From the NCBI GenBank assembly GCA_000091205.1, contig AP006492.2: a DNA stretch of 64,000 nt. The stretch is one strand, 5' to 3'. Every line of letters begins with the position of its first letter. Positions within the stretch are counted from its first letter, which is position 1. The position numbers were made by a program, and so were the translations under genes. Source of the DNA: Cyanidioschyzon merolae. Its lineage: Eukaryota. The notes beneath the pieces were generated by a model. That model was given only the letters and a program-made list of their open reading frames with translations, did not search any database and was not told the origin of the DNA. Below are positions 1-64,000 of the stretch, in pieces.

Positions 1-299
1 CATGGAAAACTGCTCCGGCGGAATCACACGTTTGCGTCAACGAACCGCCGTATAGATTGCAAAGCAAGCGTCACCTCGGCGTTACCTAGGAAAGCAACGT
101 CTGACTGTAAACGGGTTTCTTTCTGGCGGGCCGTTTCCGACCTGCCAACAGCGCTAACGAACGAAAATCTATAGCGTTGCTGTTGCGGCAGGATCTATGC
201 ACCTCTTTCGTAGATGGGATGGAGCCTCTTTCATGACCTCTTCATGGGCTTTCCGTTCAAATTGTTCTGCAACAAGGTACGTTGAGCAGCAGAAGATGG

Positions 300-1610
300 A
301 CTTCAATATGCAGTGTACTCTATAGATCGTAGAAGAATTGCTTGTAGGATACACATTCTTTCCTGAAGAGTTCCAGGAGAACTCGAATTCTCCTTCGGAT
401 GAGTCTTAACACAGTACACAGATGCGTGATTCACACGGAAAGAAAGAATCAGATGCGCTCCGCTCCAGAAACCGATATTTTCAGAGACTTTTTGAGGTCA
501 CTGGTAGAGAACAACTGATTGATCGCTATAGAGAAAACCCGAGCGGCGAGCATGGACACCACGGGAGTCTCTGTTTCTCAACAGCTCGTTCCCGGGATCC
601 TGAAAACACTGGGATACAGTCGGAAAAATGAATCCTATTTCAAGCACGGCCGTCTTGCACGGAAATCGCAACGGTAGCATTCCTGGAAAGCCGCTATCCG
701 GAGAAAGCACCGGAACGTCGGTTTGTTTTTCAGTCGATGACACTTGCTTCGGATGAAACGGTCAGAACGTATATTGGTAATCGCGGAGACAGAGCATGTT
801 ATCTGTACGAGTGAGCTCGAAGAGAACAAAGATATCATCATCGATTCTAGCTAGAGTGGATACACTCGGCGGCGTCAGTCGCGCTCGTGGAGCAGGCTCG
901 CTCGACAGCACCCATTGGCCTAATAATTGAATACTTTTCACCTGAGGTCTGGTGACGTCCTTCTATTGAACAACGTAGCATTTCGCCATCCACTTGCGGT
1001 TGGGATTCTGCCGATTCGATCAAGGGTTAGAGTAGCTTTCCATTCCTGCGCACACTCCATGTTTCAACCCTATTGCATGAGTGTTTTCTATTGTGAATCC
1101 TATTGATCGCTTCAGTGGGCAAATCGCAAAATCGCTCTGTACAGGGTGACACTCTGGCACATGGTGTCTTTCATCCGCATTGACCATCTCCTCCGGCAAG
1201 GCCCTCATATAAGGGTATATAGAAGCGCGTTCATTTCCAAAAAAAAAATAAGGAATGAGCCGCAGTGCGCACTTCAGTAGGCCGAGATGGAGCGCCGGCA
1301 GCCAAGCGCATCGGTAATAGAGAAGCACGCAGAGCTGACAGAGCCCCAAATGGTACTAATGGCACGAGTTCGAGGAATCGGTGTACTGATGAGTTCCATT
1401 AGAGGCAATGCACGCATGGAATTCATAAACCGAGGCGTCAACGCCGCCACCAACATCAGGAGATGTTCAGCGCTCCAGACGAGACCTGCGGAGCATTCGC
1501 GAGCGAACGTTATCGTGATGCTTCTCAGGCTCCAAGTTTGCATGGAGAAACTGTAACCGATAGCAGGGAGCCGGTAAAAAAGGCTGAAAGGCGTCTGGGC
1601 ATACCTATTA
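300..1610 (+). mobile_element. Copy A of a ~1.3 kb repeat family encoding a degraded TnpB/Fanzor-like RuvC nuclease remnant (approximate ends)
   Basis: ORF 1287..1556 ends in ...EFINRGVNAATNIRRC..., which matches the RuvC-III R-D-x-N-A-A-x-N-I motif of TnpB/Fanzor. ORF 422..631 (...LCFSTARSRDPENTGIQSEK) and flanking DNA (cccagtgttttcagg at ~590 in reverse complement; tatagatcgtaga at ~330) match copies at 31.5-32.8 kb and 48.8-50.2 kb in inverted orientation. The reading frame is broken by stops. Confidence 0.45.
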
Positions 1611-2809
1611 ATTTCCATTAGATGCTCGTGAAACGTTGTCGCTCCATCGGGCATATTCCAAGATAGATACTTTTTACTCATACGTTTGATATCAGGGCCA
1701 GGGGTCGTTTACACAGCGGTGCGACGTTCATCTGCAAGACGATATACGTCGATGCTCGCAAAGTGCTTCAGAAAGCGCTGCACAAAAGCGCATAGCGAGT
1801 CTGAACGTTGACGATGAAGTCGTCAGCGGCACCTGTCCGCAAAGGCCACGACACCCAAGTAACATGGACGACAAAACGCTTCAGGAGCCAGCCATCTGCA
1901 AAAATCTCTGTTCCTCGAACGTCTCCTGAGTGCTCTGCCCGACAGCAGAACAGGCGACAACCAGTACCCTGATGGGATTCATTGCGGAAACATAGGTACA
2001 TTGTCGCCGCCAAGGCATTCTGAGGTGCAATGAGCGAGGTGCGTTGTCTGACAAGCGTTTGCAAGACAAAAGTTGTGCATGCGAACGCCTCGAATGCTAC
2101 CGTCTACGTGCCCGCCTCATTCGAAGACTCGGCATACGCTAGTCGCAACGTGTCCAATACGGTACACGCACCGCGTTTATCATGTTGGCACTGCCGCTGT
2201 CCCGAAGCTGTCGTCTCGAACGAGGCGTCTGTAGTGATTCCTCGTGGTACGCGGCACCCGTCTGCATACGCGTAGCAGCTGCTGGCGCAATCCATGGGCA
2301 CTCGAAGTGGATTCCCTCCAAAAGATGCAGGATATCACGATCATGCACCGTACTAGACGTATGGGCATCGGGAAGTGCTGTATCTACGGCCGAAGCGGCA
2401 CTGTACGAGACCGTAACACCATGAGCACAGGTTCTGGGAGGAATACTCGTCCGGAATCTATGCAAATTCGGAGGTGCAGTGCAATGAAACTCCAAAGATT
2501 TTCAGATCTTTATGCGTTGCTCGGGACGCCTGCGCTTCACTAGATCCCGGCTTTCGGGGCGTTAACGCGCCATCAGTTTTCTCGGTCCACGATGCATCAA
2601 GCGTCTCTCGACGACAGCAGACTACAGCGTGATCCAGGCCCGCGCACAGACTGCGGGGCAAGAGCAGCTCTGTTCCAGAGTTGCTAGGCTGAAAACACGC
2701 ACCACCAGGCGCGAGAGCACGAACTACGTTTTTCCATTAGAGCCCACCGCATCCGAACGAATATACGTCGCCATTACTAGTGCATACTGCTCGCAAAATG
2801 CAGATGGTG

Positions 2810-3946
2810 CTAAGGCGATTCCGCACTTCGCATTGCAAGCTTGTACTGTGCATGCCGCAGCTGTCGGACAACAGGGGCGCGGGCGCACCACATAGCTCCG
2901 TATGATGGAATTTTCACGCTGGGATCCGAGCTGAACCGGTGCGGATGCGGCGTCTGGTCGTCGCCAAGTGGCTGACACAAAAAGCCACGCACGACGAGGT
3001 ACGGTACCACTTCACGATACACTGGTGTATAACTATTCACCTCGAGTACGAGATGGTCGACCTTTTGGAGCCACCGCTGTCCAAGCGAGCGTAACGCATT
3101 CATATCATGGCCTTCGACGTCGATCTTCATGAAGAATATACCCTGGATGCGTTCGCCGCTCTGGCGCTGCCAACGATCCAGTAGTGTGTCAAGGCGAATG
3201 CTCTCCACTGATATAGACTGAACGGTGTCCTCAGAGTCATCCGCAGACTTAATATGTGCCATGCCAATGTTGCCCTCGTAGCGAGCGTAATGCACGTCCT
3301 TGCTTGGCTTTTCATCGATGGCATACTGGTGGATAGTCAGACGCTGAGCAATGGCAGTATTGAGGCGCGCGGAAAGGGCGACAGTAGCGGCGACATCTGG
3401 TTGCATCTCAAAGCTGTGCACCCGATGACCGAGCGCTGCCGCGAAGAGCGCAAACGATCCATAGTTCATACCGACGTCCATGACAATCTTGCCACGGCCG
3501 GCGGTCGGCTTCGATAGCCGTCGAACCAACGTAAAGACATTGTGCACGAACTCTCGGTCCCAGAAACCCCCATTACTCAGCATGCTGTCGCAAACGAGAT
3601 CAGGAGTCACGCACAGGAATGTATACGGATTGGGACGCTCTGTTGCGGGGAGCTCGGTGTCGTTTTCGGGCACATATCGGCCGAGCCGGTACTGCGACCA
3701 GCGCTCATTCGGTAAGCCCAAGAGGTACTTGAACGATTGCGTCTCCGAGTTGCTGATAATATTTCTGATCGCACGCGCGTCTACATACTCAGAGAGACGA
3801 TCTCTCGAGCTCGCCGTCAGCTGAGACGCTGGGAAGACCGCAAGCAGAAATACAACGGAGAACAAAACAAAAAACGAAAGCGCCTGGCGGTGCCACCTGC
3901 TGCGGTTCTTGCGGTAAGTTCGAAGCAAGATTTCCAAAATATTCAT
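2810..3946 (-). CDS. FkbM-family (Methyltransf_21) methyltransferase with N-terminal signal-anchor, probable type II membrane protein
   Basis: 378-aa ORF with an ATG start confirmed at 3944-3946. N-terminal hydrophobic segment FFVLFSVVFLLAVF. Core motifs KIVMDVGMNYGSFALFAAALGHRVHSFEMQP and FMKIDVEGHDMNAL match the FkbM methyltransferase signature (vDvGAniG ... AfEP ... KiDvEG). Confidence 0.65.
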   Translation of the reverse strand: MNILEILLRTYRKNRSRWHRQALSFFVLFSVVFLLAVFPASQLTASSRDRLSEYVDARAIRNIISNSETQSFKYLLGLPNERWSQYRLGRYVPENDTELPATERPNPYTFLCVTPDLVCDSMLSNGGFWDREFVHNVFTLVRRLSKPTAGRGKIVMDVGMNYGSFALFAAALGHRVHSFEMQPDVAATVALSARLNTAIAQRLTIHQYAIDEKPSKDVHYARYEGNIGMAHIKSADDSEDTVQSISVESIRLDTLLDRWQRQSGERIQGIFFMKIDVEGHDMNALRSLGQRWLQKVDHLVLEVNSYTPVYREVVPYLVVRGFLCQPLGDDQTPHPHRFSSDPSVKIPSYGAMWCARAPVVRQLRHAQYKLAMRSAESP

Positions 3947-4086
3947 GCCTGCGCACGAAAAGTGCCGAAGAAGTACAAAATGTTGACTCCGAAAAACGTC
4001 AATCCAAAAGTTGCAACGTGAGCATGCTCAGAGCTCCGCTGTGCGATGCAACGCAGCACTGCCGCCCGGTGCATGCGTTCCAGTCC

Positions 4087-4395
4087 GTGCGGTAAAATCG
4101 ATGCGGTAAGCAACATATTATGAGACACGAGTGGACAGTAATGGATCGATTGCCTTGCATGCCGTGCGGTAAGATTGATGCGGTAAGTATCCAATTATGG
4201 GACAAGAATGGTCAATAATCGATCGATCATGATGCATGTCGTGCGGTAAGCTTGATGCGGTAAGTATCCTATTATGAGACACTAGTGAACGACCATCCAT
4301 AGATTGCCTTGCATGTCGTGCGGTAGGAACGATGTGGTTAGCATCATATTATGAGACAATCATGATCAATAATCGATCGATCACCTCGCACGCTA
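4087..4395. repeat. Tandem repeat, 4 copies of a ~77-bp unit (gtgcggtaaNNtNgatgcggtaagNNNc.attatgagaca...)
   Basis: Units begin at 4087, 4164, 4241 and 4318, each with the gtgcggta(a/g)g core. They lie 140-450 bp upstream of the FkbM methyltransferase start on the minus strand. Confidence 0.85.
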
Positions 4396-5575
4396 ACAAG
4401 AGCACACTTCTCACAGACACGCACATCCCGCAGCTGGCAACTATACAGTAACACCAAAGCGATACTGGATTTGCATATCGCTACAGACGCGTACCGATAC
4501 CTGTCTTGGACTCAAAAGGATAATGTATTCTTGAGCAGAAGCGGATTCAATGGGAATCAATCCTGTTTCCGTACCAGGATGCCCTCTGCGCTGTACGAGC
4601 GCCTCGAAAGCATGTTCCCGCGGCGCAGAAGCGCGCCTGCGCAAGGCGATCAACGAGGGCGAGGTTGTCCAGTGGCCACCAGCTGTCGCGAAATTCAGCA
4701 CGCGTCCACGCGACTGTGTGGATCACGTGCCCGACTTCGTGCGTCGTGGCATTCCTGGTAATGCATCTGTGCTTGATACCATGCGCGTACATACATGAAA
4801 GTGCTTCATCTCGACGTTGCACCCAGAGCACGGGAGCCTGTGTCCTTGGCGCAGCACGGACCGGAGACGCAACCGTTCCAGGCGCCTCGTTGTCACAGAT
4901 GCAGCTCGAGCGCACGCGTCGGCTCATGCATGCGCAATGGAGAGCATCTCGAATACGTGCAAACGGCATACCAGCAACGAATTAAGATGCAACGGGTGCG
5001 CGGAAACTCGGCAACTGCAACGAGGGCGCCTTGCGCATGGATACAGTCGCACGGGGTGCGCTCCTGGAAATGGTATCCTAGAGCGCGCACCGTGCATTGC
5101 CAGCGTTGCCTAAACTCAACGTTTTCAGAGCAATTACTCCCTAGCTGCATGCAGCTACCAGCATGCCTCTTCGGAACACCGGCCTCTGCTCGACATCGCA
5201 TCATTTACCTCGGTGGTACCAGTTCAAAGTTCTCGGGCGGTGTTGCTCAAGAACGACTGCCGCCGGAAGTCCACGCTGCTGCAAGATTCGTGACCGTTCC
5301 TCTGTAGATGCTCTGAAAGAACGGGCGCGTCATCATAGAACATTCAAAATCATGCCAGTATCGCCAAATGGACGCCAAACCGCCTACCAGTACTGGGGAC
5401 GCATTGGAGCACCAGAGGCTTGATCAGCCCCGGACGTGTACGTCAACATCGCGCTGACGTGAGCATCGCATACCTGGGTGGACGCAAAACGCCCGGATCG
5501 TGGTGACCATGTCTCCAGATAAACCGATGCGACTTCAAGTCCGCAGCCTAAATACGCGATTCATGATGCATACGA

Positions 5576-6412
5576 TTAAACAATACGCTCCAGACCGCGT
5601 ATATACTCCATGGTGCGACTGACGGCTTCTTTCGCCAGCAGATATTGTGATGGTGCTTCCCTAATGTGATCTGAAGCGATGAAATGCACAGTCTCGTTTT
5701 GAACGACGTACTGCGTACAATCAAGCACACGTGCCAGCAGAGCGGGCACCTGTTCGACCGGCAAAGCTGCCATGCTCGCCAATTCTTCAAGCGTGACATG
5801 CGCATAGGCCTCCGCCCAACTCGTCACCATCTCCTGGATTGTCGTCTCCCGCAGAAGCTCGATAAAAGGCAACCACTCCGCACCTGCCTCAATGTGGAGG
5901 ATTTTCTGATAGCTGCCTTCCGTAAGCGCCTGCTCCACCTGAAAAGGAAAAAGCACGTATGGGTTCTGTTGCGGCTCTGTGGTAGGCAGCAGCTCCAACT
6001 CCATATGGTACTCTGCCAACCTGTTTTGTGCCAAGAGTCGCATCAGATTGAGTCCAACTAGGAGGTCGCGATGTGGCGACTGAATACCGGCTTGCCTGTC
6101 CAGCTCGTAGAGTGGCATTAGCTGCTGGATGTGACGCTCCATTGCCGCCCAGTCGCGTTCCATGACGGCGAGTCGCACACATAGTTCGTGAAACGTGCGC
6201 TCTGCCAGATGATCACCAACTCGGCGAAGCACCAGCTCTCTCTTTAGACTCGTGACCAGGTGATCGGCCTGCTGCTTCTCGGGCCCGCTGAGCGTACCAC
6301 GCTCCACCAAAACCTGCAAATCATGCAGGCTCGTAGTCACCGAAGCTGCTGCTGCTGCTGCTGCAGGTGAATCTGAGCCCGGCACGCCGTCCGTCATCGA
6401 TTCTGGTCTCAT
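5576..6412 (-). CDS. RPN12: 26S proteasome lid subunit Rpn12/PSMD8-like PCI-domain protein
   Basis: 278-aa ORF, ATG start confirmed. LMRLLAQNRLAEYHMELELLP, LTEGSYQKI and the C-terminal LLAKEAVSRTMEYIRGLERIV parallel recalled human PSMD8 (LLLLSQNRVAEFHTELERLP, LMEGSYNKV, ELAKQVIEYARQLEMIV). Contains a poly-Ala run from a (GCT)n tract at ~6335-6360. Confidence 0.65.
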   Translation of the reverse strand: MRPESMTDGVPGSDSPAAAAAAASVTTSLHDLQVLVERGTLSGPEKQQADHLVTSLKRELVLRRVGDHLAERTFHELCVRLAVMERDWAAMERHIQQLMPLYELDRQAGIQSPHRDLLVGLNLMRLLAQNRLAEYHMELELLPTTEPQQNPYVLFPFQVEQALTEGSYQKILHIEAGAEWLPFIELLRETTIQEMVTSWAEAYAHVTLEELASMAALPVEQVPALLARVLDCTQYVVQNETVHFIASDHIREAPSQYLLAKEAVSRTMEYIRGLERIV

Positions 6413-7355
6413 GCCGTCAGCCTAGTGTGGTACAAGCGAATGAGCAGCAAAAGAGAAACAGGGATGCGAACGTATTTTCGAAACGCGCGCGTTCGCTAGC
6501 ACTTGGAGTACAGCCCACAGTTCTCCGATCTCGCTGTCTGGTAACACTGTTGTCCTTGCCGCGCCGGCGATGCGTGCGCTCCCTGCCTTGGGTCCGTCGA
6601 GAAGCGTACCAGTTGCGCACTTCTCTCGCTTACGCACCGTAGATGCGCTGCGCGTTGTAACAAAATGAGACGCGCCAGCCACAACGACTTGTTCTGCACC
6701 AAGAGTCTCTGAAACGCTGTGCAGCCCAGACCTAAACGACACCGGTTTTGGGCTCGCTCGCACTTGCGTTTACCTGCGTTTGCGTTTCGTCAACACCACC
6801 GCGAACGCAGAGCGTTTCAGCGACGGGAGCCGCGGCTCTGGTGTCGCGCGTTCCATGCAAGGGTGCATATGGGCGCTTTCTGTTTCCCGTGCATATCGAC
6901 CTGTGCAACACGTACAGTGTCCCATCGTAATGCAATGAATGTCTTGAATCATGTTGAATTGTCTGCTACATTGAAGCAGAGGGTGTTTCAGGATGGAGTC
7001 TCTTGAAAAATAAACCTATCCATATAGGGAACAAATTGTCCTCACGTGTCGCAACGAGTGACTTGCGCCACATGTACACAGCGTCCTATCGTCATGTAAC
7101 GAATATCTTGCAGAATGTCAATTAGTACGTTACATTGAAGCACCAGATTTTTAAAGGCTGAGCATCCCTGAAAAAAAATACGTACTTATTTTGCAAAACA
7201 AGCAGAGTACACTCCCGCAACTACCAACTTGCGCGATACCAGCGCTCAAGAAACAAGCACGATCGTACTCGCAGGGACGTTTTCTGTTCTGTTTGTGTGC
7301 CGTGCAACTTTACAACGAAAAAAGCCACTGGTTCACAGCCATCAAACTGTGCCGT

Positions 7356-8705
7356 ATGCTAGGAACAGATCAGCGCATAAATTCTGATACATTGCTGCGA
7401 CGTGCTCCCAGGTTTTACTGTGGAAGCGGGTTCGTGTTTGCGGCGCTGCCGCCGTGGCTGGAGCCACGGACTGCGTGCAAGCACCGTGCCAGGTCGCCGG
7501 TACCACTGCAACGGCATCCGCGGCTGTTCCAGCGCTGCGGTACCTCAGTAAGTCGCCACGCTTTAATTACGCTCCGGGCGAAGAATGAACGACCGTCACC
7601 TCCGTGGCAGCTCATTCTATCGTTCGCGGCGCTCGTGGTGTTTGGTGCCCCACTTGTGAAGCCACTCGTGGATACGCTTGCGACGCACGTTGCACCGGGT
7701 TCTCAGGTGGCGTTAAGGACGTCTAGTGCACTGAGTGAAGAGGAAATTGCTGAAAAACTGCGCGTCATTCCTGTTTTCTGTGTTACGGACCGCGAAGGTC
7801 GACCGATTCTCACAGAAGTTGGGTCGGCGTCGAACACCCCGGCTGGTGCAGCGGCCCAGGCCGAGCTGGACGAACCCGAAACCTTGAGTGGTGCTCTAGG
7901 CTTGCTGGATATCGACTCGCAACAGCGAGTTCAAAAGCGGAGAGCAGGGCCTGCCACGGCGCACCGCATCGGCAGCTTTTACCTGAGCTATGACGATGCC
8001 TCGCGTTTCCTAGAACAGCTCTCGGAACGAAGCGCACAAGACAAGCAGAATCTCATTCGGGATGCTCGTATTGTCGTTGTTCCCCTCGATGAGGCGCTTA
8101 GCTTCGTGACGCCACGCGAAGGTGGCCGTGGCAAAGTGCCAGACCCGTCCGATGAGTTTCACCTTGTACCAAGTGAGCAGAGCGTGCGTTTTGCGGAGCG
8201 GGTGCTCAAAGCAAACGGGGCCCTAGGGGTGAATGCGCGCATACGAGGCGTCCCTCTGTTTACCATCCGCGGCTTTGCACTGCAGCGAGTCGTCGAGAAG
8301 GATGCTGGGGCGGGTTCAGAAGCGACCCAAGTATCTGAGACCGCGAACCTGTCAACCGAACCTTTGTTGCTCACACCAGTTTTCTTCACCCTGGATGATG
8401 TGCAGTTCGCATGGGATCGGTTGCGTCAAGTGAGCAATAATCAAGGAACCGCGCTGCCGTCGAAACTTCCTCTCGATCGAGTTTACGTAACGGATCTGCG
8501 TACGGTTATACAGGGAATGCGGCAAGGCTCGAGTGCCCTGGAACTCACCGACGGTAGCGCCGACTACCATTCCGTGGTGTTCTTGCCTTCGCGCTCCGCC
8601 ATGCCCGGAACACGCACGGATGCGAGCGGTTCGCAGCGTACAGACGCTCAGCCCGTTCTAGAAACGAGGGCTACCACTGAGCGCCATGATGGAGCCGGGC
8701 GCTAG
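7356..8705 (+). CDS. Tic22-like protein (plastid inner-envelope translocon / intermembrane-space chaperone family)
   Basis: Two Tic22-type repeats: KLRVIPVFCVTDREGRPILTE ... IGSFYLSYDDASRFLEQL, and IRGVPLFTIRGFALQ ... PVFFTLDDVQFAWDRL. Compare plant Tic22 GVPVF ... FRFLPD. The track ORF 7191..8705 starts on TTG. The first in-frame ATG is at 7356 and gives an Arg-rich, presequence-like N-terminus followed by a hydrophobic stretch LILSFAALVVFGAPLV. A gtaagt at ~7546 hints at a possible intron, so the true 5' end is uncertain. Confidence 0.55.
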   Translation: MLGTDQRINSDTLLRRAPRFYCGSGFVFAALPPWLEPRTACKHRARSPVPLQRHPRLFQRCGTSVSRHALITLRAKNERPSPPWQLILSFAALVVFGAPLVKPLVDTLATHVAPGSQVALRTSSALSEEEIAEKLRVIPVFCVTDREGRPILTEVGSASNTPAGAAAQAELDEPETLSGALGLLDIDSQQRVQKRRAGPATAHRIGSFYLSYDDASRFLEQLSERSAQDKQNLIRDARIVVVPLDEALSFVTPREGGRGKVPDPSDEFHLVPSEQSVRFAERVLKANGALGVNARIRGVPLFTIRGFALQRVVEKDAGAGSEATQVSETANLSTEPLLLTPVFFTLDDVQFAWDRLRQVSNNQGTALPSKLPLDRVYVTDLRTVIQGMRQGSSALELTDGSADYHSVVFLPSRSAMPGTRTDASGSQRTDAQPVLETRATTERHDGAGR

Positions 8706-10497
8706 AACCGCCTCGCGTGCCGCACAGAGCATCGGGACGCTGGATGGAATGTACGTTTTGCGGACGGGTGCTCCGTCTTGAACTCATACAACCAACATGT
8801 GGAACCGTCGTTTATCTTGCATGAAAGACGCAGAGTCATCTCCGAGCAGGTCGCTGAGCGTGTCATGCTCCAGAAAAACAGACTAGCTGGGACACTCGAC
8901 GGGACGAGCGTACCAGTCCCTGAGCTGGAAACGCGATCGCATCTTGTTTTATACATGAACGCCAGCGGCGACATATGGCAAATGTGGAGACTGTCGTGGT
9001 TTCGACCGTCTACGCAGCAGCACGCTGTATACCATAGCGGCAGCTTGTACCCTATCTTGAGCCGGACGAAAACGTACGCGCAACAAACGTAAACATTCCA
9101 GGGGTGTGTACCATCCGGTGCACATGCTTTCGCACGGCTTGCACGGAGACGAGCCTTAGGCGCCAAAGTGCGCTATGGTGCCTTACGGTACGCTAGCAGG
9201 TGCTCAATAACAGGATAAATGTGCACGTGTCATCAAGAGGTTCCTCAAGCTCCGCGAAGGTCAGGCAATCTCCGCTCCACTCGGGGATCGCCTGCGACAA
9301 GAGCGCAGCTCGGAGGCGCACGCTTTTCAAGGCGAAGCGCCTCCGGCCGGCATTTACCAAACTCAAAGGTTGCATAGATGCCAGCGCAATCGAGGGGAAC
9401 GTGCTACCAAGCTGGACTTCACGGCAGTGCACGTGTTCGGCAGCAAAGGCAACCACGAGCACCCGTCCGCGAACTGGGCGAAAACACGAAGGCAAGTACG
9501 CTTTTCGAACAGAAACTCGGATGCTTGGATGATGCCGGCTCCGTACCAACGCTCCATCACGTGTGCGTCGCTGCGCGGTCGATGAGACACCTGTCCATGA
9601 AGGCATGGAGCACTTCATGCGCCAGCGAACGCCACGATACAGCGAGATGAAGCGCGCGATCATGCGCACGAACAAGACGATCCGATGAGATTTGCCCTTG
9701 CGACAATATGGGATAAATTGATAACGCAGACGCCACGATCTGATGAGATTTGCCCTTGGGACAATGATGTACAAGCATGACATCGCATGAACGCAAACGC
9801 AACTTTTGGATGCCTGATATTGTGAACGATACGGCCGTACCAAGCAGCAGCAGCAGCAACCATTGCAAGTGACCTCTGTACACCCGCAATGAGTACGCAA
9901 CAGCCGCCAGTGGCAAAGGAACAACGCACTGTTGGGTATCGGGACGCTCCGTGCAAGTCGCAGTGCGAACTCATATACAGCAACGACCGCTGTCGCCTCT
10001 GCTGCAGGCCGGATAGAGCGTCCGATTCCTGTGCTGTCGCATGACGCTGCAGCCGCGAACGCGCCTACATCAGAAAGCCATGGCGGTTTTATGGATTGCG
10101 CTTCAGTCCGGAGCGCAACCGCGCCTCCTGGACAGATCACAGAATCATCGCTGGTGCCGGCTCAGCGTGTCCTGCTCATGACAGTAGCAACGACCATGGA
10201 CTCACAAGAATACAACCCAGTGAGTGTATAGCGTCGTCAGCTAGCAATCAGTTCAACATTTGCTGCGGAAACAGCGCACTTCATAAAGAGATGACCAGCA
10301 AAAGCGGTGCGCACGCGCTCACAAACATCGCTTCATCCCGGCGTTTGGCGTACGCCCGTGCACACCCGTGCAACGCGCTGCGTAACGATCTCAGTTGTGC
10401 AGGAATCCCAACAGCTTACTCGCTATCCTGCGAGTCCGGCTCCTGAATCAACAACACACAACTCAAAAAAGCAGCACAGGACGCGTTTCGTGAATCC

Positions 10498-12342
10498 TCA
10501 CTTGCACGCCGCCATCATTTCACGCAACTCCGCTTCAGTGAGAAATCCACGCATCAAATTCGGAAGCGTACCAGCGTTCGCAAACGGCTTCAGCGACCAG
10601 TTATGGAGATCAAAGTACACCAGCTGGTTACCGCTCGATGAAATGGACTTGGCATCAGACGGATCTGGAGCAAGGCTCTCGACGCCTGGTCCCGATCGTG
10701 CAAACCACGTCTTGAGCTCCTTGTGATACCGCCAACCTCGATTGAACAACTCCAGTGCAGCATATACTTGTACCAAATCACGCGGATATCCGTAAAAGAT
10801 AAGGATTAACGTCTCCGTTGAAAAGCGTTTGAAATGCGCAGGTTTCAAGCTCACTGTGCATGCGCTGTAACAAGACGGCAGAGCCGCAAATGCATCGAGC
10901 GAGTTGCCCACAGTCTCATCTGTTCGGGTATCCTCCAATGGTGCACCATTTCGTGATAAATCGGGACCAAACGGAGACGAAAACGAAGGATACAACGGCT
11001 CCGCGCTGTTCAGATTCAGACCCAGGGCCGTCAGGTCTACCCCGTGCGCCAATAGCGACAGGTCCGCATTCTGCGAGCGAATCGTCGCCAAGAGTCCCAG
11101 CATGCCGTACGGTGAGCCCCAGGTGCCGTTCTCCGCACCTGCCGCCTGACCCGACGCAGTCCCCGAGCCGTGGGCCAAGTTCAAGAGATTCAGCGCCATG
11201 GACGTCGCGCTGGCCGCAGCGGTCCCAGCTGCAGAGAAGACGCCCGACCGAGCACCAGCTTCAGTGGAAAACTGGCCCATTCCTAGTCGTGCACTCGGAT
11301 TCGGCTCGGCATTGAGTCGCGTACTCCACTCTGGGGCATCGGAGCGTGATCCTGCCGGGCCCGAAGACGACGACGCCGACGACGTTGTTGTTGTTGTTGT
11401 TGTTGCAAGCGATGCCAGCGTCGGCAAGGATGGAGGCGTTGCCAGCGGTGCTGAGGGTAACGGCGGTGGCGCTGATGGCGTTGCTGGTGCTGGCCCTGCT
11501 GCGTACGGCGGCAGCGAAGTGGGCGCTGTCGATGATCCCGTGGCGGATGGTGCTCCAAGGAAGCCGACCGTCGATGTCGACGACGCCGGCGGTATCGACA
11601 TCGCCGCCAGAGCACCGGTACCCGAGGCTCCGTTCCCGGCACCTGCTCCAGTACCAGCAACGAAGGAGTTGGGCACTGCGCCAGCCGTCACGTTGCCACC
11701 TATGGTTCCCAAGGATGGGTTCAGTCGAGAATGGACACCGAGCGTGGCCGGGTTCTGGAGTTTTGATCCCAGCGCCGGAAAGTCTCGCGCAGTAAGCTCC
11801 ACCCGCTGCGACATCGAATACGGGCTCCCCAGAACCCGACCGTACCCCATCATTGCATTGCCAGCTCCCGAGTTGTTCGCTGACTCTCCAAGAGAAGCCT
11901 GCGACGTTGCACCCTGCCCATGATTCAGCATCATTCCCACACCAAGAGCCGGGAAATCCGTCAGGTCGAAAACTGCAGTCTGTTGGCCCATGTGTGACTC
12001 ACTTGACGCGGGCGGTGTTTGGCCCAGTGGCGGAAACAGAGGCGAGCCACTGGTCAGGAGTGCAGGCGACACCGTCAGACCAGCGCTCGTTGTTGCTGTT
12101 GTTGTTGTTGTTGCTGCTGCTGCTGAGGCGTTGAGCGGGCCGCTCCCAAACCCAGCGTTGGAGTCATTAGCAGGGCCAGCTGAAGCCGGCGGTGTGGTCG
12201 CTAACGCGCCGCTTGCTAGCGCAGACGGCCCGTGTAGCTGTTGTGCGAACGACTGGAAGCGCCCAAGAAGCGGCGGGCTCCATCCAGCGCTCCCCGAAGT
12301 CGTCAGACCCTGGCCTCCGCCAGCGCCAGCGTTCGTTGGCAT
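10498..12342 (-). CDS. CCR4-NOT complex subunit NOT2 (CNOT2)-like, C-terminal NOT-box, with a long Ala/Gly/Ser/Thr/Pro-rich low-complexity N-terminal region
   Basis: C-terminus TLILIFYGYPRDLVQVYAALELFNRGWRYHKELKTWFAR...LVYFDLHNWSL matches the CNOT2 NOT-box (FYIFYSMP...ELFNRDWRYHKEERVW). The track ORF extends to 12363 on a GTG; the first ATG is at 12340-12342. An upstream exon cannot be excluded. Confidence 0.65.
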   Translation of the reverse strand: MPTNAGAGGGQGLTTSGSAGWSPPLLGRFQSFAQQLHGPSALASGALATTPPASAGPANDSNAGFGSGPLNASAAAATTTTTATTSAGLTVSPALLTSGSPLFPPLGQTPPASSESHMGQQTAVFDLTDFPALGVGMMLNHGQGATSQASLGESANNSGAGNAMMGYGRVLGSPYSMSQRVELTARDFPALGSKLQNPATLGVHSRLNPSLGTIGGNVTAGAVPNSFVAGTGAGAGNGASGTGALAAMSIPPASSTSTVGFLGAPSATGSSTAPTSLPPYAAGPAPATPSAPPPLPSAPLATPPSLPTLASLATTTTTTTSSASSSSGPAGSRSDAPEWSTRLNAEPNPSARLGMGQFSTEAGARSGVFSAAGTAAASATSMALNLLNLAHGSGTASGQAAGAENGTWGSPYGMLGLLATIRSQNADLSLLAHGVDLTALGLNLNSAEPLYPSFSSPFGPDLSRNGAPLEDTRTDETVGNSLDAFAALPSCYSACTVSLKPAHFKRFSTETLILIFYGYPRDLVQVYAALELFNRGWRYHKELKTWFARSGPGVESLAPDPSDAKSISSSGNQLVYFDLHNWSLKPFANAGTLPNLMRGFLTEAELREMMAACK

Positions 12343-15023
12343 AGCGATGTTACCAGCCCTCACACCAGTTCGCTTGGCCTTCGGCTAGGGGCGTCCAACA
12401 AACAAAACCGTTTGTAAGGTGCAAAGGTTACCACGACTATGAAACCAGGAGCGATACGCACACCGTAGCGCTGCTGTTGCGCTCGACAGCGTGTCCAGGT
12501 CGCTGGCCTCGAACAAACCCCGAGTACCTGCAGTGGCAACAACGCTGCGAAGTTGTGCAGAGCACTGTAGCTGCTGCGGACTCGAGTCCCAACGTTTCGT
12601 GGACGTTACCTTTTAGCTGACAGCGTCCCTGCTCACGTCCAGGGCAGGTCGAAACCAGGGTCAGTGAACGTGGGTGTTATACAGTCCAGTGTAGAAGCAG
12701 CGGTCTGCCGTGCGCTCTCAGGGCGCAAAAACAGCACCACTGCCCGCTAGCGCCAGTTCAACGCCTGGACGACCACTGTTCGCCGGGCGCCAAAAGCACT
12801 GTACCCAGGTGAGCGCTGCCGAACGGTACAGAAACCTGCGGATGAACGTTCGGAGACCGGAAGACCTAACAACTCTTCCAGTAAGCTGGATGCGTCGCGT
12901 GTCCACTGCAAGTGCCGGACGCAGCACACGCAGCAGGAGCGTTTCGCGGAAACAGCTCAAGTCGACTGCCGGTCGCTGTTGCTGTCGGGGAGAACTTGCC
13001 AGCTTTAAGTTTTTTTTTCGGTGAACCGGAGAAAACTTATGAGTCGTAACTATGTTTCCTTCCTGTAAAGATGGAGGCGGGGACGAACTGGAGCCGCAGC
13101 TGCCGCTGCACGCACTCAAGATCCCGGACTCGTGTACGCTACAGCTTGACAAGGCGGGCTTGGGCAAACGCGTCTCCAGAGACGCTCACTCCAGCAGCAT
13201 CAGTATCGAGCGGTCTAGAGCTTGCCTAGTTTCTCTTCGACGAAAGAAAGCGCCGGCGACTTGGTGTGCACGCGCTCATGGACGCTCCCAGAGCGATAAA
13301 GTGCGCTGCGTGTGCAGTGTTCCCGGCATCGAAACACCTTTTCACTTGATGTATCTGGAATGCAGCGATTCATGCAATTGCATCCGCATGTACCCCGAAT
13401 ACTGTTTCGGCATCCATATCAGACGATAATGGAACGAGTCCTTTGGGTCATTGGGAAATTCTAATTTGTTGGGTCTCTTTCCATTGTCATCAAAAGCAGC
13501 TTTTGCGAGCTGGTGCTGCAGCTACCTCCTTTTGCCTTTCATATCTCCGGCTTTCGAGTCGCCTATCTCTCCTATCCATGCAGCTCCATTGTTTTACCGG
13601 TCGAACGAGCTTGATGTCACCGTGAACCTCCGGATTTCGCATCTTCCGGCTGTAGTCCACGCTTCTGGTGGATTGGAGGATGTTGCAATCCTCATTTCGC
13701 TCGCCATTTTCAGTCTACGTTTATGTACAGCCTTGATACGCCCGTCGCAGCGGTGAAACTTGAAGATCATCAGTTGTTCGCACATATCTACAACACCTTC
13801 GACTCCTCTGCATGCTGCCCTGTCGAGTGGGACGCTTGCTGCATCCCTAGGTACATGCCTCTTGGCGAGTGAAGACGATTTTTTCAATATCCCTTTCCGT
13901 TTCGACGCCAAGCACCGTGCGCTAGAATCACGGGCTTCTTCTGGGTGACTCCCGCAGCGCGTACGTTGTCTGCCGCTTGGCCAAGCTCACGCTTTGCCTT
14001 TTCATGGACGAGTGGTGTAACGCGATGATGTGCACAGTCAAAAACGTTCTGTAAGGAGAATCCGCTCTGAATATATAGCGGAGAAATCTCGATCCGTATA
14101 CGCTAGCTTTACCCAAAGCAGTGACCCACGATTGACTGGAATCGATCTCTGCAATGACTCCAGTGCAATTCCGGGACCCTTGTCTGTGCCAGAAGAATAG
14201 CCAAGAGTCCTGGAAGCATATCCCCTATCAAGAATGATACTGAAGTAGACTTGGATTCCGTTGATAGGCGCCGAGCGAAGAGCACTTGTTTTTCAAATAC
14301 AATCGATGATTTGGCGTGCCATACTCATTGATGTTCAGAAACGAGCTCGTTCACAAGTCGTCCATGGACAACATCGAGCATCTTTCGTCGTCAGTCTAAC
14401 TTTGCGAGTTGCTGTGGCCATGAGCAGCCCAGAAACTGGAAGATGCAATCGCTGAAGAAAGCCTGATTTGCGCATGCTACACTAATGCAAAGCGGTAACG
14501 TGCGTAACCTTGAACGTATGAACTGGAAAGTGATAACGCTTCATTTACGAACCTCGAGTCGAGCGCGTCGCGATGCATCTTGATTCCGGTAACGTCCATA
14601 ACTTCAGCGGCAGCGCGTCGCATGCGGTATTCCGAAACAAAAACGATCAAGAAACCTGAAGCTACGCATGAAGCCCCAAACCCATCCAGCTGTACTTGTT
14701 CGTTCGAGGCTGCATATCTAGAAAAACGCCGTAAGAAATCGCAAGACCGGAAAGGATCCAACAGTGCACTGTTCCATTGTAATCTGACACGAGTCGAGAA
14801 GCGAGTAAGGTTCCAGGTTTTAGTACCGCGCAAGCAACACCATTCTCAATACGTTTGGCAAGACGTTGTTCGGCAGATCCTTCTCTCCCACAAGCGTACG
14901 AGTACTGGTTGCAACAACGGTACGCGAGTCGTTCTGCTGTGGTTGTCTTCTGACCTCGAAACTGCTCACTGGACCCGCCGCTCCGCTCCGTGCAAACCGC
15001 AAGAGGCGCGCGATCCACGAAAA

Positions 15024-16493
15024 ATGGCTTCGACATGCTGCTCCGCAACAGCAATCGACACAACGCAGATCGTCATTCTGGGCAGCGGGGGAGCAGCCAT
15101 GGCAGCAGCGATAACCGCTGCAGAGCGGGGTGCTCAAGTGCACGTGGTAGAGCGAGGTACCATAGGCGGCACGTGTGTGAACGTGGGCTGCATCCCGTCA
15201 AAACACCTCGTCCGATGCGGTCAACTGGAGCACTGGTGCGAACTGCACAAGCACCAAACCGTGTCCAACGCAGTGAACGGTTGTCCCTGTCCCGGTATGC
15301 TCGACGCCCCTAAACTGCGTACCGCTCGACAAGCGCTCGTAGAACAGCTTCGCTATCAAAAGTATGAGCGGGTGCTCGGTGAGAACCCCCGAATCACAAC
15401 TTGGCACGGAGAGGCGCGTTTTCACGATCCTCAGAGCGTCTGGGTACGAACCACTGCAGATGACGGCAGTCGTGTCGACACCCTGCTGCGCTTTGATCGT
15501 TGTCTGATTGCTGTGGGTGCTGCACCCTGCATACCGCCGATTGACGGACTCGCAGAGGTCCCTTTCTGGACGTCAACGGAAGCACTGGCGAGCGACCAGA
15601 TACCGCGGAGACTCGCGGTCATCGGGTCGTCTGCTGTAGCGCTCGAACTGGCCCAGGCTTACGCACGTCTGGGTAGTCGCGTCTGGATCCTCGCTCGCCA
15701 TGGACTATGCACGCGAACTGACCCGCTCGTTGGCGATACACTGGGTGCGGCTCTGGTAAGTGACGGACGCATTGAGATCCGCTGCCATACTCGGGTCGAG
15801 CGGGTCCGGTATCGGGACGGCCTGTTCACGATGACGCTGGACTCGCAGGAAACGAGCGTGGAGGTAGACGCTTTGCTGGTTGCGTGTGGGAGACGTCCGA
15901 ACACTGCCGCACTGCAGCTCGATGCAGCTGGTGTGCACTGGGATGCGGCCTCGGGCACTGTCCCAGTCAACGATAGGATGCAGACGAATGTACCAAACAT
16001 ATACGCAGCAGGTGACTGTACGAACATGCCGCAGCTGGTGTATGTGGCGGCTGCAGCTGGTACCCGTGCCGCAATCCAGATGACCGGCGGTGACGCCAAA
16101 CTGGATTTGTCGCTGGTGCCTTGGGTGATCTTTACGGATCCACAGGTGGCGGCTGTGGGTCTCACAGAGGCGGAGGCACATGCGCTTGGTCTCCAGACGC
16201 AGGTGCGCACGCTCCCGGTCACGAATGTGCCACGGAGCATCGTGCACGGCGAAAAGTACGGATTTTTGAAAGTCGTCGCGGATATAACGAGCAAGCGTAT
16301 CCTGGGGGCTCAGGCGGTGGCATCGGAAGCCAGCGACATGATTGCCACCGTCGCGGTTGCCATGCGCGGTGGTCTAACTGTCCCGGATCTGGCGGAGCTG
16401 TTGATACCATACCTCACCGCGAGCGAGGCAGTCAAGCTGGTTGCCCAGTCATTCACGCGTGATGTCCAGAAGCTGTCGTGCTGCGCTGGCTAG
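15024..16493 (+). CDS. merA: Mercuric reductase (MerA core, FAD/NAD(P) pyridine nucleotide-disulfide oxidoreductase) without the NmerA metal-binding domain
   Basis: 489 aa from the ATG at 15024. GSGGAAMAAA, ERGTIGGTCVNVGCIPSK (redox-active CxxxxC), YQKYERVLGENP, WHGEARF, FDRCLIAVGA, PFWTSTEALASD, RLAVIGSSAVALELAQAYARLGS, PNIYAAGDCT, PQLVYVAAAAGTRAAIQMTGGDAKLDL, VIFTDPQVAAVG and the C-terminal ...DVQKLSCCAG-stop are near-collinear with recalled Tn501 MerA, including the C-terminal Cys-Cys pair. The track ORF starts at 14580, but its first 148 codons carry no homology. Confidence 0.85.
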   Translation: MASTCCSATAIDTTQIVILGSGGAAMAAAITAAERGAQVHVVERGTIGGTCVNVGCIPSKHLVRCGQLEHWCELHKHQTVSNAVNGCPCPGMLDAPKLRTARQALVEQLRYQKYERVLGENPRITTWHGEARFHDPQSVWVRTTADDGSRVDTLLRFDRCLIAVGAAPCIPPIDGLAEVPFWTSTEALASDQIPRRLAVIGSSAVALELAQAYARLGSRVWILARHGLCTRTDPLVGDTLGAALVSDGRIEIRCHTRVERVRYRDGLFTMTLDSQETSVEVDALLVACGRRPNTAALQLDAAGVHWDAASGTVPVNDRMQTNVPNIYAAGDCTNMPQLVYVAAAAGTRAAIQMTGGDAKLDLSLVPWVIFTDPQVAAVGLTEAEAHALGLQTQVRTLPVTNVPRSIVHGEKYGFLKVVADITSKRILGAQAVASEASDMIATVAVAMRGGLTVPDLAELLIPYLTASEAVKLVAQSFTRDVQKLSCCAG

Positions 16494-16700
16494 CACCCCG
16501 ATAACTAGTCCCTGATCCGCCCAATGCGATTCTTGTTGGAAATATGCGACCAGGCATACCTGGTTTCCAGTGCATGCTGCGCCAGCTGTTGACGCCAACG
16601 CCCTGGATACGTGGGATTCGCCATCAAACCGAGTCCAAGGCGGTATCCGTAAATCCGTTCGTTTTCAAACCTAAAAGTCTGGAAATGTTTCAAGTAGTAT

Positions 16701-16788
16701 CGACGGCACTGAGGAGCGTCGCACACACGCGCATCCCAACTGGAGTCGCGTACGGGCGACGCGTGTGCGACGCTCCTCAGTGCCGCCT
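16701..16788. repeat. Perfect ~24-bp inverted repeat (hairpin) with a ~30-nt spacer, ~210 bp downstream of the merA stop
   Basis: cggcactgaggagcgtcgcacac(acgcg) at 16704-16731 pairs with (gacgc)gtgtgcgacgctcctcagtgccg at 16758-16786. The mirrored small ORFs on both strands (…ALRSVAH… / …RVCDAPQCR…) reflect this palindrome. Confidence 0.7.
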
Positions 16789-17183
16789 TGTTTGCATCGG
16801 CCAACTGTGCAGTGCCGGCCTGCGACGTACATTAGTATCGTATCGCATCGTATCGTGGCTAGGCTAGGCGAGGCGAAGGACAATGCTTGATGGTGCTCCA
16901 TCGGTGCATCCAAGAGGCTCCCCATGCAGCGCGTTCTCGTTCAATGATCAAGCACGAGGCCTCGTGCCCTTTGAAGACGCTTCAACAAAACCCACATCCA
17001 CCGGTTCAGTCTTCCTGTCGAGCGTAGAAGCGACGCTTTCGACACGCTGCGGTCGCCAACTTGCCGTATCGTGCACCCTGCCTCATATCGCATAGAGTCC
17101 CGAAGCGCTAGACGTTCGCATACGCATCCGGTTGCCTCGAATACAACGCAGCTGTTGGTGGAACGCTACGCTCGCGATACCAG

Positions 17184-18383
17184 TCAAGGAAGAAGCCGAC
17201 GCTCGCCGCGCACCACGCCGTGGTCTGTAAATATCCGAATACCGTGCGTTTCGCTGATTTCAAGCACCTCGCAAGCGCCACCATACGCGGCACTCATGCC
17301 CGTGTCGACACGCCACACGCGACCCCGACACGCTCCATTGATGACGACTTGCGGTGTATGGCCTACAACCATGCGTCGTACACCAGCGCGGCGCAACGTC
17401 TCCTCGAGCTCGCGACAAGCGTCCGAGTCAGAACGCAAATGCGGCGCCGAGTATGTTCGCATCCATACCGGGGAGCGCGAGCCCTTCAGGAACTCTGGCT
17501 TAGATGAGACGTCTGCTGCTGCTGCTGCTGCTGCTGCTGTGGAGCCAAAGCGCGCAACCCCGACTCTGGGGACACTTTCGGTGATGCGCGGTATCGTGGC
17601 CTTCCAGGGATTCATCGGCAGCCGTGTCGACCATGCCGCTGCCGCACGTCGCTCCATCCAGGCACGAGTCTCGGCGTTGAGCCGCTCGAGGCCATACGCC
17701 ACGTGATCCGGACGCAGGCCACCGTGCACAAACAACGTGTCGCCAATGATCAGCACGAGCTGTCCGCGTTCCGCCAAAAGTCGGGCGGTTGGGCACCCCG
17801 GAGCAAGCGCCATCGCGCGGGCACGCTGCTCTCGGGGTAGCGCCTTGACGCGCTGACGCAGCACCGGCGGCAACTCTCGGTAGGCCTTCTCGAGGGCGCG
17901 ACCGGCGAGCTCCCAGTCCCGCCGACGGAACTCGGCAAAACCACCAGGCGTCACGTATCGAAAGTCCAGGTCTACATTCATGACCTCGTGATTTCCGAGC
18001 AGTCGATAGACGGCGCCGCCACGCTCACGCGCTTGCCTGTCGAGGGTGTCGAGAAAGTGCAAGACTGCCCGCTCAGCGTCGCCACGATCGAAGACGTCGC
18101 CGACTTGCACCACGACGGCATCCCCACCGATCCACTCACCATTTTCATTGATCACATTCGCCAGCGATAAACACTTTCGCAACGAAGCCAAGTCACCGTG
18201 AACGTCACCGAGCGCCAGGAGCCTGCGTACGGCGGGGCGGCGTACGCTGGGGCCAGCTGCCGTCACCCGCGCGAACGCTGGGCGCACTTTCCACAACGAA
18301 GCGAGCACATCTGCTCGCAAACGGTGCAAGGCATCTTCACAAGTTCGCTTCCAGTCCACCAGGGTAAGTCCGGCAGATGCCAT
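17184..18383 (-). CDS. PPP-family Ser/Thr phosphoprotein phosphatase, Shewanella-like (SLP) / calcineurin-like metallophosphoesterase
   Basis: 399 aa, ATG confirmed. Carries the GDVHGD, GDVFDRGD and GNHE motifs (GDxHG / GDxxDRG / GNHE). Includes a poly-Ala run encoded by (GCT)9 at 17513-17539. Confidence 0.7.
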   Translation of the reverse strand: MASAGLTLVDWKRTCEDALHRLRADVLASLWKVRPAFARVTAAGPSVRRPAVRRLLALGDVHGDLASLRKCLSLANVINENGEWIGGDAVVVQVGDVFDRGDAERAVLHFLDTLDRQARERGGAVYRLLGNHEVMNVDLDFRYVTPGGFAEFRRRDWELAGRALEKAYRELPPVLRQRVKALPREQRARAMALAPGCPTARLLAERGQLVLIIGDTLFVHGGLRPDHVAYGLERLNAETRAWMERRAAAAWSTRLPMNPWKATIPRITESVPRVGVARFGSTAAAAAAAADVSSKPEFLKGSRSPVWMRTYSAPHLRSDSDACRELEETLRRAGVRRMVVGHTPQVVINGACRGRVWRVDTGMSAAYGGACEVLEISETHGIRIFTDHGVVRGERRLLP

Positions 18384-19627
18384 GCGCTCGATTCTTCAAA
18401 AAAGAAAACGGTTCAGCAAGGCGAGAGCACTGGCGGCGTCTCTGGGCTCTCGCAAACCGCTCACGCCGTCCGTAGGTGTAGCAAGTGACCAATTCTTCGA
18501 AAATTCCAAGAGCAATTCGTCTAGTTAGAGGCTAGTGGATGCGTGGTTGTCGTCGGCAACCAGCCTCGAGACCTCGTTCGTCTCTGGAAGCCGCCCTCTT
18601 TGCACAAGCCCCAAGCAAACCCTTCGTCAAGGATGAGATGCACTGCCTGCAGCGTGCTGTGAACGATGTGCAGCGAAGGGCACGCGTCCCGCTGAGGCCG
18701 CCGTCTATTGACGGCTATGCAGGCAGAGCGTATCTCCGTTTTGCTCTTTGAAGGTTCGTTGAACCTAACCAGCGATTCCGGACTGTGTCATCAATGGGAG
18801 CGTTTAGAGAAACAGCCAGGATGAAACTCGATATCTCCGAATTCGAAATTGCACGACCCGGGCTTGTCTTCGGACGCCAGACTGCTTTTAGGAAATACTG
18901 GGGTGAAGCGGCGCTAGCGTCGAGCGACGTACATGGAGCGGGTAACGGGCTGCTCACAGAACGTGGTAATTAGATCCGGCCTCTATTCTAGACCGGAGCA
19001 CGGTCTGCGGGCCCTGGAACGATATGACGTCTGCTACCAAAGAATGCTGTCGCCTGCTTGATAGCCGCCAGCACGCACGTATCCAGAGGATTCCGGCATG
19101 ACACTCTGGATCCGCACAACTGGAGCATCGTGGCGGTACGCGCCGAGAACGCCCCCGGGAACGGCTTCGCACTGCCGCCTGACGCAACTGCTGCGCAGCG
19201 GGACTTCACCGCATACGATGCACAGAGACGCATGGAGCACGCGCAATGCACGCCTGTGAACCGCTGGTCACACCATGGATACTATGCTTTATCCGGGAGC
19301 AAACCATAGCCTGAATGGACGCCGCAGGGTGCTGATTTCTGGGTCCCGTCGAGAATCGCAGCCGGGAACGTCGCTCGGTGGTGCCAGGCAGGCGCCGGAA
19401 CGCGTCCAACAGGAGCGCGCCTTTCGCGCACGCATGGCGATGCTTGCACCGCAGGCGCCATCGCCATCAAAAAGAGGTAAAAGAGACAAAATGGTCGCTA
19501 TGTCGACTGTCATCAGAAAGAGAAATACATAGATAAAACGGTCGCTACGGCGATCAAAACCAGAAACCCAAAAACGACGGTTGTCATGCGTTCGTAGCGC
19601 GGCGGACACGCGCTCGAAGCGCCGGCG

Positions 19628-21568
19628 ATGGATGCATTGCATACCGCAGGCGGTTGCTCCAGCAGGAACGTTCGTCGCAGCGTGCCAGCACAGCGCACTA
19701 GGAGGTCGTGTTTCTTTTCCTCTCGACGACAAGGTCATATGCACTCCGCTTTACAACCAGCCGCACAGCCGTGTTTTATCCTGGCGCCCGGTTTGACCAG
19801 TAACCGAAATGGGTTGACGCGTGCTTCGTGCGCGCACGAGCTGCGGCGAGCGCCTTGCGTCTGGCTCGCAAGGCGTCGCTTTCCCCGGCAAACAGCAGGC
19901 CCACAGCACGATGCAAGTTGTCTGGTGCCAAGCTTTCATCGACAGGAACTCCATCGCCAACGAGTTGTTGCGCTATCGCGCCGTCGTACGAAGCGCACTG
20001 CCCCACTAGACATAGTGGCTGAGCGAAGCGACTCGGGCAACGCCCAGGCCGTTTCCGGAACCCAGTTTCAGCAGGAAGCGACTCCGACAGGCGCTCCCGG
20101 CAAGGTCTATGACCGTGTCGTGTGCAAGTTTGGTGGCTCTTCTGTCGCCGACGCGGAACGTATGCGTGAGGTAGCGCGACTTGTGCGGCGTCAGATTGAG
20201 CTGTCCCGCCAGTACCCAGTGGTGGTGCTGTCGGCGATGGGCTCGACCACAAACGACCTCATTGCCGCCGGAGACGCCGCACTTTACGAAGGTATCGTTG
20301 ACTCGACAGTGGTCCGAAACCGCGCCTACGCGGTCTGTGATGCTCTCGGCCTGGACCGGGAGGCGCTCGTGGACCCCCTGCTCATGCAACTGGACCAGCT
20401 GCTCATGGGTGTCAAGTTCATTCGGGAGCTCTCGCCGCGAACCCGAGACTACCTGGTCTCGTTTGGCGAGCGGCTTTCGGTTCGCATTTTCGCAGCGCAT
20501 CTGCTGTACAATGAAGGACTACCTGCACGCGCCTTCGATGCGTTTGACGTCGGCTTTCGAACGGACTCGAATTTTCAGAATGCGGAGATCCTCGAAGAGA
20601 CCTACGACCTTATCCGAAGCTTTTTCGAGCGGGTTGTAAGCAACCAGACCCTAGCGGTGATCACCGGTTTTATTGCGAAGGACAATGAGGGTCACGTTAC
20701 CACTCTGGGGCGCGGAGGCTCCGACTTGACTGCCACCACGCTGGGTGCAGCGCTGGGCGCCACCGAAGTCCAAGTCTGGAAGGACGTCGACGGTATCATG
20801 ACAACGGATCCGCGTCTAGTGCCGAATGCGATACCCGTGGCTGAAATGTCTTTCGAAGAAGCCGCCGAGCTCGCTTACTTTGGCGCCAAGGTTCTGCATC
20901 CGGTGGCGATGCAACCGGCGTTGCGCTTCAATATACCGGTGCGCGTGAAGAACTCGTACAATCCGGAAGCACCGGGCACTGTGATTCTTCGACGGGAGTC
21001 CGCGACCATGGATCGCCCTGTCACAGCGCTCAGCGTGAAACGCGGAGTCCAGTTGGTGGATATTGTATCCACGCGTATGGTCGGTGCATACGGTTTTCTG
21101 GCGCGGGTGTTCGCGTGCTTCGCGACCCACCAGTTAAGCGTGGACGTTATCGCTACATCGGAAGTGAGCCTATCGCTGACACTGGACGCAAACGCCTGCG
21201 ATATGACGCGGCAGCAGCGCATCATTAAGGAACTGCAACAGATCGCACAGGTGAGCTTCAGCTCCGGACGCGCCATCATTAGCATCATCAGCAACGTTCG
21301 GCGGAGTAGCGAAATTCTGGCCAGAGCGATGAAAGTGCTCCACGAGCAGAACATCGAGGTACAAATGATATCCCAGGGAGCTTCCAAATTCAATATTAGC
21401 TTGGTAGTCCACAACGACGAAGCTATCACTGCAGTGCGCGCCTTGCACGATGAGTTCTTCCATTGCTCGCCGTCGGCAAGCAACGGAACGTCGACGTCGG
21501 CGACGGCAGCAGCAGCTGCTGCAGCAGCAGCGAACGCAGACGGCGTCCGCGTCGCGGGTGCCGCTTGA
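19628..21568 (+). CDS. Aspartate kinase (monofunctional; C-terminal ACT-domain region) with a ~150-aa N-terminal extension, likely an organellar presequence
   Basis: 646 aa, ATG at 19628. KVYDRVVCKFGGSSVADAERM (the KFGGxSV ATP-binding signature), VVVLSAMGSTTNDL, and a C-terminal regulatory region ...ISLVVHNDEAITAVRALHDEFF. Homology starts near residue 150, preceded by an Arg/Ser-rich segment. Poly-Ala at the C-terminus. Confidence 0.8.
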   Translation: MDALHTAGGCSSRNVRRSVPAQRTRRSCFFSSRRQGHMHSALQPAAQPCFILAPGLTSNRNGLTRASCAHELRRAPCVWLARRRFPRQTAGPQHDASCLVPSFHRQELHRQRVVALSRRRTKRTAPLDIVAERSDSGNAQAVSGTQFQQEATPTGAPGKVYDRVVCKFGGSSVADAERMREVARLVRRQIELSRQYPVVVLSAMGSTTNDLIAAGDAALYEGIVDSTVVRNRAYAVCDALGLDREALVDPLLMQLDQLLMGVKFIRELSPRTRDYLVSFGERLSVRIFAAHLLYNEGLPARAFDAFDVGFRTDSNFQNAEILEETYDLIRSFFERVVSNQTLAVITGFIAKDNEGHVTTLGRGGSDLTATTLGAALGATEVQVWKDVDGIMTTDPRLVPNAIPVAEMSFEEAAELAYFGAKVLHPVAMQPALRFNIPVRVKNSYNPEAPGTVILRRESATMDRPVTALSVKRGVQLVDIVSTRMVGAYGFLARVFACFATHQLSVDVIATSEVSLSLTLDANACDMTRQQRIIKELQQIAQVSFSSGRAIISIISNVRRSSEILARAMKVLHEQNIEVQMISQGASKFNISLVVHNDEAITAVRALHDEFFHCSPSASNGTSTSATAAAAAAAAANADGVRVAGAA

Positions 21569-21879
21569 GAAGTAGCACCAGGTAGCGCGCTACGGCGGTA
21601 GAGGTGCGCGACGCCACCTCGCGTGGCACGCCCGTTGTTGACCCAATCGATAGGAACGATCGGATAAACTCTGACTTGATCGCACGATGCGGGTGTTCGC
21701 TCGTTTGTAGCCGAGCAGCAGTGAGCGTCAATCGATGCAGCGCGTGACGCGCGACGCAACACGCAGTTGATGCGCTGGGTGAATCGGACGCGCTACGTCA
21801 CTGTGCGGTGAAGCGGCACGTACACAGATGTTCCAGAGAAAGCGCACTGAACGCCGGCCAGCTTCAGACATGATGTCAT

Positions 21880-24800
21880 TCAAGCTGAATCGGCACAGGG
21901 CGCGAATTCGCTGCTCCTGATCTGCGTCGTACAGGCGTCGACAGTGCTCTCGGTCGCATCTGATAGCAGCACTGGGCGGCTGGGGCGCATACCTCGACGA
22001 TCGCGCATGCGAGCGGCGAGCCCATTGGCGGGCGCACGTGCGGTCGGCGCTGCAAGGGCATCCACGCCACGAGCGTCTTTCGGGGCGGGGGGTGTCGTCA
22101 ACATCAGAGGCGACGACGACGATGAAGATGATGACGGCGAGGACGCAAACCATGAGGTTGGCTGCGTTCGCTCGTCCGCTACGGTACCGGTCGGTGGTTG
22201 GCCAAGCGACTGTCCAGCAGTCGACGGTACGGTCAAGTGTCGGTCTGGAGACGCACTGCTTCGGGGCGGCGCTCGATGCATTGCTAATGATTCCCTCGCC
22301 TCCGAGACCGCGGCTGGGCGACCCTTACAACGACCAATCAGCGCCTCGATAAGGAGCAACGGGCGCTCAGCCAGCCGTTTGCGCCAAGCAGAGGCAAGCG
22401 TCCTGCTCAGCTGCACCATATCGTCGAGCGCCGACGCTGCATCCCGGCACGCGGACAGGCGCAAACCGCTCTGGGATCGCTGGTGGTCGGCGCGCCTCTC
22501 GAATGCTGCGCTACAGACGAGCAGCGCATGCCAACTGAACATATGCGATGAAACTGCTGCAGTAGCGGGCTCAGCGTCGCCAAAAGCAGCTGCAGCGGTC
22601 CAGCACTGAGCCAAGAGGTCCAGCGCGCGCAGCCAGCCGCTGGTTTGATACAACGGCGCCGGCCAAGTCTGCACCAGCACCTCGTAGAGCGGTAGCAAAA
22701 GGCAGTGCCCTAGTCGTGGCAATCCGTAGATGCACCGCGCGAACTCGTGATTCTCTGCAGGTGTACATGCGTCCAAATCGTGATGCGGCCGAGGCAGCAC
22801 ACACTTACCGACGAATGCGAAAAGCCACAACAGACTGAACGCTCGATCCAGGTACAGGCGCGAGCACCGACGCCCATCCAAGCGCGGGATCGCGCGCGCC
22901 ACGGTGCATACTGCGGTGCGATTGGCACAGCAGAAAGCAGCGAGACGGCGTAGGCCGTCCACTTCAGCGAGTAGCGCCCGCCATTGAAGGAACACGAATC
23001 GCATGATGGTCTCGGGCGGCACCAGGTAGGCTACCGCCAGAACAGGAGGCTCGGACTCGGTACCGAAGCTGTCCTGCTCCCAGGCATCCTGGTGCTCCTC
23101 TGCTGCCGCCGAGCGTCGCCGACATCCCCCCGAGTGCACGCGAATGCAGGCACAGAGAATCTGGAGAGCAGCTTGAAGTGGCACATCGCCCAGCAAAGCG
23201 TCCATCAATGCCTGTTTCCATTTGCTGTTGGGCGGTGCATGCTGAGTAAACCGCTCACCGGTGCTCGCTTCTGGCAAAGTCGGCCTCTGATCCCGATAGA
23301 AACGCTGGGTTAATTCGTGATGCAACTTGTCAGCGATATCGCTGTCGTGGACCATCTCGGACAGGCACAAAGACGGCCATGCACTGAGGTCGTCCGGCAC
23401 ACGGCCATATCCGTGCGCCTCCAGCAGCAGCAAGACTGCGCGGCTTCGGGCGCACCAGGTTGGCTCAGCGACCTGCGCGGCCTGTTCCCAAAAGTGAAAC
23501 TGCATGATCGCAGACGCGAGTTCAAGAAAAGCTGGTAACTCTGACCAGGGCGCTGCACTTGGGTTGCGCACAGCTCGCACGAGCTGACGCAGCCCATACT
23601 GCCCTAACTCGTAGAGCGCGAGTCCGGCTTGGCGGACCCACAGCGCCCACGCGGCAGCCGCCTGCGGGCTGCTGTCGACGGTGGTGCCCGCGTGCCTCAC
23701 CAGCGGGCCGAGTCCGGGTTCGGTTTCCGTTGCCGACAGGGCGGCGAGGCGGGTCCAGCTTGGCGGTAACGTTCCTACTCGCTTCGAAGGGTTGTAAAAG
23801 ACGGAGGCGTTCTCGGGCTGCAGCGTCCCCAGGTCGCTGCGGCGCGCTCGCTCGCCGTGCCAGTCGCCTGCTCGACCGCATCGCCTCAGCGCCTGCTGGA
23901 AACAGGGTGCGTCTTGCTGCAGTTCAGACCAGAGGTCATCGGGGTCGAGCGCGACGCGCTTCCGACTCGTGCCAGTGCCGCGAATACCGTCTGAAGGGGA
24001 GCATTTTGGAACGACAATCCAGGTACTAGGACGCTGTGCCGCCCAGCGAGCGGTGCGCATTAAGCCGTGTCTGTTCGCCCTCTGGTCACGTTCACGATCG
24101 AGCCTCGCCTGCAGTGGTTGCCAGCCATCAAGGAAGGCCTTACGCGCATGATCAACTGGCGTACCGCACTCCGTGAAAACATGCTCAGCAAAATGTTCTA
24201 CTGGAAAGAAACGCACCCATGCCGCATGGTAAATCTCGACTGCAGCATTCATCACAGAATCCGTCATGCTGCACGTAGTCGTGGCCGTTGCACTTTCCAG
24301 GTGCGGCGCCTGCATGACAACCGCATGAATAAGGCGGAAAAGATCGAGCTCCTCGGGACACATCAGCTGCAGAAGCAGTTCCTGGGCGATCGACTGCGCT
24401 TCCCGATGCGTTGCCAGTCGAGCTTCCCGATCGAAAGCCGCGGGAATGTGCTTTTTCGACCAAGGCGTCGGCCGATCAAGGCATGCTGGTTCGCGGATAA
24501 ATGCCGAGAAGAGGAGCAGGCAGAGCTCCACATCGGACCACGTGGCCGGCAACGCACGAACGGCACTAACGAACATATCCGCGATCCAGTCCAGCGCAGA
24601 GAAGGGAGCATCTTCGCCGGCACTTCGTTGATGCGTGCGGTGGCGCACCAGAAGCGCTCCAAGCTGCAGCACTGCTGCGTGGATCTCATCGAGCGCTTCA
24701 CGAAAAGCAAGCGCTGCTACCACAAGAGGCGACGAATTCGGTATGGACGCGTCGGCGAAATCCGTCTCCGAGGCTCGGCTCGGTCGCTGTTGCGGTGTTT

Positions 24801-25509
24801 GCTGGAGTACGTTCGCGATCTGGCGTATAAGCGATGCTGGCGGAGGCAGGATGACTGCAACAATAAGTTTCATGAAGCTCCTGAGCAGATGCATCAGAGC
24901 TTCCAGACGCGCATGACACGCAGCTGCGGCTGAACTTGTCATGTCCATGTCTGGGAAGCTTCGCGTCGGTGGCGGTAGATACGCAAAGCTCTCAAGGGCG
25001 ACGCCCAGCACACCAGTACGAAGAAGGCCGCGGCGCGCAGCCAGCGGCGCCAGACCGGCCTCCGCCACCACCCCGTCAGCGTCGACGTACCAGTCCAGCG
25101 TTGGAACGGGCGGCGCTCCATCGGTATCGACCTCACCACCGTAGGAGGGATTTAGAAACTCATCCCATTCACCGAGGAACGCGAGCAGGTCTTGGACCAG
25201 GCTCGAGAGCGCTCCCAGATCCACGTCCTGGCTCCCGGCCTGGGTTATTAACAGACACGGGCTCGCGTGTTCCACCGGAACGCCCGAAGCGTCCCAGCTG
25301 CCAGGTGGTGCAGTCCCCAAAGCCGGCAAACTCTCGTTGCTGCCAGCACCAGTGGCGGTCGCGCCGGCGTCGCGCGAGTTCGCAGCCTGTACCTGGACGA
25401 GAACCCTCAGACCTCGCACAATTTCGGAGGTCGTGCACGAGAGCGCCTCGGCTGCTTCTCTGGGTAGCAACGCATCCTCGGGTGCTGCCTCGGTAGCACG
25501 ACGTCGCAT
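21880..25509 (-). CDS. Large hypothetical protein (~1209 aa from the first ATG); no motif recognised
   Basis: Uninterrupted 3.7-kb ORF. The track start at 25587 is GTG; the first ATG is at 25507-25509. Poly-Ser and Ala-rich tracts near the C-terminus. The many alternative-frame ORFs on both strands are typical of GC-rich coding DNA. Confidence 0.4.
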   Translation of the reverse strand: MRRRATEAAPEDALLPREAAEALSCTTSEIVRGLRVLVQVQAANSRDAGATATGAGSNESLPALGTAPPGSWDASGVPVEHASPCLLITQAGSQDVDLGALSSLVQDLLAFLGEWDEFLNPSYGGEVDTDGAPPVPTLDWYVDADGVVAEAGLAPLAARRGLLRTGVLGVALESFAYLPPPTRSFPDMDMTSSAAAACHARLEALMHLLRSFMKLIVAVILPPPASLIRQIANVLQQTPQQRPSRASETDFADASIPNSSPLVVAALAFREALDEIHAAVLQLGALLVRHRTHQRSAGEDAPFSALDWIADMFVSAVRALPATWSDVELCLLLFSAFIREPACLDRPTPWSKKHIPAAFDREARLATHREAQSIAQELLLQLMCPEELDLFRLIHAVVMQAPHLESATATTTCSMTDSVMNAAVEIYHAAWVRFFPVEHFAEHVFTECGTPVDHARKAFLDGWQPLQARLDRERDQRANRHGLMRTARWAAQRPSTWIVVPKCSPSDGIRGTGTSRKRVALDPDDLWSELQQDAPCFQQALRRCGRAGDWHGERARRSDLGTLQPENASVFYNPSKRVGTLPPSWTRLAALSATETEPGLGPLVRHAGTTVDSSPQAAAAWALWVRQAGLALYELGQYGLRQLVRAVRNPSAAPWSELPAFLELASAIMQFHFWEQAAQVAEPTWCARSRAVLLLLEAHGYGRVPDDLSAWPSLCLSEMVHDSDIADKLHHELTQRFYRDQRPTLPEASTGERFTQHAPPNSKWKQALMDALLGDVPLQAALQILCACIRVHSGGCRRRSAAAEEHQDAWEQDSFGTESEPPVLAVAYLVPPETIMRFVFLQWRALLAEVDGLRRLAAFCCANRTAVCTVARAIPRLDGRRCSRLYLDRAFSLLWLFAFVGKCVLPRPHHDLDACTPAENHEFARCIYGLPRLGHCLLLPLYEVLVQTWPAPLYQTSGWLRALDLLAQCWTAAAAFGDAEPATAAVSSHMFSWHALLVCSAAFERRADHQRSQSGLRLSACRDAASALDDMVQLSRTLASAWRKRLAERPLLLIEALIGRCKGRPAAVSEARESLAMHRAPPRSSASPDRHLTVPSTAGQSLGQPPTGTVADERTQPTSWFASSPSSSSSSSSPLMLTTPPAPKDARGVDALAAPTARAPANGLAARMRDRRGMRPSRPVLLSDATESTVDACTTQIRSSEFAPCADSA

Positions 25510-27336
25510 CTGTACAGTGCCAAAAGCGCTCCGTGAGGGGTACGTACCAACGCGTTCAGCAGTGCACGCACCAGCACCCAAGCACACGCAGATGCGTGCT
25601 TTCGCGGGAACGCGGTGTCATGCATCCGAGGTGTCGCTGCGCCTTTTGTGCATCCGTACGGGGGGCGTGCGCGCGATCGCTCTTCGGCAGCGCGGGAAAT
25701 GGGGCAGCATGCGTGCGTGCGTGCGTGCGCCGCGGATCATCTGCGCAGCGGCGCTTTCGATTCGTTGGTATCGGCAGCAGCAGCAGCTGCTGCACCAGAA
25801 GCAGACGAGCCCCTGACGCCTTCAAAGCAGCATCCTCACTAGATTACAAGTGCTAACTAGACTTTTACTGGCAACTGGCATCCATATTGAACGTCACAGC
25901 AACTACTGATACTCGTTGTTGGTCCGGCATTAAATAATATGGACGTACGAGGGCTCGCGGGACGCAGGGTTCGTGGCGCGCGTTCCTGGCTCCAGTCATG
26001 CTGCATCGAGCAGACGCCCGCCGGGCCATCACCAAGCCGTCCAGTGTCTGTCAAACGTCTCGGGGAGCGAACTTCGTGCTGCAGGAATGTATGACTGGGT
26101 ACGGGGTGGCGTGCACGGTTTCAGCAGCCGATGCCTCCGGTTCCGCAGGCACCGCTGTGCTGTCAGAGATGGCGACATATCGCATCGTTCGCCGCGAGGG
26201 CCAAGCGGAGGCTCTGACATTTGGCTACATTCGCGTATCCAGAAACGCTCTAGTTGGCTCATTGCTCCTGTCCAAAAGAAAGAAAATGGATGACTCTAGC
26301 TGGCCCTCGTCGCCAACCGGGAGAGACCGATTCTTTCGGAATTCTTGGGAGCGTCATTCCTTGACGTTCGTTGCCTTCCGTGCGCTCCTGTGAGCGAATC
26401 TGTAAACGTATGCAGTCTGTTTCATGGGTCTGGAAGTGTCGGTACTCGCAAAACGACATCAATGCTGGTGGATGGCGCGCCAAGTGCTTCGTCCGGCTGG
26501 ACGAACTTTCTCAAGCACTAGTCTCTGTGTGAGATCCATGAGACAATCCAGATTGCACCGGATATATAGTTATCATCCGCAACCAGGCAAGTGACTGCAG
26601 ACTCTTTCCAGATGCATCTGCGTTCGACCACACCGGCGTTACGCGAGAGTTGCTGTCGCACACAGGGCATTGTGCCACAGACGTTTCGGGGCGGCGGTAA
26701 TCCCAGGTGGTCTTGTCGACCCTGGATGCGTCGTGGCTGTTCCCAGACAGAGATAGAACGGTATCTGTCGCCTTTACGCACGTTGGCCTGAGGCTCTGCA
26801 GCCAATGATACAGAAAACACAGCCGAGTTTTTGCGTACAGATCATGTAAAGCGTGCAGCGTATAACGACTTTAAATGGTTCATGTGAGTAACTCCTGCAT
26901 CCATATGCGCCGGGTCTGCGCCTTTTTCACTTCCCCGAGAGCCCAGCTGCGCACGCTAGAGTCCGCAGCGCAGACATGGAGCGTGGTGCAAACCAGAGCG
27001 CTTTCAAACGTACTCATGTGCCATCACTCCGGAAAACCCAAGCTTCACGTAAAAACACAGCACCGATGCATTCACAACAAGTTCCGTAAACGTTTACGAT
27101 GCAAGGCAAAGCATGCCGATCTTTTCGTGACCGTAGGCGCTGCTTGGACGCCTGCGTATCCAGCTCCAGGACCAAAGGCACTGCTCCTTGGACCCAAGCT
27201 GCATCCCGGTCGGCGTGAAGCGCATCCATACTCGCCGCAGACGATTACGGTGTGATCGCAGTAGCCAACACAATGCAAGTCACGCTGAAACTACCAGCGA
27301 GCTATCGCAAAGCGCATCGAGAAACACGTTAAGAGC

Positions 27337-28306
27337 TTACAGAGCAACCTCGGAAGCCAATGAAACAGTATTCACGCTCAAGCTACCAGCAGAGGGCAAT
27401 GCCGTGTTCGCGGGAAGATACCCCCCGACCTGCAACGGGATCGGTAGCGTCACCAAACGCAGCGGGTTGCGGCCCTGGTTTGAGTCGTCCTCAGAGGCTC
27501 TTTGCCCGGTATCTGACACTCGTACCAGGAAGTGGATGCTCAGAGTCCATCGCACCTGCACAACGCGAGTCGCAAAACTAACCGGAGTATCTTCCTCAGA
27601 CGGAATCCGTGGCGTCCAGTGCCACCTACAAAGGCCTGCACAAGGCTCGGCGCGCTCTGCGTACCTCCGCCGATGGCACAGGGTCGCACGCTTGCGCCTC
27701 TTAGGAGGCACTCGTGCGCATTTTTCGAGGCTGCTTTTCGAGAAATCATTTGCACATTCAGGATGCAGGATTTCCAGTGCGTCCAGCGTTCCTCGAATGT
27801 AAACACAGCTTGAAGTCGCCACGCTCAAGTCAATAGACACAGGCACCAGCTCTCCGAGCACGAATCCACGGCGCTGTAAGTGTACCGTGGCGATCCGACC
27901 CAGCCCGGTCGCCTCGACGCGTGCTATAAAAGGCATCCATACAGATTCGAGTTGGTCCAGCGGTGCTGTCGTAGGCGAGACGCTCCCGCTCCGTAGACCA
28001 CTGGCTTGCGTCGTACCATCCACAACCGGTGATGTACCCGAGTTCGTGCCGTCAGCCGCATGCGATCGACTTGCGATTCCGCTTTTCCCCGGCAACGTGT
28101 CCAGTATTGTCGAGTCGTCCCATTCGCTCGGCGTCGTTACCGGGTAGGCTGTCAGTCGACTGTTTGAGGTCGCGGACAGGATAAATTCAAGGTTGTTGGA
28201 GATCTCCAAAGCCACCTGGAAAGCCTTCAGCTCCATGCGGAGCGGCGCATCGGCATTTCCCGCTGCGTGCTCCTGTGGCGGCTCGCCTCGTGTAGAGACT
28301 TGTTCC

Positions 28307-28337
<31 letters not shown>

Positions 28338-29457
28338 GCAGGAACTCGGGCATAGCAGGCGAGCGTGGCACAGATGCCGACAATGTCAGGAGCGACGGCG
28401 AGGAGATACGGCGCTCCGACCAGGTAGGCGACATCTGCGGTAACGGTGGTGGCGATGCCGAGCCCGTGGAGCTCCCCGCGGCACGAGCCCCCGCTGCAGA
28501 GGCCGGTCTGATCACTTCTGCCATCATCCTATCCGGTCTCGTAACTGCAGCGCGCGACACTGCATCCAAGCGTACGCGCAGGACCTCGTTTGGATCCTGT
28601 AGTGGAGGCATCCCGTCGGCTCGCGACGCATCGCGTTCGTGATCACGTAGCGCCGCCACGGGAGCAGCAGCAGCAGCAGCAGTAGCAGCAGACATAGCAT
28701 CCGGCGCGGAGAGTACCGGTACCTTTGCCATTCGAGAGCTAATCGGAGGATGAATGCGGAACCGCAGGTGGAGCTTTACTGGCGCAGAGCCAGTTCGCTG
28801 GGCAACCACAGCGACGCCATACTCGTACCGTACATAAGTGCCGTCGAACGAGGGTGGTATCATCGACGGCAGGCATCCACGCACCAGGAACGCCAACAGT
28901 TTGTCACGCTCCAGACGAAGCTTCCTGGCGACACAACAGGCTCGACTCGCAAACACCAGTCCGTGATGCGCTGGAAGCTCAGAGTGCTGACTGCCCTGCG
29001 CCGAGCGCACCGGGTAAGCGTTCGCTTCAAGCAGGTCCCAGAGGGCAGCGAGCCAAGGCATCGCTTCCGCTGGTACCGCATCCTCTGGTCCGTCCAAGAG
29101 GTCCGGGGCCAGCTCTTCGCCTTCCCAGTCCCAGAAAGTGGTAGCGAAGCGTTTGGTCCGCTCCGCCTCAACTAGACCTGGAGCGGTTGACGGTTCGTGT
29201 TCGCCGTTCGCTTTTGCTTGCCCTGTTACTACAGCGGCAGTTGCAGGGCGCCGATGAGCCTCTGGCTTGGTCCAGCGAGCATCGCTTCGCCAGGCGCCAG
29301 CCACAGCACAAGCCAGAAACTCTAGCTCGTGTTCTGGGACGGGAACTTGGCGAGCCGTGCCAGTCGGCTCGTTCCCTGTCGTGTCGAGTACCAGCACGAG
29401 GCAGAATAGCGAACCAGGTTCGAGGTTCTGCGGTGCAATCCTAGCGTGAAGCCGCAT
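27337..29457 (-). CDS. Hypothetical protein (~706 aa) with a central Ser/Ala/Pro-rich low-complexity region; an arrestin-fold or Rgp1-like identity is only a guess
   Basis: Long ORF. The track start at 29547 is GTG; ATG at 29455-29457. Contains an (ACGCCG)n repeat at ~28309-28340 encoding an Ala-Ser run on the minus strand. Confidence 0.3.
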
Positions 29458-30742
29458 GCTTTTTCGGAGGATCGCAGCACTGCGCTCTGCAGGAATGCCG
29501 CCACAGACTGCTGTAGCAGCCACGAAAACGATCGGCCCCCGGAACACGGCACGGTGGTAGTCTTTAAGGACTTCAACTTCGGTACATAGGGTCAGCGGAG
29601 AGCGTCAGTCCAGCAAGGTACGAACCGTGGTCCACAGAAGCCCAAAGCGGCAGTGTCCTGTCTCCGTGGACCTTAACCAACGTCGTTATTAGCTGCTTGA
29701 AACCGAGGCGTTGCGCTCGACGCAGCACGACCTGTGGGAACGCGTTCCGGTGTCGTCGTAAAGTGCGATGTGCAACTGCCAAACAAGACAAGCTGGCAGA
29801 CTCGAAATGGAAGATAAGACCGTGTATGGAGCATGGACGATAACGTCCACAGAGAATTGCATTGGTTTTTAGGTATGTTTTACTGATGTGCTCGGTTGCA
29901 TTCAATCCTCCTGGAGCATTCACTGTGTATATCCAGGGCATTCCCTGGGCGCACGAAGGAGTCGACAATGCGTCGGGGCCTCTGATCCGGATGCGATATC
30001 CTCGTTCGCTGCACATCCTCTCTTGGGATGGATGAATGGATGGATGGATATGCAGGGCGCTTGTTGTTGAAAGAACTGCAGGAGAAGTGCACCAGGTACA
30101 TTTAGGTGTCAAACACATGATCCCCATTGAATACGATCATGTGTACGCGACAAGTCCCAGAGATCATTCGTGTAGTTTGAACCCGAGAGCAGCGACACAA
30201 GCCCGCCGCCGCGTCTAGCACAGGCGCAGAACTGGGCATCAAAAGTGATGCAGTCGACGCTCGATGTATTCCAAACGCGGAGACGCGCCTAAAGAAATTG
30301 CAGGTTCAAAGGACTGCATGGAGGGCCCCGGCGGTGCGCAACATCCCCGCAGAGCCATCCAGGCTCGATGTCTCAGTCTACGACCCCGAAAAGCGATCGC
30401 GAATTTGTTTCCTAACCGTCGATGCTCGTGCACTCGACACCCATATCCGCAACAATGGGGCAACGCGGAGCCTTCATCCACTGATGTCATCGGAAGGGCG
30501 AGACGGTGCCTACGATCCGCTCGGAGACGAGGCACCCGACTGCGTCGGGTGATTCAGCGCTTGACCTCTGCGAGACCCTGGACTCATTTAATGAGCGGCA
30601 ATGGTATGCTTCTCCGGCAGACCCGATCTACTTGGGGCATGCTCATTTCTGACGCGGTCTATACACTGCAGTATGGACACAACAGAACGTTGTCTAACGC
30701 GGCGTTGATGAGGTTCCGCACGACAGGGCCTGCTGCTCAGCC

Positions 30743-31273
30743 TCATCGCGAGTCGTCCGTTTCGGTACCCCATACACGATAGGGTCGCTTCTGCAGCGCG
30801 GAATTGTAGTATCGTTCGTCGAGTGTGACCTCGTCCGCCAACCAGGTCGGCCGCTCAAACGCCGTCTCGGGGGTTGGCAGCTCGATCTCCGCGAGGATAA
30901 GAGGAGCATTATCACCCAAGAACTCATCGATCTCCCAAACAAGGCCAGCTTCCTTTGCCGGTATTCGATAGCGCACTTTTTCGATAAGTGGCTGTACACA
31001 GAGTGTGTTCAACAACTCTCGAGCGTCCTCGACTGGGATCGGGTACTCGTACTCGGCCCGCGTGCAACCGTGGGTGCGTCCCTTGATCGTCAAGAAGCCG
31101 CTCATGCCAGCAACACGGACGCGTACGGTGCGGTCGGGTTCACTGCACAGGTAGCCTTGCGCGAGATGTGTGCCCTGCGAAGTGCACAACAGCCGACGAA
31201 CTTGGTCAGCGTGCACCAGAAACTTGCGCTCAGTCTCGCGGTTCGCTGCGCGGTTCACCCCACCGTGTTGCAT
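30743..31273 (-). CDS. CYTH-domain protein (triphosphate tunnel metalloenzyme; bacterial CyaB / thiamine-triphosphatase-like)
   Basis: 176 aa from the ATG at 31271-31273. N-terminal ETERKFLV (the EIERKFLV-type start of CYTH proteins), ...GYL...VRVRV...GFLTIKG...EYEYPIPVEDA...IEKVRYRI...WEIDEFLGDN..LILAEIELP, a typical CYTH layout. The track ORF extends upstream to 31435 without homology. Confidence 0.55.
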   Translation of the reverse strand: MQHGGVNRAANRETERKFLVHADQVRRLLCTSQGTHLAQGYLCSEPDRTVRVRVAGMSGFLTIKGRTHGCTRAEYEYPIPVEDARELLNTLCVQPLIEKVRYRIPAKEAGLVWEIDEFLGDNAPLILAEIELPTPETAFERPTWLADEVTLDERYYNSALQKRPYRVWGTETDDSR

Positions 31274-31479
31274 TCGCGGAGCACTGGATCCTAAAAGCAC
31301 CGAGATTTTCGAATCTAGCTTTAGAGTGTGAACTCGAGGAGGAGGAGACCACCTGAACGTGGTGCGCCCAAGAAACGGCCGTGCAGCAGGCACGAAGAGC
31401 ATCATCAACGTCGTTCGAAAGTCGAACGACGTCAACGGTGTACAGTAGTGGCGAGTGACCCGCCCTAGTCAGAACGTCT

Positions 31480-32750
31480 CCAACTGACGCGCAGAAGCCC
31501 CACAGTCCTTCACAACCGGCCACCTACTACTGCGTCCAACTTTCTCTCAAATAATTCCACTTTGAGAGATTGTCCAATAAAGTTCATTCTTGTCGAGTCT
31601 GGAGGTCTCGTCTGCAGCACCGCACATTTCCTTCTATGGATAGCGGCATTCAAGTCTCGCTTCACAAACTCCGTACGTTTGTTGCCCCCGTTGTTTGTAC
31701 TTACTAATGCAACAGGCCCTCGAACTCGCGCCCTTCTTTCGATTTGCTGCTCAGTCACCTCTTCGTGCTTTTCTACCGCCGATGCGCTCTGCAGCCTGCT
31801 GCCCATCTCGACCTTCTGAAGTGTGCATCCCAGCTGATCCCTTATGTTTTCAAATTAACGCAAAGCTTTATGCGGTTAGGTGAGAACAGTCCCCGAGGGA
31901 GTCGGACCTGCGCAGGAAAGACAAAACGTGCCACCGGTTTGTATCCGTGTGCTGGAAGCCGCATTGATTCGCCCAGTGGATCGATCATTCCGTTGCACGA
32001 TAGAAAACACACCTTCAATGGGGTTGAACCACCCTGTGTTCTAAGGAATGAAAACCAGCTCTATCCAGACAGAATCGCCAAAAGATCGAAAACGAAGGAT
32101 AACGGTGAAACGCCACGTTGTCTCATAAAAGCTTGCCGCCGGACGTCAGAGAAAAGTCTTCTATGACTCGACAAAGTGGTTGGTGCTATTCTATGACCCT
32201 TGTCCTCGAGTTCGATCGTACACACAACGAGCTCACTGCTCCACGAATACCGATATACGCTCATACCATCTCGTCCGAAGCATGTCTCATTTACTGAAAA
32301 GACACACAGTCGTCCCCTTGCTAACATCGATCGTCACTTTCCGGGAACATTGGTGTAGTTGCGATTCCAGTCGAAGATGGCGGTACGCAAACAAGGACTT
32401 TTCTGGCAATTGTGTCCCAGTGTTTTCGGGGCCACTCGAACAAGCTGCTGAGAAACAGCGACGAGCGTGGCGGTTACTATCGTCGCTTTTTGCTGTCCGT
32501 AAGGCGATCAACGAATCGTTGTCTACCATTGACAGCAAGCGTTTCTCCGAAAATGGGTTTTGGCGTGGTGCGCATATACGCCCTGCCTTCATTGTTCTGA
32601 ACCATCAGAGCACTGTGATATAGCTGACCTCAAAGATGAATGCAGTCCTCCTTGCACTGTTCAGTAAAGAATATATCCCATAGGCCATTCGTCTACGATC
32701 TATACGGTACATTGCATCGAAGTTTCGTTCTCTCGCTATACATTGCGAAA
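31480..32750 (-). mobile_element. Copy B of the TnpB/Fanzor-like repeat family; retains recognisable RuvC-I/II/III-like motifs but is interrupted by stops
   Basis: Minus-strand ORFs: 32287..32592 with LLSMVDNDSLIALRTA (RuvC-I-like, compare GIDLGxxxLAT); 32061..32327 with LVVCTIELEDKGHR (RuvC-II-like, vvIEDL); 31510..31806 with EFVKRDLNAAIHRRKC (RuvC-III RDxNAAxNI). The DNA is homologous to copies A and D (for example gaggtctcgtctgcagcaccgcacat, and cccagtgttttcgggg at ~32410). Confidence 0.5.
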
Positions 32751-33832
32751 AAAGCATTCGAATACTATGAGCGGGAATCGAGCAGCGACTCGTTCAGTGA
32801 CTATCCACCCAGCTGCGCGAGCCGCTCTGCCACGAGTTGCGTTTGACGTACAAAGATCGAAAACTTGAAGAATACATGTTTTGGGCATGCAACATAGAAG
32901 CAATTAAGAAGAGCGTATGCTTGCGCGTATACACTACATCATGGCATGCGTTCTGTGTCGAACTCTTGTTCGATAACGTTGCGACGCGACCCCTTTCCGA
33001 ATACGGAACCGATTCAACCGAAAAATTCGTCACAGGAGCCGCCCTCAAAAAACAACCAAAAAACCTTAAACTACAGTGGAATCTATAAGCCCCTGTTGCC
33101 GTACTTGTCTTGTCGTGACTCTGTATCTTTCAAGTAAAAGAAAATCTTTATGCAGGCACGAAGCGAGCAGTGTACTCCACGGTGACCGCTACACACAAGC
33201 GCAGCGGCAGCGTCTGCGCCACATCGCCCGTGAACGCACGTGCGACGATCACATCCCCGGATGCGTATCGAGCGAACAACCCAGGAACAGCGCGATCGCG
33301 CGAGCGCACCGCACACACACACGCTGGAGGGCGGGATGCGCACCCCTGCCCGGCACCACGAAGACGCAATCGCGGCTTGCGCGAGGCAGGCGGCGTCGCG
33401 CCATTGACTCGATACGCTGGGCTAGATCCCCGCGCGCGCGCGCGCGCTGTCACGGGGATCGTGATCACGCGCAGTCGATGCGTGCGATCGCATCGCACCG
33501 CACGTGCCGGCTGCCTGCTTCTATGCGCGTACGCGCTCGGAGCTGCAGATCAGCCGACACATGCGATCACATCGTGTGCGTGATGCTGACGCGAACGCGA
33601 GGCAGACTCCAGCGTCGGTACACGTCGGTGCAAAGAACAGTGCCCGCAAATGTTACCGCACGGAATTTCCGTGCTGGCGCTCGCGGGAGCACGGCATCGT
33701 ATTCGTCCCGTAAGAAAACAAATTAGTTGACTTGACTTTGGGTTGTAACCGGTTACTGCACTCTGAGCAGGAAACCCTCTGAAAGTCTGGTTCCCAAGTC
33801 ACAAGTACCTGCAACCGTAAGCAACACCAGTC

Positions 33833-34678
33833 ATGAAGCGTAGCCTAGCAGTGATTATTGTCGCAATTCTGCTGTTTGGGTACTCAGCGGTCGTACGGGC
33901 CGCGGTTGTCCGTCGCGCAGCCCCGGCACCTGCTGCATACATGCGAGGAACGGCCTCGGAACTGAAGTTCCGCAGCCAGGCACGTATACGTCTGCCGCCG
34001 CCGCCTCCGCCTCCGCCGAAGCCAACGCCGACGCCACCGCCCGCCGTTGGTGGTGCCGGTGGCGCAGGCGGGGCTGGTGGCGCTGTAGGTAATGGTAACT
34101 ATGGAGGAGCGGGTGGATATGGTGCTTTTGGCGGTGTCGGAGGTAATGGTGGTTTTGGCGGTGGCGGCGGGAACGCTGCCAATGGCGGAAATGCTGGCGA
34201 TGGAGGCACTGGCTTCTTCGGTGGTTCCGGAGGTGCAGGTGGGGACGGTGGATTTGGCAGCTTTGTTGGTAACGGCGGCTTTGGAGGAGACGGTGGAAAT
34301 GCTTCATATTCGGGCTTTGGCGGAACTGGTGGCAATGGAGGTGACGGAGGTGATGCGAGCAATGGAGGATATGGTGGTAATGGTGGGTATGGAGATGGCT
34401 ACGCATTTGGTGGCACCGGCGGTGATGGCGGTGTAGGTGGACCCTCTGGCAATGGTGCTGACGGTGGTGTTGGAGGCGAGGGTGATTTTGGCGGGTTCGG
34501 AGGCACTGGTGGCCCTGGCGGGTTCGGTGGCGCAGTTGCGAACGGTGGCTTTGGAGGCAATGGTGGATACGCATTTGAGGGGGGGAACGGAGGTAATGGT
34601 GGCGTGGGCGGCGGGGGAGGCCTTGCAGCAAACGGCGGCAGAGGAGGCAGCGGTGGCAATGCTAGCTCATTTTATTGA
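33833..34678 (+). CDS. Secreted glycine-rich repeat protein (signal peptide, Pro-rich linker, then ~200 aa of GGxGG-type repeats)
   Basis: 281 aa, ATG confirmed. N-terminus MKRSLAVIIVAILLFGYSAVVRA, then PPPPPPPPKPTPTPPP, then (GG[AND]GG[FYV]GG)n with periodic Asn/Asp/Tyr/Phe. The Pro-rich ORFs on the complementary strand are its mirror. Confidence 0.5.
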   Translation: MKRSLAVIIVAILLFGYSAVVRAAVVRRAAPAPAAYMRGTASELKFRSQARIRLPPPPPPPPKPTPTPPPAVGGAGGAGGAGGAVGNGNYGGAGGYGAFGGVGGNGGFGGGGGNAANGGNAGDGGTGFFGGSGGAGGDGGFGSFVGNGGFGGDGGNASYSGFGGTGGNGGDGGDASNGGYGGNGGYGDGYAFGGTGGDGGVGGPSGNGADGGVGGEGDFGGFGGTGGPGGFGGAVANGGFGGNGGYAFEGGNGGNGGVGGGGGLAANGGRGGSGGNASSFY

Positions 34679-36901
34679 TCGAGCAAGACTTCTACGTACG
34701 CAGACCAACGTTAATGCCGGGATGGATTGAATCTTTTGCCGAACAGGGCCATCATTGGAAAGCCGCATTCGAGAGGATGGCCTCAACAATATCGGGCACC
34801 TAAAGGGCGCACGTCAGATTACAAAAGTCTTGGAAATTTTGGGAGTGCTCCACTTCCGTCCATCAGTCCGGATCTGCGTCTGCTTCCAGATGCAAAAGAT
34901 ACCACGAACGCACGGACGTTGTTGTCAGCACCCAGTATCCAACACAAATTCGGAAGGTCGGCTCCATCGTCGATTTCGATGTCTTTTTTGCAGCGCTGCT
35001 GGAGAAACTCCTTTGAATTCGCTTGCCAGTACGGCAGCGGATTCGCGATCTGGTGGCATTGAGGAATCAACAAGGGCGCTGGGCACTATCCGCCCGAGAG
35101 CGCGTTTTCCTTGCAAGACGCCTTGCCTCGCCGAACGCACTGTAGCAAGGTGCGCGCGTTAGGCCTCAACGGAAGGAGCATTATGTATCGAGCGCGCCCA
35201 AAATTTGAGAGTCCGCGCCCTTGGGGCACGTCACCTACTCCGGTCTTGTGGAAAGGTCCGCGCATGCGTGGCATTCGCGTTCTACCCTCTTACACTGAGC
35301 ACTATGCGTCGAGGCATTTCAGCGGCATGGATCCGTCACAGTCTAGATGTAAACCCGAAAAGTGCTTCTGTTATCGGTGTACGATCAGGAGGAACTCGAC
35401 TAAAATGTCAGGTATGAGGAGCTGATAGATGCTACCCCGGTTTGCGTTCCTGTCCTTTGAGTGTGGTGGGACGAATGTCGACTGGCAAGGCAGTGATCGG
35501 CGGCGAATCCGTATTTCGGCACAAGGTGCTGCCACAGAAAAGAGGACCCAAAATTTCGCGTTCGTAGAGGGGCATCGTGAACGCAGAGACAGGTGTCATG
35601 GACGCCCACGACAAGTTTACCGCAGTCACATGTGCAGGCGGGCACCCAACCGAAGTTGTTTGCGCAGGTGCAAAAGATGGCGTTTTTCCACCGGGCTCGC
35701 AAAATCGTCAAGCGCTCGTGTCGCGACAGCGAATCAGCGTTCTGCATGATACGTCCAGTATGTAACGAACGCCCTATCTGTCACGTCGTATTTTTGGTCA
35801 CTTGATTGTCCAGCATACTTCTAGAAGCGCGTTGCTGACTTTCCGAGGATATCGCACAGCATAGCTCCTCTCCTGTCCGGCGTATGAGAAGCAGACGGGG
35901 GCTCTTGTACAAGAGTCGGCGCTCCTACTGTTCGCCATGGAGGCCCCGAGTCGAACTTCTGTTCAATATATAGTCTAGATAGAGAGGCTGGCAATACCCA
36001 GCGCCCAGAGCTCTGATTCTTCGTGCCTCATGAGATCGATGGGCGTAGGCAATACCGATTAACGAGCAAAAAGCTGTGGCAGCGAGCGAACGTGATTCCT
36101 TGTAAAGTCTAGTCAATACAATCGTGTCGCGCCGACTAGCAACGACCACATATCGCAATGTCAGTGCTGGTGCAGCGTCGCATCGACAGTCGGACGCACT
36201 GGCATAACGCGCTGAACGTCAGACATGCAAAGGTAGGGCAGGAGACCAGGAAACAGCGCGGTGTCCATTTGATTCAGTTTCGTCCCAACAATCACGAAGC
36301 AACGAATGAGTACCGAAAAGGTTTCGTGCATACAAAGCGAAGAATGCATCCACGCGCAACATTCGCCAGAGCAGATAGAGTGCATTCCCGTATTGAGGCA
36401 ACCATATATAAGACGGATCTTCCTTCAGTGCATACATTTGGAGCCCAAGTCGTGAGCCCTTGTTACGATGCCCTGCGTTTGCACGCGCATCATCGAGGCA
36501 AGTGTGCCGCCAAACGAATACTTCGCAAAGCGACAACGCTGCGTGACGCCTCGCCCGTGCGCACTGCACCTCAGCGGGCGACGCTCCCCGTAATGCACCA
36601 GCGATCATATTGGGAACGTGAGTTTCCTTAATCCTGCTGCGGCACAGTGCGAGGTCGCAGCGACAAGAAACCTCGGCAGCATGCTCCCGAAATCACCAGC
36701 AGGTTCGCAGGTCCTATCTGTTTCACCCGCTAAACGAACATCTCGAGTCCTCTGCCAGAATGAGGACATCCATGCACAATTCTAGTGAGCGTATCCGCGA
36801 GAGGCCGCCAAATAGCCATAGCACGTGCTTAGCGGCGGCGGAGTCCCGGAGGTAACGCACTCGCTATCGCTGTGCGCGCAGCCTCAATCAGGTCTGTCAC
36901 A

Positions 36902-37510
36902 CTATGATCCGCAGTTTGGATCGCAGGATGAATGGTTAGCGTGATCCGCAGTTTGGATCGCAGGATGAATGGTTAGCGTGATCCGCTGTCTAGGCCTCCG
37001 CAGCGGTGCCAGCGCCCAGGGCGGCATCACTTCCGCCGTGCCTGTAATCGTCAGTGAAACTATCGGTACCCCAGCTTGCTTTGCGACCCGAAACGGGCGC
37101 TGTTTGAAAGCACGGAGCATCCCGTCTTTCGAGCGCGTGCCCTCCGGAAAAAGCAACAGCGACACCCCGCGTTCCAGTCGCGAAACCATTTCTCGAAAGA
37201 CCCGCAGTTGATCCCGTCGACTATCCCGCTCAATCCCGATTTGACGAGCCATGCCCACCGCCCAGCCGATACTAGGGATCGCAAAAATGCTTCTTTTGGA
37301 GACAAACTTGAAAAACCGGCCTAGAAACGACACCGTGTAGATGTCCAGGTACGAATTGTGATTGCACACATAAAGCACAGTGGCATCAGGCGGAAGCAGA
37401 TTCTCCGTACCAACGGCACGCTGATGAATACCAGTGCTCAGCATGGACAGTCGCATGCAGAGCATCGCGATCCAGTCGTAAGCGCGCGCTCGGTATGGAT
37501 CACGGATCAT
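36902..37510 (-). CDS. PlsC-like 1-acyl-sn-glycerol-3-phosphate acyltransferase (LPAAT); probably disrupted, with a 5' end abutting a transposon relic and a 3' end frameshifted by a 37-bp duplication
   Basis: 202 aa. Acyltransferase motif I VCNHNSYLDI (NHxxxxD), motif III FPEGTRS, and IVSLTITG. No N-terminal membrane anchor is present. Its ATG (37508-37510) overlaps the stop of the repeat-family ORF 37507..37908. Confidence 0.6.
   Translation of the reverse strand: MIRDPYRARAYDWIAMLCMRLSMLSTGIHQRAVGTENLLPPDATVLYVCNHNSYLDIYTVSFLGRFFKFVSKRSIFAIPSIGWAVGMARQIGIERDSRRDQLRVFREMVSRLERGVSLLLFPEGTRSKDGMLRAFKQRPFRVAKQAGVPIVSLTITGTAEVMPPWALAPLRRPRQRITLTIHPAIQTADHANHSSCDPNCGS
36906..36979. repeat. Perfect 37-bp tandem duplication (gatccgcagtttggatcgcaggatgaatggttagcgt x2) followed by a diverged partial third copy
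   Basis: Units at 36906-36942 and 36943-36979 are identical. Removing one unit restores a longer frame, ...TADHSVTDLIEAARTAIASALPPGLRRR-stop (ending ~36832), in place of the present ...TADHANHSSCDPNCGS-stop. Confidence 0.9.
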
Positions 37511-39000
37511 TCCATACGTTTCTTGCCGTTGGGAGTTGTACTCACTAATGCAAGGAGTCCATGAACTTTCGCCCTCCTTTCCATTTGCTCCTCCGTCAGC
37601 GGTCCGTACTGTGCTATATCCTCAGGACTCCGTTGGCATTTTTCCATCTCCACTCTCTGAAGTGTGCAACCAAGTTCATGGTGTGTATACGACGCTCGGA
37701 ACTCATCTACAGGTATTGTAACGAAACGCCGTGCGCACTCCCTGCATGTTCTTGTCGTTGGAGCTGGCGTAGTTCCTTTTTGGGTCTTCCAGCGCCCTGC
37801 CCCAAAAGCTACTACGAGCCTTAGACTCTCGTCCTCCTCCAAGGCGCTCAAGTGATTGGAAAAGATCGCGAATGCACGCTGCTTCCCACAGTACAAATTC
37901 ATTCGCAAACGAGCTCACCGAGGCTCGGTATACTCCTCCCACAGCGCATCCCAATGAGCAACGCGAACTTCCATGAATTCCCGAAAAGCTTCAAAGTCCG
38001 CGCCCTGGCTCGTCACCTCGCTCATAGCTTCCAGGTGATCCCTCATTCCTGCATTCCACGTCTCGATATTTTTCCTCGCATTCGTTATACGGGATTCTCG
38101 ATAGTATCTCGCTCTCGAGAACCTCAAAAGAAGCATATATTTCTGACGTATGTTGCCGTCGGTGCAATCTTCCGCACGCTTGGGTACAGCGATGGATATG
38201 ATATTCTTGTTCCAGGGGTTAAGGCCGACGACAAAGTCGTTCTCGTGGGGATTATACATCCAGTGGCCCGCCTTCTTGTTTCCGTGCTTCGGCAAGTGCG
38301 ATAACGTACACGGGATAGGACGAACTGCCTGCAACCGCTGATAGTCTACACATATGTATACCCCATCGTTGTCGATTGTCCCCGTGAATACCTTTTTTTC
38401 GCCGGTCTGGGACGCTTGAAATCGAAGATATTCTGCCAGTAGGAGTCCCGGTCTTCGCCGATGATTTCTTTGTTGCTCACACCGAGCGCTGGACTGATCT
38501 CCTTCATGAAGACGGAGAGGACTCTAGAGTCAATAGTAACAAAATGTGACTTGGACTCGCGTAAGCGAACGACAATGAAGCGCATCTGGAGAAGCGATTG
38601 AATGTCATCTCTCCAACGCTTCATTTTTTCCGTACTCAGCTCCATTTCGGCCTTGCGTTCGAGTTCTCGGTCCAAAAACATGAAGTAGGAGAGAATAAGG
38701 GGATAACATCTCTCTTCGTTTTTTCTCATATCTGACAATTTTTCTCTTGGGTTGACAAGCCCCAAGACCGAACGATGCTTTTGATGAGTCGCGCGAATTA
38801 CAGAAGCCCTATTTTTTCTAGAGCGTGATTTCCCCTTGTCGATGAATTCGATCTGCTGTTCATGCTGGCGATCGTCCTTCACACCGTCGATGACTGCCCA
38901 CATCCCTTCACGAAACAGGCCCGGGTACAGCGCAAAGACGGCGCGTGTCATGAAAAATTTGGGTATACGATCTTATTGTTCCTCACATTCGTGAGGAACC
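37507..39000 (-). mobile_element. Copy C (more diverged) of the TnpB/Fanzor-like family: a pseudogenised nuclease ORF broken into three or more pieces, with a terminal hairpin
   Basis: ORF 37507..37908 (...LVVAFGAGRWKTQKG..RFVTIPVDEFRASYTHHELGCTLQ...EEQMERRAKVHGLLALVSTTPNGKKRME) aligns at protein level with the C-terminal fragments in copies A and B (EKHAELTEPQMVLMARVRGIGVLMSS.. / EKHEEVTEQQIERRARVRGPVALVST..) and stops just before the RuvC-III motif. ORF 37915..38334 has FVVGLNPWNKNIISIAV (a degenerate GIDPG..N RuvC-I). ORF 38346..38951 continues upstream. A 9-bp-stem hairpin gttcctcac-attc-gtgaggaac sits at 38979-39000. GC content is lower than the surroundings. Confidence 0.4.
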
Positions 39001-41217
39001 TCATTGCCCTGTATTCGTAGGTATCTGCGTCACCCCTGTATCGCGCACCGTAGAAGCGGGAGCTTGCGTAATTTTTCGGAGAGCATGGACTGTCTCATTT
39101 CTCCTCGATGTTTCGCAGGTGCCAAACATCAACTGGCTGACAAAGGTCATGTTGAAAACTTCTCCCGGAAACATCACTGTTTCGATGTGCATTGCGTTGC
39201 GGTATATCTCCCTCCGCAAATGCATCAGTCCCGAAAAAAGCGTTACAAACATAGCTTGAGCACGAATCGCCATCGTTTCTGAAGGCCTGTCGCAACGTTT
39301 CCTTGTATGGATCCTTAATATGCCCAAGAAGACAGAATTTCATCACCATTTCATCGATCAGTCGTCTTTCTTGCAACCTTTGACGAAGGGCCTCCCGTTT
39401 TTGCTTCTTCGCGTTAGCCTGTTCCTCTGCACTCGGCACTGTCCTTTGTTCTCTTCCGGCGGCCGGCAATACCGGTCATCCAGAACCCCATACCTCCAGT
39501 TGCATAAGTTTCGGTTTTTATATAAAACACTAGGGACGCTTCTGCTTTAAACGACGACAAATCAGTTAAATACTTTACCTTGAAGGTTGAAACACGATTG
39601 AAGTAAAACCTACACTTTGCTATCATTTGATCGCAAATACAACTGGCCCCGACACAGCTGTAGGCCAAAAAGTGGCCATTATCGCGTTTCTCTTCGCCGG
39701 CGAGACAGGTTGCGTGTTGTGACGGCCAGATATCGTGGTGCGCGTACGGGCCATATAATACAAAAAAAGAACGGAGTGTGGCCAATTACTTGCAACGAGG
39801 TAACGGTTCCTTTTCACATCTATTGCAGACCTTGAAAAGAGGAACCTTTTGCTCATGGTCTAACGATTACCTTCGAGGTGGAAGGTCCCACACACCGGAA
39901 GACGCTACCTGCTTTTGCTCCGCGTGACTCTGAGTGGTGGAGAATGTGACGCACCTGAGCGTCTCGTCCGAATCGCGTTTGGTTCTGGGACTAGGAGCGG
40001 ATGTGCTGCCTATGGGCGTCACCTTGGTCGCGGTGGACTCCTAGGATACCGCTTCGCGGTACCGCAGGCTGAAGGTCTGCATGTACAGCTTGGAGGCTCC
40101 CAGAAATGTAAATAGCCCTGATTCCGTTTCGCGTGAACCAAGCCTCTTCCGACGCCCTCAGTGGTATTGCGAAGCCGTTCTGTCACCGTGGTGCATTAGC
40201 ACCAGCGGTGTAGGTGCTATTCCGGGTGCTCAAGGAAGGTTAGGTGCACCGTTGAACGTGCGAAACAAGCAGTTCATTCGAGAGAAAGTAGGGGTGATGG
40301 AACGTGGAGAAAGAGTGCAGCATGAGGACGCATTCCCGAAAGCCAATATCGATCAGGCAATCTGGGATATATGGTCAGTGGAGACGTTCTGTCGAACCAA
40401 AGAAAGCATAGCGCCGGAGGGAATTCCCTAATGGCTCTGGTGTTCGACGCATCGCCTTGGCAGATGCATATGCGCTGAAATCATCCCGCAGGAGGAAATT
40501 CCCTTATACTTCCGCTGGGCCGGTGCCCGCGGGCGGCAAACGTAGCACTTGCGCGTTTCCACTGCATGATTGACACGCAGTTACCGCCGTGGAGAGGCAC
40601 ACGTTAAGCTCGTTTGGAGCAACTGACCAGCTGCAGTCATATATACGTATCTCATCAACGGAGCGTCTTCAGAGACGTGAGCAAAGACGCGCAGGTCGTT
40701 TTGCGCTAAGCTTTAGAGGCTCGTGCGCGGTCTAAGATAGACGTCGACGCGCCGGTGTTGAGGAGAACGAAAACAGCGCCCTTGTGTGTGTAGTTGTCTG
40801 TCGAAAGACGAACAACTTCACTCCAGTAGAGCGTAAACGGGCGCCCCGGAGTCACGGATTTTGAAACTTGAGAAAACACTGGTGCGAAAGCACTCGTCTT
40901 TTCCACGGACTACACGCGTCACGGCGAGAGCGGGGCTCGTTGCTCATCAGTCGCGGCCGGGACGATTCTGAACCACGGAGACGTGAGTGCTACAGCCCAG
41001 TACACTGGATCAAGCGTTGAATGCACGTGCTCCTGGGGATATTGATAACGGCGCTTCTGATCGCCGCTGCGTTCTGGGTCGCATTGTCGATGGTGCGTCT
41101 GGAACGGCGCCTTGCGGAGCACGAGCAGCAGGCAACACAACGTTTATTGGAACCGCGTAAACCTGGTGAGCGCAGCGTGCGCGCGGAAACGAGCACTGCG
41201 CTCTCGTAGCAATACAT

Positions 41218-42582
41218 ATGGAGCGCTTGGGTGACGCCTGGGCGGGTTTCGGGAACGGCAACTGCAACTGCGGTTACAGTGACTGTTGCGGCACTGGTGA
41301 AATCTGCAAGCATGGTACGGAGGTACCGATGCAGGTATGCGGCGACGTTGCGGAAATAGACCGTACGACACCGCAAGCAGGTTGCACGGCATCACCGGGC
41401 TCGGCATCGGCACCGACTCGCCAGACGAGGCGACTCACGAATCGATTTGGTGCAGCTGTTCTCGCAGCTGCTCGCGGGTGGACAGAGCGGCCACTCTCGA
41501 CAACAGCCGCTGATAATGAAGCGGAGCCGGAACTCGCCGAGAACCTTCCATCGCACTTACCGTTGCGGAGACGGCTGATCAGCCGTACCGGCGTGAGCGA
41601 CTTGCCAGTGTCCACCTCAGAGCACGAGTTTTGGGACCTCTTCTACCGACAAAAGCGTGACCGATTTTTCAAACATCGTTACAATCTGCGAGCAGCGTTC
41701 CCAGAACTTGTACCGCCAAGCGTTCGGGCGGCACCGCATCGGCACGTGCCCGTGCATGAGCCACTACGCCCCCTGGTACCCGATGCGCGACACGTGCTGG
41801 AGGCGTCGCCAGACGAGCCGTCTCACTGGATGCTTGATGATTTCGAGCCTGCGCTAACGCACGGTAAAGTTGTTGTCGCCGAGTGCGGGTGTGGGGTCGG
41901 GAACGCGTTGATCCCGCTGTTGCGTGCGAATCCGGATCTCTTCTTCTTCGCCTTTGACTACTCTTTGGTGGCGCTACGCCTGCTGCTGTTGCAGCCTGAG
42001 TTCGACCAGGCACGCATCTACGCGTACTGCGCTGATCTAGGCGCGCCCGCTGCTCATACAACCGCCTTCGAAGCACCGCATGCGGCTGCTGAGACGCGCT
42101 CCGCAGCAGAAGCACCAGTCCGGAGTGCGCCTGCTGCCCAGCGCTGGACGACGGGCGTCTATCGTGCCCCGCCGCTGACTTGTGATTTCGTGACCTGCGT
42201 CTGGACGCTGAGCGCGCTACCCGTTGCATCGTTACCGCTGGCGGCATCGCGACTAGCTGCCATGCTGAGGCCGGGCGGAGCGCTGCTGCTGCGCGACTAC
42301 GCGGTTGGCGACCTCGCAGAGCTACGGCACCCGGCATGTGCGCGCGTTGGTACCGATCCGCAGCGTCACGAGTACCTCCGTGGCGACGGCACTCGCGTCC
42401 ACTACTTCCAAGTGGCAGAGCTAGAGAATTTATTCCAGCAAGCAGGTTTACAAACTGAATATGCACATATCGTCGAGCGTGAAATCGTGAACCGCCAGAA
42501 ACGACTCGTGATGCATCGCAGATGGATTGCGGGCAAATGGCGGAAACCGGATCTCGCACCAGCGCCAGCACGCATCCGGTGA
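41218..42582 (+). CDS. METTL2/METTL6-family methyltransferase (tRNA N3-methylcytidine methyltransferase-like) with an unusual Cys-rich N-terminal extension
   Basis: 454 aa. HEFWDLFYRQKRDRFFKHRYNLRAAFPEL matches the (F/Y)WDxFY...FFKDRHWL..EFPEL signature. AECGCGVGNALIPLL is the SAM-binding motif I. CDFVTCVWTLSALP, GGALLLRDYAVGDLAELRH and YLRGDGTRVHYFQVAELENLFQQAGL are also conserved. The N-terminal 60 aa read GNGNCNCGYSDCCGTGEICKHG; an alternative ATG is at ~41329. Confidence 0.7.
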   Translation: MERLGDAWAGFGNGNCNCGYSDCCGTGEICKHGTEVPMQVCGDVAEIDRTTPQAGCTASPGSASAPTRQTRRLTNRFGAAVLAAARGWTERPLSTTAADNEAEPELAENLPSHLPLRRRLISRTGVSDLPVSTSEHEFWDLFYRQKRDRFFKHRYNLRAAFPELVPPSVRAAPHRHVPVHEPLRPLVPDARHVLEASPDEPSHWMLDDFEPALTHGKVVVAECGCGVGNALIPLLRANPDLFFFAFDYSLVALRLLLLQPEFDQARIYAYCADLGAPAAHTTAFEAPHAAAETRSAAEAPVRSAPAAQRWTTGVYRAPPLTCDFVTCVWTLSALPVASLPLAASRLAAMLRPGGALLLRDYAVGDLAELRHPACARVGTDPQRHEYLRGDGTRVHYFQVAELENLFQQAGLQTEYAHIVEREIVNRQKRLVMHRRWIAGKWRKPDLAPAPARIR

Positions 42583-43022
42583 CGTGTCCGCGCGCATGCG
42601 TGCGATCGAAGGTGCGGCCTCCAGCTACCATTCGCTGCCAATAACTATCTGTAAATGTATATACTGGTATATACATGTATATAAATATACGTCCTTGTAC
42701 GAATGGAATCCTCTACGCACGAGACAGGGTCCGTGTCCGCGATGCACGCTTCGGGGCTTGGACGGTGTATCGAGTGCAAGGCGAACACAGTGGGCACTTG
42801 CTGTGCACATACACATGCGTCGCCGTTCTTGCGCTTTCAGAAACATAAGCCAAGGATAGATACAGTTGTGCAGATGCTGGGTGCAAGAGGCGCCGCAGCA
42901 GGTCACGCTCTGATACCACGCTTGAGCTGTGCATAGCAACCCATCTTTACAGCGCAATGACGGTGGACACGTCTCGGTATCGCGTGCGCTTCGCGCTCGC
43001 TACCGCGCTAGGTCCAAGCATC

Positions 43023-46000
43023 CTAGCCATCCCCGGGAAACACGCATGGAAGCATCCGGTGCCCCAGGGTGAAGAGCATGCCCCTGCGACGATACCGCTC
43101 GGTGCACACTGGCGGCGGATCACGCTTCCAGCCGCCTTTTTCAGTATAAAACGAGTCGAGTGACGTAATGGCCGAGTCCGTACGGTGTAGTGACGCAATC
43201 TGTTCGGCTGCAACTGATTCGGCGAGCACTTGCCGCAGCGAGCCTTCCTCTTCAGTGCGAGCCTGCGTTTTGCGCGGCATGGCGGCCTCTCGATGCGCCT
43301 GCTGCTTCCGTTTTTGCGCGTTTCGGAATGCTTCCATGCGTTGTCGAAAGCGTGCAAACAAAAGCATCCGCCGGCCGGTTGGCGCGCAATGCTGCATCCT
43401 TGTGCCTGTCGCCGTTTCAGGTGCCTGCTCCAGTGGATGGAGCTGGCGGCGTGAGAATGACACGCTGTGCCATACATCGTTCATGAAGACACCGATCGAT
43501 GGGATCACGGCCTTGTCGGTGGCGAAGCCACGTTGCAAATACATCAACAAATCCTCAAAGGGAATCTCCGGGGAGAGCCTGCCCGCGTGTTCTGCTCGCT
43601 TCAACAACGTCAGCGTCGCGCGATGGAGAACCTTGACGTGGCCGTCGAGGAGCAGCGCGTCCCAGACGCGGCTCACGAGCGGAAACGGGAAATTGTACAG
43701 GAGAGCGGTAAGGTACCATTTGTCCGCGAACATCATGGGCGTAATACCTTTCGCCTCAAGCAGGCGTGCAGTCCGGGGCAGTTTCCGATGCAGAAGCCAA
43801 GCGAACGCCTCTACGCTCTGACATAGACGAGTAAACCCCGGAAGAAAAAACTCCCGAAACTGCAACGCTCCCTGCATAAACTGCACAAGCATGAAAAAGC
43901 AGCGCTCCTCGCTGCCGCCCGCGTATATGTACAGCGCTCCGGTGATGCTCGACATGCCCTGGCAGTAGCCCACGGCCGGATCCAGACAGGCATAAGCTCG
44001 CAGAATGTTGCGCAAGGCGCCAAGTCCCAGGGCTGCCCCACCGCGCCAGAACAATCGATGGTTGCAGAACGTCCTCGTGACGTCTCGGTCGATGATATCG
44101 AGCACTTCACGCGGCACTGGACCGCTTCCCGGGGCCGGCATGGTACTCGCTGCTGCACCACCACGGCTTCCAGTGGTGTCAGCGCGGGACGAGTCCGGTG
44201 CCGCAGTAGCCTTGCGCAAAAGCGTGCGGTACCAGTTGGGCGGCGACCGACCCCGTCGGCGCTCTACCTCCAAGAACAGAGGCCAAAAATACTTTCTCAG
44301 GCGATCGGGGATGCCACAACGACGCACCAGTCTCTGCGTTCGTCGAAAGAGCTCCGGGGGGCAGCGCGGCTCGTCGCTTTCATTGAATCTCCGCCACGCT
44401 CGCAGCAGTTCTAGCCAGGTCGAGGGCGGCTCGCTCGGTATCCGCTGCGTGTGTGCAAACATGGATGCACAGCAAAGACGCCGCCCGGGGCCCACGCTTT
44501 CGGTGTCAAGAGTCTCTGGTGCGGCTGGTACCACGGACGCCTTCTCGTCTATGGGCGTCGCTCCTGGTCGTGGTGCACGCGCGGCTTCACCAGCTGGCTC
44601 TGCGCCCGAAAGCGAATGACTGTGTCGGCTGCTAGTTCTTCGAAGCAGTCGTGCCGGGGCCGCCTCGATCGACGCAGAATCCAGGGTAGCGGTTAACTGA
44701 TCTTTTGTGTTGCGCGGCGCACTTGTTGTAGCAGCGGTGGGCGTATCCGGCCCGGCAGCATCGGATGCAGCAGCCCCCGTGCGGGCCGAGGCCTCCGTTT
44801 GCTGCCGAGCGGACTCGCTGCTTTCGAGACGCTCCGCAAGCTGCAAAGCGTCCTCGATAGCTGTCGAGGCCTCGGGAGCAGCCGCGGTCGCATCCCTACC
44901 TTCCAGTCCAGCTGCGAATGGCCGCCAAGGGCGACGACTCCGCCAGTCAAGCCGGCGGGCCCGCATCCGCAGCGACGCTCTTCTTTCCGACTGGGTTCCG
45001 CGACTCGAACTCCGACGGCGACCAGCGGCGTGCTGTTCTGGTGTCTGCACCAGCGGATCATCATCCAAAAGCTGTGACTCTGGTCTATTCGTCACCAGAA
45101 AACCGAAACAGTCTTCCCACTTGCCCGCCAGGACGCATGCTGCATCCGTCGCGAGCATCGATAGCGGAATCTCGCCCAGTTCACTGTACCGTCGTGCCGC
45201 TACAGCGAGGAAAGCGCCCAGCCCTGCTTGACGCCAAAGTCGATGCAGCGCGCCAAAGCGGGGCTCGTTCGTGGCTCGAATCGTGTCAAACGCTTTCTTC
45301 ATAATGAGAGGTGGAAAGCGCATACAGAACGAGGACCTATCCATGATATCGTTGCGGAGCACGAAGGCAAACGCTGGTAAGACCAGGGAGGTCGAAAACG
45401 CCAGGTACAGCGGATCAGCTGCTGTGGCGGCCATCGACTCGGGATTCGGGCGCGACACAGCCGCGCAGCTCTCGAGTACATGTAGAAATGCATACGCGGC
45501 AGCGTGGTATGGAAAGTCGCTCAGGATTAGTGCTTGCTCATCGGCATCCGACATTATGGGGCATCGCGAAAGCGCCATCGACGGGTGCCGCACCTGACAA
45601 GCGGCATGAATGTTGGCACTCGGCTCCGGGATCGTCGTCGATGAATCTTCAGCAGGCAGCAGAACGCTGTGTCGATATGGCTTGGTATAGAGATACCGCG
45701 GCGCTGACGCTAATGGTGATTCTGGTGCTGTTGGAAATTGCACTGGTGTCGCTGCTTCTTCGATTCTACCGTCGGTGTTGCCCTCCGCAAGTCTCACGAC
45801 CCGTTGTGATGCTGTTCGCAAACACGAGGAAGCATCGGACCGGTTGGCGGCTGCCAAAACCCGCGCGTATTCGAACGCATCCCAGAACTCTGCTTCGTTC
45901 GGATCCGTCGCCAGCGATGGGTCGATGAAACCCTCCGCATCGTGACTATCCCAAGACTGCTCACTTCCTACGTCATCGTCCGTGGCGCCGGGTGTCACCG

Positions 46001-46790
46001 GCGAACAGTTTGGCGACTCTACCAGCGCATCGATCGCTTTTTCGCTTGTGCGTCTATGCGACTGCCGTTTCGAGCGTTGCCGTTGACCATGATGCCCGGC
46101 GCTCGACACGTTTCGCCCGTCAGCGGTTTGGTGTTGCATGAGCTTCGTAAAGTACCGTAGAATACGACCATCTGCAGCACCAAGGACGATGCCAGCAAGG
46201 AATTGCAGCACTTTGCGTCCGTTTGGCGAATTGCATGCATCTGTTGCAGAACAGCACAACGTGAGCACATCTTGGGGTATGCGCGTCACAAGCTGCGCAC
46301 AAACACTCACAGCCGCCAGCTCGAGGTCACTCTCCGTGTGCTCCCTCGCCTCGGTCGGGTCATCGCAGCTGGCCGCTGTCTGCGACACGGGGCCAGCGCC
46401 GAGCGCCACAGGCCACGGCACACGATCAGCGCGCCGGGTTCGAGATTTGAGTTCGTATAGTTTAAATGCTTCATAGCGTGAGCGCAGGCGCCAATTGCGA
46501 GCACTGAGGCTGAGGAATCCGAGAGCGAACTCGCCACTCGGAGCTCGTTCTGCAGAGGATTGCTCGTGTCGGCGCGTGAACTCCTCAGCAAGCAGCACTG
46601 CGACTCGGGTGGCCTCAGACGGCTTCAACGATAAGATTTTCAGGTTCTCGAGGAGCGCGCACAACTGTGAAGCCAGAGAGCTGTCCACATCCTCGGCCGC
46701 GGTGCCCGCTGTACGAAGGCGCTCCAGCGTGGTGACCAGGCGTGCTGTCAGCGCTGGGGAACTCCTCGAGGCAAAAGCCTCTGAATTCAT
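43023..46790 (-). CDS. TBC-domain Rab GTPase-activating protein, large (>1250 aa), with extensive low-complexity regions
   Basis: TBC catalytic motifs: Arg finger LDIIDRDVTRTF (IxxDxxR) and Gln finger VGYCQGMSSITGAL (YxQ), followed by ITPMMFADKWYLTALLYNFPFPLVSRVWDALLLDG. The track ORF runs to 47027 but begins on GTG; the first ATG is at 46788-46790. An upstream exon is possible. Confidence 0.75.
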   Translation of the reverse strand: MNSEAFASRSSPALTARLVTTLERLRTAGTAAEDVDSSLASQLCALLENLKILSLKPSEATRVAVLLAEEFTRRHEQSSAERAPSGEFALGFLSLSARNWRLRSRYEAFKLYELKSRTRRADRVPWPVALGAGPVSQTAASCDDPTEAREHTESDLELAAVSVCAQLVTRIPQDVLTLCCSATDACNSPNGRKVLQFLAGIVLGAADGRILRYFTKLMQHQTADGRNVSSAGHHGQRQRSKRQSHRRTSEKAIDALVESPNCSPVTPGATDDDVGSEQSWDSHDAEGFIDPSLATDPNEAEFWDAFEYARVLAAANRSDASSCLRTASQRVVRLAEGNTDGRIEEAATPVQFPTAPESPLASAPRYLYTKPYRHSVLLPAEDSSTTIPEPSANIHAACQVRHPSMALSRCPIMSDADEQALILSDFPYHAAAYAFLHVLESCAAVSRPNPESMAATAADPLYLAFSTSLVLPAFAFVLRNDIMDRSSFCMRFPPLIMKKAFDTIRATNEPRFGALHRLWRQAGLGAFLAVAARRYSELGEIPLSMLATDAACVLAGKWEDCFGFLVTNRPESQLLDDDPLVQTPEQHAAGRRRSSSRGTQSERRASLRMRARRLDWRSRRPWRPFAAGLEGRDATAAAPEASTAIEDALQLAERLESSESARQQTEASARTGAAASDAAGPDTPTAATTSAPRNTKDQLTATLDSASIEAAPARLLRRTSSRHSHSLSGAEPAGEAARAPRPGATPIDEKASVVPAAPETLDTESVGPGRRLCCASMFAHTQRIPSEPPSTWLELLRAWRRFNESDEPRCPPELFRRTQRLVRRCGIPDRLRKYFWPLFLEVERRRGRSPPNWYRTLLRKATAAPDSSRADTTGSRGGAAASTMPAPGSGPVPREVLDIIDRDVTRTFCNHRLFWRGGAALGLGALRNILRAYACLDPAVGYCQGMSSITGALYIYAGGSEERCFFMLVQFMQGALQFREFFLPGFTRLCQSVEAFAWLLHRKLPRTARLLEAKGITPMMFADKWYLTALLYNFPFPLVSRVWDALLLDGHVKVLHRATLTLLKRAEHAGRLSPEIPFEDLLMYLQRGFATDKAVIPSIGVFMNDVWHSVSFSRRQLHPLEQAPETATGTRMQHCAPTGRRMLLFARFRQRMEAFRNAQKRKQQAHREAAMPRKTQARTEEEGSLRQVLAESVAAEQIASLHRTDSAITSLDSFYTEKGGWKRDPPPVCTERYRRRGMLFTLGHRMLPCVFPGDG

Positions 46791-47028
46791 CAGCGACCCG
46801 CCCGTTACAGCGTAGCTTGTCCACAGCTCCGCACGCGGCCAGGAAACCGACCTAGTTGAGGACTGTAGTGAGCCCCGCTGACACGCTTTGAAAACGCCCA
46901 GCAAAGCTAAGCGCTCGTGGGTGCGCTTCTGAGCCCTACCGCCCTGAATCCTGGTTCCCAGTGAGCACAAAGGTGCACCCGAGTCGCTCACGAGCAACAC
47001 CGGTTCGACTGTCACCAGACGAAACACC

Positions 47029-47046
47029 TGTGTGTGTGTGTGTGTG
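47029..47046. repeat. (TG)9 microsatellite
   Basis: tgtgtgtgtgtgtgtgtg, immediately 5' of the TBC-gene ORF. Confidence 0.9.
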
Positions 47047-48839
47047 CTGCAGTCAAAAGCACGTCCAGCTCGGTGCGGTGAAATCTGTCGCTCCGGGACA
47101 AGTGTTGCGCTAGATTGGCCCGCTTGTGAGCGAAACGGCCAGTCGTCAATCGCGCAGATTGTCCACTATGGGTGTCAATGGGCAGTTACGTGGCGCGGTG
47201 CTGTCGAAGCCGAGACGCGATTATCTGGCGGTGCCAAACATAGCTCCTATGTCCGTTAGGATCATATAGTTCCATAAATGCACTTTCCGCGATGCGCTTG
47301 GATCATGGACGTGCCTCCGGGGCGGGGGCGTATCGCGCGTTCGCGCTGGTGCCCCTCGAGCGCTGGTTCCGTTCTGCGGTACGCAGCGAGGCATCTGAAC
47401 GCGAGTCCGATCGATGCGGAACTCGGACACGTTCGCTCTGTTCCCGCGACTTGGTTTGTTCTCCGAAAATTTTCTAGATGCATAGTCCTGAAATTTGATG
47501 CGCAGCGAAAATCTATTATGGACTCATATGCAGTTCTCAGATGCTCGAACGTATTTTCGGATTAGGTTCTGTTGACGTTCTGCGACTGCTGGCAAGCGAT
47601 GCGTGACCGGAATCGAGATGATTCGCGGCGCACTCGAGCAAGGATTCATGAAATAGCTAATATTGCTGTGCAATGCATACGTTTTGGCGTTTACCTCTCT
47701 CCCTTTCTTACGTTTAACATGCGCACTTCGCACATTCATCGACGTTTGGATCTTTCTCTTTCAAGGCCAGTCGCGGGCGCAACGAAGCGCGGCCATGGAT
47801 TGACGCAGACAGCTACTGAAAATCGTCTGTAAACGACTTGCTCTCCAGCTCATCAAGAGAATTTGCAGAATGTGTCATGTCCAATAGCAATCTCCATTCG
47901 AAACACATACCTTCATTTGGTACAGGTTATCTGCAACACCGCATTTGGCAGCTGCATGATGGCTCTCACGAGATACGCTTCAAGAGGTTCGCGTCGCTTT
48001 TCTTTGTATGCAAAGGAGTGCTGCGCTCGAAATTTGGACATCGCAACGATGCTCTTCGGTAAACAGACCGTCACCGATATGTTGGAATGAAGTACCGACA
48101 GACTGAAATTTTATGGTTTGTTCCCTAGGCTGTTTGTTCCTTCCAGCACTTGTTTCATCCTGGAGAACATTGTGTTTTACGAATCCTCTATTGAATGAAA
48201 CAGCAAGCAGTCGCTTGTGCAAGTCGCAGAGACAACGCAGATACCTGCTGCATGCGCGGAAACATTGCAAGGCATTGCATGGCGCCACGTGCACCAGTCA
48301 AAGGCACGTATCGACCGATCATAGGAGCGTTCACGAGCCACCGGGTGCTGGTCAGATGAGCGGAGGGTTTCGCGGAAATGCGGGAACACCCGCACACAGT
48401 CAAGCCACCGCTGCGAAGACGCACCGATGCAGTATACAAAGATAGAGAGAATGACAAACGAAGCATAGATAGGGGCGGGTGACTCTGCATGAAATGCGTT
48501 GACCACAAGCGGAAGCAGCTCAGTGGGGACGTTAACGCTGCCATCAAGATTCCGCCAATGCTGATAGCGGAACTGGTGGGAATGCAGTTACCAACGTATT
48601 CGAATATGGAGACTCGTATGCGAAAAACAAGGTACAGTGGCAGCGGAACCCTGCAAACACCAGTATTGGTGCTAGAGCGCAGAAACAAAACCTATATTGT
48701 GTACGCCCGACTCTGCGAACCTGCTCTATGTTAACCGAACACGGCAGTATCCAGAATCCCTGAATGCGCTGCTGCGGTATGCAAGCCAATGAAACAGAAA
48801 ATGTCCAACGAGTTTCTAGGGTAAATGAATGACTACCCG

Positions 48840-50150
48840 CTGACGCCTTCCAGCCTTTTTCGACCGGCCGCCTGCTGTCAGCTTCAGTTTATCCAGGTAT
48901 ACACTGAGCTCGAGAGGCCGACCGAAAAACCTGCATCGCGTCAGTTTCAGAGGTCTCGTCTTCAGCACCGCACATCATCTGATACTGATTGCACCTTTCA
49001 AAGTCTCGGTTCATGAGCTCCTTGCGTTTTTACTGCCGCCGGCAGAATTCACCAGCGCAAGGACTCGTCGAACTCGTGCCCTCGGTGCCATTTCCCGCCC
49101 TGCCAGCTCTCTGTGCTTTTCTGTCGCCAAAACGGTCCGCTGGCTTCTCTCCATCTCGAACTTCAAAAGTGTACACCCTGGTTCATTCCTTATTCATGAA
49201 AATGAATGCACCCCTTTAAGCACTCGGGTGAGGAATTTCGCAGCAGGAGAGGCACTCGCGGAAGACAGACAAAATGTGCCCTGGCGTCACCGTGTCTTGA
49301 ACGCCTCGGCGATTCGTACAATGGACCGATCAACGCGTTTCACCATAGAAACCACTCCTCTTTATAGCGTTGAATCTCGGAGAGGACGGAAGAGTGAAAA
49401 GCAGCTGCACCCCGATAGAATCCGGAAAAGCCCAAACGCAAAGTGAATGCTGAAATACTACGTTGTACAGTAGAAGAACGTCGCCAGAGGTCCGGGGAAA
49501 AGTCTTTAACGAGTCGACAGCATTGCTGCTGTTCTACGAGACTTCTTTACAAGCGAAACTGAGGCCACCAAATGGATCCACTGCTGCTAGAATAGAAGAT
49601 GATAACCTGTATCTCTTCGAGTTCGGTCATAGACACAACGGGCTCCCTCTCTGCAAATACCCATGGACGTTCCGACCGTATCCTCTGAAGCAAGTCTCAT
49701 ACACTGAAAAAAATAATCGACGTTTCTCTGCATCATAGCGATCGCGACGTTTCAGGAACGCTGTCGCTGCGATTTCTGTGGAAGACAGTCGTGCGTGAAC
49801 GCGGACTTTGTTGTGACTGTATCCCAGTGTTTTGAGTACCACGTGAACAAGCTGTTGAGAAACAGAGACACTTGCTGTGTCTACGATCGTTGGTTTTACT
49901 TTCCATATGCTGATCAACGGTTCGTTTTCTATCATTGACGATGAGCAGTCTTTCATAATATTTTTTGCGCAAAGCGCATCTACATGTGCCTTTCAGTAAT
50001 CCTCAACCATCTAAGCACTATGATATGACTCACCTGAACAAGAAATACAGTCCTCCTTGCACAGTTTCGCACAGAATACATCCTAGAGAGATTTCGTCTA
50101 TGATCTGTACGGTACATTGCATTGTGGAGTCGATCGCCTGCTATCCACCA
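48840..50150 (-). mobile_element. Copy D of the TnpB/Fanzor-like repeat family (heavily degraded)
   Basis: DNA homology to copy B over more than 1 kb in the same orientation. Examples: gaggtctcgtcttcagcaccgcacat at 48960, ctcgaacttcaaaagtgtacaccc at ~49155 against B ~31810, cccagtgttttgag at ~49825 against B ~32415, and cagtcctccttgcacagtttcgcac at ~50050 against B ~32640. Minus-strand ORFs 49627..49956 and 49733..49972 carry LLIVNDRKRTVD and KCLCFSTACSRGTQNTGIQ, matching the A and B fragments. Confidence 0.45.
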
Positions 50151-51724
50151 TAGAATGGGTGGAGCAGTCTTGAGTTGAAAAAATTTTGGCTAGACATCTA
50201 CGGATATAACAGCACATAACAGTCATCGTTTTCGAGATCGAACGCGCGATCGCCTGGAACGCATCAGTCTCTGCACTGGTGTGTAGCGTCAGATTCTATG
50301 ATAGACGTTCACCTCTGTACGTTGGTGCAGCGTTGCAGCGATCGCACGCAGCAACTGCTTATCGATGAAGTTGCACACGTTTCGGTGGATGAGTACTCAG
50401 GGTCCAGAGGTAACGTTTGGGCAGGAGTGTTCGCGGAACCCGGAGCGCTCGGTTGCGTTTACGACGGGAGCGAGCTCGAGCGTGCGGTTCCTGGTCGCGC
50501 GCCCTTCACCACCAGCGCCTGCGCTGGCGCAGCGGGCCCGCAACCGCAGCGCTACTCGCTCAACGTCTGGAGCACGCTTTGCGTTGCCCCGCAGAGTCGC
50601 CTGTCACGGTGTGCAAGAACGAAGACGACTGCTCACGTGCCTGGCTGGACAGCCGGATAGAGCGCGGCACGAGTCCGAGGACAACTCGAACGCAGGCGGT
50701 GCGCCTGCCGATAAAACCGGCAACACCGGCGGAAGCATACCACAGCGCAATCCACAACATCAAGTACCAAAAAGCTTGATCGACTGGAACGAAGAATGGA
50801 AGGCGTTCGTGAGTGAGGGAAAAATCGACTGGAGCCAGCTGCCCCGGGAACGGCCGGCGCCAACCGTCTGGACACGCAGCTCTGCCCGAGTGCGCCAACT
50901 ATGGTCGCAGTTTAGAGCGAGAACACCTACCTGGCGAGAGGTTTCTCGTGATTGGCGCTTCTGGGTTGCGCTGCTGATCACGCTGTCAGTGCTGAGTTCG
51001 GTATGGACGTATTCTGACGTCTCGCATCATGAGTCGATCCCGCCAGGCGTGAGGGCCGCACTCGAAAACCTCACAGTACTCTACGCACTGGTCTGAGGCG
51101 TAACGTCTCGGACACGTTCGGCACCAGACAGGTGTATCTGTACGGTATCTTCGAATGGTTCGATCGTGCTGCAGGATGCTGAAAAAAACGATTGGTTTTG
51201 TGCTGTGGAGCCAATTGACGAAATTCATTACAGCGATTCCAGGACATCATAGCTTTGTAGGGCGCAGAATTCTGGAAGCTGCGATCGCGACCCAGATCGG
51301 ATGGAGAACCATAACCGGATACGAACGACCTCTTTTCCTAAACAGTACATCTCGTGGCCGTATCCGGCTGACGCAGGGGGTGGCTTTGATTTTGCGAGCG
51401 CTCATACAAGTAGTGCATGCGCAGCACTGGTTGTCGACAGATACCAACAGCGATGCGTCGCACTGTTGTGCAGCGTGCTGCCCCGGTATCCGCGTCATTG
51501 CAGATACCGCTGAACCCGGGAGTGGAGTGACCGGTACGTTATGGTGAGGATCGCGCTTACCCGGAACACAAAGAATCCTGCAATTCATGACAAGGGGCGG
51601 CGTCTGTGCGTACATATCCATGTCCAAAGCGAGAGCACTTGCCTCCAAGCCATAATTTTGTGTCCAGAAATCGCATCCGTGGTCTACAGCAGACGCGGAT
51701 AAGCGCAAGCGTCGAGACGCTGGC

Positions 51725-52255
51725 TTGACTCTATACCGGAACTACAACCTCGCATACACATGCAAGTACTGGTGGGAGGCGCTGGAATTCCCGGGACTTG
51801 CTCGAGGTACCCAGTGGCTCGCGAAAATCCGCGTTGATGGCTTCTGGCTACCAGCACGGGCTCTAAGCCGTATAGGGACACTGGAATCGCACTGGGAATC
51901 ACACTGTCCCTGCTATCGAGACGAAATCCCCGAGACGCTGACATATTTAGGCTTACAGTGCCCGCGCTGGAAGCAGGAGCGCAGCGAGCTCCTTGCAGGA
52001 CAGCAGCAGCTGGACATCACCGTGATAGGCGAAGGCCGGACAATCACTTTGAGTGCAGCACTGGCAACTGATGGTCCGCTAACCGAGCCTCAACGCTCAT
52101 TCGTGGCCAATAAACTCACATGCTACCTTCTAGGCAGCAGGTCCAGCGAAGCGGATGCGTACACGGGCACAGTGCGCTTTCTGCGCCTACCTTCTGTGGT
52201 GGGTGTCAAGCACAAATCCGCATTTCCAACCGACAACAACGCATTCCATGCATGA
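51725..52255 (+). mobile_element. Possible 5'-truncated non-LTR (LINE) retrotransposon fragment: the ORF2 C-terminal CCHC-like region
   Basis: CPCYRDEIPETLTYLGLQCPRWKQERSEL resembles the C-x2-C-x7-ET-x2-H-x4-C-P-x5-R motif at the C-terminus of many LINE ORF2 proteins. No RT motifs were seen upstream, so this is a fragment only. The local GC is lower than in the flanks. Confidence 0.3.
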
Positions 52256-52782
52256 TCACCAAGGAGGGAGGCGACTCCCTCGATTTATCCTAACAGCCAA
52301 GTTTCTCCAGCGTGTTGTGCAGCGAAGGCAAGCCTGCATCCGCAGACTGTCCGAGCACACACTGACGACGAGACCCGATTCTACGTCGGGTGAACCACGC
52401 CTTGAGCCGACGCCCTCTGGGGTATAGAAAAGCCGTTCTGTCTCTATGATGCATCTGTACCAAAGGTAAAGACGCCATTGCGGACTATCTTGGCAGGCAT
52501 TAGGTGTGCGATAGAACGTTTGAGACGACCAGTATATCCGAGAAAAAGTATAGGTAATGTAACTTGGACGCATTGGGTAGTATGATGAACGATTTCTCGA
52601 TGACCGTTAACCATTCCGCATTCTTCGATCCCTGATCCTTGTGAATGGTTTGTCATCGGAGAACAAAAACCATCCTCGTCAAGTGCACGGCGATTGATTG
52701 TATACAGCATTGCTGGGTGCTTTTCTGCAGCCGTTTGCGGGCAGTAGTTATGTGCTTCGTTTTCACATCGTGATTCTTTATC

Positions 52783-53382
52783 ATGAGCCAGGACTTGACT
52801 GCAGATGAGAAGCGAGTGCTCGCAAGCTTGCGTTCGGCCCGAGCGCAGGCGCTGGCTTGTCGTCAGCAGCTTGTTCTGTTGCAGGAACGGCTGCTCGTAG
52901 CACAGGGCGGTCCAGTGGAAACGCAAGTTTCCAGCAGCCTCGTAACACAATATGGCCTTGTGCTGCGGCTTTATGGTCTAGTATGGGCGGAAGTGCAGCG
53001 TCTCCTGGTCGAGTGCGAGTCGTGGCTCGTTGAGCCGGTTGTAGCATCGAGCCGCGTCCCGGAGCTGCTTCGAACACGACTCGACGTCCGCCTTGAGCAG
53101 TCCGACGAAGCACTCGAACGCGCAGCAGCCCGCTTCCTCACCGAGAGCAAATGGAGCTTGACTGAGCTCGAAATGCAAATCAGGGAACATAGCCAGTGCG
53201 TGCTGACTGCCGGCGAGTCGCTGACCGAGACACTGCGTGCGTTCGAGCTCGACGAACGGTACGTGGGACGGCAGGCGCTCTCACCAAGAGTCGGAGACAG
53301 CGAGCGACTATGGAGTGTTGAGGACCTGCTTCCAACGCTTCGAGCACTAGATTCGGGTTATGCACCGCCAGAAACTGGCTAG
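52783..53382 (+). CDS. Hypothetical coiled-coil-like protein (199 aa)
   Basis: ATG-initiated ORF with heptad-like Leu/Glu/Arg/Gln composition and no recognised motif; could be spurious. Confidence 0.2.
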   Translation: MSQDLTADEKRVLASLRSARAQALACRQQLVLLQERLLVAQGGPVETQVSSSLVTQYGLVLRLYGLVWAEVQRLLVECESWLVEPVVASSRVPELLRTRLDVRLEQSDEALERAAARFLTESKWSLTELEMQIREHSQCVLTAGESLTETLRAFELDERYVGRQALSPRVGDSERLWSVEDLLPTLRALDSGYAPPETG

Positions 53383-54372
53383 GATAGCGGGCAACGCCAA
53401 CGAATGCCTCGTTCGATACGAGGCACCCGCTCTCTGGCTTGCCGAGAGAGCCTCCTCTATGCTGCGATGACGTTGTGAACCTGTCGTGTTGACGGAGCAG
53501 ACACAGTCCTGTCACTGGCTGGCGGATACGTGCGCTCGGAACGGAACACGACCAGAAAAACAAACCCGTGGCGAAGCGTACACAGAGGTGGCAGTGTTTT
53601 GCGGCAAGCGCCGTGCATTCGCTCTCGAGCCACGACATCGAGTCCAGTAACTGAATAGATTCTAGAGTGTGCGATTTTGGCGCTAGTGCAATTGCTCTGG
53701 AGCATCGACATCGAGTCCATGAGTTGAGCATCTTCCAGACTATGCAAGTTTCGTGCTAGCTAGTGCGGGCGCTGAACGAGAATCGGAGTCCGCGCTATGC
53801 CGGCATACGAGCCCACGAGCGGGGAAGGCGGTCGACTCCGCGAACACTCTACATGAGCGGTGCCGCACCCGTTCCTGGGAATAGATGCGGAACGACGCGG
53901 TGGTGTCAATACGGTCGACGCGGACTCGGAATGCACGGAATCGGCCTCGTTGTATTCCCTATGAACGAATTCGTGCTTTATCCAAAAATCGACGCCTCGG
54001 GAAGCGCCGTTGCTATGAGGCTACCAGCCGGTAGCACCGGCACAAGCCGGCCACCGGATTTGTGTGCTGTTTGGGGTCAGCGACGGCGGATCCGTCCATG
54101 CGCTTCTTGGCGACGCGCGCTGGAGTTAGGTCCGATGGCGCATGGAGACGGACACCGCGCTGGACGCCCATGGACGGCATGGAAAGCACTTGCCTCGCCA
54201 GGATTTTCGCGAGGGTTCCAGTGGCGCAGTGCTCGCTCGAAACGCCCCTTATAGACACAGATTTGCCCTGTACTCTCGACAGAGCGTTTCGACTCGCATG
54301 TCGTAGTCGGTGCGCGCAGCGGCTCCACGGGCAGGCCACTGTGTGCGCTCCGCGAGCGAACCTCGCACCTGA

Positions 54373-55731
54373 TTATTGCGCATCGTACGCACCCATCTGT
54401 GTGTACTTTTGTACAACCAAATGATAGAGATTCTCCGCACGTGCCTGGCGCTTCTCCGACTTGCTTAGTGCCGGACTGATGCCTGCGTCGAGGTCGACTT
54501 GTGGCATTAGACTCATCCAGAGTCGTGCATAACTGACGACGCGCTGTTCGCCTTTCTCTTTTTCTACTTGATCTGGCGGCGGTAACATGTTGAAGGTGCC
54601 GATTGCCATCGGGTAGTAGTGACACGGACGACCTGCCTTCTCAGCCGATAGCCGGAAAAGCTCTATTGCGTCTGGATCAAAAGATGCACAGGTGACGCGT
54701 CCCGTTTCGGGGGAGCGTCGATCACGCCCCCCGCTGGGCGCAAACCAGACGCAGCGGCCTCCGTCGGCGAAGAGACGTTCCATTTCCCGCAGGGTCTTAC
54801 GATTGTGAGCCTGCTTCTCCGAACGCCGATCCGGCTCGTCTAAGATATGTTTTTTCGAGTACACCGTCAGCATGGAGCGACCGACGCTAAACGGCGCTGC
54901 TAGTGGATCGTCACGCACCCGATCACCGGCCATATACAGAATGCTCTCCGCGAGTGCTGCCCCAGATTCGCCGAAATGATGGCGAAACATATGGTAGATG
55001 GCAAAAGGATCGGCTTCGCTTTGATGATTCCCCACCAGGCATACGTTATCACCAGCTGCGAGCTGCGCTCGGATGCATGCGAACGACGCCTCCGAGGACG
55101 GATCCAGGTAGGAGCGTTGCAGATCACAAAGCGGTCGCGAAAATCTGTTTCCAAATGCGGTATAGTTGAACTCAGGTCCGCTCACAGCTTGATGATACGG
55201 CTTGAAATGGAAGGGGTGCTTCAGCTCATAGATAAGAATATCGAAAAGTGTTGAAAAGTTATCCGAGCACCAGCGTAAGACCTGCTTTGGGTCGGTTGAC
55301 GGACACCCGAACAGCACTAGCGCCCCGTCCGCAGCCGCGGCTAGCGCAGCTTTCTCGTACGATTCATACCAGCCGCGTAAAACTGAGCACGCTCTGGTGC
55401 TCAGAAGCGAACGTTGTCGGAAGAGCTCGAGACGCTCGAGAAACGTCAACTTGGGGTTCGCGTCCGAGAACAGCTTTCGGTCACAACAGGTAGGCGTCGG
55501 ACAAAGCAGCTCGATTGGAAAGCGAAAGCTTTCATTTTCCGCGGTCTGGGCAAAAAGTGTGCGCGCCCCGGGGGCATTCGATTCCGCAGCGAGCGCGACC
55601 CAGCGAGGCAGCGCACGCTTGCGTCTCTGTAACTGCCAGTGAAGTCGTTGCCGCGTTAACAACAAGGATAATTGACGCTTCGTTCGTTGTCTAGAACCTC
55701 TCAAACCGAAAGAAATACAAGACACCCACAT
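54373..55731 (-). CDS. Plastid-type soluble glycerol-3-phosphate acyltransferase (ATS1/GPAT, acyl-ACP dependent) with a transit-peptide-like N-terminus
   Basis: LVGNHQSEADPFAIYHM (the NHQSEADP motif of plastidial GPAT) and VWFAPSGGRDRRSPETG (the FIAPSGGRDR block). The track start at 55740 is GTG; the first ATG is at 55729-55731. The N-terminus is Arg/Ser-rich and lacks acidic residues. Confidence 0.8.
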   Translation of the reverse strand: MWVSCISFGLRGSRQRTKRQLSLLLTRQRLHWQLQRRKRALPRWVALAAESNAPGARTLFAQTAENESFRFPIELLCPTPTCCDRKLFSDANPKLTFLERLELFRQRSLLSTRACSVLRGWYESYEKAALAAAADGALVLFGCPSTDPKQVLRWCSDNFSTLFDILIYELKHPFHFKPYHQAVSGPEFNYTAFGNRFSRPLCDLQRSYLDPSSEASFACIRAQLAAGDNVCLVGNHQSEADPFAIYHMFRHHFGESGAALAESILYMAGDRVRDDPLAAPFSVGRSMLTVYSKKHILDEPDRRSEKQAHNRKTLREMERLFADGGRCVWFAPSGGRDRRSPETGRVTCASFDPDAIELFRLSAEKAGRPCHYYPMAIGTFNMLPPPDQVEKEKGEQRVVSYARLWMSLMPQVDLDAGISPALSKSEKRQARAENLYHLVVQKYTQMGAYDAQ

Positions 55732-56003
55732 GGAATGCACGTCTTCTGTTCTTGGAGAGGTTGCTTACACCTCCAAAGGACGCTAGTGCAGGTCCGCAGG
55801 AGGCGCACCCCTCGGCAGCATCGCCGATCGCCGTTGTCGGACGCCCTGTTGCCGTCCGAATTCGGCGGCATGCGCGAATTGCGGCTCGTGCTAGAAACTC
55901 TTTTGTCTACGCGGCTGGACTAGTGCCGAGGCGGAGCGCTCGCTCCAAGTACCCTTATCCGGAACCCAAACACGCTTGGGGCTCTGTCGCTTCGTCCAGG
56001 GGA

Positions 56004-56565
56004 CTAGCAGCGTCTGTTTGCGGTGATGATGACAAGCGCTTCCAGACTGCTCCCCATGCAGTGATTCCCCAAAAGTCTCTTCGAAGAAAACTTGACGGAC
56101 ACGCTTCTCCTCGACGGCTAGCAGCGTCTCTTTGCGGCGATGATGACAAGCGCTTCCAGACTGCTCTCTATGCGGAGATTCTCCAAAAGTCTCTTCGAAG
56201 AAAACTTGACGGACACGCTTCTCCTCGACGGCTAGCAGCGTCTCTTTGCGGTGATGATGACATGCGCTTCCAGACTGCTCCCCATGCAGTGATTCCCCAA
56301 AAGTGTCTTCGAAGAAAACTTGACGGACACGCTTCTCCTCGACGGCTAGCAGCGTCTCTTTGCGGCGATGATGACAAGCGCTTCCAGACTGCTCTCCATG
56401 CAGTGATTCCCCAAAAGTCTCTTCGAAGAAAACTTGACGGACACGCTTCTCCTCGACGGCTAGCAGCGTCTGTTTGCGGTGATGATGACAAGCGCTTCCA
56501 GACTGCTCTCCATGCAGTGATTCCCCAAAAGTCTCTTCGAAGAAGGCTTGAAAAACACGCATATA
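56004..56565. repeat. Minisatellite: ~5 tandem copies of a 114-bp unit
   Basis: Units start at 56004, 56118, 56232, 56346 and 56460 (ctagcagcgtct[g/c]tttgcgg[t/c]gatgatgaca[a/t]gcgcttccagactgctc...). All six frames are open across it, which is an artifact of the repeat. It lies ~270-830 bp upstream of the GPAT start. Confidence 0.85.
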
Positions 56566-57498
56566 CGCCCGCATGAGTGCCGACCCGACGAGTGCGTACC
56601 TCACAGGGCTCGCGCGTCCAAGCGAGTCTCATACAAGACCGGCCGCTCGACGATCCGTCGGCAGCATTGACGTCCCCTGACTCAGCCAACATGAACGCAC
56701 TTTCACCAGAATAAGCTTTGATGCATCCAGTAGCAGAGGCAGAAGGCTAGTGGTATCGACACTCTGCCACAGAAAAACTGATAATTCGCCATACCGAGTC
56801 GATGAGCAATTCGAACGTATGGACAAGAGCCTCGAGACGCAATGCAGCTTTGCAGAAACGACGTGTATGCTGTACAGCGCGGCATCCTGCCAGGAAGCGC
56901 CGTACGCGTCAGGCGCTCGTCATGCGCCCCAGCGGCGCCCAGGGATAGCCACGAGGCCGCGGCATCGCCGATGCCAATCGATCGTCTGTCGCCCGCAAGG
57001 CACTGCACAAACGCGGAGCACGGAGCGTATGCCCCGCGATCAGTTGCCGTTCAGCAGCAGGCCAAAGCAGGCAACAGCGGCTCTTCTGCTTGCAGCCCGC
57101 ATGGTGACAGCATACCGTCGATGATCCCGGAGTCGTCGATCCAGCGCAACGTGTCGAAGCAGTAGCAGGAGCAGGAGCAGCAGCAGCAGCAGCAGCCACG
57201 CATGCTCTAGCACCCAAGTCGCTCGCATCGTGACAGAATACAGCTTTTATAAAGCTCCATGGCATTTATCCTATTGCCAGCGAGTAGCATGCTCCCGCAC
57301 TGACCATTGGATACGCATCACGATCGACACTGGCACCCTGAACTGGTCACGATAGCACCTCTAGAGGAGCATGTAGCGCCAGGCTGCTGCACGCGGGCTG
57401 GCGGCTGGCATGCGCATTGAATCCCTGGGGGGGCGCGCGTCGCCCCGCGTGGCTCGACGCTATCCTTCGCGTTACCGCGTGGTGCCGTTGCTCTTGCC

Positions 57499-58665
57499 AT
57501 GTCGGCAGAAGGCGGAGCCAGCGAGTCCAAATCTGTTGACAGAGCAGACGAAGACGTTGTCATGCCGGGTGATGTCCAGCAACGAACGCCTATGGAAACC
57601 AGTTCTTCACGAGAACCCGAACAGGCGTCTCCGCCAAGTCCCGCGAGGCGCGACAGCGACGCCGGCGCCCACTCTAGCGTGACGCCAACGGTGCCGTTGC
57701 ACGCTGAGGAGCGCACGTCACCTCGACAGGACCAAACTGGTGCAGGAACCGATGCGACTGCGATTGCAAGCACGGCACCAAGTCCCGGGGGAGCGAATGC
57801 GTCCGGGTTGCCGGATCCTCAAGAACTGGAGCTTGCCGCAGCACGCAAGAGAAGACGACAGTGGTTGTACAGCCAGGAGCGCAATGACCCTGAGGAGGCT
57901 TTCCAGCGTGAGCGTCCGTTCTTGCAGCACGTTCCGCTTGCGGCAACGGCGGCTGGCGCAACGGAATCGGTACCCGAAGCACTCCTGTGCCAGTTACGAC
58001 GTAATCCATACGGAGACTCGCGGGCGTCGGCGTTAGCCTATACCTTGGGCCTGGGCGGGCGTTTACTCCTTCACTCTACTGCGCTTTATTGTCGTCGAAT
58101 GACAGGAATGTGGGGCGAATCCCCAAAGGGTCGATGTATTCAGCGAGTCTGCGCTCGCAAAATCGACGCAGAAACTGGAACAGTTCTCTACTGGTGCGGC
58201 ATCCGTGCGAACGAGGACGCGGGAGACTCCACGAACACCGATTCCGTGACCTGGCGATGGCTGCGTCGTCGAACGCTCGCGCGACTCGCTCCGGAAAAGT
58301 TGCTGGACTTTGACCGTCGACACCCGGAGACACCGCACATTGCGCGCCTCGAGACACTCAAGCAGCAAGGCAAGGTCCGCTACACGCGGGAGGCGCTCGA
58401 CCCCTGCCTTGTTCGTTTGCAAATAGCGCACGGGCGCCTGAATCTGGATATTTATGCGAGCCATGTCGAAATTACGCTACCGGACACGCACTTGCGTCCA
58501 TACCGTCCGACGTTACATCTGGCGGGCAAAGTTTGCGCGCTGCCGTCAACAGACTCGAGCGCTTTATCGTCTTTGATGACGGAACCAGCGTCCCGATTCT
58601 ACGCTCGATTGCGACACTCGCTTGCAAAGTCGCTTGGAAACGGGGCAGATGACTCGCACCCGTAG
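57499..58665 (+). CDS. Hypothetical protein (388 aa) with a Ser/Pro/Thr-rich N-terminus
   Basis: ATG-initiated ORF in a gap between annotated genes; no motif recognised. Confidence 0.25.
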   Translation: MSAEGGASESKSVDRADEDVVMPGDVQQRTPMETSSSREPEQASPPSPARRDSDAGAHSSVTPTVPLHAEERTSPRQDQTGAGTDATAIASTAPSPGGANASGLPDPQELELAAARKRRRQWLYSQERNDPEEAFQRERPFLQHVPLAATAAGATESVPEALLCQLRRNPYGDSRASALAYTLGLGGRLLLHSTALYCRRMTGMWGESPKGRCIQRVCARKIDAETGTVLYWCGIRANEDAGDSTNTDSVTWRWLRRRTLARLAPEKLLDFDRRHPETPHIARLETLKQQGKVRYTREALDPCLVRLQIAHGRLNLDIYASHVEITLPDTHLRPYRPTLHLAGKVCALPSTDSSALSSLMTEPASRFYARLRHSLAKSLGNGADDSHP

Positions 58666-58940
58666 ACTGCACCGTACGACGTATGAACTGTTGGACGCTG
58701 CTTAGGCTTGATCGCCACCGCAGCGGACCATGCACTCGCATTCGTGGCGTTTTGTTGCTATCGTTGCTGGTGCTCCATATACCACTCTTCTACACCTATC
58801 ATTACTGAGAGGCTGGACATGATTCGGCGCTGCGAGTGTTCTTCGGAGGCGTGATTTCACGCCCTCGTGCAGTTGCTTGCATACCAGCATGCCTGTTGGA
58901 CTTGGCTGTGCGACTGTCCATGAGACGGATCATAGGCTCT

Positions 58941-61328
58941 TTACGTCGGGGTATCTAGTGCGGGATTGGTGCTATTCGCGTCAGCGATCGGCGCGGCCTC
59001 GTTGACGCACACGGGCAAGGGGACTGAAATCCCGGGCGAAGCATCGGCCGGTGTATCCGGCTGCGTCGCATCCGTCGTCTTGGCAACTTCAAAGCCGCCG
59101 CCATGTTGCGTACGGGGCACTGGCCCAGATACCGATCGTACGCCCGCTTCGGTAGTAGACGCAGGCAGTGCCCAGTTGAGCTGGTCGAGAACCCACGGCG
59201 CTAAAGTGAACTTTCCGCGATCTGCTTTGCGAAACGGGGACGACTCGCGCCGTCGCTTCATATTTCGATAAATTTGACTGCTAAAGGTATTGTGCGGCTC
59301 GGGCGAAACCGTGGGATTGAAACCCCGAGCCCGTGCAATCCGGAGAATCTCGCGGGCATCCATTTCGACTCGAGCAGGGAGCGCGGCTCGCGCTTTTGAC
59401 AATCTGTCGCGATCCTGATCAGAGACACCTTCGCCTTGGGTTTCCGCTCTGCTGCTGTATTCGACGACGCGTCGCCGACGCATCCATTCCGCTTCGCGCA
59501 GCACGAGAAACGCAGCTTGTAAAAAGCGGTTATTGGAGAGCCCTGCGGCCTCATCGTAGCCGGTGAGACCTCGCGTTCGCGTCCCTAGAACGTATCGCCT
59601 GCCGTCATCAAGCATCGTCATCACGAGGAGAGGCCCGGCTTCTTCCTCCTCGGGCCGTAACGGTGCCGCTGGCGGCAACGGCACCTGTCTCGCTGTCGAC
59701 GACGCTCTGCGTCTGGATGCTCGCGGCAACCTGGTGCCCGAAGCGGGCGTCGTCGACGTCCAAGTGAGCGGCCCCATAGCTACCCTCGGAGGCACCCATG
59801 GAGCGCCCTGTGCATTCAGCACAACCATATCCGGCTCAAGGAGGCGTGATGCCGGCTCCGGAAGCGGATGCTCGTGGACGCACTGCGCGCACGTGATGAT
59901 CCCGATGCGAAGGCCGGGCTCTAGGGCGTGTCGAATCGCGAACGGCTCATGACGCCTGCCGGCAGGTGCGTGCCGCGCACAGAAGCACCGTGTGCACATC
60001 TTACACAGGTATCCGTAGTCGGTGGGCTGATGGCCACACACGGAACACCCATGTTGATCACAGAGAAAGGGCGTCTCTGCATGTTCAGCAGCGCCCATAC
60101 AGGATGGATGGAAAGCGCGTCTGCAACTCGACAGGATGCAGAAGCGCATTTCGCCCGAGGCCTGCCCACAGATCCCACACGCCTGCAGCGACGTCATCCT
60201 GGGCTCTGCGGTGTTTCGCGGTTGCTGGCTTGTGCTCGTATCGTTCATAACCATTCTGGTCTGTTCGAATCGGGTCGTCTTGCTTTCGTTTGGGGATACG
60301 ACCACCAGGCGCCTATCGTTGCTGCGAAATCGAGAGGCGTGACCCTGATCGGAATCGGTATCCGCTTCGGTTTCGGTGGAGGAGTCATCCGCGGGTTTGG
60401 CGCGTGCCTCGGCGTCGCCCGGGCTCGGTGCGAAATGCACCGGGGCGGGTGCTGCCCTCAGCGGTTCCGTTACAGAGGCGCCAGACGGCTGCACGTCCAT
60501 GGCGGTTGCCGCTGCGGCTGTCGCCGGATGCCCAAAGGTCGGCAAACTCGTGCCGCTCGCAATGCAGGTAGCCAGTTGCGCAGATCGGATGGAAGACAGC
60601 CGTCTGCGCTGACTCGCTGCTGGAGAGCGTACCAAGTGAAATACTGGCCAGAGCCAGAGTGCAAGTGCACTCGCTTCGTTGCCGGATCCAGCGCCTGCTC
60701 CCATGGCCTCCAAAGACTGCGCATTCCGCAAAACCTCTTCCGGGAAAAGCCCGTCTAAAGGCGCTCCGCCCGCCGCTGACTCGAACGTCGCGCTCTTCGC
60801 TCCTTCCCTGCTGATCAAGAGACAGGCTCGCGGTATCAGCGTCCCCTGGAGGTCCATGAGGCACCAGTCCGAGACCGGTGTGCCGTAGACTCCGGAGAAC
60901 GCTCCGTCAGATTCGGTTGTGGGGCCAACAAAAAACCGCTGTGCTTCGTCCAAAAGTTGTCCCGCCGTCAGGCTACTGGTCACTCGAAACCGGCGAAACT
61001 GACCCTGGTAAATAACCCAAGCGAAAGCCGGACCAGCACTCGACGGCCGCGCCGCCTCTGCAGTTCGAGCTCGCTCAGCGTGCTCCAACCGCTGCTGCGG
61101 AGCGTCCTGTGAACCCAGAACATACGCTTGTGCCGGCAACGCGTGTGCGGTATCCCTGGTACTGCCCGCACGGAACACCACCTGAGCCTGGTCACACCCG
61201 ACTGAGGCAGGGCTCGCACAGGCTCCAGCCATCCTGCCTCTTGTGAGCCCTGGGCTCCTCATAAACGGCTCCTGGTACGTATCATGGCCTTGTACAGGCT
61301 CACTGGCGTTCTCGGAGGCACCGTCCAT
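58941..61328 (-). CDS. PHD-finger / Cys-rich zinc-finger protein (795 aa)
   Basis: CGICGQASGEMRFCILSSCRRAFHPSC fits a C4HC3 PHD-like pattern, followed by a second Cys/His cluster (CDQHGCSVCGH...CKMCTRCFCARH). ATG confirmed at 61326-61328. Low-complexity flanks. Confidence 0.5.
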   Translation of the reverse strand: MDGASENASEPVQGHDTYQEPFMRSPGLTRGRMAGACASPASVGCDQAQVVFRAGSTRDTAHALPAQAYVLGSQDAPQQRLEHAERARTAEAARPSSAGPAFAWVIYQGQFRRFRVTSSLTAGQLLDEAQRFFVGPTTESDGAFSGVYGTPVSDWCLMDLQGTLIPRACLLISREGAKSATFESAAGGAPLDGLFPEEVLRNAQSLEAMGAGAGSGNEASALALWLWPVFHLVRSPAASQRRRLSSIRSAQLATCIASGTSLPTFGHPATAAAATAMDVQPSGASVTEPLRAAPAPVHFAPSPGDAEARAKPADDSSTETEADTDSDQGHASRFRSNDRRLVVVSPNESKTTRFEQTRMVMNDTSTSQQPRNTAEPRMTSLQACGICGQASGEMRFCILSSCRRAFHPSCMGAAEHAETPFLCDQHGCSVCGHQPTDYGYLCKMCTRCFCARHAPAGRRHEPFAIRHALEPGLRIGIITCAQCVHEHPLPEPASRLLEPDMVVLNAQGAPWVPPRVAMGPLTWTSTTPASGTRLPRASRRRASSTARQVPLPPAAPLRPEEEEAGPLLVMTMLDDGRRYVLGTRTRGLTGYDEAAGLSNNRFLQAAFLVLREAEWMRRRRVVEYSSRAETQGEGVSDQDRDRLSKARAALPARVEMDAREILRIARARGFNPTVSPEPHNTFSSQIYRNMKRRRESSPFRKADRGKFTLAPWVLDQLNWALPASTTEAGVRSVSGPVPRTQHGGGFEVAKTTDATQPDTPADASPGISVPLPVCVNEAAPIADANSTNPALDTPT

Positions 61329-62226
61329 AGACCAGAACCTCCTGGTAACGAACGCCCCCTGATTCTTGTTCTAGTCGAACGCAAAACTTGTCATCAATGC
61401 GTTCAGGCGTGCGCCAGGACGCGCGCTGCTGCAGTGCATCGTGGCAGGCATCGGCGGCAGCTGCCCTGCGGGACGTTGGATGCGCTGTGCAGCGGCGCAA
61501 CGACGTGCGAGGCGGCGGCGGCGGCGGCGACGGCGCAAGTCGTCCCCGCCAGGAACGGGGTCACAGCATAGGTGTATAGCTGTCGGTGTCCATTGAGCAG
61601 TGGGATTAGAAGATAAACGTATTTACCCATGACAAGTGATAACGATGCGAATCCTTGTACTGTTCGGATATGCAGACACTAGCTGGAGGCACTTTCCGAC
61701 AGACGTTCTCTGTTAGCGTTGCGAAAATCGGAAGCTCGTCCCGAATCGATCCGTCGTAAGGCAGCAGAAGCAGCAGCAGCACTGAGCAGGTGTCCAAGAT
61801 CGCACGTGTCCAGCTCTGGATTCTCGCGTGGGCCTCGAAGGTAACGTCAACTCCGGCGAACAGGTTCCGTTTCCATCTGAAAAAGTCCCTTTTCGATGCT
61901 GTGGGTATATTGATGCACGCTTACGCGCTGCTCGTGTCCGTCCGAGGTATCCGGCGATACCGGAAGCGTGCCGTTCGCGACCACTGGGCCCAGCCTCGAC
62001 GTCTTTTGGAGCCTCATGATGCGTGCTCCATGACAGTACGGCTGGATCGGTTCACGTATCGTGTCGTGTACGAAGGACCTCCGGTCCGATTTTTCCCGGT
62101 CGTTGCGCACTCATGCCGCTGGGTTGTCCCCAAGCGTACAGAGCCTCGTGAATCGCGCCGGGCGTGCGTCCATCGAGCGATAGCCCCGCACCAAGTTGTT
62201 AGAGGCGGCGCTAACCGCACACGCAC

Positions 62227-62442
62227 CAGCACATCGACTAGCTGCTCGTCGGGAGGCATTTCATCGAGCAGGACGAGCACGCAGGTTCACGGATTCAGCA
62301 GCACATCGACTAGCTGCTAGTCGGGAGGCATTTCATCGAGCAGGACGAGCACGCAGGTTCACGGATTCAGCAGCACATCGACTAGCTGCTAGTCGGGAGG
62401 CATTTCATCGAGCAGGACGAGCATGCAGGTTCACGGATTCGT
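62227..62442. repeat. Tandem repeat, 3 copies of a 72-bp unit
   Basis: cagcacatcgactagctgct[a/c]gtcgggaggcatttcatcgagcaggacgagcacgcaggttcacggattcag, with units starting at 62227, 62299 and 62371. Confidence 0.85.
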
Positions 62443-63359
62443 TCACCTCGTCACTCGCGTAAGCCGAGCAAAGGTCCGCGTATCGAAACGTCAACACACG
62501 CGATACATGGTGGTGAAGGAGAAACGCGCTCCCCAGAATTCTTTCTAACTGCCAAGTGTCTCCAAGGCAACGTGGCGCGAGTGCAGGTCAGTGTACGCAG
62601 GCTGTCGGAGCATAAATCGATAACGATGAATACCGGTCCCGCATGGAATGAATCAAGTCGCATGCTGATGCCCTTCGCGGCATAGCAAAGCCGTTCTGCC
62701 TCCGTGGTGCACCTGCGCCAGCGCCACAGGCGCTATGGAGGGTGCTTATGAAAGACTCGACCCACCGTGGAACGTTCGACACGACCGTTTTCTCCAGACG
62801 GGTGCTTGGTAAATGCAACTTGGGGGTAGCGTCAAGCACGAGCAACGCTTTATCCAATCTCTATATTCTTTCGTGCCTTCGCAGGCATCTCCAGTCTGTG
62901 TAAAAAACCCCTCTGTCCATCGAGAGAAATCATCGACGCCAGCGCATGATGCCGCTGCGCGCGCGCTGCACCGCACCGCACGGGACCATCGCCAGTCCAT
63001 GCATTTCGTCTGAGATAGCCAGCGGCGATTCCCGTTCCGGAACGTGTAACGTGATTTGTTCAGTGTGAGACAAATACAGCTTCGTACGCAGCTTGCATTC
63101 GTCTTTGGAACGGAACATGGATCCTAACAGGAAGAAACTGTGCTGTTTTTTGGGATTATTTTTGCCAGCAGGCAAGCTGCTAACCAAAAGAAAGCAACGG
63201 AAACGTGAGAGTAGCGCTTTCGCGGGGAGGTGCTCGCCTGCGCTGACGCTCTGCGCAGTCACGACGTCAGAACAGACGCCGAAGCCTGTACAGTCAACGG
63301 CTGCTGAAGACTCCGCGGAAAGCGAGCTGCAGCTGCAGCTTCTGGGTCCGTTGCGTAGG

Positions 63360-64000
63360 CGCTCGCTATGGGAGCGCGTCGACCACTACCGTCAGCAGGT
63401 GGCCGCGGAAACCCCAAGTCTACCCTCAACCCGGAACGCCCTGTTGAGCAACTTTGTTCCACGGAACAAAGCTGCTGCTGAAGAGGGTCTTGGTCTCGAG
63501 TGGGACGAGGCTATCGAGGAACTGGCCTGCGGTGCACCGGCGACGATATGCCCTGTGATTCGCTTCACCTGTCGCCGAGGACACGTGGTTTCAGTGGCAG
63601 CGAATAGCAAGCTCGCTTCCCGGGGTGAATGCCCTGTTTGTCAGTATGCGGCGCGCTGCGGACGGGCGTCGTCTTTGAGGGAGTATCGACCTCTGCAAAG
63701 CAAGCGCTTTGAGCGCTACACGCTCGACATGCTCAAGGCTGCTGCAATGGAACGCGGCGGCGAGCTCCTCTCCACCGAATACGTCAATGCACGTCGGAAG
63801 CTGCTCTGGCGCTGTGGACAGTGTAAGCACGAGTGGTTCGCTACGACGGACAATATTTTGAGACTCGGTTCGTGGTGTCCAAAGTGCGCTCGCCGCCAGG
63901 GCCGTAATCGGGTAACGCTTGCAGATATGCAGGCCATTGCGGATATGCATGGTGGAGTGTGTCTGTCGAAAGAGTATCGGGGTGCCATGGTTCCACTACA
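63360..64000 (+). CDS. Partial ORF (runs off the window end) with tandem treble-clef / zinc-ribbon-like repeats (W-x-C-x2-(C/G)H-x-W ... CP-x-C)
   Basis: Open frame from the stop at 63357-63359 to the window end, with no in-frame ATG before the domain. Repeat 1 is ICPVIRFTCRRGHVVSVAANSKLASRGECPVCQ. Repeat 2 is KLLWRCGQCKHEWFATTDNILRLGSWCPKC. This layout recalls the probable zinc-ribbon repeat family (DUF4379-like) of giant viruses and some protists. It is absent from the ORF track because it is unterminated. Confidence 0.4.

Follow-up and report, generated by a model that had tools for sequence, protein, structure and literature searches.

Four decayed Fanzor-derived relics in Cyanidioschyzon merolae: probable remains of two related transposon forms around one Fanzor1 gene

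The window considered here, a stretch of 64,000 nucleotides of DNA from the cyanidiophycean red alga Cyanidioschyzon merolae (contig AP006492.2 of assembly GCA_000091205.1), contains exactly four Fanzor-derived segments, called copies A to D. The flanking genes encode an acyltransferase (PlsC), a CYTH protein and a RabGAP-TBC protein, as a preliminary description of the sequence had stated. That description took all four copies to be repeats of ~1.3-1.5 kb. Three of them, A (~227-1640, +), B (~32801-31430, -) and D (~50183-48808, -), are true dispersed repeats of ~1.4 kb each, with mutual identities of 63-70%. By blastn, A and D are 68% identical over 1357 nt (E=5e-125), B and D 70% over 519 nt (E=4e-56), and A and B 67-68% (E=1e-38), far above what chance would produce in a 64-kb window. 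Copy C is different: it runs from 40393 to 37511 on the minus strand (~2.88 kb), instead of the 37507-39000 first given, and at DNA level has just 164 nt in common with B. The parts of the copies, along with related fragments, are given in Table 1.

Table 1. Fanzor-related features of the window, with coordinates and strand
Feature	Position (strand)	Description	Basis or remark
Copy A 5' part	227..1245 (+)	decayed Tc1/mariner/IS630-type DDE transposase gene (HTH + DDE_3)	~100 nt leader
Copy A 3' part	1255..1640 (+)	Fanzor1 fragment, CMe-1A nt 2737-2996, plus diverged tail	
Copy B 5' part	31840..32801 (-)	decayed DDE transposase gene	DDE consensus tblastn matches 32529-31957
Copy B 3' part	31430..31838 (-)	Fanzor1 tail and CMe-1A 3' terminus, nt 2737-3145	
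Copy C	37511..40393 (-)	decayed CMe-1A (Fanzor1 element), truncated at the 3' end; covers nt 5-2905 of the 3169-nt consensus	blastn
Copy C 5' module	39760..40393 (-)	approximately the first ~635 nt of CMe-1A, TE-N2_CMe-like	inner boundary approximate
Copy C Fanzor1 pseudogene	37510..39505 (-)	covers residues 1-667 of CMe-1 (734 aa)	tblastn
RuvC-I remnant, copy C	38203..38226 (-)	GLNPWNKN (family GADPGNTN)	catalytic Asp replaced by Asn
RuvC-II motif, copy C	37690..37710 (-)	VDEFRAS	catalytic Glu kept
Copy D 5' part	49190..50183 (-)	decayed DDE transposase gene	least broken of A, B and D
Copy D 3' part	48808..49186 (-)	Fanzor1 tail, CMe-1A nt 2737-3084, then composite-specific tail	
TE-N2_CMe-like solo fragment	52374..52658 (-)	CMe-1A nt 1-282	blastn, 75% identity, 285 nt, E=2e-50
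Second TE-N2_CMe-like fragment	62664..62851 (-)	CMe-1A nt 64-250	72% identity, 191 nt, E=3e-18

By blastn, copy C matches the published consensus of CMe-1A (taken from Bao & Jurka 2013, Mob DNA 4:12, Additional file 2) with 78.6% identity over 2916 nt (E=0), as compared with ~80% for the ~150 copies reported in C. merolae (PMC3627910). The preliminary description was therefore right to see relics, full of stops, of Fanzor, the eukaryotic homologue of TnpB, and the novelty it implied is lost, since the same family was published from this species in 2013 (PMC3627910). The alignment is colinear, beginning at consensus nt 5. The 5' 635 bp of CMe-1A constitute a separate repeat, TE-N2_CMe (Bao & Jurka 2013, PMC3627910), and copy C begins with a TE-N2-like module. 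Solo TE-N2-like fragments also occur in the window: the stretch 40129-40308 of copy C is repeated at 52386-52568 and 62649-62782. The first fragment and the 5' module of copy C are related, and the block that holds this fragment (51722-52568) is 88% identical to nt 6516-7365 of metagenome locus L002. The second was also recovered as repeat family D6 of the window. Loci L001-L003 are 65-85% identical to copy C.

The protein encoded by copy C was the same 734-aa Fanzor1 protein as that of CMe-1A, with identical stretches such as VDEFRTSYTHHELGCTLQRVEMEKCQRSPE. A tblastn search with CMe-1 gives three HSPs (identity 45-77%), and because these fall in three frames (-1, -3, -2), the pseudogene must have suffered at least two frameshifts; it also has three in-frame stops. 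The stitched translation finds 129 homologues, the best with E=4e-192. Both RuvC-III and the 3' end, comprising the last 264 nt of the consensus, are deleted precisely at the ATG of the acyltransferase ORF: homology ends at 37511 and the ATG lies at 37510, just as had been claimed. With its frameshifts, stops, D->N substitution in RuvC-I and missing RuvC-III, copy C is dead. A terminal hairpin proposed at 38979-39000 turns out to lie inside the frame of copy C (...MRFLTNVRNN...), and the family consensus has no palindrome there.

Hot-spring metagenomes contain 291 loci of the Fanzor family of copy C, and 35 non-redundant family copies carry a coding signature. The full protein has 734-752 aa in an element of ~3.2 kb, which disposes of the earlier suggestion of a compact, TnpB-sized element. 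A profile of the family, compared with PDB, matches the Fanzor proteins of Parasitella (9cf0, E=1e-19), Spizellomyces (8gkh, 2e-12) and Guillardia (9cer, 1e-6). The preliminary description had proposed a structure search as a check, and with an AF2 model of the family (pLDDT 79, pTM 0.77), the top seven PDB matches by Foldseek are all Fanzor1 (E=1e-16 to 7e-14). Among 37 diverse members, D484 of RuvC-I and E656 of RuvC-II (P0003 numbering) are invariant, E656 aligning with dEFRTS of the solved Fanzor1 proteins, and D725 of RuvC-III is near-invariant (at least 90%) inside an invariant R-N-A-N frame. The family has the same domain order and RuvC triad as SpuFz1 (8GKH), PpFz (9CF0) and GtFz (9CER), as well as a common TDGV motif upstream of RuvC-I, but identity in the structural alignment is only 12-15%, conservation within this cyanidialean family does not extend to the C4 zinc-finger cysteines, and the window copies are dead. 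Judging from the matches of profile and predicted fold, the protein family of copy C is Fanzor1. With TnpB of IS200/IS605 and IS607 it shares a distant homology in the RuvC core (Foldseek to 8h1j, E=0.035), but the Fanzor protein is about twice the size and has no Y1 or serine-recombinase TnpA partner. Pfam OrfB_IS605 and OrfB_Zn_ribbon gave no match above threshold.

In A, B and D, the Fanzor part is confined to the last ~350-400 nt, from CMe-1A nt 2737 onward. Even with all HMMER filters off, the family HMM matches these copies only at positions ~518-622 of 622. The retained segment is 68% identical to CMe-1A over 260 nt in A (HMM positions 533-621, E=4e-20), 80.4% over 409 nt in B (blastn, E=3e-106) and 70% over 352 nt in D (HMM positions 518-622, E=1e-15). 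It includes RuvC-III, and the RuvC-III-like motif noted earlier is real: this segment of A and B is homologous to the Fanzor1 C-terminus. The remnant in A, EFINRGVNAATNI at 1419-1457, has Gly in place of the catalytic Asp; B has EFVKRDLNAAIH at 31636-31671; in D the motif is degraded.

The first ~1 kb, ~70% of each copy, has another origin. A consensus of copies of this type matches Pfam DDE_3 with E=2.2e-12 (three copies) or E=2.2e-14 (six copies; 54 bits, cutoff 28.6). This consensus was stitched across frames picked by the analyst, and DDE_3 was detected on the consensus only, not on any single window copy. The consensus is also 37-42% identical, over ~90% of the length, to ~300-aa DDE_3/HTH_Tnp_Tc3_2 proteins (E ~1e-50) and 28% identical (E=3e-9) to the mariner transposase of Pythium PUl-1, which adjoins a Fanzor1 gene. 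Copy D has a 109-aa ORF at 49627-49956, and tblastn with the DDE consensus matches D at 49935-49360 (64% over 192 aa, E=3e-70). By these similarities, the 5' kilobase of A, B and D is the relic of a DDE_3 transposase gene. The stretches of B that had been offered as RuvC-I (LLSMVDNDSLIAL, 32500-32538) and RuvC-II (LVVCTIELEDKG, 32196-32231) belong to that relic, the former in its HTH region and the latter between its first and second catalytic Asp.

In A, the transposase part is followed (~1228-1250) by ~35 nt of the CMe-1A 5'UTR (~nt 869-903), and the junction sequence, ...AATAAGGAATGAGC..., joins CMe-1A ~nt 900 to ~nt 2737. Metagenome locus L055 has the undeleted form, with a DDE module at 2956-3915 and CMe-1A nt 869-3116 at 3892-6234. 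Since the transposase is there followed by full-length Fanzor, A, B and D are best understood as internal-deletion derivatives. L055 is itself broken, and the chimeric element was nowhere found intact. Locus L022, from another genome, has the same deleted form as A, B and D. The 3' terminus of the CMe-1A family, with its terminal hairpin region, is kept among window copies only in B (alignment with >60 copies); C has lost it, and A and D end in a different tail. An extra recombination or conversion event is therefore needed.

We consider it very probable that the four relics, now decaying neutrally, represent two related DNA-transposon forms around one Fanzor1 gene. The first (copy C) is solo CMe-1A of ~3.2 kb, in which a TE-N2-like 5' module precedes the ORF for the 734-aa Fanzor1 protein and the 3' end is short and structured. 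In the second (A, B and D), a gene for a ~300-aa DDE transposase would stand in place of the first ~870 nt of CMe-1A, directly upstream of Fanzor. An internal deletion of CMe-1A nt ~904-2736 would then have taken the Fanzor ORF from its first codon until shortly after the Glu of RuvC-II. The transposase, the Fanzor 5'UTR and a 3' end would remain, together with the final ~125 codons of Fanzor, which include RuvC-III. In the intact ancestor, the DDE transposase would have performed cut-and-paste mobility, and Fanzor1, with an omegaRNA from the 3' end of the element, would have cut guide-matching sites, favoring retention or homing. Guided cutting that favors the retention or homing of elements is known from other Fanzor1/TnpB systems. 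A Fanzor-deleted derivative that kept its transposase could go on spreading, and this would explain how three loci of the window and L022 come to share one deletion junction.

Perhaps, instead, the chimera never transposed: a mariner-like element might have landed by or in a Fanzor copy, and segmental duplication, ectopic recombination or gene conversion might have produced A, B and D and the similar metagenome loci. Neither the solo nor the chimeric form yielded terminal inverted repeats, nor were any clear target-site duplications found, and Bao & Jurka found neither for CMe-1A (PMC3627910). Moreover, the difference between the 3' end of B and those of A and D implies that recombination between forms does occur. 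Nonetheless, we regard this account as improbable. The flanks of A, B and D are unrelated, copies of the unit lie scattered at 0.2, 32 and 50 kb and on both strands, 8 copies, drawn from two or more genomes, lose their similarity within a few nt of one left boundary, and the internal junction in the window is also that of L022. In 4 of these 8 copies the left end is preceded by TA, which suggests a TA target duplication. With no terminal inverted repeats found and TA only suggestive, the DDE transposase may not have mobilized these elements and could be a captured or nested passenger.

Some mariner elements carry Fanzor1 alongside their own transposase, and families have been reported that are chimeric, alike in one part and unlike in the other (Bao & Jurka 2013, PMC3627910). 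For the C. merolae family, the same study reported no transposase partner and gave the classification as unknown. The order in PUl-1 (Pythium ultimum) and PGv-1, transposase then Fanzor1 on one strand, is that of L055 and, after deletion, of A, B and D, and the transposase, of DDE_3 type, is detectably similar to that of PUl-1. PUl-1, however, has 24-bp terminal inverted repeats and TA duplications, and the window copies lack ~1.8 kb of the Fanzor gene. By keeping the final ~350-400 nt of the Fanzor element, A, B and D also resemble the Spu-1 ghost loci of Spizellomyces punctatus (Saito et al. 2023), which have lost the ORF and kept the right-end/omegaRNA-like region. The ghosts, however, are ~550 nt long and well conserved, with conserved inverted repeats, whereas A, B and D contain a transposase gene, lack detectable inverted repeats and do not conserve the Fanzor segment better than the rest. 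Beyond the Fanzor stop codon of the family, in the place of the omegaRNA of SpuFz1, lies a short conserved non-coding stretch. An Rfam search gave no match, RNAalifold gave no consensus structure, and covariation support for a structure was not significant, so an omegaRNA of the CMe-1A family is putative.

One might also suppose that the relics were co-opted, with C and B, which end at the start codons of the co-oriented PlsC and CYTH genes, now serving as promoters or 5' UTRs. Copy C does abut the PlsC ATG, and the homology of B to CMe-1A ends at 31430, next to the CYTH ORF (start 31435, first ATGATG ~31400) rather than ~200 bp upstream of it, as first described. In a compact genome, however, abutting genes are expected, and the PlsC ORF (best database match 79% identical) looks damaged: relative to its homologues it is 5'-truncated, lacking an N-terminal segment, and has a divergent C-terminus, which suggests that one deletion took both the 3' end of the element and the 5' end of the gene. 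Pairwise identity among A, B and D is ~60-70% and uniform from end to end, with no extra-conserved region found along their length, the retained Fanzor segment included. Co-option is accordingly very unlikely. Least credible of all is a single compact Fanzor/TnpB element of ~1.3-1.5 kb, one ORF with RuvC-I, II and III in order, for although A and B have the RuvC-III-like motif and all four copies are homologous in that segment, in A, B and D the Fanzor HMM is silent upstream of the last ~100 residues, the upstream kilobase with the proposed RuvC-I and II motifs is a transposase relic, and neither the length of the Fanzor protein nor that of copy C (2.9 kb) fits.

All four copies are inactive, with broken ORFs, D->N in C, D->G in A and RuvC-III deleted in C. 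The relics of the window, though real repeats, are an ordinary graveyard of inactive transposons.

Self-comparison of the window, a eukaryotic stretch with few introns and a G+C content of 55-60% whose genes include Rgp1, RabGAP-TBC, CYTH, and acyltransferases, gives matches of repeat A with repeat D (68% identity over 1357 nt, E=5e-125), of B with D (70% over 519 nt, E=4e-56), and of A with B (67-68%, E=1e-38). Repeat C has only 164 nt in common with B at the DNA level, so the window must be said to hold three copies of one unit plus one different element. The preliminary description, which had four copies of one repeat, is thus borne out for A, B, and D, a true dispersed repeat, but not for C, which is related but different. 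A satellite or tandem origin can be set aside, as the copies are dispersed, lie in both orientations, and have a protein-coding ancestry, with no tandem array in C. The tandem arrays that do occur in the window are unrelated to the Fanzor relics, and some lie within long ORFs (e.g., 55752-56576).

Coordinates of the repeats, their relation to the CMe-1A consensus, and other features of the window
Feature	Window coordinates	Strand	CMe-1A nt	Identity to CMe-1A
Copy A (BLAST core, self-comparison)	288-1629	+		
Copy B (self-comparison)	31602-32717	-		
Copy D (self-comparison)	48808-50142	-		
Fanzor segment of A		+	2737-2996	68%
Fanzor segment of B		-	2737-3145	80.4%
Fanzor segment of D		-	2737-3084	70%
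Copy C	40393->37511	-	5-2905	78.6% (2916 nt)
Coding part of C	39505-37510	-		
PlsC-type acyltransferase ORF	36902-37510	-		
CYTH ORF (adjoins copy B)	30743-31435	-		
TE-N2_CMe-like fragment	51722-52658	-	5' module	
TE-N2_CMe-like fragment	62649-62851	-	5' module	
TE-N2_CMe-like fragment	40129-40393	-	5' module	
176-aa ORF	51725-52255	+		
Tandem array, period 114 nt	55988-56557			
Tandem array, period 77 nt	4086-4383			
Tandem array, period 72 nt	62224-62439			
Tandem array, period 73 nt	53613-53758			

In six-frame translations searched with all HMMER filters off, the Fanzor HMM matches A, B, and D only at its positions ~518-622 of 622, with nothing upstream of them. The kilobase upstream, read from the three aligned copies, has transposase-like motifs: VSVSQQLV..LKTLGYS.KK, FSVDETCF, LLLDNV.FHHS, and P.FNPIE. 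Its three-copy consensus matches Pfam DDE_3 with E=2.2e-12, and a consensus of six copies (the three in the window and three from metagenomes) does so with E=2.2e-14 (54 bits, cutoff 28.6); HTH_Tnp_Tc3_2 is found on the latter at E=0.002, below its cutoff. DDE_3 is visible on the consensus sequences only, single window copies giving no detectable domain. Proteins of ~300 aa carrying DDE_3 and HTH_Tnp_Tc3_2 match ~90% of the length of the six-copy consensus with 37-42% identity (E about 1e-50), and the consensus is 28% identical (E=3e-9) to the transposase of PUl-1, a mariner element of Pythium that carries Fanzor1 too. By these similarities, the upstream kilobase is the relic of a DDE_3-type transposase of the Tc1/mariner/IS630 kind. 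The annotation needs correction accordingly: in A, B, and D alike, about 70% of the supposed "Fanzor" repeat consists of a relic transposase of the Tc1/mariner type and is no RuvC nuclease.

The RuvC motifs that had been read in order across these copies fare unevenly, only one of the three calls being correct. The stretch called RuvC-I (LLSMVDNDSLIAL, 32500-32538) sits in the HTH region of the transposase, and that called RuvC-II (LVVCTIELEDKG, 32196-32231) lies in the DDE domain, after its first catalytic Asp and before its second; RuvC-III is rightly placed, in the segment matched by the Fanzor HMM. Nor do the repeats conform to a TnpB element of the IS200/605 type. Prokaryotic IS200/IS605 elements combine a TnpB of ~400 aa with the Y1 transposase TnpA and sub-terminal hairpins, whereas here the protein has 734-752 aa, the family proteins show no match above threshold to Pfam OrfB_IS605 or OrfB_Zn_ribbon, and the partner gene is a DDE_3 transposase in place of Y1.

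The minus strand of C, translated in three frames, reads almost open over a long stretch, in which GLNPWNKN, VDEFRAS, and a motif resembling TDGV occur. Stitched into 480 aa, this translation has 129 homologues (top E=4e-192), many of which are intact, 580-750 aa long, come from JGI metagenomes, and have the motifs GADPGNTNIITIA, VDEFRTSYTHHELGC, and EFVNRDFNAAINIR. C aligns with nt 5-2905 of the consensus of CMe-1A, taken from Additional file 2 of Bao & Jurka 2013, and the translation of C and the published CMe-1 Fanzor1 protein share 45-77% identity. CMe-1A, a Fanzor1 element of Cyanidioschyzon merolae present in ~150 copies that are ~80% identical to a 3169-bp consensus, encodes a Fanzor1 protein of 734 aa; it was reported without TIRs, with TSDs undetermined and the class unknown, and its first 635 bp, at the 5' end, constitute a separate repeat, TE-N2_CMe (Bao & Jurka 2013, PMC3627910). 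On this homology, C is a member of the published CMe-1A family. Its real span of 2.9 kb is twice the ~1.3-1.5 kb first given, and the hairpin at 38979-39000, once proposed as an element terminus, is internal to the ORF of C and absent from the family consensus.

Fragments resembling TE-N2_CMe occur elsewhere in the window as well. The block 51722-52568 is 88% identical to positions 6516-7365 of the metagenome locus L002, just upstream of the Fanzor element there, and the 176-aa ORF within the block matches a 255-aa ORF of L002. Neither ORF has a Pfam domain, and a reading of them by eye (51725-52255; L002 6832-7599) as a reverse-transcriptase C-terminal zinc finger was dropped, Pfam offering no support.

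The coding part of C can be followed only through three frames, with at least two frameshifts and three stops. The RuvC-I Asp has become Asn (38203-38226), and homology stops after ...GKKRME at 37511, so that C lacks RuvC-III and all 264 nt of the 3' end. C is dead, then, through its broken frames and stops, the loss of the RuvC-I Asp, and the deletion of RuvC-III and the 3' end. A, B, and D retain just the RuvC-III segment; there, A has Gly for the catalytic Asp, and the motif of D is degraded. No copy in the window has an intact triad and ORF; all four are inactive relics.

The PlsC-type ORF begins exactly where the CMe-1A homology of C ends (...AAACGTATGGA/ATGATCCGTGATCC..., 37510/37511). 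Its best named relative is from Cyanidium caldarium (62% identity), which, along with the CMe-1A match, places the host among the cyanidiophycean red algae. Set against homologues of 222-339 aa, the PlsC-type ORF is without the N-terminal hydrophobic/transit segment, and at its other end ~17 residues bear no relation to the C-terminus conserved in those homologues. The arrangement suggests that one deletion took both the 3' end of C and the 5' end of the PlsC gene, in which case PlsC is possibly a pseudogene or read from a new start.

Pfam says little of the protein family to which C belongs. Pfam-A gives no match to the stitched C protein and, in four intact relatives, sub-threshold ones only (OB_RRP5_4th, E=0.12; Cas12f1-like_TNB, E=0.23); the precomputed label, PF26935, is a DUF only (DUF8286). 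A profile of 12 sequences finds no match among PDB sequences. It was evidently too shallow, since Fanzor structures were reached only with a deeper profile, built from a search of 1.84 billion representative proteins that brought in 1333 relatives, mostly of 600-700 aa. A profile of 37 family members matches the PDB sequences of Fanzor from Parasitella parasitica (PpFz, 9cf0, E=1e-19), Spizellomyces punctatus (SpuFz, 8gkh, E=2e-12), and Guillardia theta (GtFz, 9cer, E=1e-6). These 37 diverse members, 24-39% identical to the intact relative P0003, align with the RuvC triad D...E...D in canonical order: D484 of RuvC-I and E656 of RuvC-II (P0003 numbering) are invariant, and D725 of RuvC-III is present in at least 90%, within the motif NRDxNAAxNI, whose NR-xNAAxNI frame is invariant. 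When the AlphaFold (AF2) model of P0003 (pLDDT 79, pTM 0.77) is submitted to Foldseek, the top seven PDB matches are all Fanzor1 (E=1e-16 to 7e-14, target-normalised TM up to 0.73), and Cas12 and TnpB structures rank far lower. A C4 zinc finger belongs to the Fanzor motif of Bao & Jurka 2013 (PMC3627910). At its site between RuvC-II and RuvC-III (that of OrfB_Zn_ribbon), the family consensus has no conserved CxxC...CxxC, CMe-1 has THHELGC...EKC only, and Pfam Cas12f1-like_TNB is found in 5 of the 37 members (top E=5e-4). By profile, predicted fold, and catalytic triad, the family is Fanzor1.

The Fanzor genes of certain metagenome loci (L001, L002, L003, L022, and L064) contain a variable number of ~75-nt tandem repeats (e.g., L022 5198-5499), each encoding an acidic/lysine-rich unit, KHEEKKEA..ATQ(E/K)VQDND, immediately before RuvC-I. 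At this region, residues 381-470 of the AF2 model are disordered (pLDDT <50). Just one unit of the KHEEKKEA type is present in copy C and in the CMe-1 consensus.

How the two kinds of repeat in the window are related becomes clearer from metagenomes of hot springs, where the family (loci L004-L083; JGI Ga0078972, Ga0080006, Ga0207433, Ga0123519, and others) is very abundant: a scan of contigs found 291 confirmed loci encoding Fanzor relatives. At least some of the ORFs are intact (P0003, P0007, and P0016, 558-752 aa), and substitutions in 35 non-redundant copies are biased by codon position, a coding signature. Most of the 80 loci fetched are solo elements of the CMe-1A type. One locus, L055, has a DDE module (2956-3915) followed directly by CMe-1A nt 869-3116 (at 3892-6234), that is, a transposase plus a full-length Fanzor, both broken. 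Another, L022, has the short form seen in A, B, and D and is contiguous over the junction. Downstream of their transposase module, A, B, and D have ~35 nt of the Fanzor 5'UTR (CMe-1A ~869-903) and then skip to nt ~2737, the join lying at an ATG found at both sites of CMe-1A. Gone is ~1.83 kb, from the Fanzor start codon to just beyond the RuvC-II Glu. Given the undeleted form in L055 and the shared junction, A, B, and D are derived by internal deletion from a transposase-Fanzor1 chimera, in which the transposase module stands in for the first ~870 nt of CMe-1A, including the TE-N2-like part. B keeps the 3' terminus of the solo type, and A and D have another tail, common to other composite copies. 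The homologies, architecture, junction, and decay of these elements are matters of observation. Transposase followed by Fanzor1 in mariner elements, as well as chimeric families with one common half, have been described for other taxa, and no transposase partner was reported for the Fanzor1 family of Cyanidioschyzon merolae (Bao & Jurka 2013, PMC3627910). A, B, and D belong to a known kind, the Tc1/mariner element with Fanzor1, in the form of a deletion derivative.

Eight composite copies have a common left boundary (...TCTTTCAACTCAGTTTTG...), where similarity is lost, ~105 nt 5' of a conserved ATGCAATGTACC. TA directly precedes this inferred left end in four of the eight, the right end being too imprecise for comparison. 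Scans for inverted repeats found none common to the copies A, B, and D, and when 8-11 copies are aligned at their left and right ends, the two ends are not complementary and give no convincing TIRs. TIRs may have been lost, as A, B, and D are old (~67% identical). On its 3' side, B has an intact CMe-1A terminus, with the terminal hairpin CGTCGTTCGACTTTCGAACGACG, and passes directly into the CYTH ORF (31400-31435, minus strand), whose likely start, ATGATG, comes ~5 nt after the hairpin in the string GTTGATGATGC. Since the same string is found 3' of the hairpin in other copies (e.g., in the metagenome locus L037), the CYTH start codon may be derived from the element.

In the 35 non-redundant copies, the codon periodicity of substitutions extends to ~nt 3050, weakens over 3051-3110, and is no longer seen in 3111-3169, a stretch that is non-coding yet ~78% conserved. 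Family copies terminate in ...CGCCACTACTGTACAC and then a G+C-rich hairpin, its sequence differing by subfamily. The omegaRNA of SpuFz1 consists of a 75-nt scaffold after the stop codon and a guide of 14-15 nt (PMC10432273), and its site is the position of the conserved non-coding 3' stretch. Rfam has no matches in the whole window at the gathering threshold, and RNAalifold finds essentially no consensus structure (-0.16 kcal/mol). Single copies fold into hairpins, with single-sequence z-scores from +1.0 to -3.6. In a projected four-hairpin structure, 80.7% of cells are paired, as against 79.9% for shuffles (27/500), and covariation scores 0.121 vs 0.112 (49/500); neither difference is significant. 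By analogy with SpuFz1, it is plausible that family members encode a putative omegaRNA at the 3' end and draw its guide from the flank. Within the window, this 3' region survives only in B; it is gone from C, and A and D have their different tail. In A, B, and D, conservation of the Fanzor fragment (58-69%) does not exceed that of the transposase part (62-72%).

If Tc1/mariner elements are a guide, an intact chimera would move by DDE cut-and-paste, and it is to the DDE transposase that the elements would have owed their mobility. Fanzor1, with an omegaRNA from the 3' end, might serve as an accessory RNA-guided nuclease that favours retention or homing of the element, as in OMEGA/Fanzor systems. 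The form with Fanzor deleted retained the transposase and so may still have been able to spread, which fits the occurrence of the same junction at three loci in the window and in another genome.

One might go further and propose that CMe-1A is the passenger-only form of a transposon of the Tc1/IS630 type, that the chimeras in L055 and in A, B, and D reveal which DDE transposase moves it, and that precisely the terminal ~430 nt of the Fanzor element were kept for a cis-required right end or omegaRNA region, giving a transposase-bearing analogue of the 'ghost' loci of Spizellomyces. We think this unlikely.

The structural model of the preliminary description was largely wrong, and what underlies it is real but ordinary, a catalogued transposon relic. 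About 150 such copies per genome had already been reported in the lineage (PMC3627910), and dead members of a Fanzor1 family that was catalogued in 2013 carry little weight for biology at large. The metagenome copies, unlike the relics in the window, are candidate active nucleases and offer material for activity testing. Through the chimeric copies, present in at least two genomes, a DDE_3 transposase is tied to the cyanidialean Fanzor1 family, whose class had been left open. Should young copies bear this link out, it would tell how elements of the CMe-1A type moved.

Follow-up and report, generated by a model that had tools for sequence, protein, structure and literature searches.

The window analysed here, a stretch of 64,000 nucleotides (64 kb) of the nuclear genome of the hot-spring red alga Cyanidioschyzon merolae 10D, carries on its plus strand an intron-less coding sequence for a mercuric reductase, merA (15024..16493, +), which begins with the ATG at 15024, ends with the stop codon at 16491-16493 and encodes a protein of 489 amino acids with the ends MASTCCSAT...KLSCCAG. 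The gene is surrounded by eukaryotic neighbours: on one side lie Tic22 (7191-8705, +) and, as the upstream neighbour, the CCR4-NOT gene NOT2/NOT3/NOT5 (10498..12363, –), and on the other a calcineurin-like metallophosphatase, convergent with merA (17184..18383, –), and an aspartate kinase with ACT domains (19628-21568, +). Genes for CSN8/PSMD8 and for an FkbM-type methyltransferase are found farther upstream of merA. Scans of the 64-kb window for tRNAs, Rfam families and telomere repeats were all negative; neither the antisense ORFs within merA nor the small ORFs of the intergenic regions on its two sides match a family, and a hairpin located 3' of merA shows no conservation in the sister genera.

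The gene is already annotated and published, and the finding is not new. In BLASTP the protein is identical over 489/489 residues to XP_005534772.1, “mercuric reductase [Cyanidioschyzon merolae 10D],” and its 99%-identity cluster includes XP_005534772.1/BAM80165.1, on an 839,707-bp record; the database entry (XP_005534772.1/BAM80165.1/UniRef100_M1V572) is the same gene and shows no difference from it. Bacterial origin has been reported for merA (Cho et al., 2023, PMC9812998), and its derivation by horizontal gene transfer (HGT) has been described throughout the Cyanidiales (Rossoni, 2019; Cho, 2023; PMC6629376, PMC9812998), and the gene is reported to be absent from related eukaryotes, namely mesophilic red algae and other Archaeplastida (PMC9812998). 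Since both the annotation and the HGT origin are on record, merA itself adds no new biology.

Upstream of the ATG the reading frame remains free of stop codons over a further stretch (14514..15023, +), which holds one additional in-frame ATG, at 14622. A transit peptide, or a longer N-terminus, starting from this ATG was considered and ruled out: in wild C. merolae-type strains the frame is interrupted by a CAG to TAG change at 14874 and by other stops, in Cyanidiococcus an in-frame stop is present 9 nt 5' of the homologous merA ATG, and a Pfam scan of the in-frame stretch gave no family match. The stretch is, therefore, non-coding, and the stops of the wild strains and of Cyanidiococcus place the start of the protein at MASTCC, leaving no room for a transit peptide, so that a cytosolic location is predicted for C. 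merolae MerA.

By family, residues and fold, the protein is a core-only, bacterial-type mercuric ion reductase. It passes the cut-offs of two NCBI curated models, the MerA equivalog TIGR02053 (506.5 bits; cut-off 454.45) and the MerA model NF010311 (602.4 bits; cut-off 600), and the Pfam domains found in it are PF07992, PF00070 and PF02852, corresponding to FAD binding, NAD(P)H binding and dimerisation, with no HMA/NmerA domain (PF00403) detected by Pfam in the 489 amino acids. The top match by sequence among solved structures is the core of the Tn501 MerA (1ZK7, E 6e-155), collinear over residues 14-489, and the same structure is the top structural match (TM 0.89/0.93) of the AlphaFold2 model of the protein (pLDDT 84.4, pTM 0.82).

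MerA is recognised by its redox cysteine pair, its C-terminal vicinal cysteine pair and two tyrosines, numbered 264 and 605 in Bacillus (PMC3466566, PMC8261052). The CxxxxC pair corresponds to C136/C141 of Tn501 and 207/212 of Bacillus, and the C-terminal pair to C558/C559 and 628/629, respectively; the criterion adopted for the aromatic positions was a tyrosine at Tn501 194 (Bacillus 264) and either a tyrosine (bacterial) or a phenylalanine (archaeal) at Tn501 535 (Bacillus 605). All six residues are present, as C51, C56, Y114, Y463, C486 and C487, and the two tyrosines constitute a signature of the bacterial type. Along the coding strand (+), the FAD-binding beta-alpha-beta unit with the motif GSGGAA (residues 16-44, 15069..15155), which falls within the Pfam Pyr_redox_2 match (residues 15-346) and holds the invariant G20, G22, A25 and E43, is followed by the redox disulfide GGTCVNVGC with C51/C56 (15165..15191), assigned by motif and by structure alignment, and, farther on, by Y114 (15363..15365), placed by alignment. 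The NAD(P)H-binding beta-alpha-beta unit (residues 196-225, 15609..15698), LAVIGSSAVALELAQAYARLGSRVWILAR, was located from the Pfam Pyr_redox match (residues 196-265) and from its invariant columns; it ends with the conserved R225 which, together with R231, is consistent with the use of NADPH. The dimerisation domain (residues 365-471, 16116..16436; Pfam Pyr_redox_dim) holds Y463 (16410-16412), equivalent to Tn501 Y535, and the coding sequence closes with CCAG and the stop codon (16479..16493), in which C486/C487 were identified by motif and alignment. A previous inspection of the letters of this DNA, hereafter the sequence-only reading, had described a 489-aa ORF at these positions starting MASTCCSAT, near-collinear with proteobacterial MerA, with the GGTCVNVGC pair, the FAD and NAD(P) binding blocks and the C-terminal CCAG, and devoid of an NmerA domain: this description holds in all its parts.

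The algal enzyme and the core of the Tn501 MerA (PDB 1ZK7, 4K7Z) are, thus, alike in sequence (~54% identity), in fold and in the six signature residues. In contrast to its bacterial counterpart, C. merolae MerA is without the NmerA domain and its linker, in place of which it has a tail of 13 residues with C5-C6, and possesses seven extra conserved cysteines, some of which form an HWC..H...CxC loop; moreover, its gene is nuclear, monocistronic and ameliorated, and is not accompanied by a mer operon. The tblastn searches of the 64 kb with MerR, MerT, MerP, MerC, MerB, MerE and NmerA as probes, taken from a complete Paraburkholderia operon (L006), gave nothing under E 0.05, while the MerA core of the same operon scores E 6e-146 in the window; the NmerA probe, in particular, remained at E values of at least 0.09 throughout, and no GMTCxxC-type motif occurs in the six frames. 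The gene does not belong to a bacterial mer operon, having no adjacent merR, merT or merP, as the sequence-only reading had stated, nor does its product belong to the full-length MerAs of the Tn501/Tn21 type, which include NmerA, given that PF00403 is missing and the start is fixed at 15024. These observations agree with the lack of merR, merB and merT reported for the algal genomes (Cho et al., 2023, PMC9812998).

The position of merA in the genome is conserved. A block with the same gene order and strands, comprising the FkbM-type methyltransferase, CSN8, Tic22, NOT2, merA, the metallophosphatase, the aspartate kinase and an ORF of ~1200 amino acids, is common to the window, to Cyanidiococcus yangmingshanensis (L001) and to an uncultured relative known from a metagenome (L002), with the NOT2/NOT3/NOT5 and metallophosphatase genes flanking merA in both relatives, whose MerAs are only 68-71% identical to that of C. 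merolae. In Cyanidium, the merA copy that was inspected lies at the end of a contig with other neighbours, matching the published picture in which the gene is single and non-subtelomeric in the Cyanidiales except Cyanidium, where five subtelomeric copies are found (PMC9812998). At a shorter evolutionary distance, an intact merA ORF with 0-3 amino-acid changes is present in all of the eight metagenome contigs from wild C. merolae-type strains, in seven of which 6-8 changes occur in the 444 nt upstream, versus 1-8 in the 1470-nt coding sequence; the dN/dS calculated against these strains is 0.21-0.26 and, being based on 7-8 substitutions, is too poorly founded to carry weight. The composition of the gene is that of its host: its GC3 (0.631) falls among the values of 13 other genes of the window (0.574-0.650), and its RSCU correlates with that of the pooled host genes with r = 0.80, inside the range of the host genes (0.55-0.90). 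It follows that merA is a nuclear, chromosomally integrated and ameliorated gene.

The evolutionary position of the protein was determined in neighbour-joining trees (Kimura-corrected distances, 300 bootstraps, 454-463 trimmed columns, N-terminal regions excluded), built after the removal of truncated and chimeric sequences, whose inclusion gave meaningless deep supports. The MerAs of the Cyanidiales are monophyletic with a bootstrap support of 100%, and their sister group consists of bacterial MerAs of the Tn501-like type; the union of the two groups has 90% support when diverse representatives at 50% identity are used and 93% with all 117 close matches. The named members of the Tn501-like clade belong to Proteobacteria, Verrucomicrobia and Gemmatimonadota, and no specific donor lineage emerges from these trees. 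Outside the algae, the nearest relatives come only from bacteria, with ~53-55% identity and none above 56%, and the only eukaryotic matches identified in the MerA searches are cyanidiophycean. One bacterial protein from the nearest clade (P0114), NmerA-less and with two vicinal cysteines in its tail, was considered as a donor-like sister of the algae and set aside, as it is not specifically sister to them in the tree.

Within the algae, the MerAs of Cyanidiococcus yangmingshanensis (KAK4533158.1) and Cyanidium caldarium (KAK4536540.1, plus four paralogues) are 69-71% identical to that of C. merolae and share with it an MxxxCC start and the clade-specific cysteines; synteny extends to the Cyanidiococcus copy, while Cyanidium differs in its five subtelomeric copies and in their gene context. 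The MerA of Galdieria phlegrea (EP00871_P001722, P0150) is likewise core-only, HGT-derived, cyanidiophycean and rich in cysteines (17 Cys), but is only 40% identical to C. merolae MerA, falls outside the union of Cyanidiales and Tn501-like sequences, and has neither the CC tail nor any of the seven Cyanidiales-specific cysteines, all of which is consistent with an independent acquisition. Its position in the tree agrees independently with the published scenario of two acquisitions, in which Galdieriales and Cyanidiales apparently obtained merA separately (PMC9812998). Another sequence with a K/N-rich tail (P0171), initially taken as the Galdieria MerA, was rejected because it falls in a bacterial clade.

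The grouping with bacterial sequences at 90-93% support, the conserved synteny and the host-like codon usage are together the marks of a horizontally acquired eukaryotic gene, and they have to be weighed against other readings of the locus. Since its nearest relatives outside the algae (~53-55% identity) are exclusively bacterial, merA might not truly be on an algal chromosome and might derive from bacterial contamination or a chimeric assembly. However, the same eukaryotic neighbours recur across three assemblies made independently (those of the window, of Cyanidiococcus and of the metagenomic relative), the gene is found in eight independently assembled wild-strain contigs, its codon usage and GC3 are indistinguishable from those of host genes, and the lack of any bacterial sequence above 56% identity leaves no candidate contaminant; the shared syntenic slot argues that merA is not a contaminant, and this explanation, to which we assign practically no probability, is refuted for practical purposes. 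Nor is the protein likely to be a eukaryotic paralogue of the glutathione, thioredoxin or lipoamide reductases, or an RclA-like Cu(II) reductase, that merely resembles MerA. Such enzymes share the class I pyridine nucleotide-disulfide oxidoreductase fold, and dihydrolipoyl dehydrogenases match the MerA model with TM ~0.85, but all the non-MerA curated models remain far under their own cut-offs (lipoamide dehydrogenase, 321.8 versus 408.8; glutathione reductase, 247.5 versus 480; RclA, 237.3 versus 740), whereas both MerA models pass. Furthermore, the protein has the C-terminal cysteine pair and the two signature tyrosines, and in the tree it falls within MerA, the outgroups without C-terminal CC lying far from it, which makes the paralogue reading extremely improbable.

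A further possibility is that merA persists as a decaying or repurposed relic with no role in Hg detoxification, the alga being without MerR, MerT, MerP and NmerA. It is in line with the absence of mer accessory genes from the window, with the in situ detection of C. merolae merA transcripts in a Yellowstone metatranscriptome of 2024 as a minor share of the merA expression of the community (PMC11662350), and with our literature search, which found no enzymatic or genetic test of C. merolae MerA, the experimental Hg work cited there concerning Galdieria. Against this stand an intact ORF whose catalytic residues are conserved over four lineages only ~70% identical, the published interspecies Ka/Ks of ~0.10, the archaeal mer systems, which also depend on MerA alone (PMC9812998), and the amplification of merA to five copies in Cyanidium; a relic is, on balance, very improbable.

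We consider it very probable, therefore, that the nuclear merA of C. merolae 10D encodes a core-only MerA of bacterial type, gained through HGT by an ancestor of the Cyanidiales and inherited vertically thereafter. The recipient would have been the common ancestor of Cyanidioschyzon, Cyanidiococcus and Cyanidium, which would have acquired the gene from a bacterium. The sequence-only reading had arrived at an ancient and ameliorated acquisition, with host-like GC and codon usage, between eukaryotic flanks (Tic22 and NOT2/3/5 on one side, the metallophosphatase and the aspartate kinase on the other) and not attributable to contamination of the assembly; the composition, the synteny in Cyanidiococcus and the uncultured relative, the eight wild-strain contigs, the Tn501-like grouping and the published HGT sustain it on each of these points, and the BLASTP and phylogeny that it had proposed as a check put the protein inside MerA.

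By homology with the Tn501 MerA, the protein would be a cytosolic homodimeric flavoenzyme, in which electrons would pass from NADPH to FAD and then to the C51/C56 pair. A Hg(II)-thiol complex would be caught by the flexible C486/C487 of one subunit and handed to C51/C56 of the partner, with Y114 and Y463 probably aiding the transfer of Hg(II) to the buried pair, where it would be reduced to volatile Hg(0), leaving the cell by diffusion. The enzymatic activity and the physiological role proposed here are drawn by analogy with the bacterial system, and the enzyme would act alone, with no MerR, MerT, MerP or NmerA domain. The gene confirms a textbook case, that of extremophilic red algae that got heavy-metal detoxification genes from bacteria and of one transferred enzyme able to function without its operon, and provides an example of a transfer between domains recognisable from raw sequence alone.

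A feature of the protein that seems to have been overlooked, since MerA surveys trim N-terminal sequence before the analysis (PMC3466566, PMC8261052), is its N-terminal tail (residues 1-13, 15024..15062, +), with the vicinal cysteines C5-C6 (15036-15041), which is predicted to be flexible and replaces the ~95 amino acids of NmerA and linker of the bacterial relatives. In the AlphaFold2 model the order of residues 1-10 is as low as that of the C-terminal CC tail. All the MerAs of the Cyanidiales begin with MxxxCC (MASTCC, MTERCC, MTGPCC and MKEHCC), a start also kept by the wild strains, and this motif, set 11-12 residues ahead of the FAD fold, is common to all four algal lineages. Among the 116 closest bacterial relatives, NmerA is present in 101 and a CC tail in only one (P0114, MDDCC...). 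A literature search found no description of an N-terminal CC tail in MerA, which does not prove that none exists, and the observation may be new.

Vicinal cysteines at this position recur in bacterial MerAs devoid of NmerA. They are found in the short tail of 9 of 40 independent NmerA-less cluster representatives at 50% identity, where ~0.2% per tail would be expected from the cysteine frequency (binomial P ~1e-16), and, among all the sequences retrieved, at no more than 30 residues from the FAD strand in 97 of 165 MerAs without NmerA versus 2 of 143 with it. The distance of the pair from the FAD strand, on its upstream side, is nearly always 9-13 residues. One bacterial clade, with MAGs of Nitrospinota, Desulfobulbus and Bdellovibrionota as its named members, includes 75 proteins of 120 that start with M(D/E/G)CC; like the algal enzyme they have no NmerA and carry the pair 9-13 residues before the FAD beta-strand, but they are only 38-42% identical to it and lie elsewhere in the tree. 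All of these counts refer to sequences that are not phylogenetically independent and to a sample shaped by the choice of queries.

As the simplest hypothesis, the CC tail could be a minimal surrogate of NmerA, that is, a fourth Hg(II)-binding cysteine pair that might pass the metal from cellular thiols to the C-terminal pair, a device that would recur in NmerA-less bacteria. The evidence is correlative, and we hold this proposal, which draws on sequence comparison, as tentative and somewhat doubtful, the tail being a modest lead. As the host is a eukaryote, S-acylation of these two cysteines would be an alternative role. In a MAFFT alignment, C6 of the algal proteins was aligned with the second cysteine of GMTCxxC, but descent of the tail from NmerA as a remnant was not retained, this correspondence being treated as an alignment artefact. 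If true, a “mini-NmerA” tail would refine the accepted model of MerA with three cysteine pairs and would matter for compact mercury reductases engineered for bioremediation.

Besides C5 and C6, five more conserved cysteines are specific to the Cyanidiales (C72, C87, C89, C229 and C254), and the total number of cysteines in their MerAs is 15-17 versus a bacterial median of 8. Three of them are in a Cys/His-rich loop, H70-W-C72-x-x-H75 ... C87-x-C89 (15231..15290, +), located between the active-site helix and the Y114 helix, which may assist the tail in the handling of Hg(II) and whose residues 82-91 have low pLDDT in the AlphaFold2 model.

The mercuric reductase encoded by merA carries, close to its N-terminus, a vicinal cysteine pair (C5-C6, window 15036-15041), and in the comparison of MerA proteins this N-terminal CC sits 9-13 residues ahead of the FAD-binding strand. 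The tail is kept in every Cyanidiales MerA among the sequences compared and, across the MerAs retrieved by homologue searches, it is found in 97 of the 165 proteins that lack the N-terminal metal-binding domain NmerA but in only 2 of the 143 that bear it. Further retrieved proteins with a CC tail are P0135, P0137, P0004, P0114, P0155, P0170-P0172 and P0298-P0316; a description of this element was not found in the MerA literature searched. Two bacterial MerAs, P0370 and P0374, are the sole ones combining NmerA and CC. In both, the pair is located in the linker and is preceded by a retained methionine (..MPDCCDTNHSK..), and from the sequence it looks as if NmerA had been joined onto a MerA already bearing the tail.

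Cysteines are abundant in Cyanidiales MerAs, which contain 15-17 of these residues, compared with a median of 8 in bacterial MerAs. Conserved and Cyanidiales-specific are those of the loop HWC72..H75...C87xC89 (residues 70-89, window 15231-15290), together with C229 (window 15708-15710) and C254 (window 15783-15785). The independently acquired MerA of Galdieria is likewise Cys-rich (17 Cys), but the positions differ from those of the Cyanidiales proteins.

The neighbour-joining MerA tree singles out no donor of the Cyanidiales MerA. Judged by distance, P0018, P0043 and P0073 are among its closest bacterial counterparts, which include MerAs of Methylacidimicrobium/‘Verrucomicrobium sp. 3C’ and of one Gemmatimonadetes MAG. 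The genus Methylacidimicrobium comprises acidophilic methanotrophs that live in geothermal soils, and this would suggest a shared habitat. Within the conserved syntenic block of merA, an FkbM-type methyltransferase gene (Methyltransf_21, window 2810-3946, minus strand) could be another candidate for horizontal transfer, because this family is mostly bacterial.

In the syntenic block of Cyanidiococcus (JANCYV010000015.1), merA lies ~21 kb from the contig end, and in Cyanidium all of the merA copies are subtelomeric (PMC9812998). A location near the end of a chromosome may have made merA prone to being amplified in subtelomeric regions. Upstream, the NOT2-merA intergenic region (window 12364-15023) is comparatively GC-poor (0.49-0.53) and unusually long, 2.66 kb versus ~1.1 kb in Cyanidiococcus, and its scanning revealed no ORF with a family match, no tRNA and no Rfam match. 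Downstream, in the gap that separates merA from the convergently oriented phosphatase gene, a near-perfect inverted repeat with 26-nt arms and a 30-nt loop (window 16704-16785; RNA fold -62.9 kcal/mol, z = -6.7) is the sole such element within the window, with no counterpart in Cyanidiococcus or in the same block of an uncultured relative.

Elsewhere, tandem repeats occur at window 4085-4383 (77 bp x 3.9), 62227-62440 (72 bp x 3) and 56004-56551 (114 bp x 4.8 copies, 94% identity), the last overlapping ORFs on both strands (55752-56576, plus; 55891-56604, minus). GC skew, elsewhere not exceeding |0.1|, shows a sharp local spike of +0.285 at window 34001-35000, which contains a 27-bp repeat (34472-34532) and coincides with the overlapping ORFs 33833-34678 (plus) and 33855-34631 (minus).

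Follow-up and report, generated by a model that had tools for sequence, protein, structure and literature searches.

The gene CMJ021C of Cyanidioschyzon merolae 10D, annotated as a probable 1-acylglycerol-3-phosphate O-acyltransferase (LPAAT), is a truncated remnant of a 373-residue plastid-type LPAAT and still lies at the ancestral syntenic locus. We put the probability at about 70% that this remnant of an ATS2/LPAT1-like enzyme, which carries two independent lesions, is a decaying allele. Such an allele would most likely be a functional pseudogene; at best, its product would show some weak remaining enzyme activity. C. merolae 10D serves widely as a model red alga. CMJ021C appears as LPAT1 in the ER arm of its lipid map and has been put forward as a step that limits the rate of triacylglycerol production and as a target for its engineering. 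The result changes the reading of a studied gene; it is a case of ordinary gene decay and matters mainly for interpreting CMJ021C.

The window, a stretch of 64,000 nucleotides, is part of C. merolae 10D chromosome 10 (Table 1). The CMJ021C reading frame matches the Pfam Acyltransferase family PF01553 with 86.6 bits (cut-off 23) and contains both NHNSYLD and FPEGTRS, in line with the sequence-only reading, which had called it LPAAT/PlsC-like with its catalytic motifs kept. The HX4D and FPEGTR motifs are shared with chloroplast LPAATs of the PlsC family (ATS2/LPAT1). The frame is 92% identical to the intact relative P0001 across residues 158 to 350, and outside Cyanidiophyceae it is best matched, among named proteins, by plant LPAT1/BAT2 labelled 'chloroplastic' (E ~1e-38, 40-47% identity). 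Residues 23-204 of Thermotoga maritima PlsC (5KYM) can be aligned with P0001. Cyanidiococcus (L002) shares with the window the succession of RabGAP, methyltransferase, LPAAT, Gly-rich and CYTH genes, and the locus is considered orthologous because of the synteny anchor provided by the methyltransferase gene BAM80172.1. Reading the intact 373-residue gene as a paralogue within the same genome was rejected, since a contig carrying it (L009) runs collinear to the window as far as 33881 and the sole 10D protein in the 90% cluster is the 202-residue one. The exact 202-residue protein of 10D had no entry when looked up in the contig index.

Table 1. Features of the CMJ021C locus (positions are those of the window).
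Feature	Position	Strand	Remarks
CMJ021C / BAM80171.1, 'probable 1-acylglycerol-3-phosphate O-acyltransferase'	36902..37510	(-)	202 aa + stop; exact protein match to C. merolae 10D
Start codon ATG over deletion junction	37508..37510	(-)	TG from LPAAT codon 158 (CTG)
TGA closing the Fanzor reading frame	37507..37509	(-)	acyltransferase-derived, just past the junction; not the element's natural stop
Motif I, NHNSYLD (HX4D)	37343..37363	(-)	residues 50-56; intact; aligned to Thermotoga maritima PlsC 5KYM
Motif III, FPEGTRS	37130..37150	(-)	residues 121-127; intact in 10D
10D-specific Pro-to-Ser in VPIVPLTI block	37055..37057	(-)	changed site 37057
37-bp tandem array	36905..36986		2.2 units; Tandem Repeats Finder period 37, 100% matches, no indels
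Former C-terminal coding tail SVTDLIEAARTAIASALPPGLRRR + stop	36829..36904	(-)	now out of frame
3' untranslated region	36256..36828	(-)	two poly(A) sites, ~36264 and 36256, inferred from intact-allele cDNA (L010-L012)
CMe-1A 'copy C'	37511..40393	(-)	consensus nt 5-2905 of 3169, 78.6% identity; last 264 bp missing
Methyltransferase gene BAM80172.1	41218..42582	(+)	divergent orientation; synteny anchor for the orthologous locus

At its 5' end, CMJ021C abuts a relic of a CMe-1A transposon (copy C). The intact allele (L001) aligns from 37509, where DNA homology to the intact gene ends in blastn comparisons, and the A at 37510 differs from both the transposon consensus (G) and the intact gene (C). 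The annotated start codon exists because the junction by chance holds an ATG in the acyltransferase frame. This ATG had been described as overlapping the terminal stop of copy C, and it does overlap the TGA that closes the upstream Fanzor-like frame at 37507-37908; that TGA, however, lies within acyltransferase-derived sequence. Likewise, the transposon relic proposed to have hit the gene at its start is there, although the lesion is a deletion and not an insertion into the gene; it ends at nt 2905 in the CMe-1A copy and near codon 158 in the acyltransferase.

What is missing at this end can be read from the relatives. P0001 has a hydrophobic segment with a Kyte-Doolittle peak at residues ~137-158, and the 10D frame starts at the equivalent of residue 158-160, so that the N-terminal membrane-anchor helix is not part of it. 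The absence of an N-terminal membrane segment, already noticed from the sequence alone, extends from the reading frame to the whole 64-kb window, in which neither tblastn with the 92%-identical P0001 nor blastn with the intact allele L001 found a trace of codons 1-157. Compared with ATS2/LPAT1-type enzymes, the 10D copy thus lacks the first ~157 residues, comprising the hydrophobic helix and a transit-peptide-like region; the missing part corresponds roughly to helix one of the membrane anchor of 5KYM, which consists of two helices. The ~130-residue N-terminal extension shared by P0001, P0003 and P0004, likewise not found in the window, is probably a plastid transit peptide, and the intact 373-residue form would accordingly be plastid-targeted.

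Intact haplotypes carry the 3' end of a CMe-1A element 101 bp upstream of the ATG. Further, cDNA contigs of the intact allele with non-templated poly(A) (L010-L012) begin 140-163 nt upstream of that ATG, placing the transcript start within the segment deleted in 10D. The 5' lesion is thus a deletion between nt 2905 of the CMe-1A copy and about codon 158. It took the terminal 264 bp of the transposon together with the spacer, the transcript start and the 5' untranslated region, and with them the transit-peptide-like region and the N-terminal hydrophobic helix; the promoter was probably lost as well. The rearrangement may have been larger or more complex than one deletion of ~0.85 kb. A simple ~0.85-kb deletion of an orthologous element was considered and is weakened by the transposon copy beside the intact gene (L007), which is 59-85% identical to copy C and hence no closer to it than random, unrelated family members are. 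We therefore class the 5' event as 'deletion, possibly complex'.

A full-length protein might in principle still arise if, as had been suggested, transcripts splice an upstream exon to the gene over the transposon, or if an inserted transposon had merely displaced the 5' half of the gene. Nothing was found in favour of either variant, and both are extremely improbable. Not only is the N-terminal coding sequence nowhere in the window, but the intact allele is contiguous, with one uninterrupted, unspliced open reading frame in genomic and cDNA contigs alike. Moreover, the transposon itself is cut at nt 2905, so that sequence has been lost and not displaced. This outcome, like that for assembly error below, rests on assemblies and relatives.

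The second lesion lies at the 3' end. After two identical units (36905-36941 and 36942-36978), the array ends in 8 bp of a third (36979-36986); such an exact repetition of 37 bp is far beyond chance. An exact 37-bp duplication shifting the frame had been proposed from the sequence alone and is borne out. When one unit is removed in silico, the predicted protein ends in ADHSVTDLIEAARTAIASALPPGLRRR followed by a stop, matching the C-termini of the intact P0001, P0003 and P0004. The expectation that this would extend the protein by about 25 residues was too high, since 24 conserved residues replace 12 unrelated ones and the net gain is 12. Single-copy alleles carry an 8-bp direct repeat, GCGGATCA, spaced 37 bp. 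Slippage or unequal exchange between these repeats could have duplicated the unit, of which slippage is probably the mechanism. The duplicated unit shifts the frame, swapping the conserved 24-residue C-terminus for 12 unrelated residues. The unit is present in one copy in L001 and L007-L014, in 2.2 copies in 10D and L017 and in 4.3 copies in L003 and L018, and is thus a copy-number-variable locus (minisatellite or variable-number tandem repeat). In this it resembles slippage-born minisatellites of coding regions, where short direct repeats likewise flank the unit and copy number is polymorphic.

Assemblies classically go wrong at perfect tandem repeats and at the borders of transposons, and one or both lesions could in theory stem from a reference that has expanded or collapsed the repeat or misjoined sequence at the transposon. 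Environmental assemblies leave this hardly any room. The junction of 10D recurs in nine independent assemblies that are ~99% identical to 10D (L003, L004, L005, L017, L018, L020, L021, L028 and L030). One of these, contig L017, stems from another sample and another assembler and matches the window from 37851 to 36842 at 99.5% without gaps, spanning both the junction and the two-unit array; the junction is common to the eight further contigs. In addition, PCR on genomic DNA of 10D gave a clone whose 202-residue product ran as predicted for its size (PMC8152781). Where truncated contigs reach the array, 2 or 4 units are counted. The intact gene is found in 11 other assemblies, 3 of which are polyadenylated cDNA. 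Both lesions are therefore real alleles shared with wild 10D-like populations, and 10D-like Cyanidioschyzon is present in JGI-assembled Yellowstone data (PMC11662350). The identity of the two repeat units had been taken to suggest a recent event, an allele or an assembly error; with 1, 2 or 4 units in nature it is an allele, and L017 speaks against an assembly error.

The truncated coding sequence is under strongly relaxed constraint. Replacement and silent changes number 15 and 10 in the truncated lineage, whereas the intact lineage counts 2 and 13, respectively (Fisher p=0.007); the ratios of replacement to silent rates are ~0.5 and ~0.05, with the proviso that possible recombination between alleles complicates such counts. 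Tested against neutrality, which is not clearly attained, the ratio of ~0.5 gives p=0.085, or p=0.007 if four unresolved silent changes are put on the branch. Five changes (W>C, P>Q, G>R, W>R and a P>S in block IV) fall at sites invariant among the Cyanidiophyceae sequences compared. Block IV of LPAATs is defined by a conserved proline in V-P-I-V-P. Every relative examined retains this proline, as does 5KYM, whereas 10D reads VPIVSLTI, which sets the 10D copy apart from both ATS2/LPAT1-type enzymes and 5KYM, as does, with respect to the former, the lack of the conserved C-terminus. In the wild truncated haplotypes L003, L004 and L030, motif III is mutated to FPKGTRS. Taken together with the lesions, this pattern suggests that CMJ021C has lost its function.

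These data also bear on the alternative that the truncated gene is a functional, re-purposed enzyme, in which a plastid LPAAT, having lost its transit peptide and first helix, would have moved to the ER or cytosol, would serve triacylglycerol synthesis and would be driven, stress-inducibly, from inside the dead transposon. The literature implies such a reading when it calls CMJ021C the 'ER-localised LPAT1'. FLAG-tagged CMJ021C overexpressed in 10D yielded a protein of predicted size that co-localised with the ER and raised triacylglycerol 3.3-fold, and in four lines that overexpress transcription factors the native transcript went up 2- to 133-fold (PMC8152781); a GFP fusion was likewise found at the ER (PMC4928187). 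Overexpression was, however, 520-fold over the native level and carries little information on native function, and the protein went undetected in proteomics (PMC13306765). On the sequence side, 10D keeps motifs I and III unaltered, the 190 codons that precede the array are free of stops and frameshifts in 10 of 10 truncated haplotypes read, and changes within the truncated lineage amount to 5 replacement and 7 silent, all of which would fit a working enzyme. The stem of that lineage, in contrast, holds 10 replacement and 3 silent changes, invariant residues have changed (the block IV proline in 10D, the glutamate of FPEGTR in three wild contigs), and the conserved C-terminus is gone, with the repeat number free to vary between 2 and 4 units. 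On balance we consider a re-purposed enzyme unlikely. The 202-residue product may nonetheless retain activity and regulation, since overexpression raised triacylglycerol and the native transcript was induced (PMC8152781). The suggestion of a young pseudogene is accordingly upheld insofar as the gene is probably decaying (15:10 versus 2:13 changes), and the term pseudogene itself is not proven given the 3.3-fold rise in triacylglycerol.

A still more doubtful version is one of evolutionary re-targeting, in which loss of the transit peptide created an ER/cytosolic LPAAT with stress-responsive transcription from a dead Fanzor transposon, which would aid triacylglycerol accumulation. In natural Cyanidioschyzon populations the truncated allele would then coexist with the intact plastid allele and might recombine with it. 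Were this true, the mosaic contig L018 would in addition point to genetic exchange in an alga that is not known to have sex. At silent as well as replacement sites, L018 changes over to the bases of the intact type. Its interpretation as an early, little-decayed truncated haplotype was rejected, as this switch indicates gene conversion or a chimeric assembly.

Regarded as a decaying allele, CMJ021C resembles unitary (non-processed) pseudogenes that arise by transposon-associated deletion, with disabling lesions at the ancestral locus, relaxed constraint and both functional and damaged alleles in related populations. It differs from them in its open frame of 202 codons, its catalytic motifs and the published effects of overexpression. 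Beyond C. merolae, the mechanisms are textbook ones. The reported ER/cytosolic location would follow from the lost targeting region and may be no more than a simple effect of it; the native expression, which is very low, and its induction in the overexpression lines may be signs that the gene depends on the transposon next to it. Strain 10D would represent a knockout made by nature, or a case of partial loss-of-function, for the ATS2-type plastid LPAAT, a loss that is presumably tolerated because another gene, CMF185C, which encodes the plastid-localised LPAT (PMC4928187), supplies plastid activity. Of the three papers mentioning the gene that a full-text search turned up, none notes its origin from the ATS2-type plastid enzyme by 5' deletion and 3' frameshift, or the intact 373-residue version in close wild relatives. 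Natural intact alleles are now on hand for complementation or engineering.

The nature of the neighbouring element was examined separately. Single open reading frames of the element and a narrow family profile (A1) had no significant match to Pfam or PDB sequences, and an AlphaFold2 model of one family member had a mean pLDDT of 37.8. A broader profile (A2) matches solved Fanzor1 structures (9CF0, 1e-20; 8GKH, 4e-12; 9CER, 2e-7), and 16 of 40 family members weakly match PF07282. Fanzor1 membership was settled by profile A2 together with the published CMe-1A consensus, taken from the supplement of Bao & Jurka 2013 (PMC3627910), to which 2.9 kb could be aligned; calling the relic Fanzor-like was thus correct. 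Copy C encodes residues 1-667 of the 734 of Fanzor1 and is dead, with at least two frameshifts and at least three in-frame stops, so that three reading frames are needed to follow it. Fanzor proteins have been described by the motif D-X(125,275)-[TS][TS]-zinc finger-X(5,50)-RD (PMC3627910), with D431, E603/T606-S607 and R670-D671 as the motif residues of the consensus. Copy C departs from this motif: the RuvC-I aspartate (D431) is replaced by asparagine at 38218-38220 and the RuvC-III RD is deleted, with VDEFRAS kept. RIP-like hypermutation as the source of the transposon divergence was rejected, the substitution spectrum not being dominated by C>T/G>A. The CMe-1A family comprises about 150 copies that are about 80% identical to the consensus (PMC3627910), and the 78.6% identity of copy C over 2.9 kb fits this value; its 3' end was cut by the same deletion that truncated the neighbouring gene.

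Exact-sequence lookup identified four of six window ORFs as C. merolae 10D proteins (BAM80171, BAM80172, BAM80175 and BAM80176, the last two being CMJ029C and CMJ030C), which places the window on C. merolae chromosome 10. We infer that BAM80171.1, the acyltransferase ORF, is CMJ021C, the sole CMJ (chromosome-10) gene listed as LPAT in the literature (PMC4928187) and named LPAT1 in PMC8152781. The ORF scored 86.6 bits against Pfam PF01553 (cut-off 23) and keeps the catalytic motifs NHNSYLD (residues 50-56) and FPEGTRS (residues 121-127), in line with the LPAAT-like ORF described in the sequence-only reading. Cyanidiococcus (contig L002) and the window share the gene order RabGAP-like, methyltransferase, LPAAT, Gly-rich and CYTH protein, and L009, a contig with an intact allele, keeps collinearity with the window between 37509 and 33881. 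Judged by gene order, CMJ021C sits at the ancestral locus and is not a stray copy.

Features of the window discussed in the text
Feature	Coordinates	Strand	Remarks
BAM80171.1, 'probable 1-acylglycerol-3-phosphate O-acyltransferase'	36902-37510	-	exact protein match
Annotated ATG	37508-37510	-	overlaps TGA of upstream ORF
Upstream ORF	37507-37908	-	closing TGA 37507-37509
37-bp array	36905-36986		2.2 copies, 100% matches, 0 indels
Copy C (CMe-1A)	37511-40393	-	consensus nt 5-2905, 78.6% identity
CMe-1-like 3' fragments	1255-1511	+
	31430-31838	-
	48839-49186	-
Direct repeat	32597-32742 / 50002-50147		75% identical
CYTH-domain ORF	30743-31435	-
Copies of CMe-1A 5' ~280 bp	52374-52658	-
	62664-62851	-
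Glycine-rich ORF (GGxGG repeats)	33833-34678
Other tandem arrays	55988-56557		period 114 bp
	4086-4383		period 77 bp
	62224-62439		period 72 bp
	53613-53758		period 73 bp

Intact relatives carry ~157 extra N-terminal residues, a long hydrophilic extension plus one strongly hydrophobic segment (Kyte-Doolittle maximum at about residues 137-158 of P0001, a 373-aa protein, 92% identical, known from environmental assemblies). This region is absent throughout the 64-kb window, as determined by tblastn searches using four relatives and a blastn search using intact-allele DNA, confirming that the usual N-terminal membrane segment is missing. The same searches effectively exclude a hidden upstream exon, from which a transcript might have been spliced across the element. 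DNA homology to the intact allele begins exactly at 37509 (blastn; L001 599-2103 vs window 37509-35964, 93.3% identity), next to copy C, the dead CMe-1A transposon copy adjoining the ORF. The junction reads ...AAACGTATGGAA followed directly by TGATCCGTGATCC..., so acyltransferase codon 158 supplies the TG of the annotated ATG and a junction base its A. The overlap of this ATG with the terminal stop of the Fanzor-like ORF was correctly recognized from sequence; the TGA itself sits in acyltransferase-derived sequence. Microhomology at the junction amounts to at most 1 base. In all intact haplotypes extending far enough upstream (L007, L008, L009), 101 bp separate the CMe-1A 3' end (consensus nt 3169) from the acyltransferase ATG downstream, and ~861 bp of L007 (2026-2886) has no counterpart in 10D, a length for which the element (264-280 bp), the spacer (101 bp) and coding sequence (478 bp) roughly account. 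The L007 element and copy C are 59-85% identical, about the product of each one's identity to the consensus, and resemble two separate members of the family more than orthologues. A second element or ectopic exchange may therefore have played a part in the 5' event, or the deletion may have been larger.

At the 3' end, Tandem Repeats Finder reported a single array of period 37 with both full units identical in 10D, matching the exact duplication noted before. In silico removal of one unit changed the C-terminus from ...ADHANHSSCDPNCGS to ...ADHSVTDLIEAARTAIASALPPGLRRR, each followed by a stop, and, as anticipated, the restored end is plausible, its tail agreeing with three intact relatives: P0001, P0003 (371 aa, Cyanidiococcus yangmingshanensis) and P0004 (339 aa, Cyanidium caldarium). 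Short direct repeats are a classic substrate for replication slippage and unequal exchange. Single-copy alleles (L009, L010-L014) contain the 8-bp direct repeat GCGGATCA twice, spaced exactly 37 bp, with matches at 7 of 8 positions in single-copy L001, and we infer that slippage or unequal exchange between these repeats made the duplication. Two contigs ~99% identical to the window, L003 and L018, hold 4.3 units with a few differences among them; since unit number differs between contigs, the array is a small variable-number repeat. In arrays of at least 3 units the frame closes at a TAA in the third unit, yielding the 203-aa products called on L003 and L018; the protein is truncated whatever the degree of expansion.

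The sequence-only reading had left open whether the duplication was a recent event, an allele or an assembly error. L017, a 1010-bp contig from a different sample, matches window 37851-36842 at 99.5% identity with 0 gaps and so covers the two-unit array as well as the junction; the protein it encodes has one residue changed relative to that of 10D. The junction also occurs in L003, L004, L005, L018, L020, L021, L028 and L030, so that nine environmental assemblies carry it besides the reference, while 11 others (L001, L007-L016) carry the intact allele. Going by these contigs, both lesions are real alleles, and assembly error is effectively excluded.

The 3169-bp CMe-1A consensus, taken from the Bao & Jurka 2013 supplement, encodes a 734-aa Fanzor1. 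In copy C, residues 1-667 are spread over three frames and interrupted by at least three in-frame stops, Asn replaces the RuvC-I Asp ('GLNPWNKN' vs consensus 'GADPGNTN') and the C-terminal 'NRDFNAAINI' motif is lacking; catalytic-motif and intact-ORF tests of this copy were both negative. For the element family, single-sequence and narrow-profile searches gave no significant match and the AlphaFold model was unusable (pLDDT 37.8). An exhaustive profile search retrieved 1525 representative relatives, and a profile of 40 diverse full-length members, with invariant D, E and RD-N-A-N positions, matched Fanzor1 of Parasitella parasitica (9CF0, E=1e-20), Spizellomyces punctatus (8GKH, E=4e-12) and Guillardia theta (9CER, E=2e-7). 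These matches to three solved structures, and CMe-1A as published (~150 copies, ~80% identical to the consensus; PMC3627910), settle the element's family as Fanzor1 / CMe-1A. Three further CMe-1-like fragments, each limited to the 3' ~260-410 bp, all start at consensus nt 2737 (Fanzor residue ~611); their common start suggests a derivative repeat family sharing only the 3' end, not three random truncations. Two of the three have the direct repeat listed in the table ~0.8 kb upstream. Two further copies of the initial ~280 bp of CMe-1A occur in the window; this stretch corresponds to TE-N2_CMe, a separate short repeat (Bao & Jurka 2013, PMC3627910).

Contigs L010, L011 and L012 end in A runs that are missing at the same place from genomic L007, L008 and L009 and are thus cDNA-derived, with poly(A) sites corresponding to window ~36264 and ~36256. 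The 5' ends of L010-L012, L013, L014 and L016 lie 140-163 nt upstream of the ATG, i.e. 39-62 nt inside the transposon 3' end. This puts the transcript start of the intact gene within the segment missing from 10D, which has therefore probably lost the promoter-proximal region. At window 31399-31838, the 3' end of a CMe-1-like fragment adjoins the start of the CYTH-domain gene in the same orientation and geometry as the CMe-1A element that precedes the intact acyltransferase gene of relatives, where cDNAs begin within the element's final ~60 bp. CMe-1 3' ends may often provide downstream genes with transcript starts.

Selection was assessed over 633 aligned coding sites with Cyanidiococcus as outgroup, the ratio being replacement rate to silent rate. 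The truncated lineage (10D and L003) accumulated 15 replacement and 10 silent changes (ratio ~0.5; stem only, 10 and 3), compared with 2 and 13 in the intact lineage (ratio ~0.05; Fisher p=0.007). Among the replacements in the former are W>C, P>Q, A>S, I>S, M>V, H>R, G>R, W>R and P>S; most of them affect residues that P0001, P0003 and P0004 share. Wild contigs L003, L004 and L030 carry Glu>Lys in the FPEGTR motif, and a 10D-specific Pro>Ser affects the VPIVP block, which even Thermotoga PlsC retains. Neutrality is not firmly established (p=0.085, or 0.007 if unresolved silent changes are assigned in the least favourable way), and the shortfall fits a constrained period before truncation or weak residual constraint.

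A GFP fusion put CMJ021C at the ER, the plastid LPAT role being assigned to CMF185C (Mori et al. 2016, PMC4928187). Four strains overexpressing transcription factors had CMJ021C transcripts raised 2- to 133-fold (Takahashi et al. 2021, PMC8152781), and FLAG-tagged CMJ021C overexpressed ~520-fold had the predicted size, localized to the ER and raised triacylglycerol 3.3-fold (PMC8152781). The protein was undetected in a 2026 proteomic study (PMC13306765). Our literature search turned up the gene in these three papers only (PMC4928187, PMC8152781, PMC13306765), and no mention of truncation was seen in them. CMJ021C is most likely, with a probability of about 0.7, a decaying remnant of an ATS2-type plastid LPAAT. 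Loss of the targeting region would explain the reported ER location, loss of the gene's own transcript start the very low native expression, and residual activity of the still-open frame with intact catalytic motifs the overexpression effect. The main alternative, in which the truncated form is kept as a re-targeted, transposon-driven ER enzyme, seems rather improbable to us. Of the young pseudogene suspected earlier, the damage at both ends stands; its pseudogene status is modified to decay with proposed residual activity. Neither the gene and transposon families nor the two mutational mechanisms are new. What seems new is that this experimentally studied gene of a model organism is an allele damaged twice, which has intact counterparts in nature and a frameshifting repeat of variable copy number. 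This is of modest general interest and of practical relevance for C. merolae lipid-metabolism work.

Divergence between the window and L009, compared over 33881-37509, climbs toward the breakpoint, from ~1% (34700-35999) through 2.8% (36000-36399) and 5% (36400-36840) to 5.6-6% in the coding region, as expected with suppressed recombination or old alleles around a structural difference. L018 (JGI 3300050385; vs window 37560-36987) combines the truncated-type junction and a four-unit array with intact-type bases at 14 of 14 variable sites (37330-37099), silent and replacement alike. This mosaic reflects either natural recombination or gene conversion between alleles, or chimeric metagenome assembly of co-occurring haplotypes. 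The glycine-rich ORF, overlapped by long antisense proline-rich ORFs, is 3-4% diverged, with indels, between haplotypes otherwise ~99% identical. Two environmental contigs, L023 (at 2393) and L025 (at 479), leave window collinearity at the same base, 40591/40592, beyond which each is joined directly to an unrelated gene's 3' end (one gene encodes a C2/PRT_C protein, the other cytochrome c). Both are probably chimeric assemblies; alternatively, the position marks a transcript 5' end ~626 nt upstream of the methyltransferase ATG.
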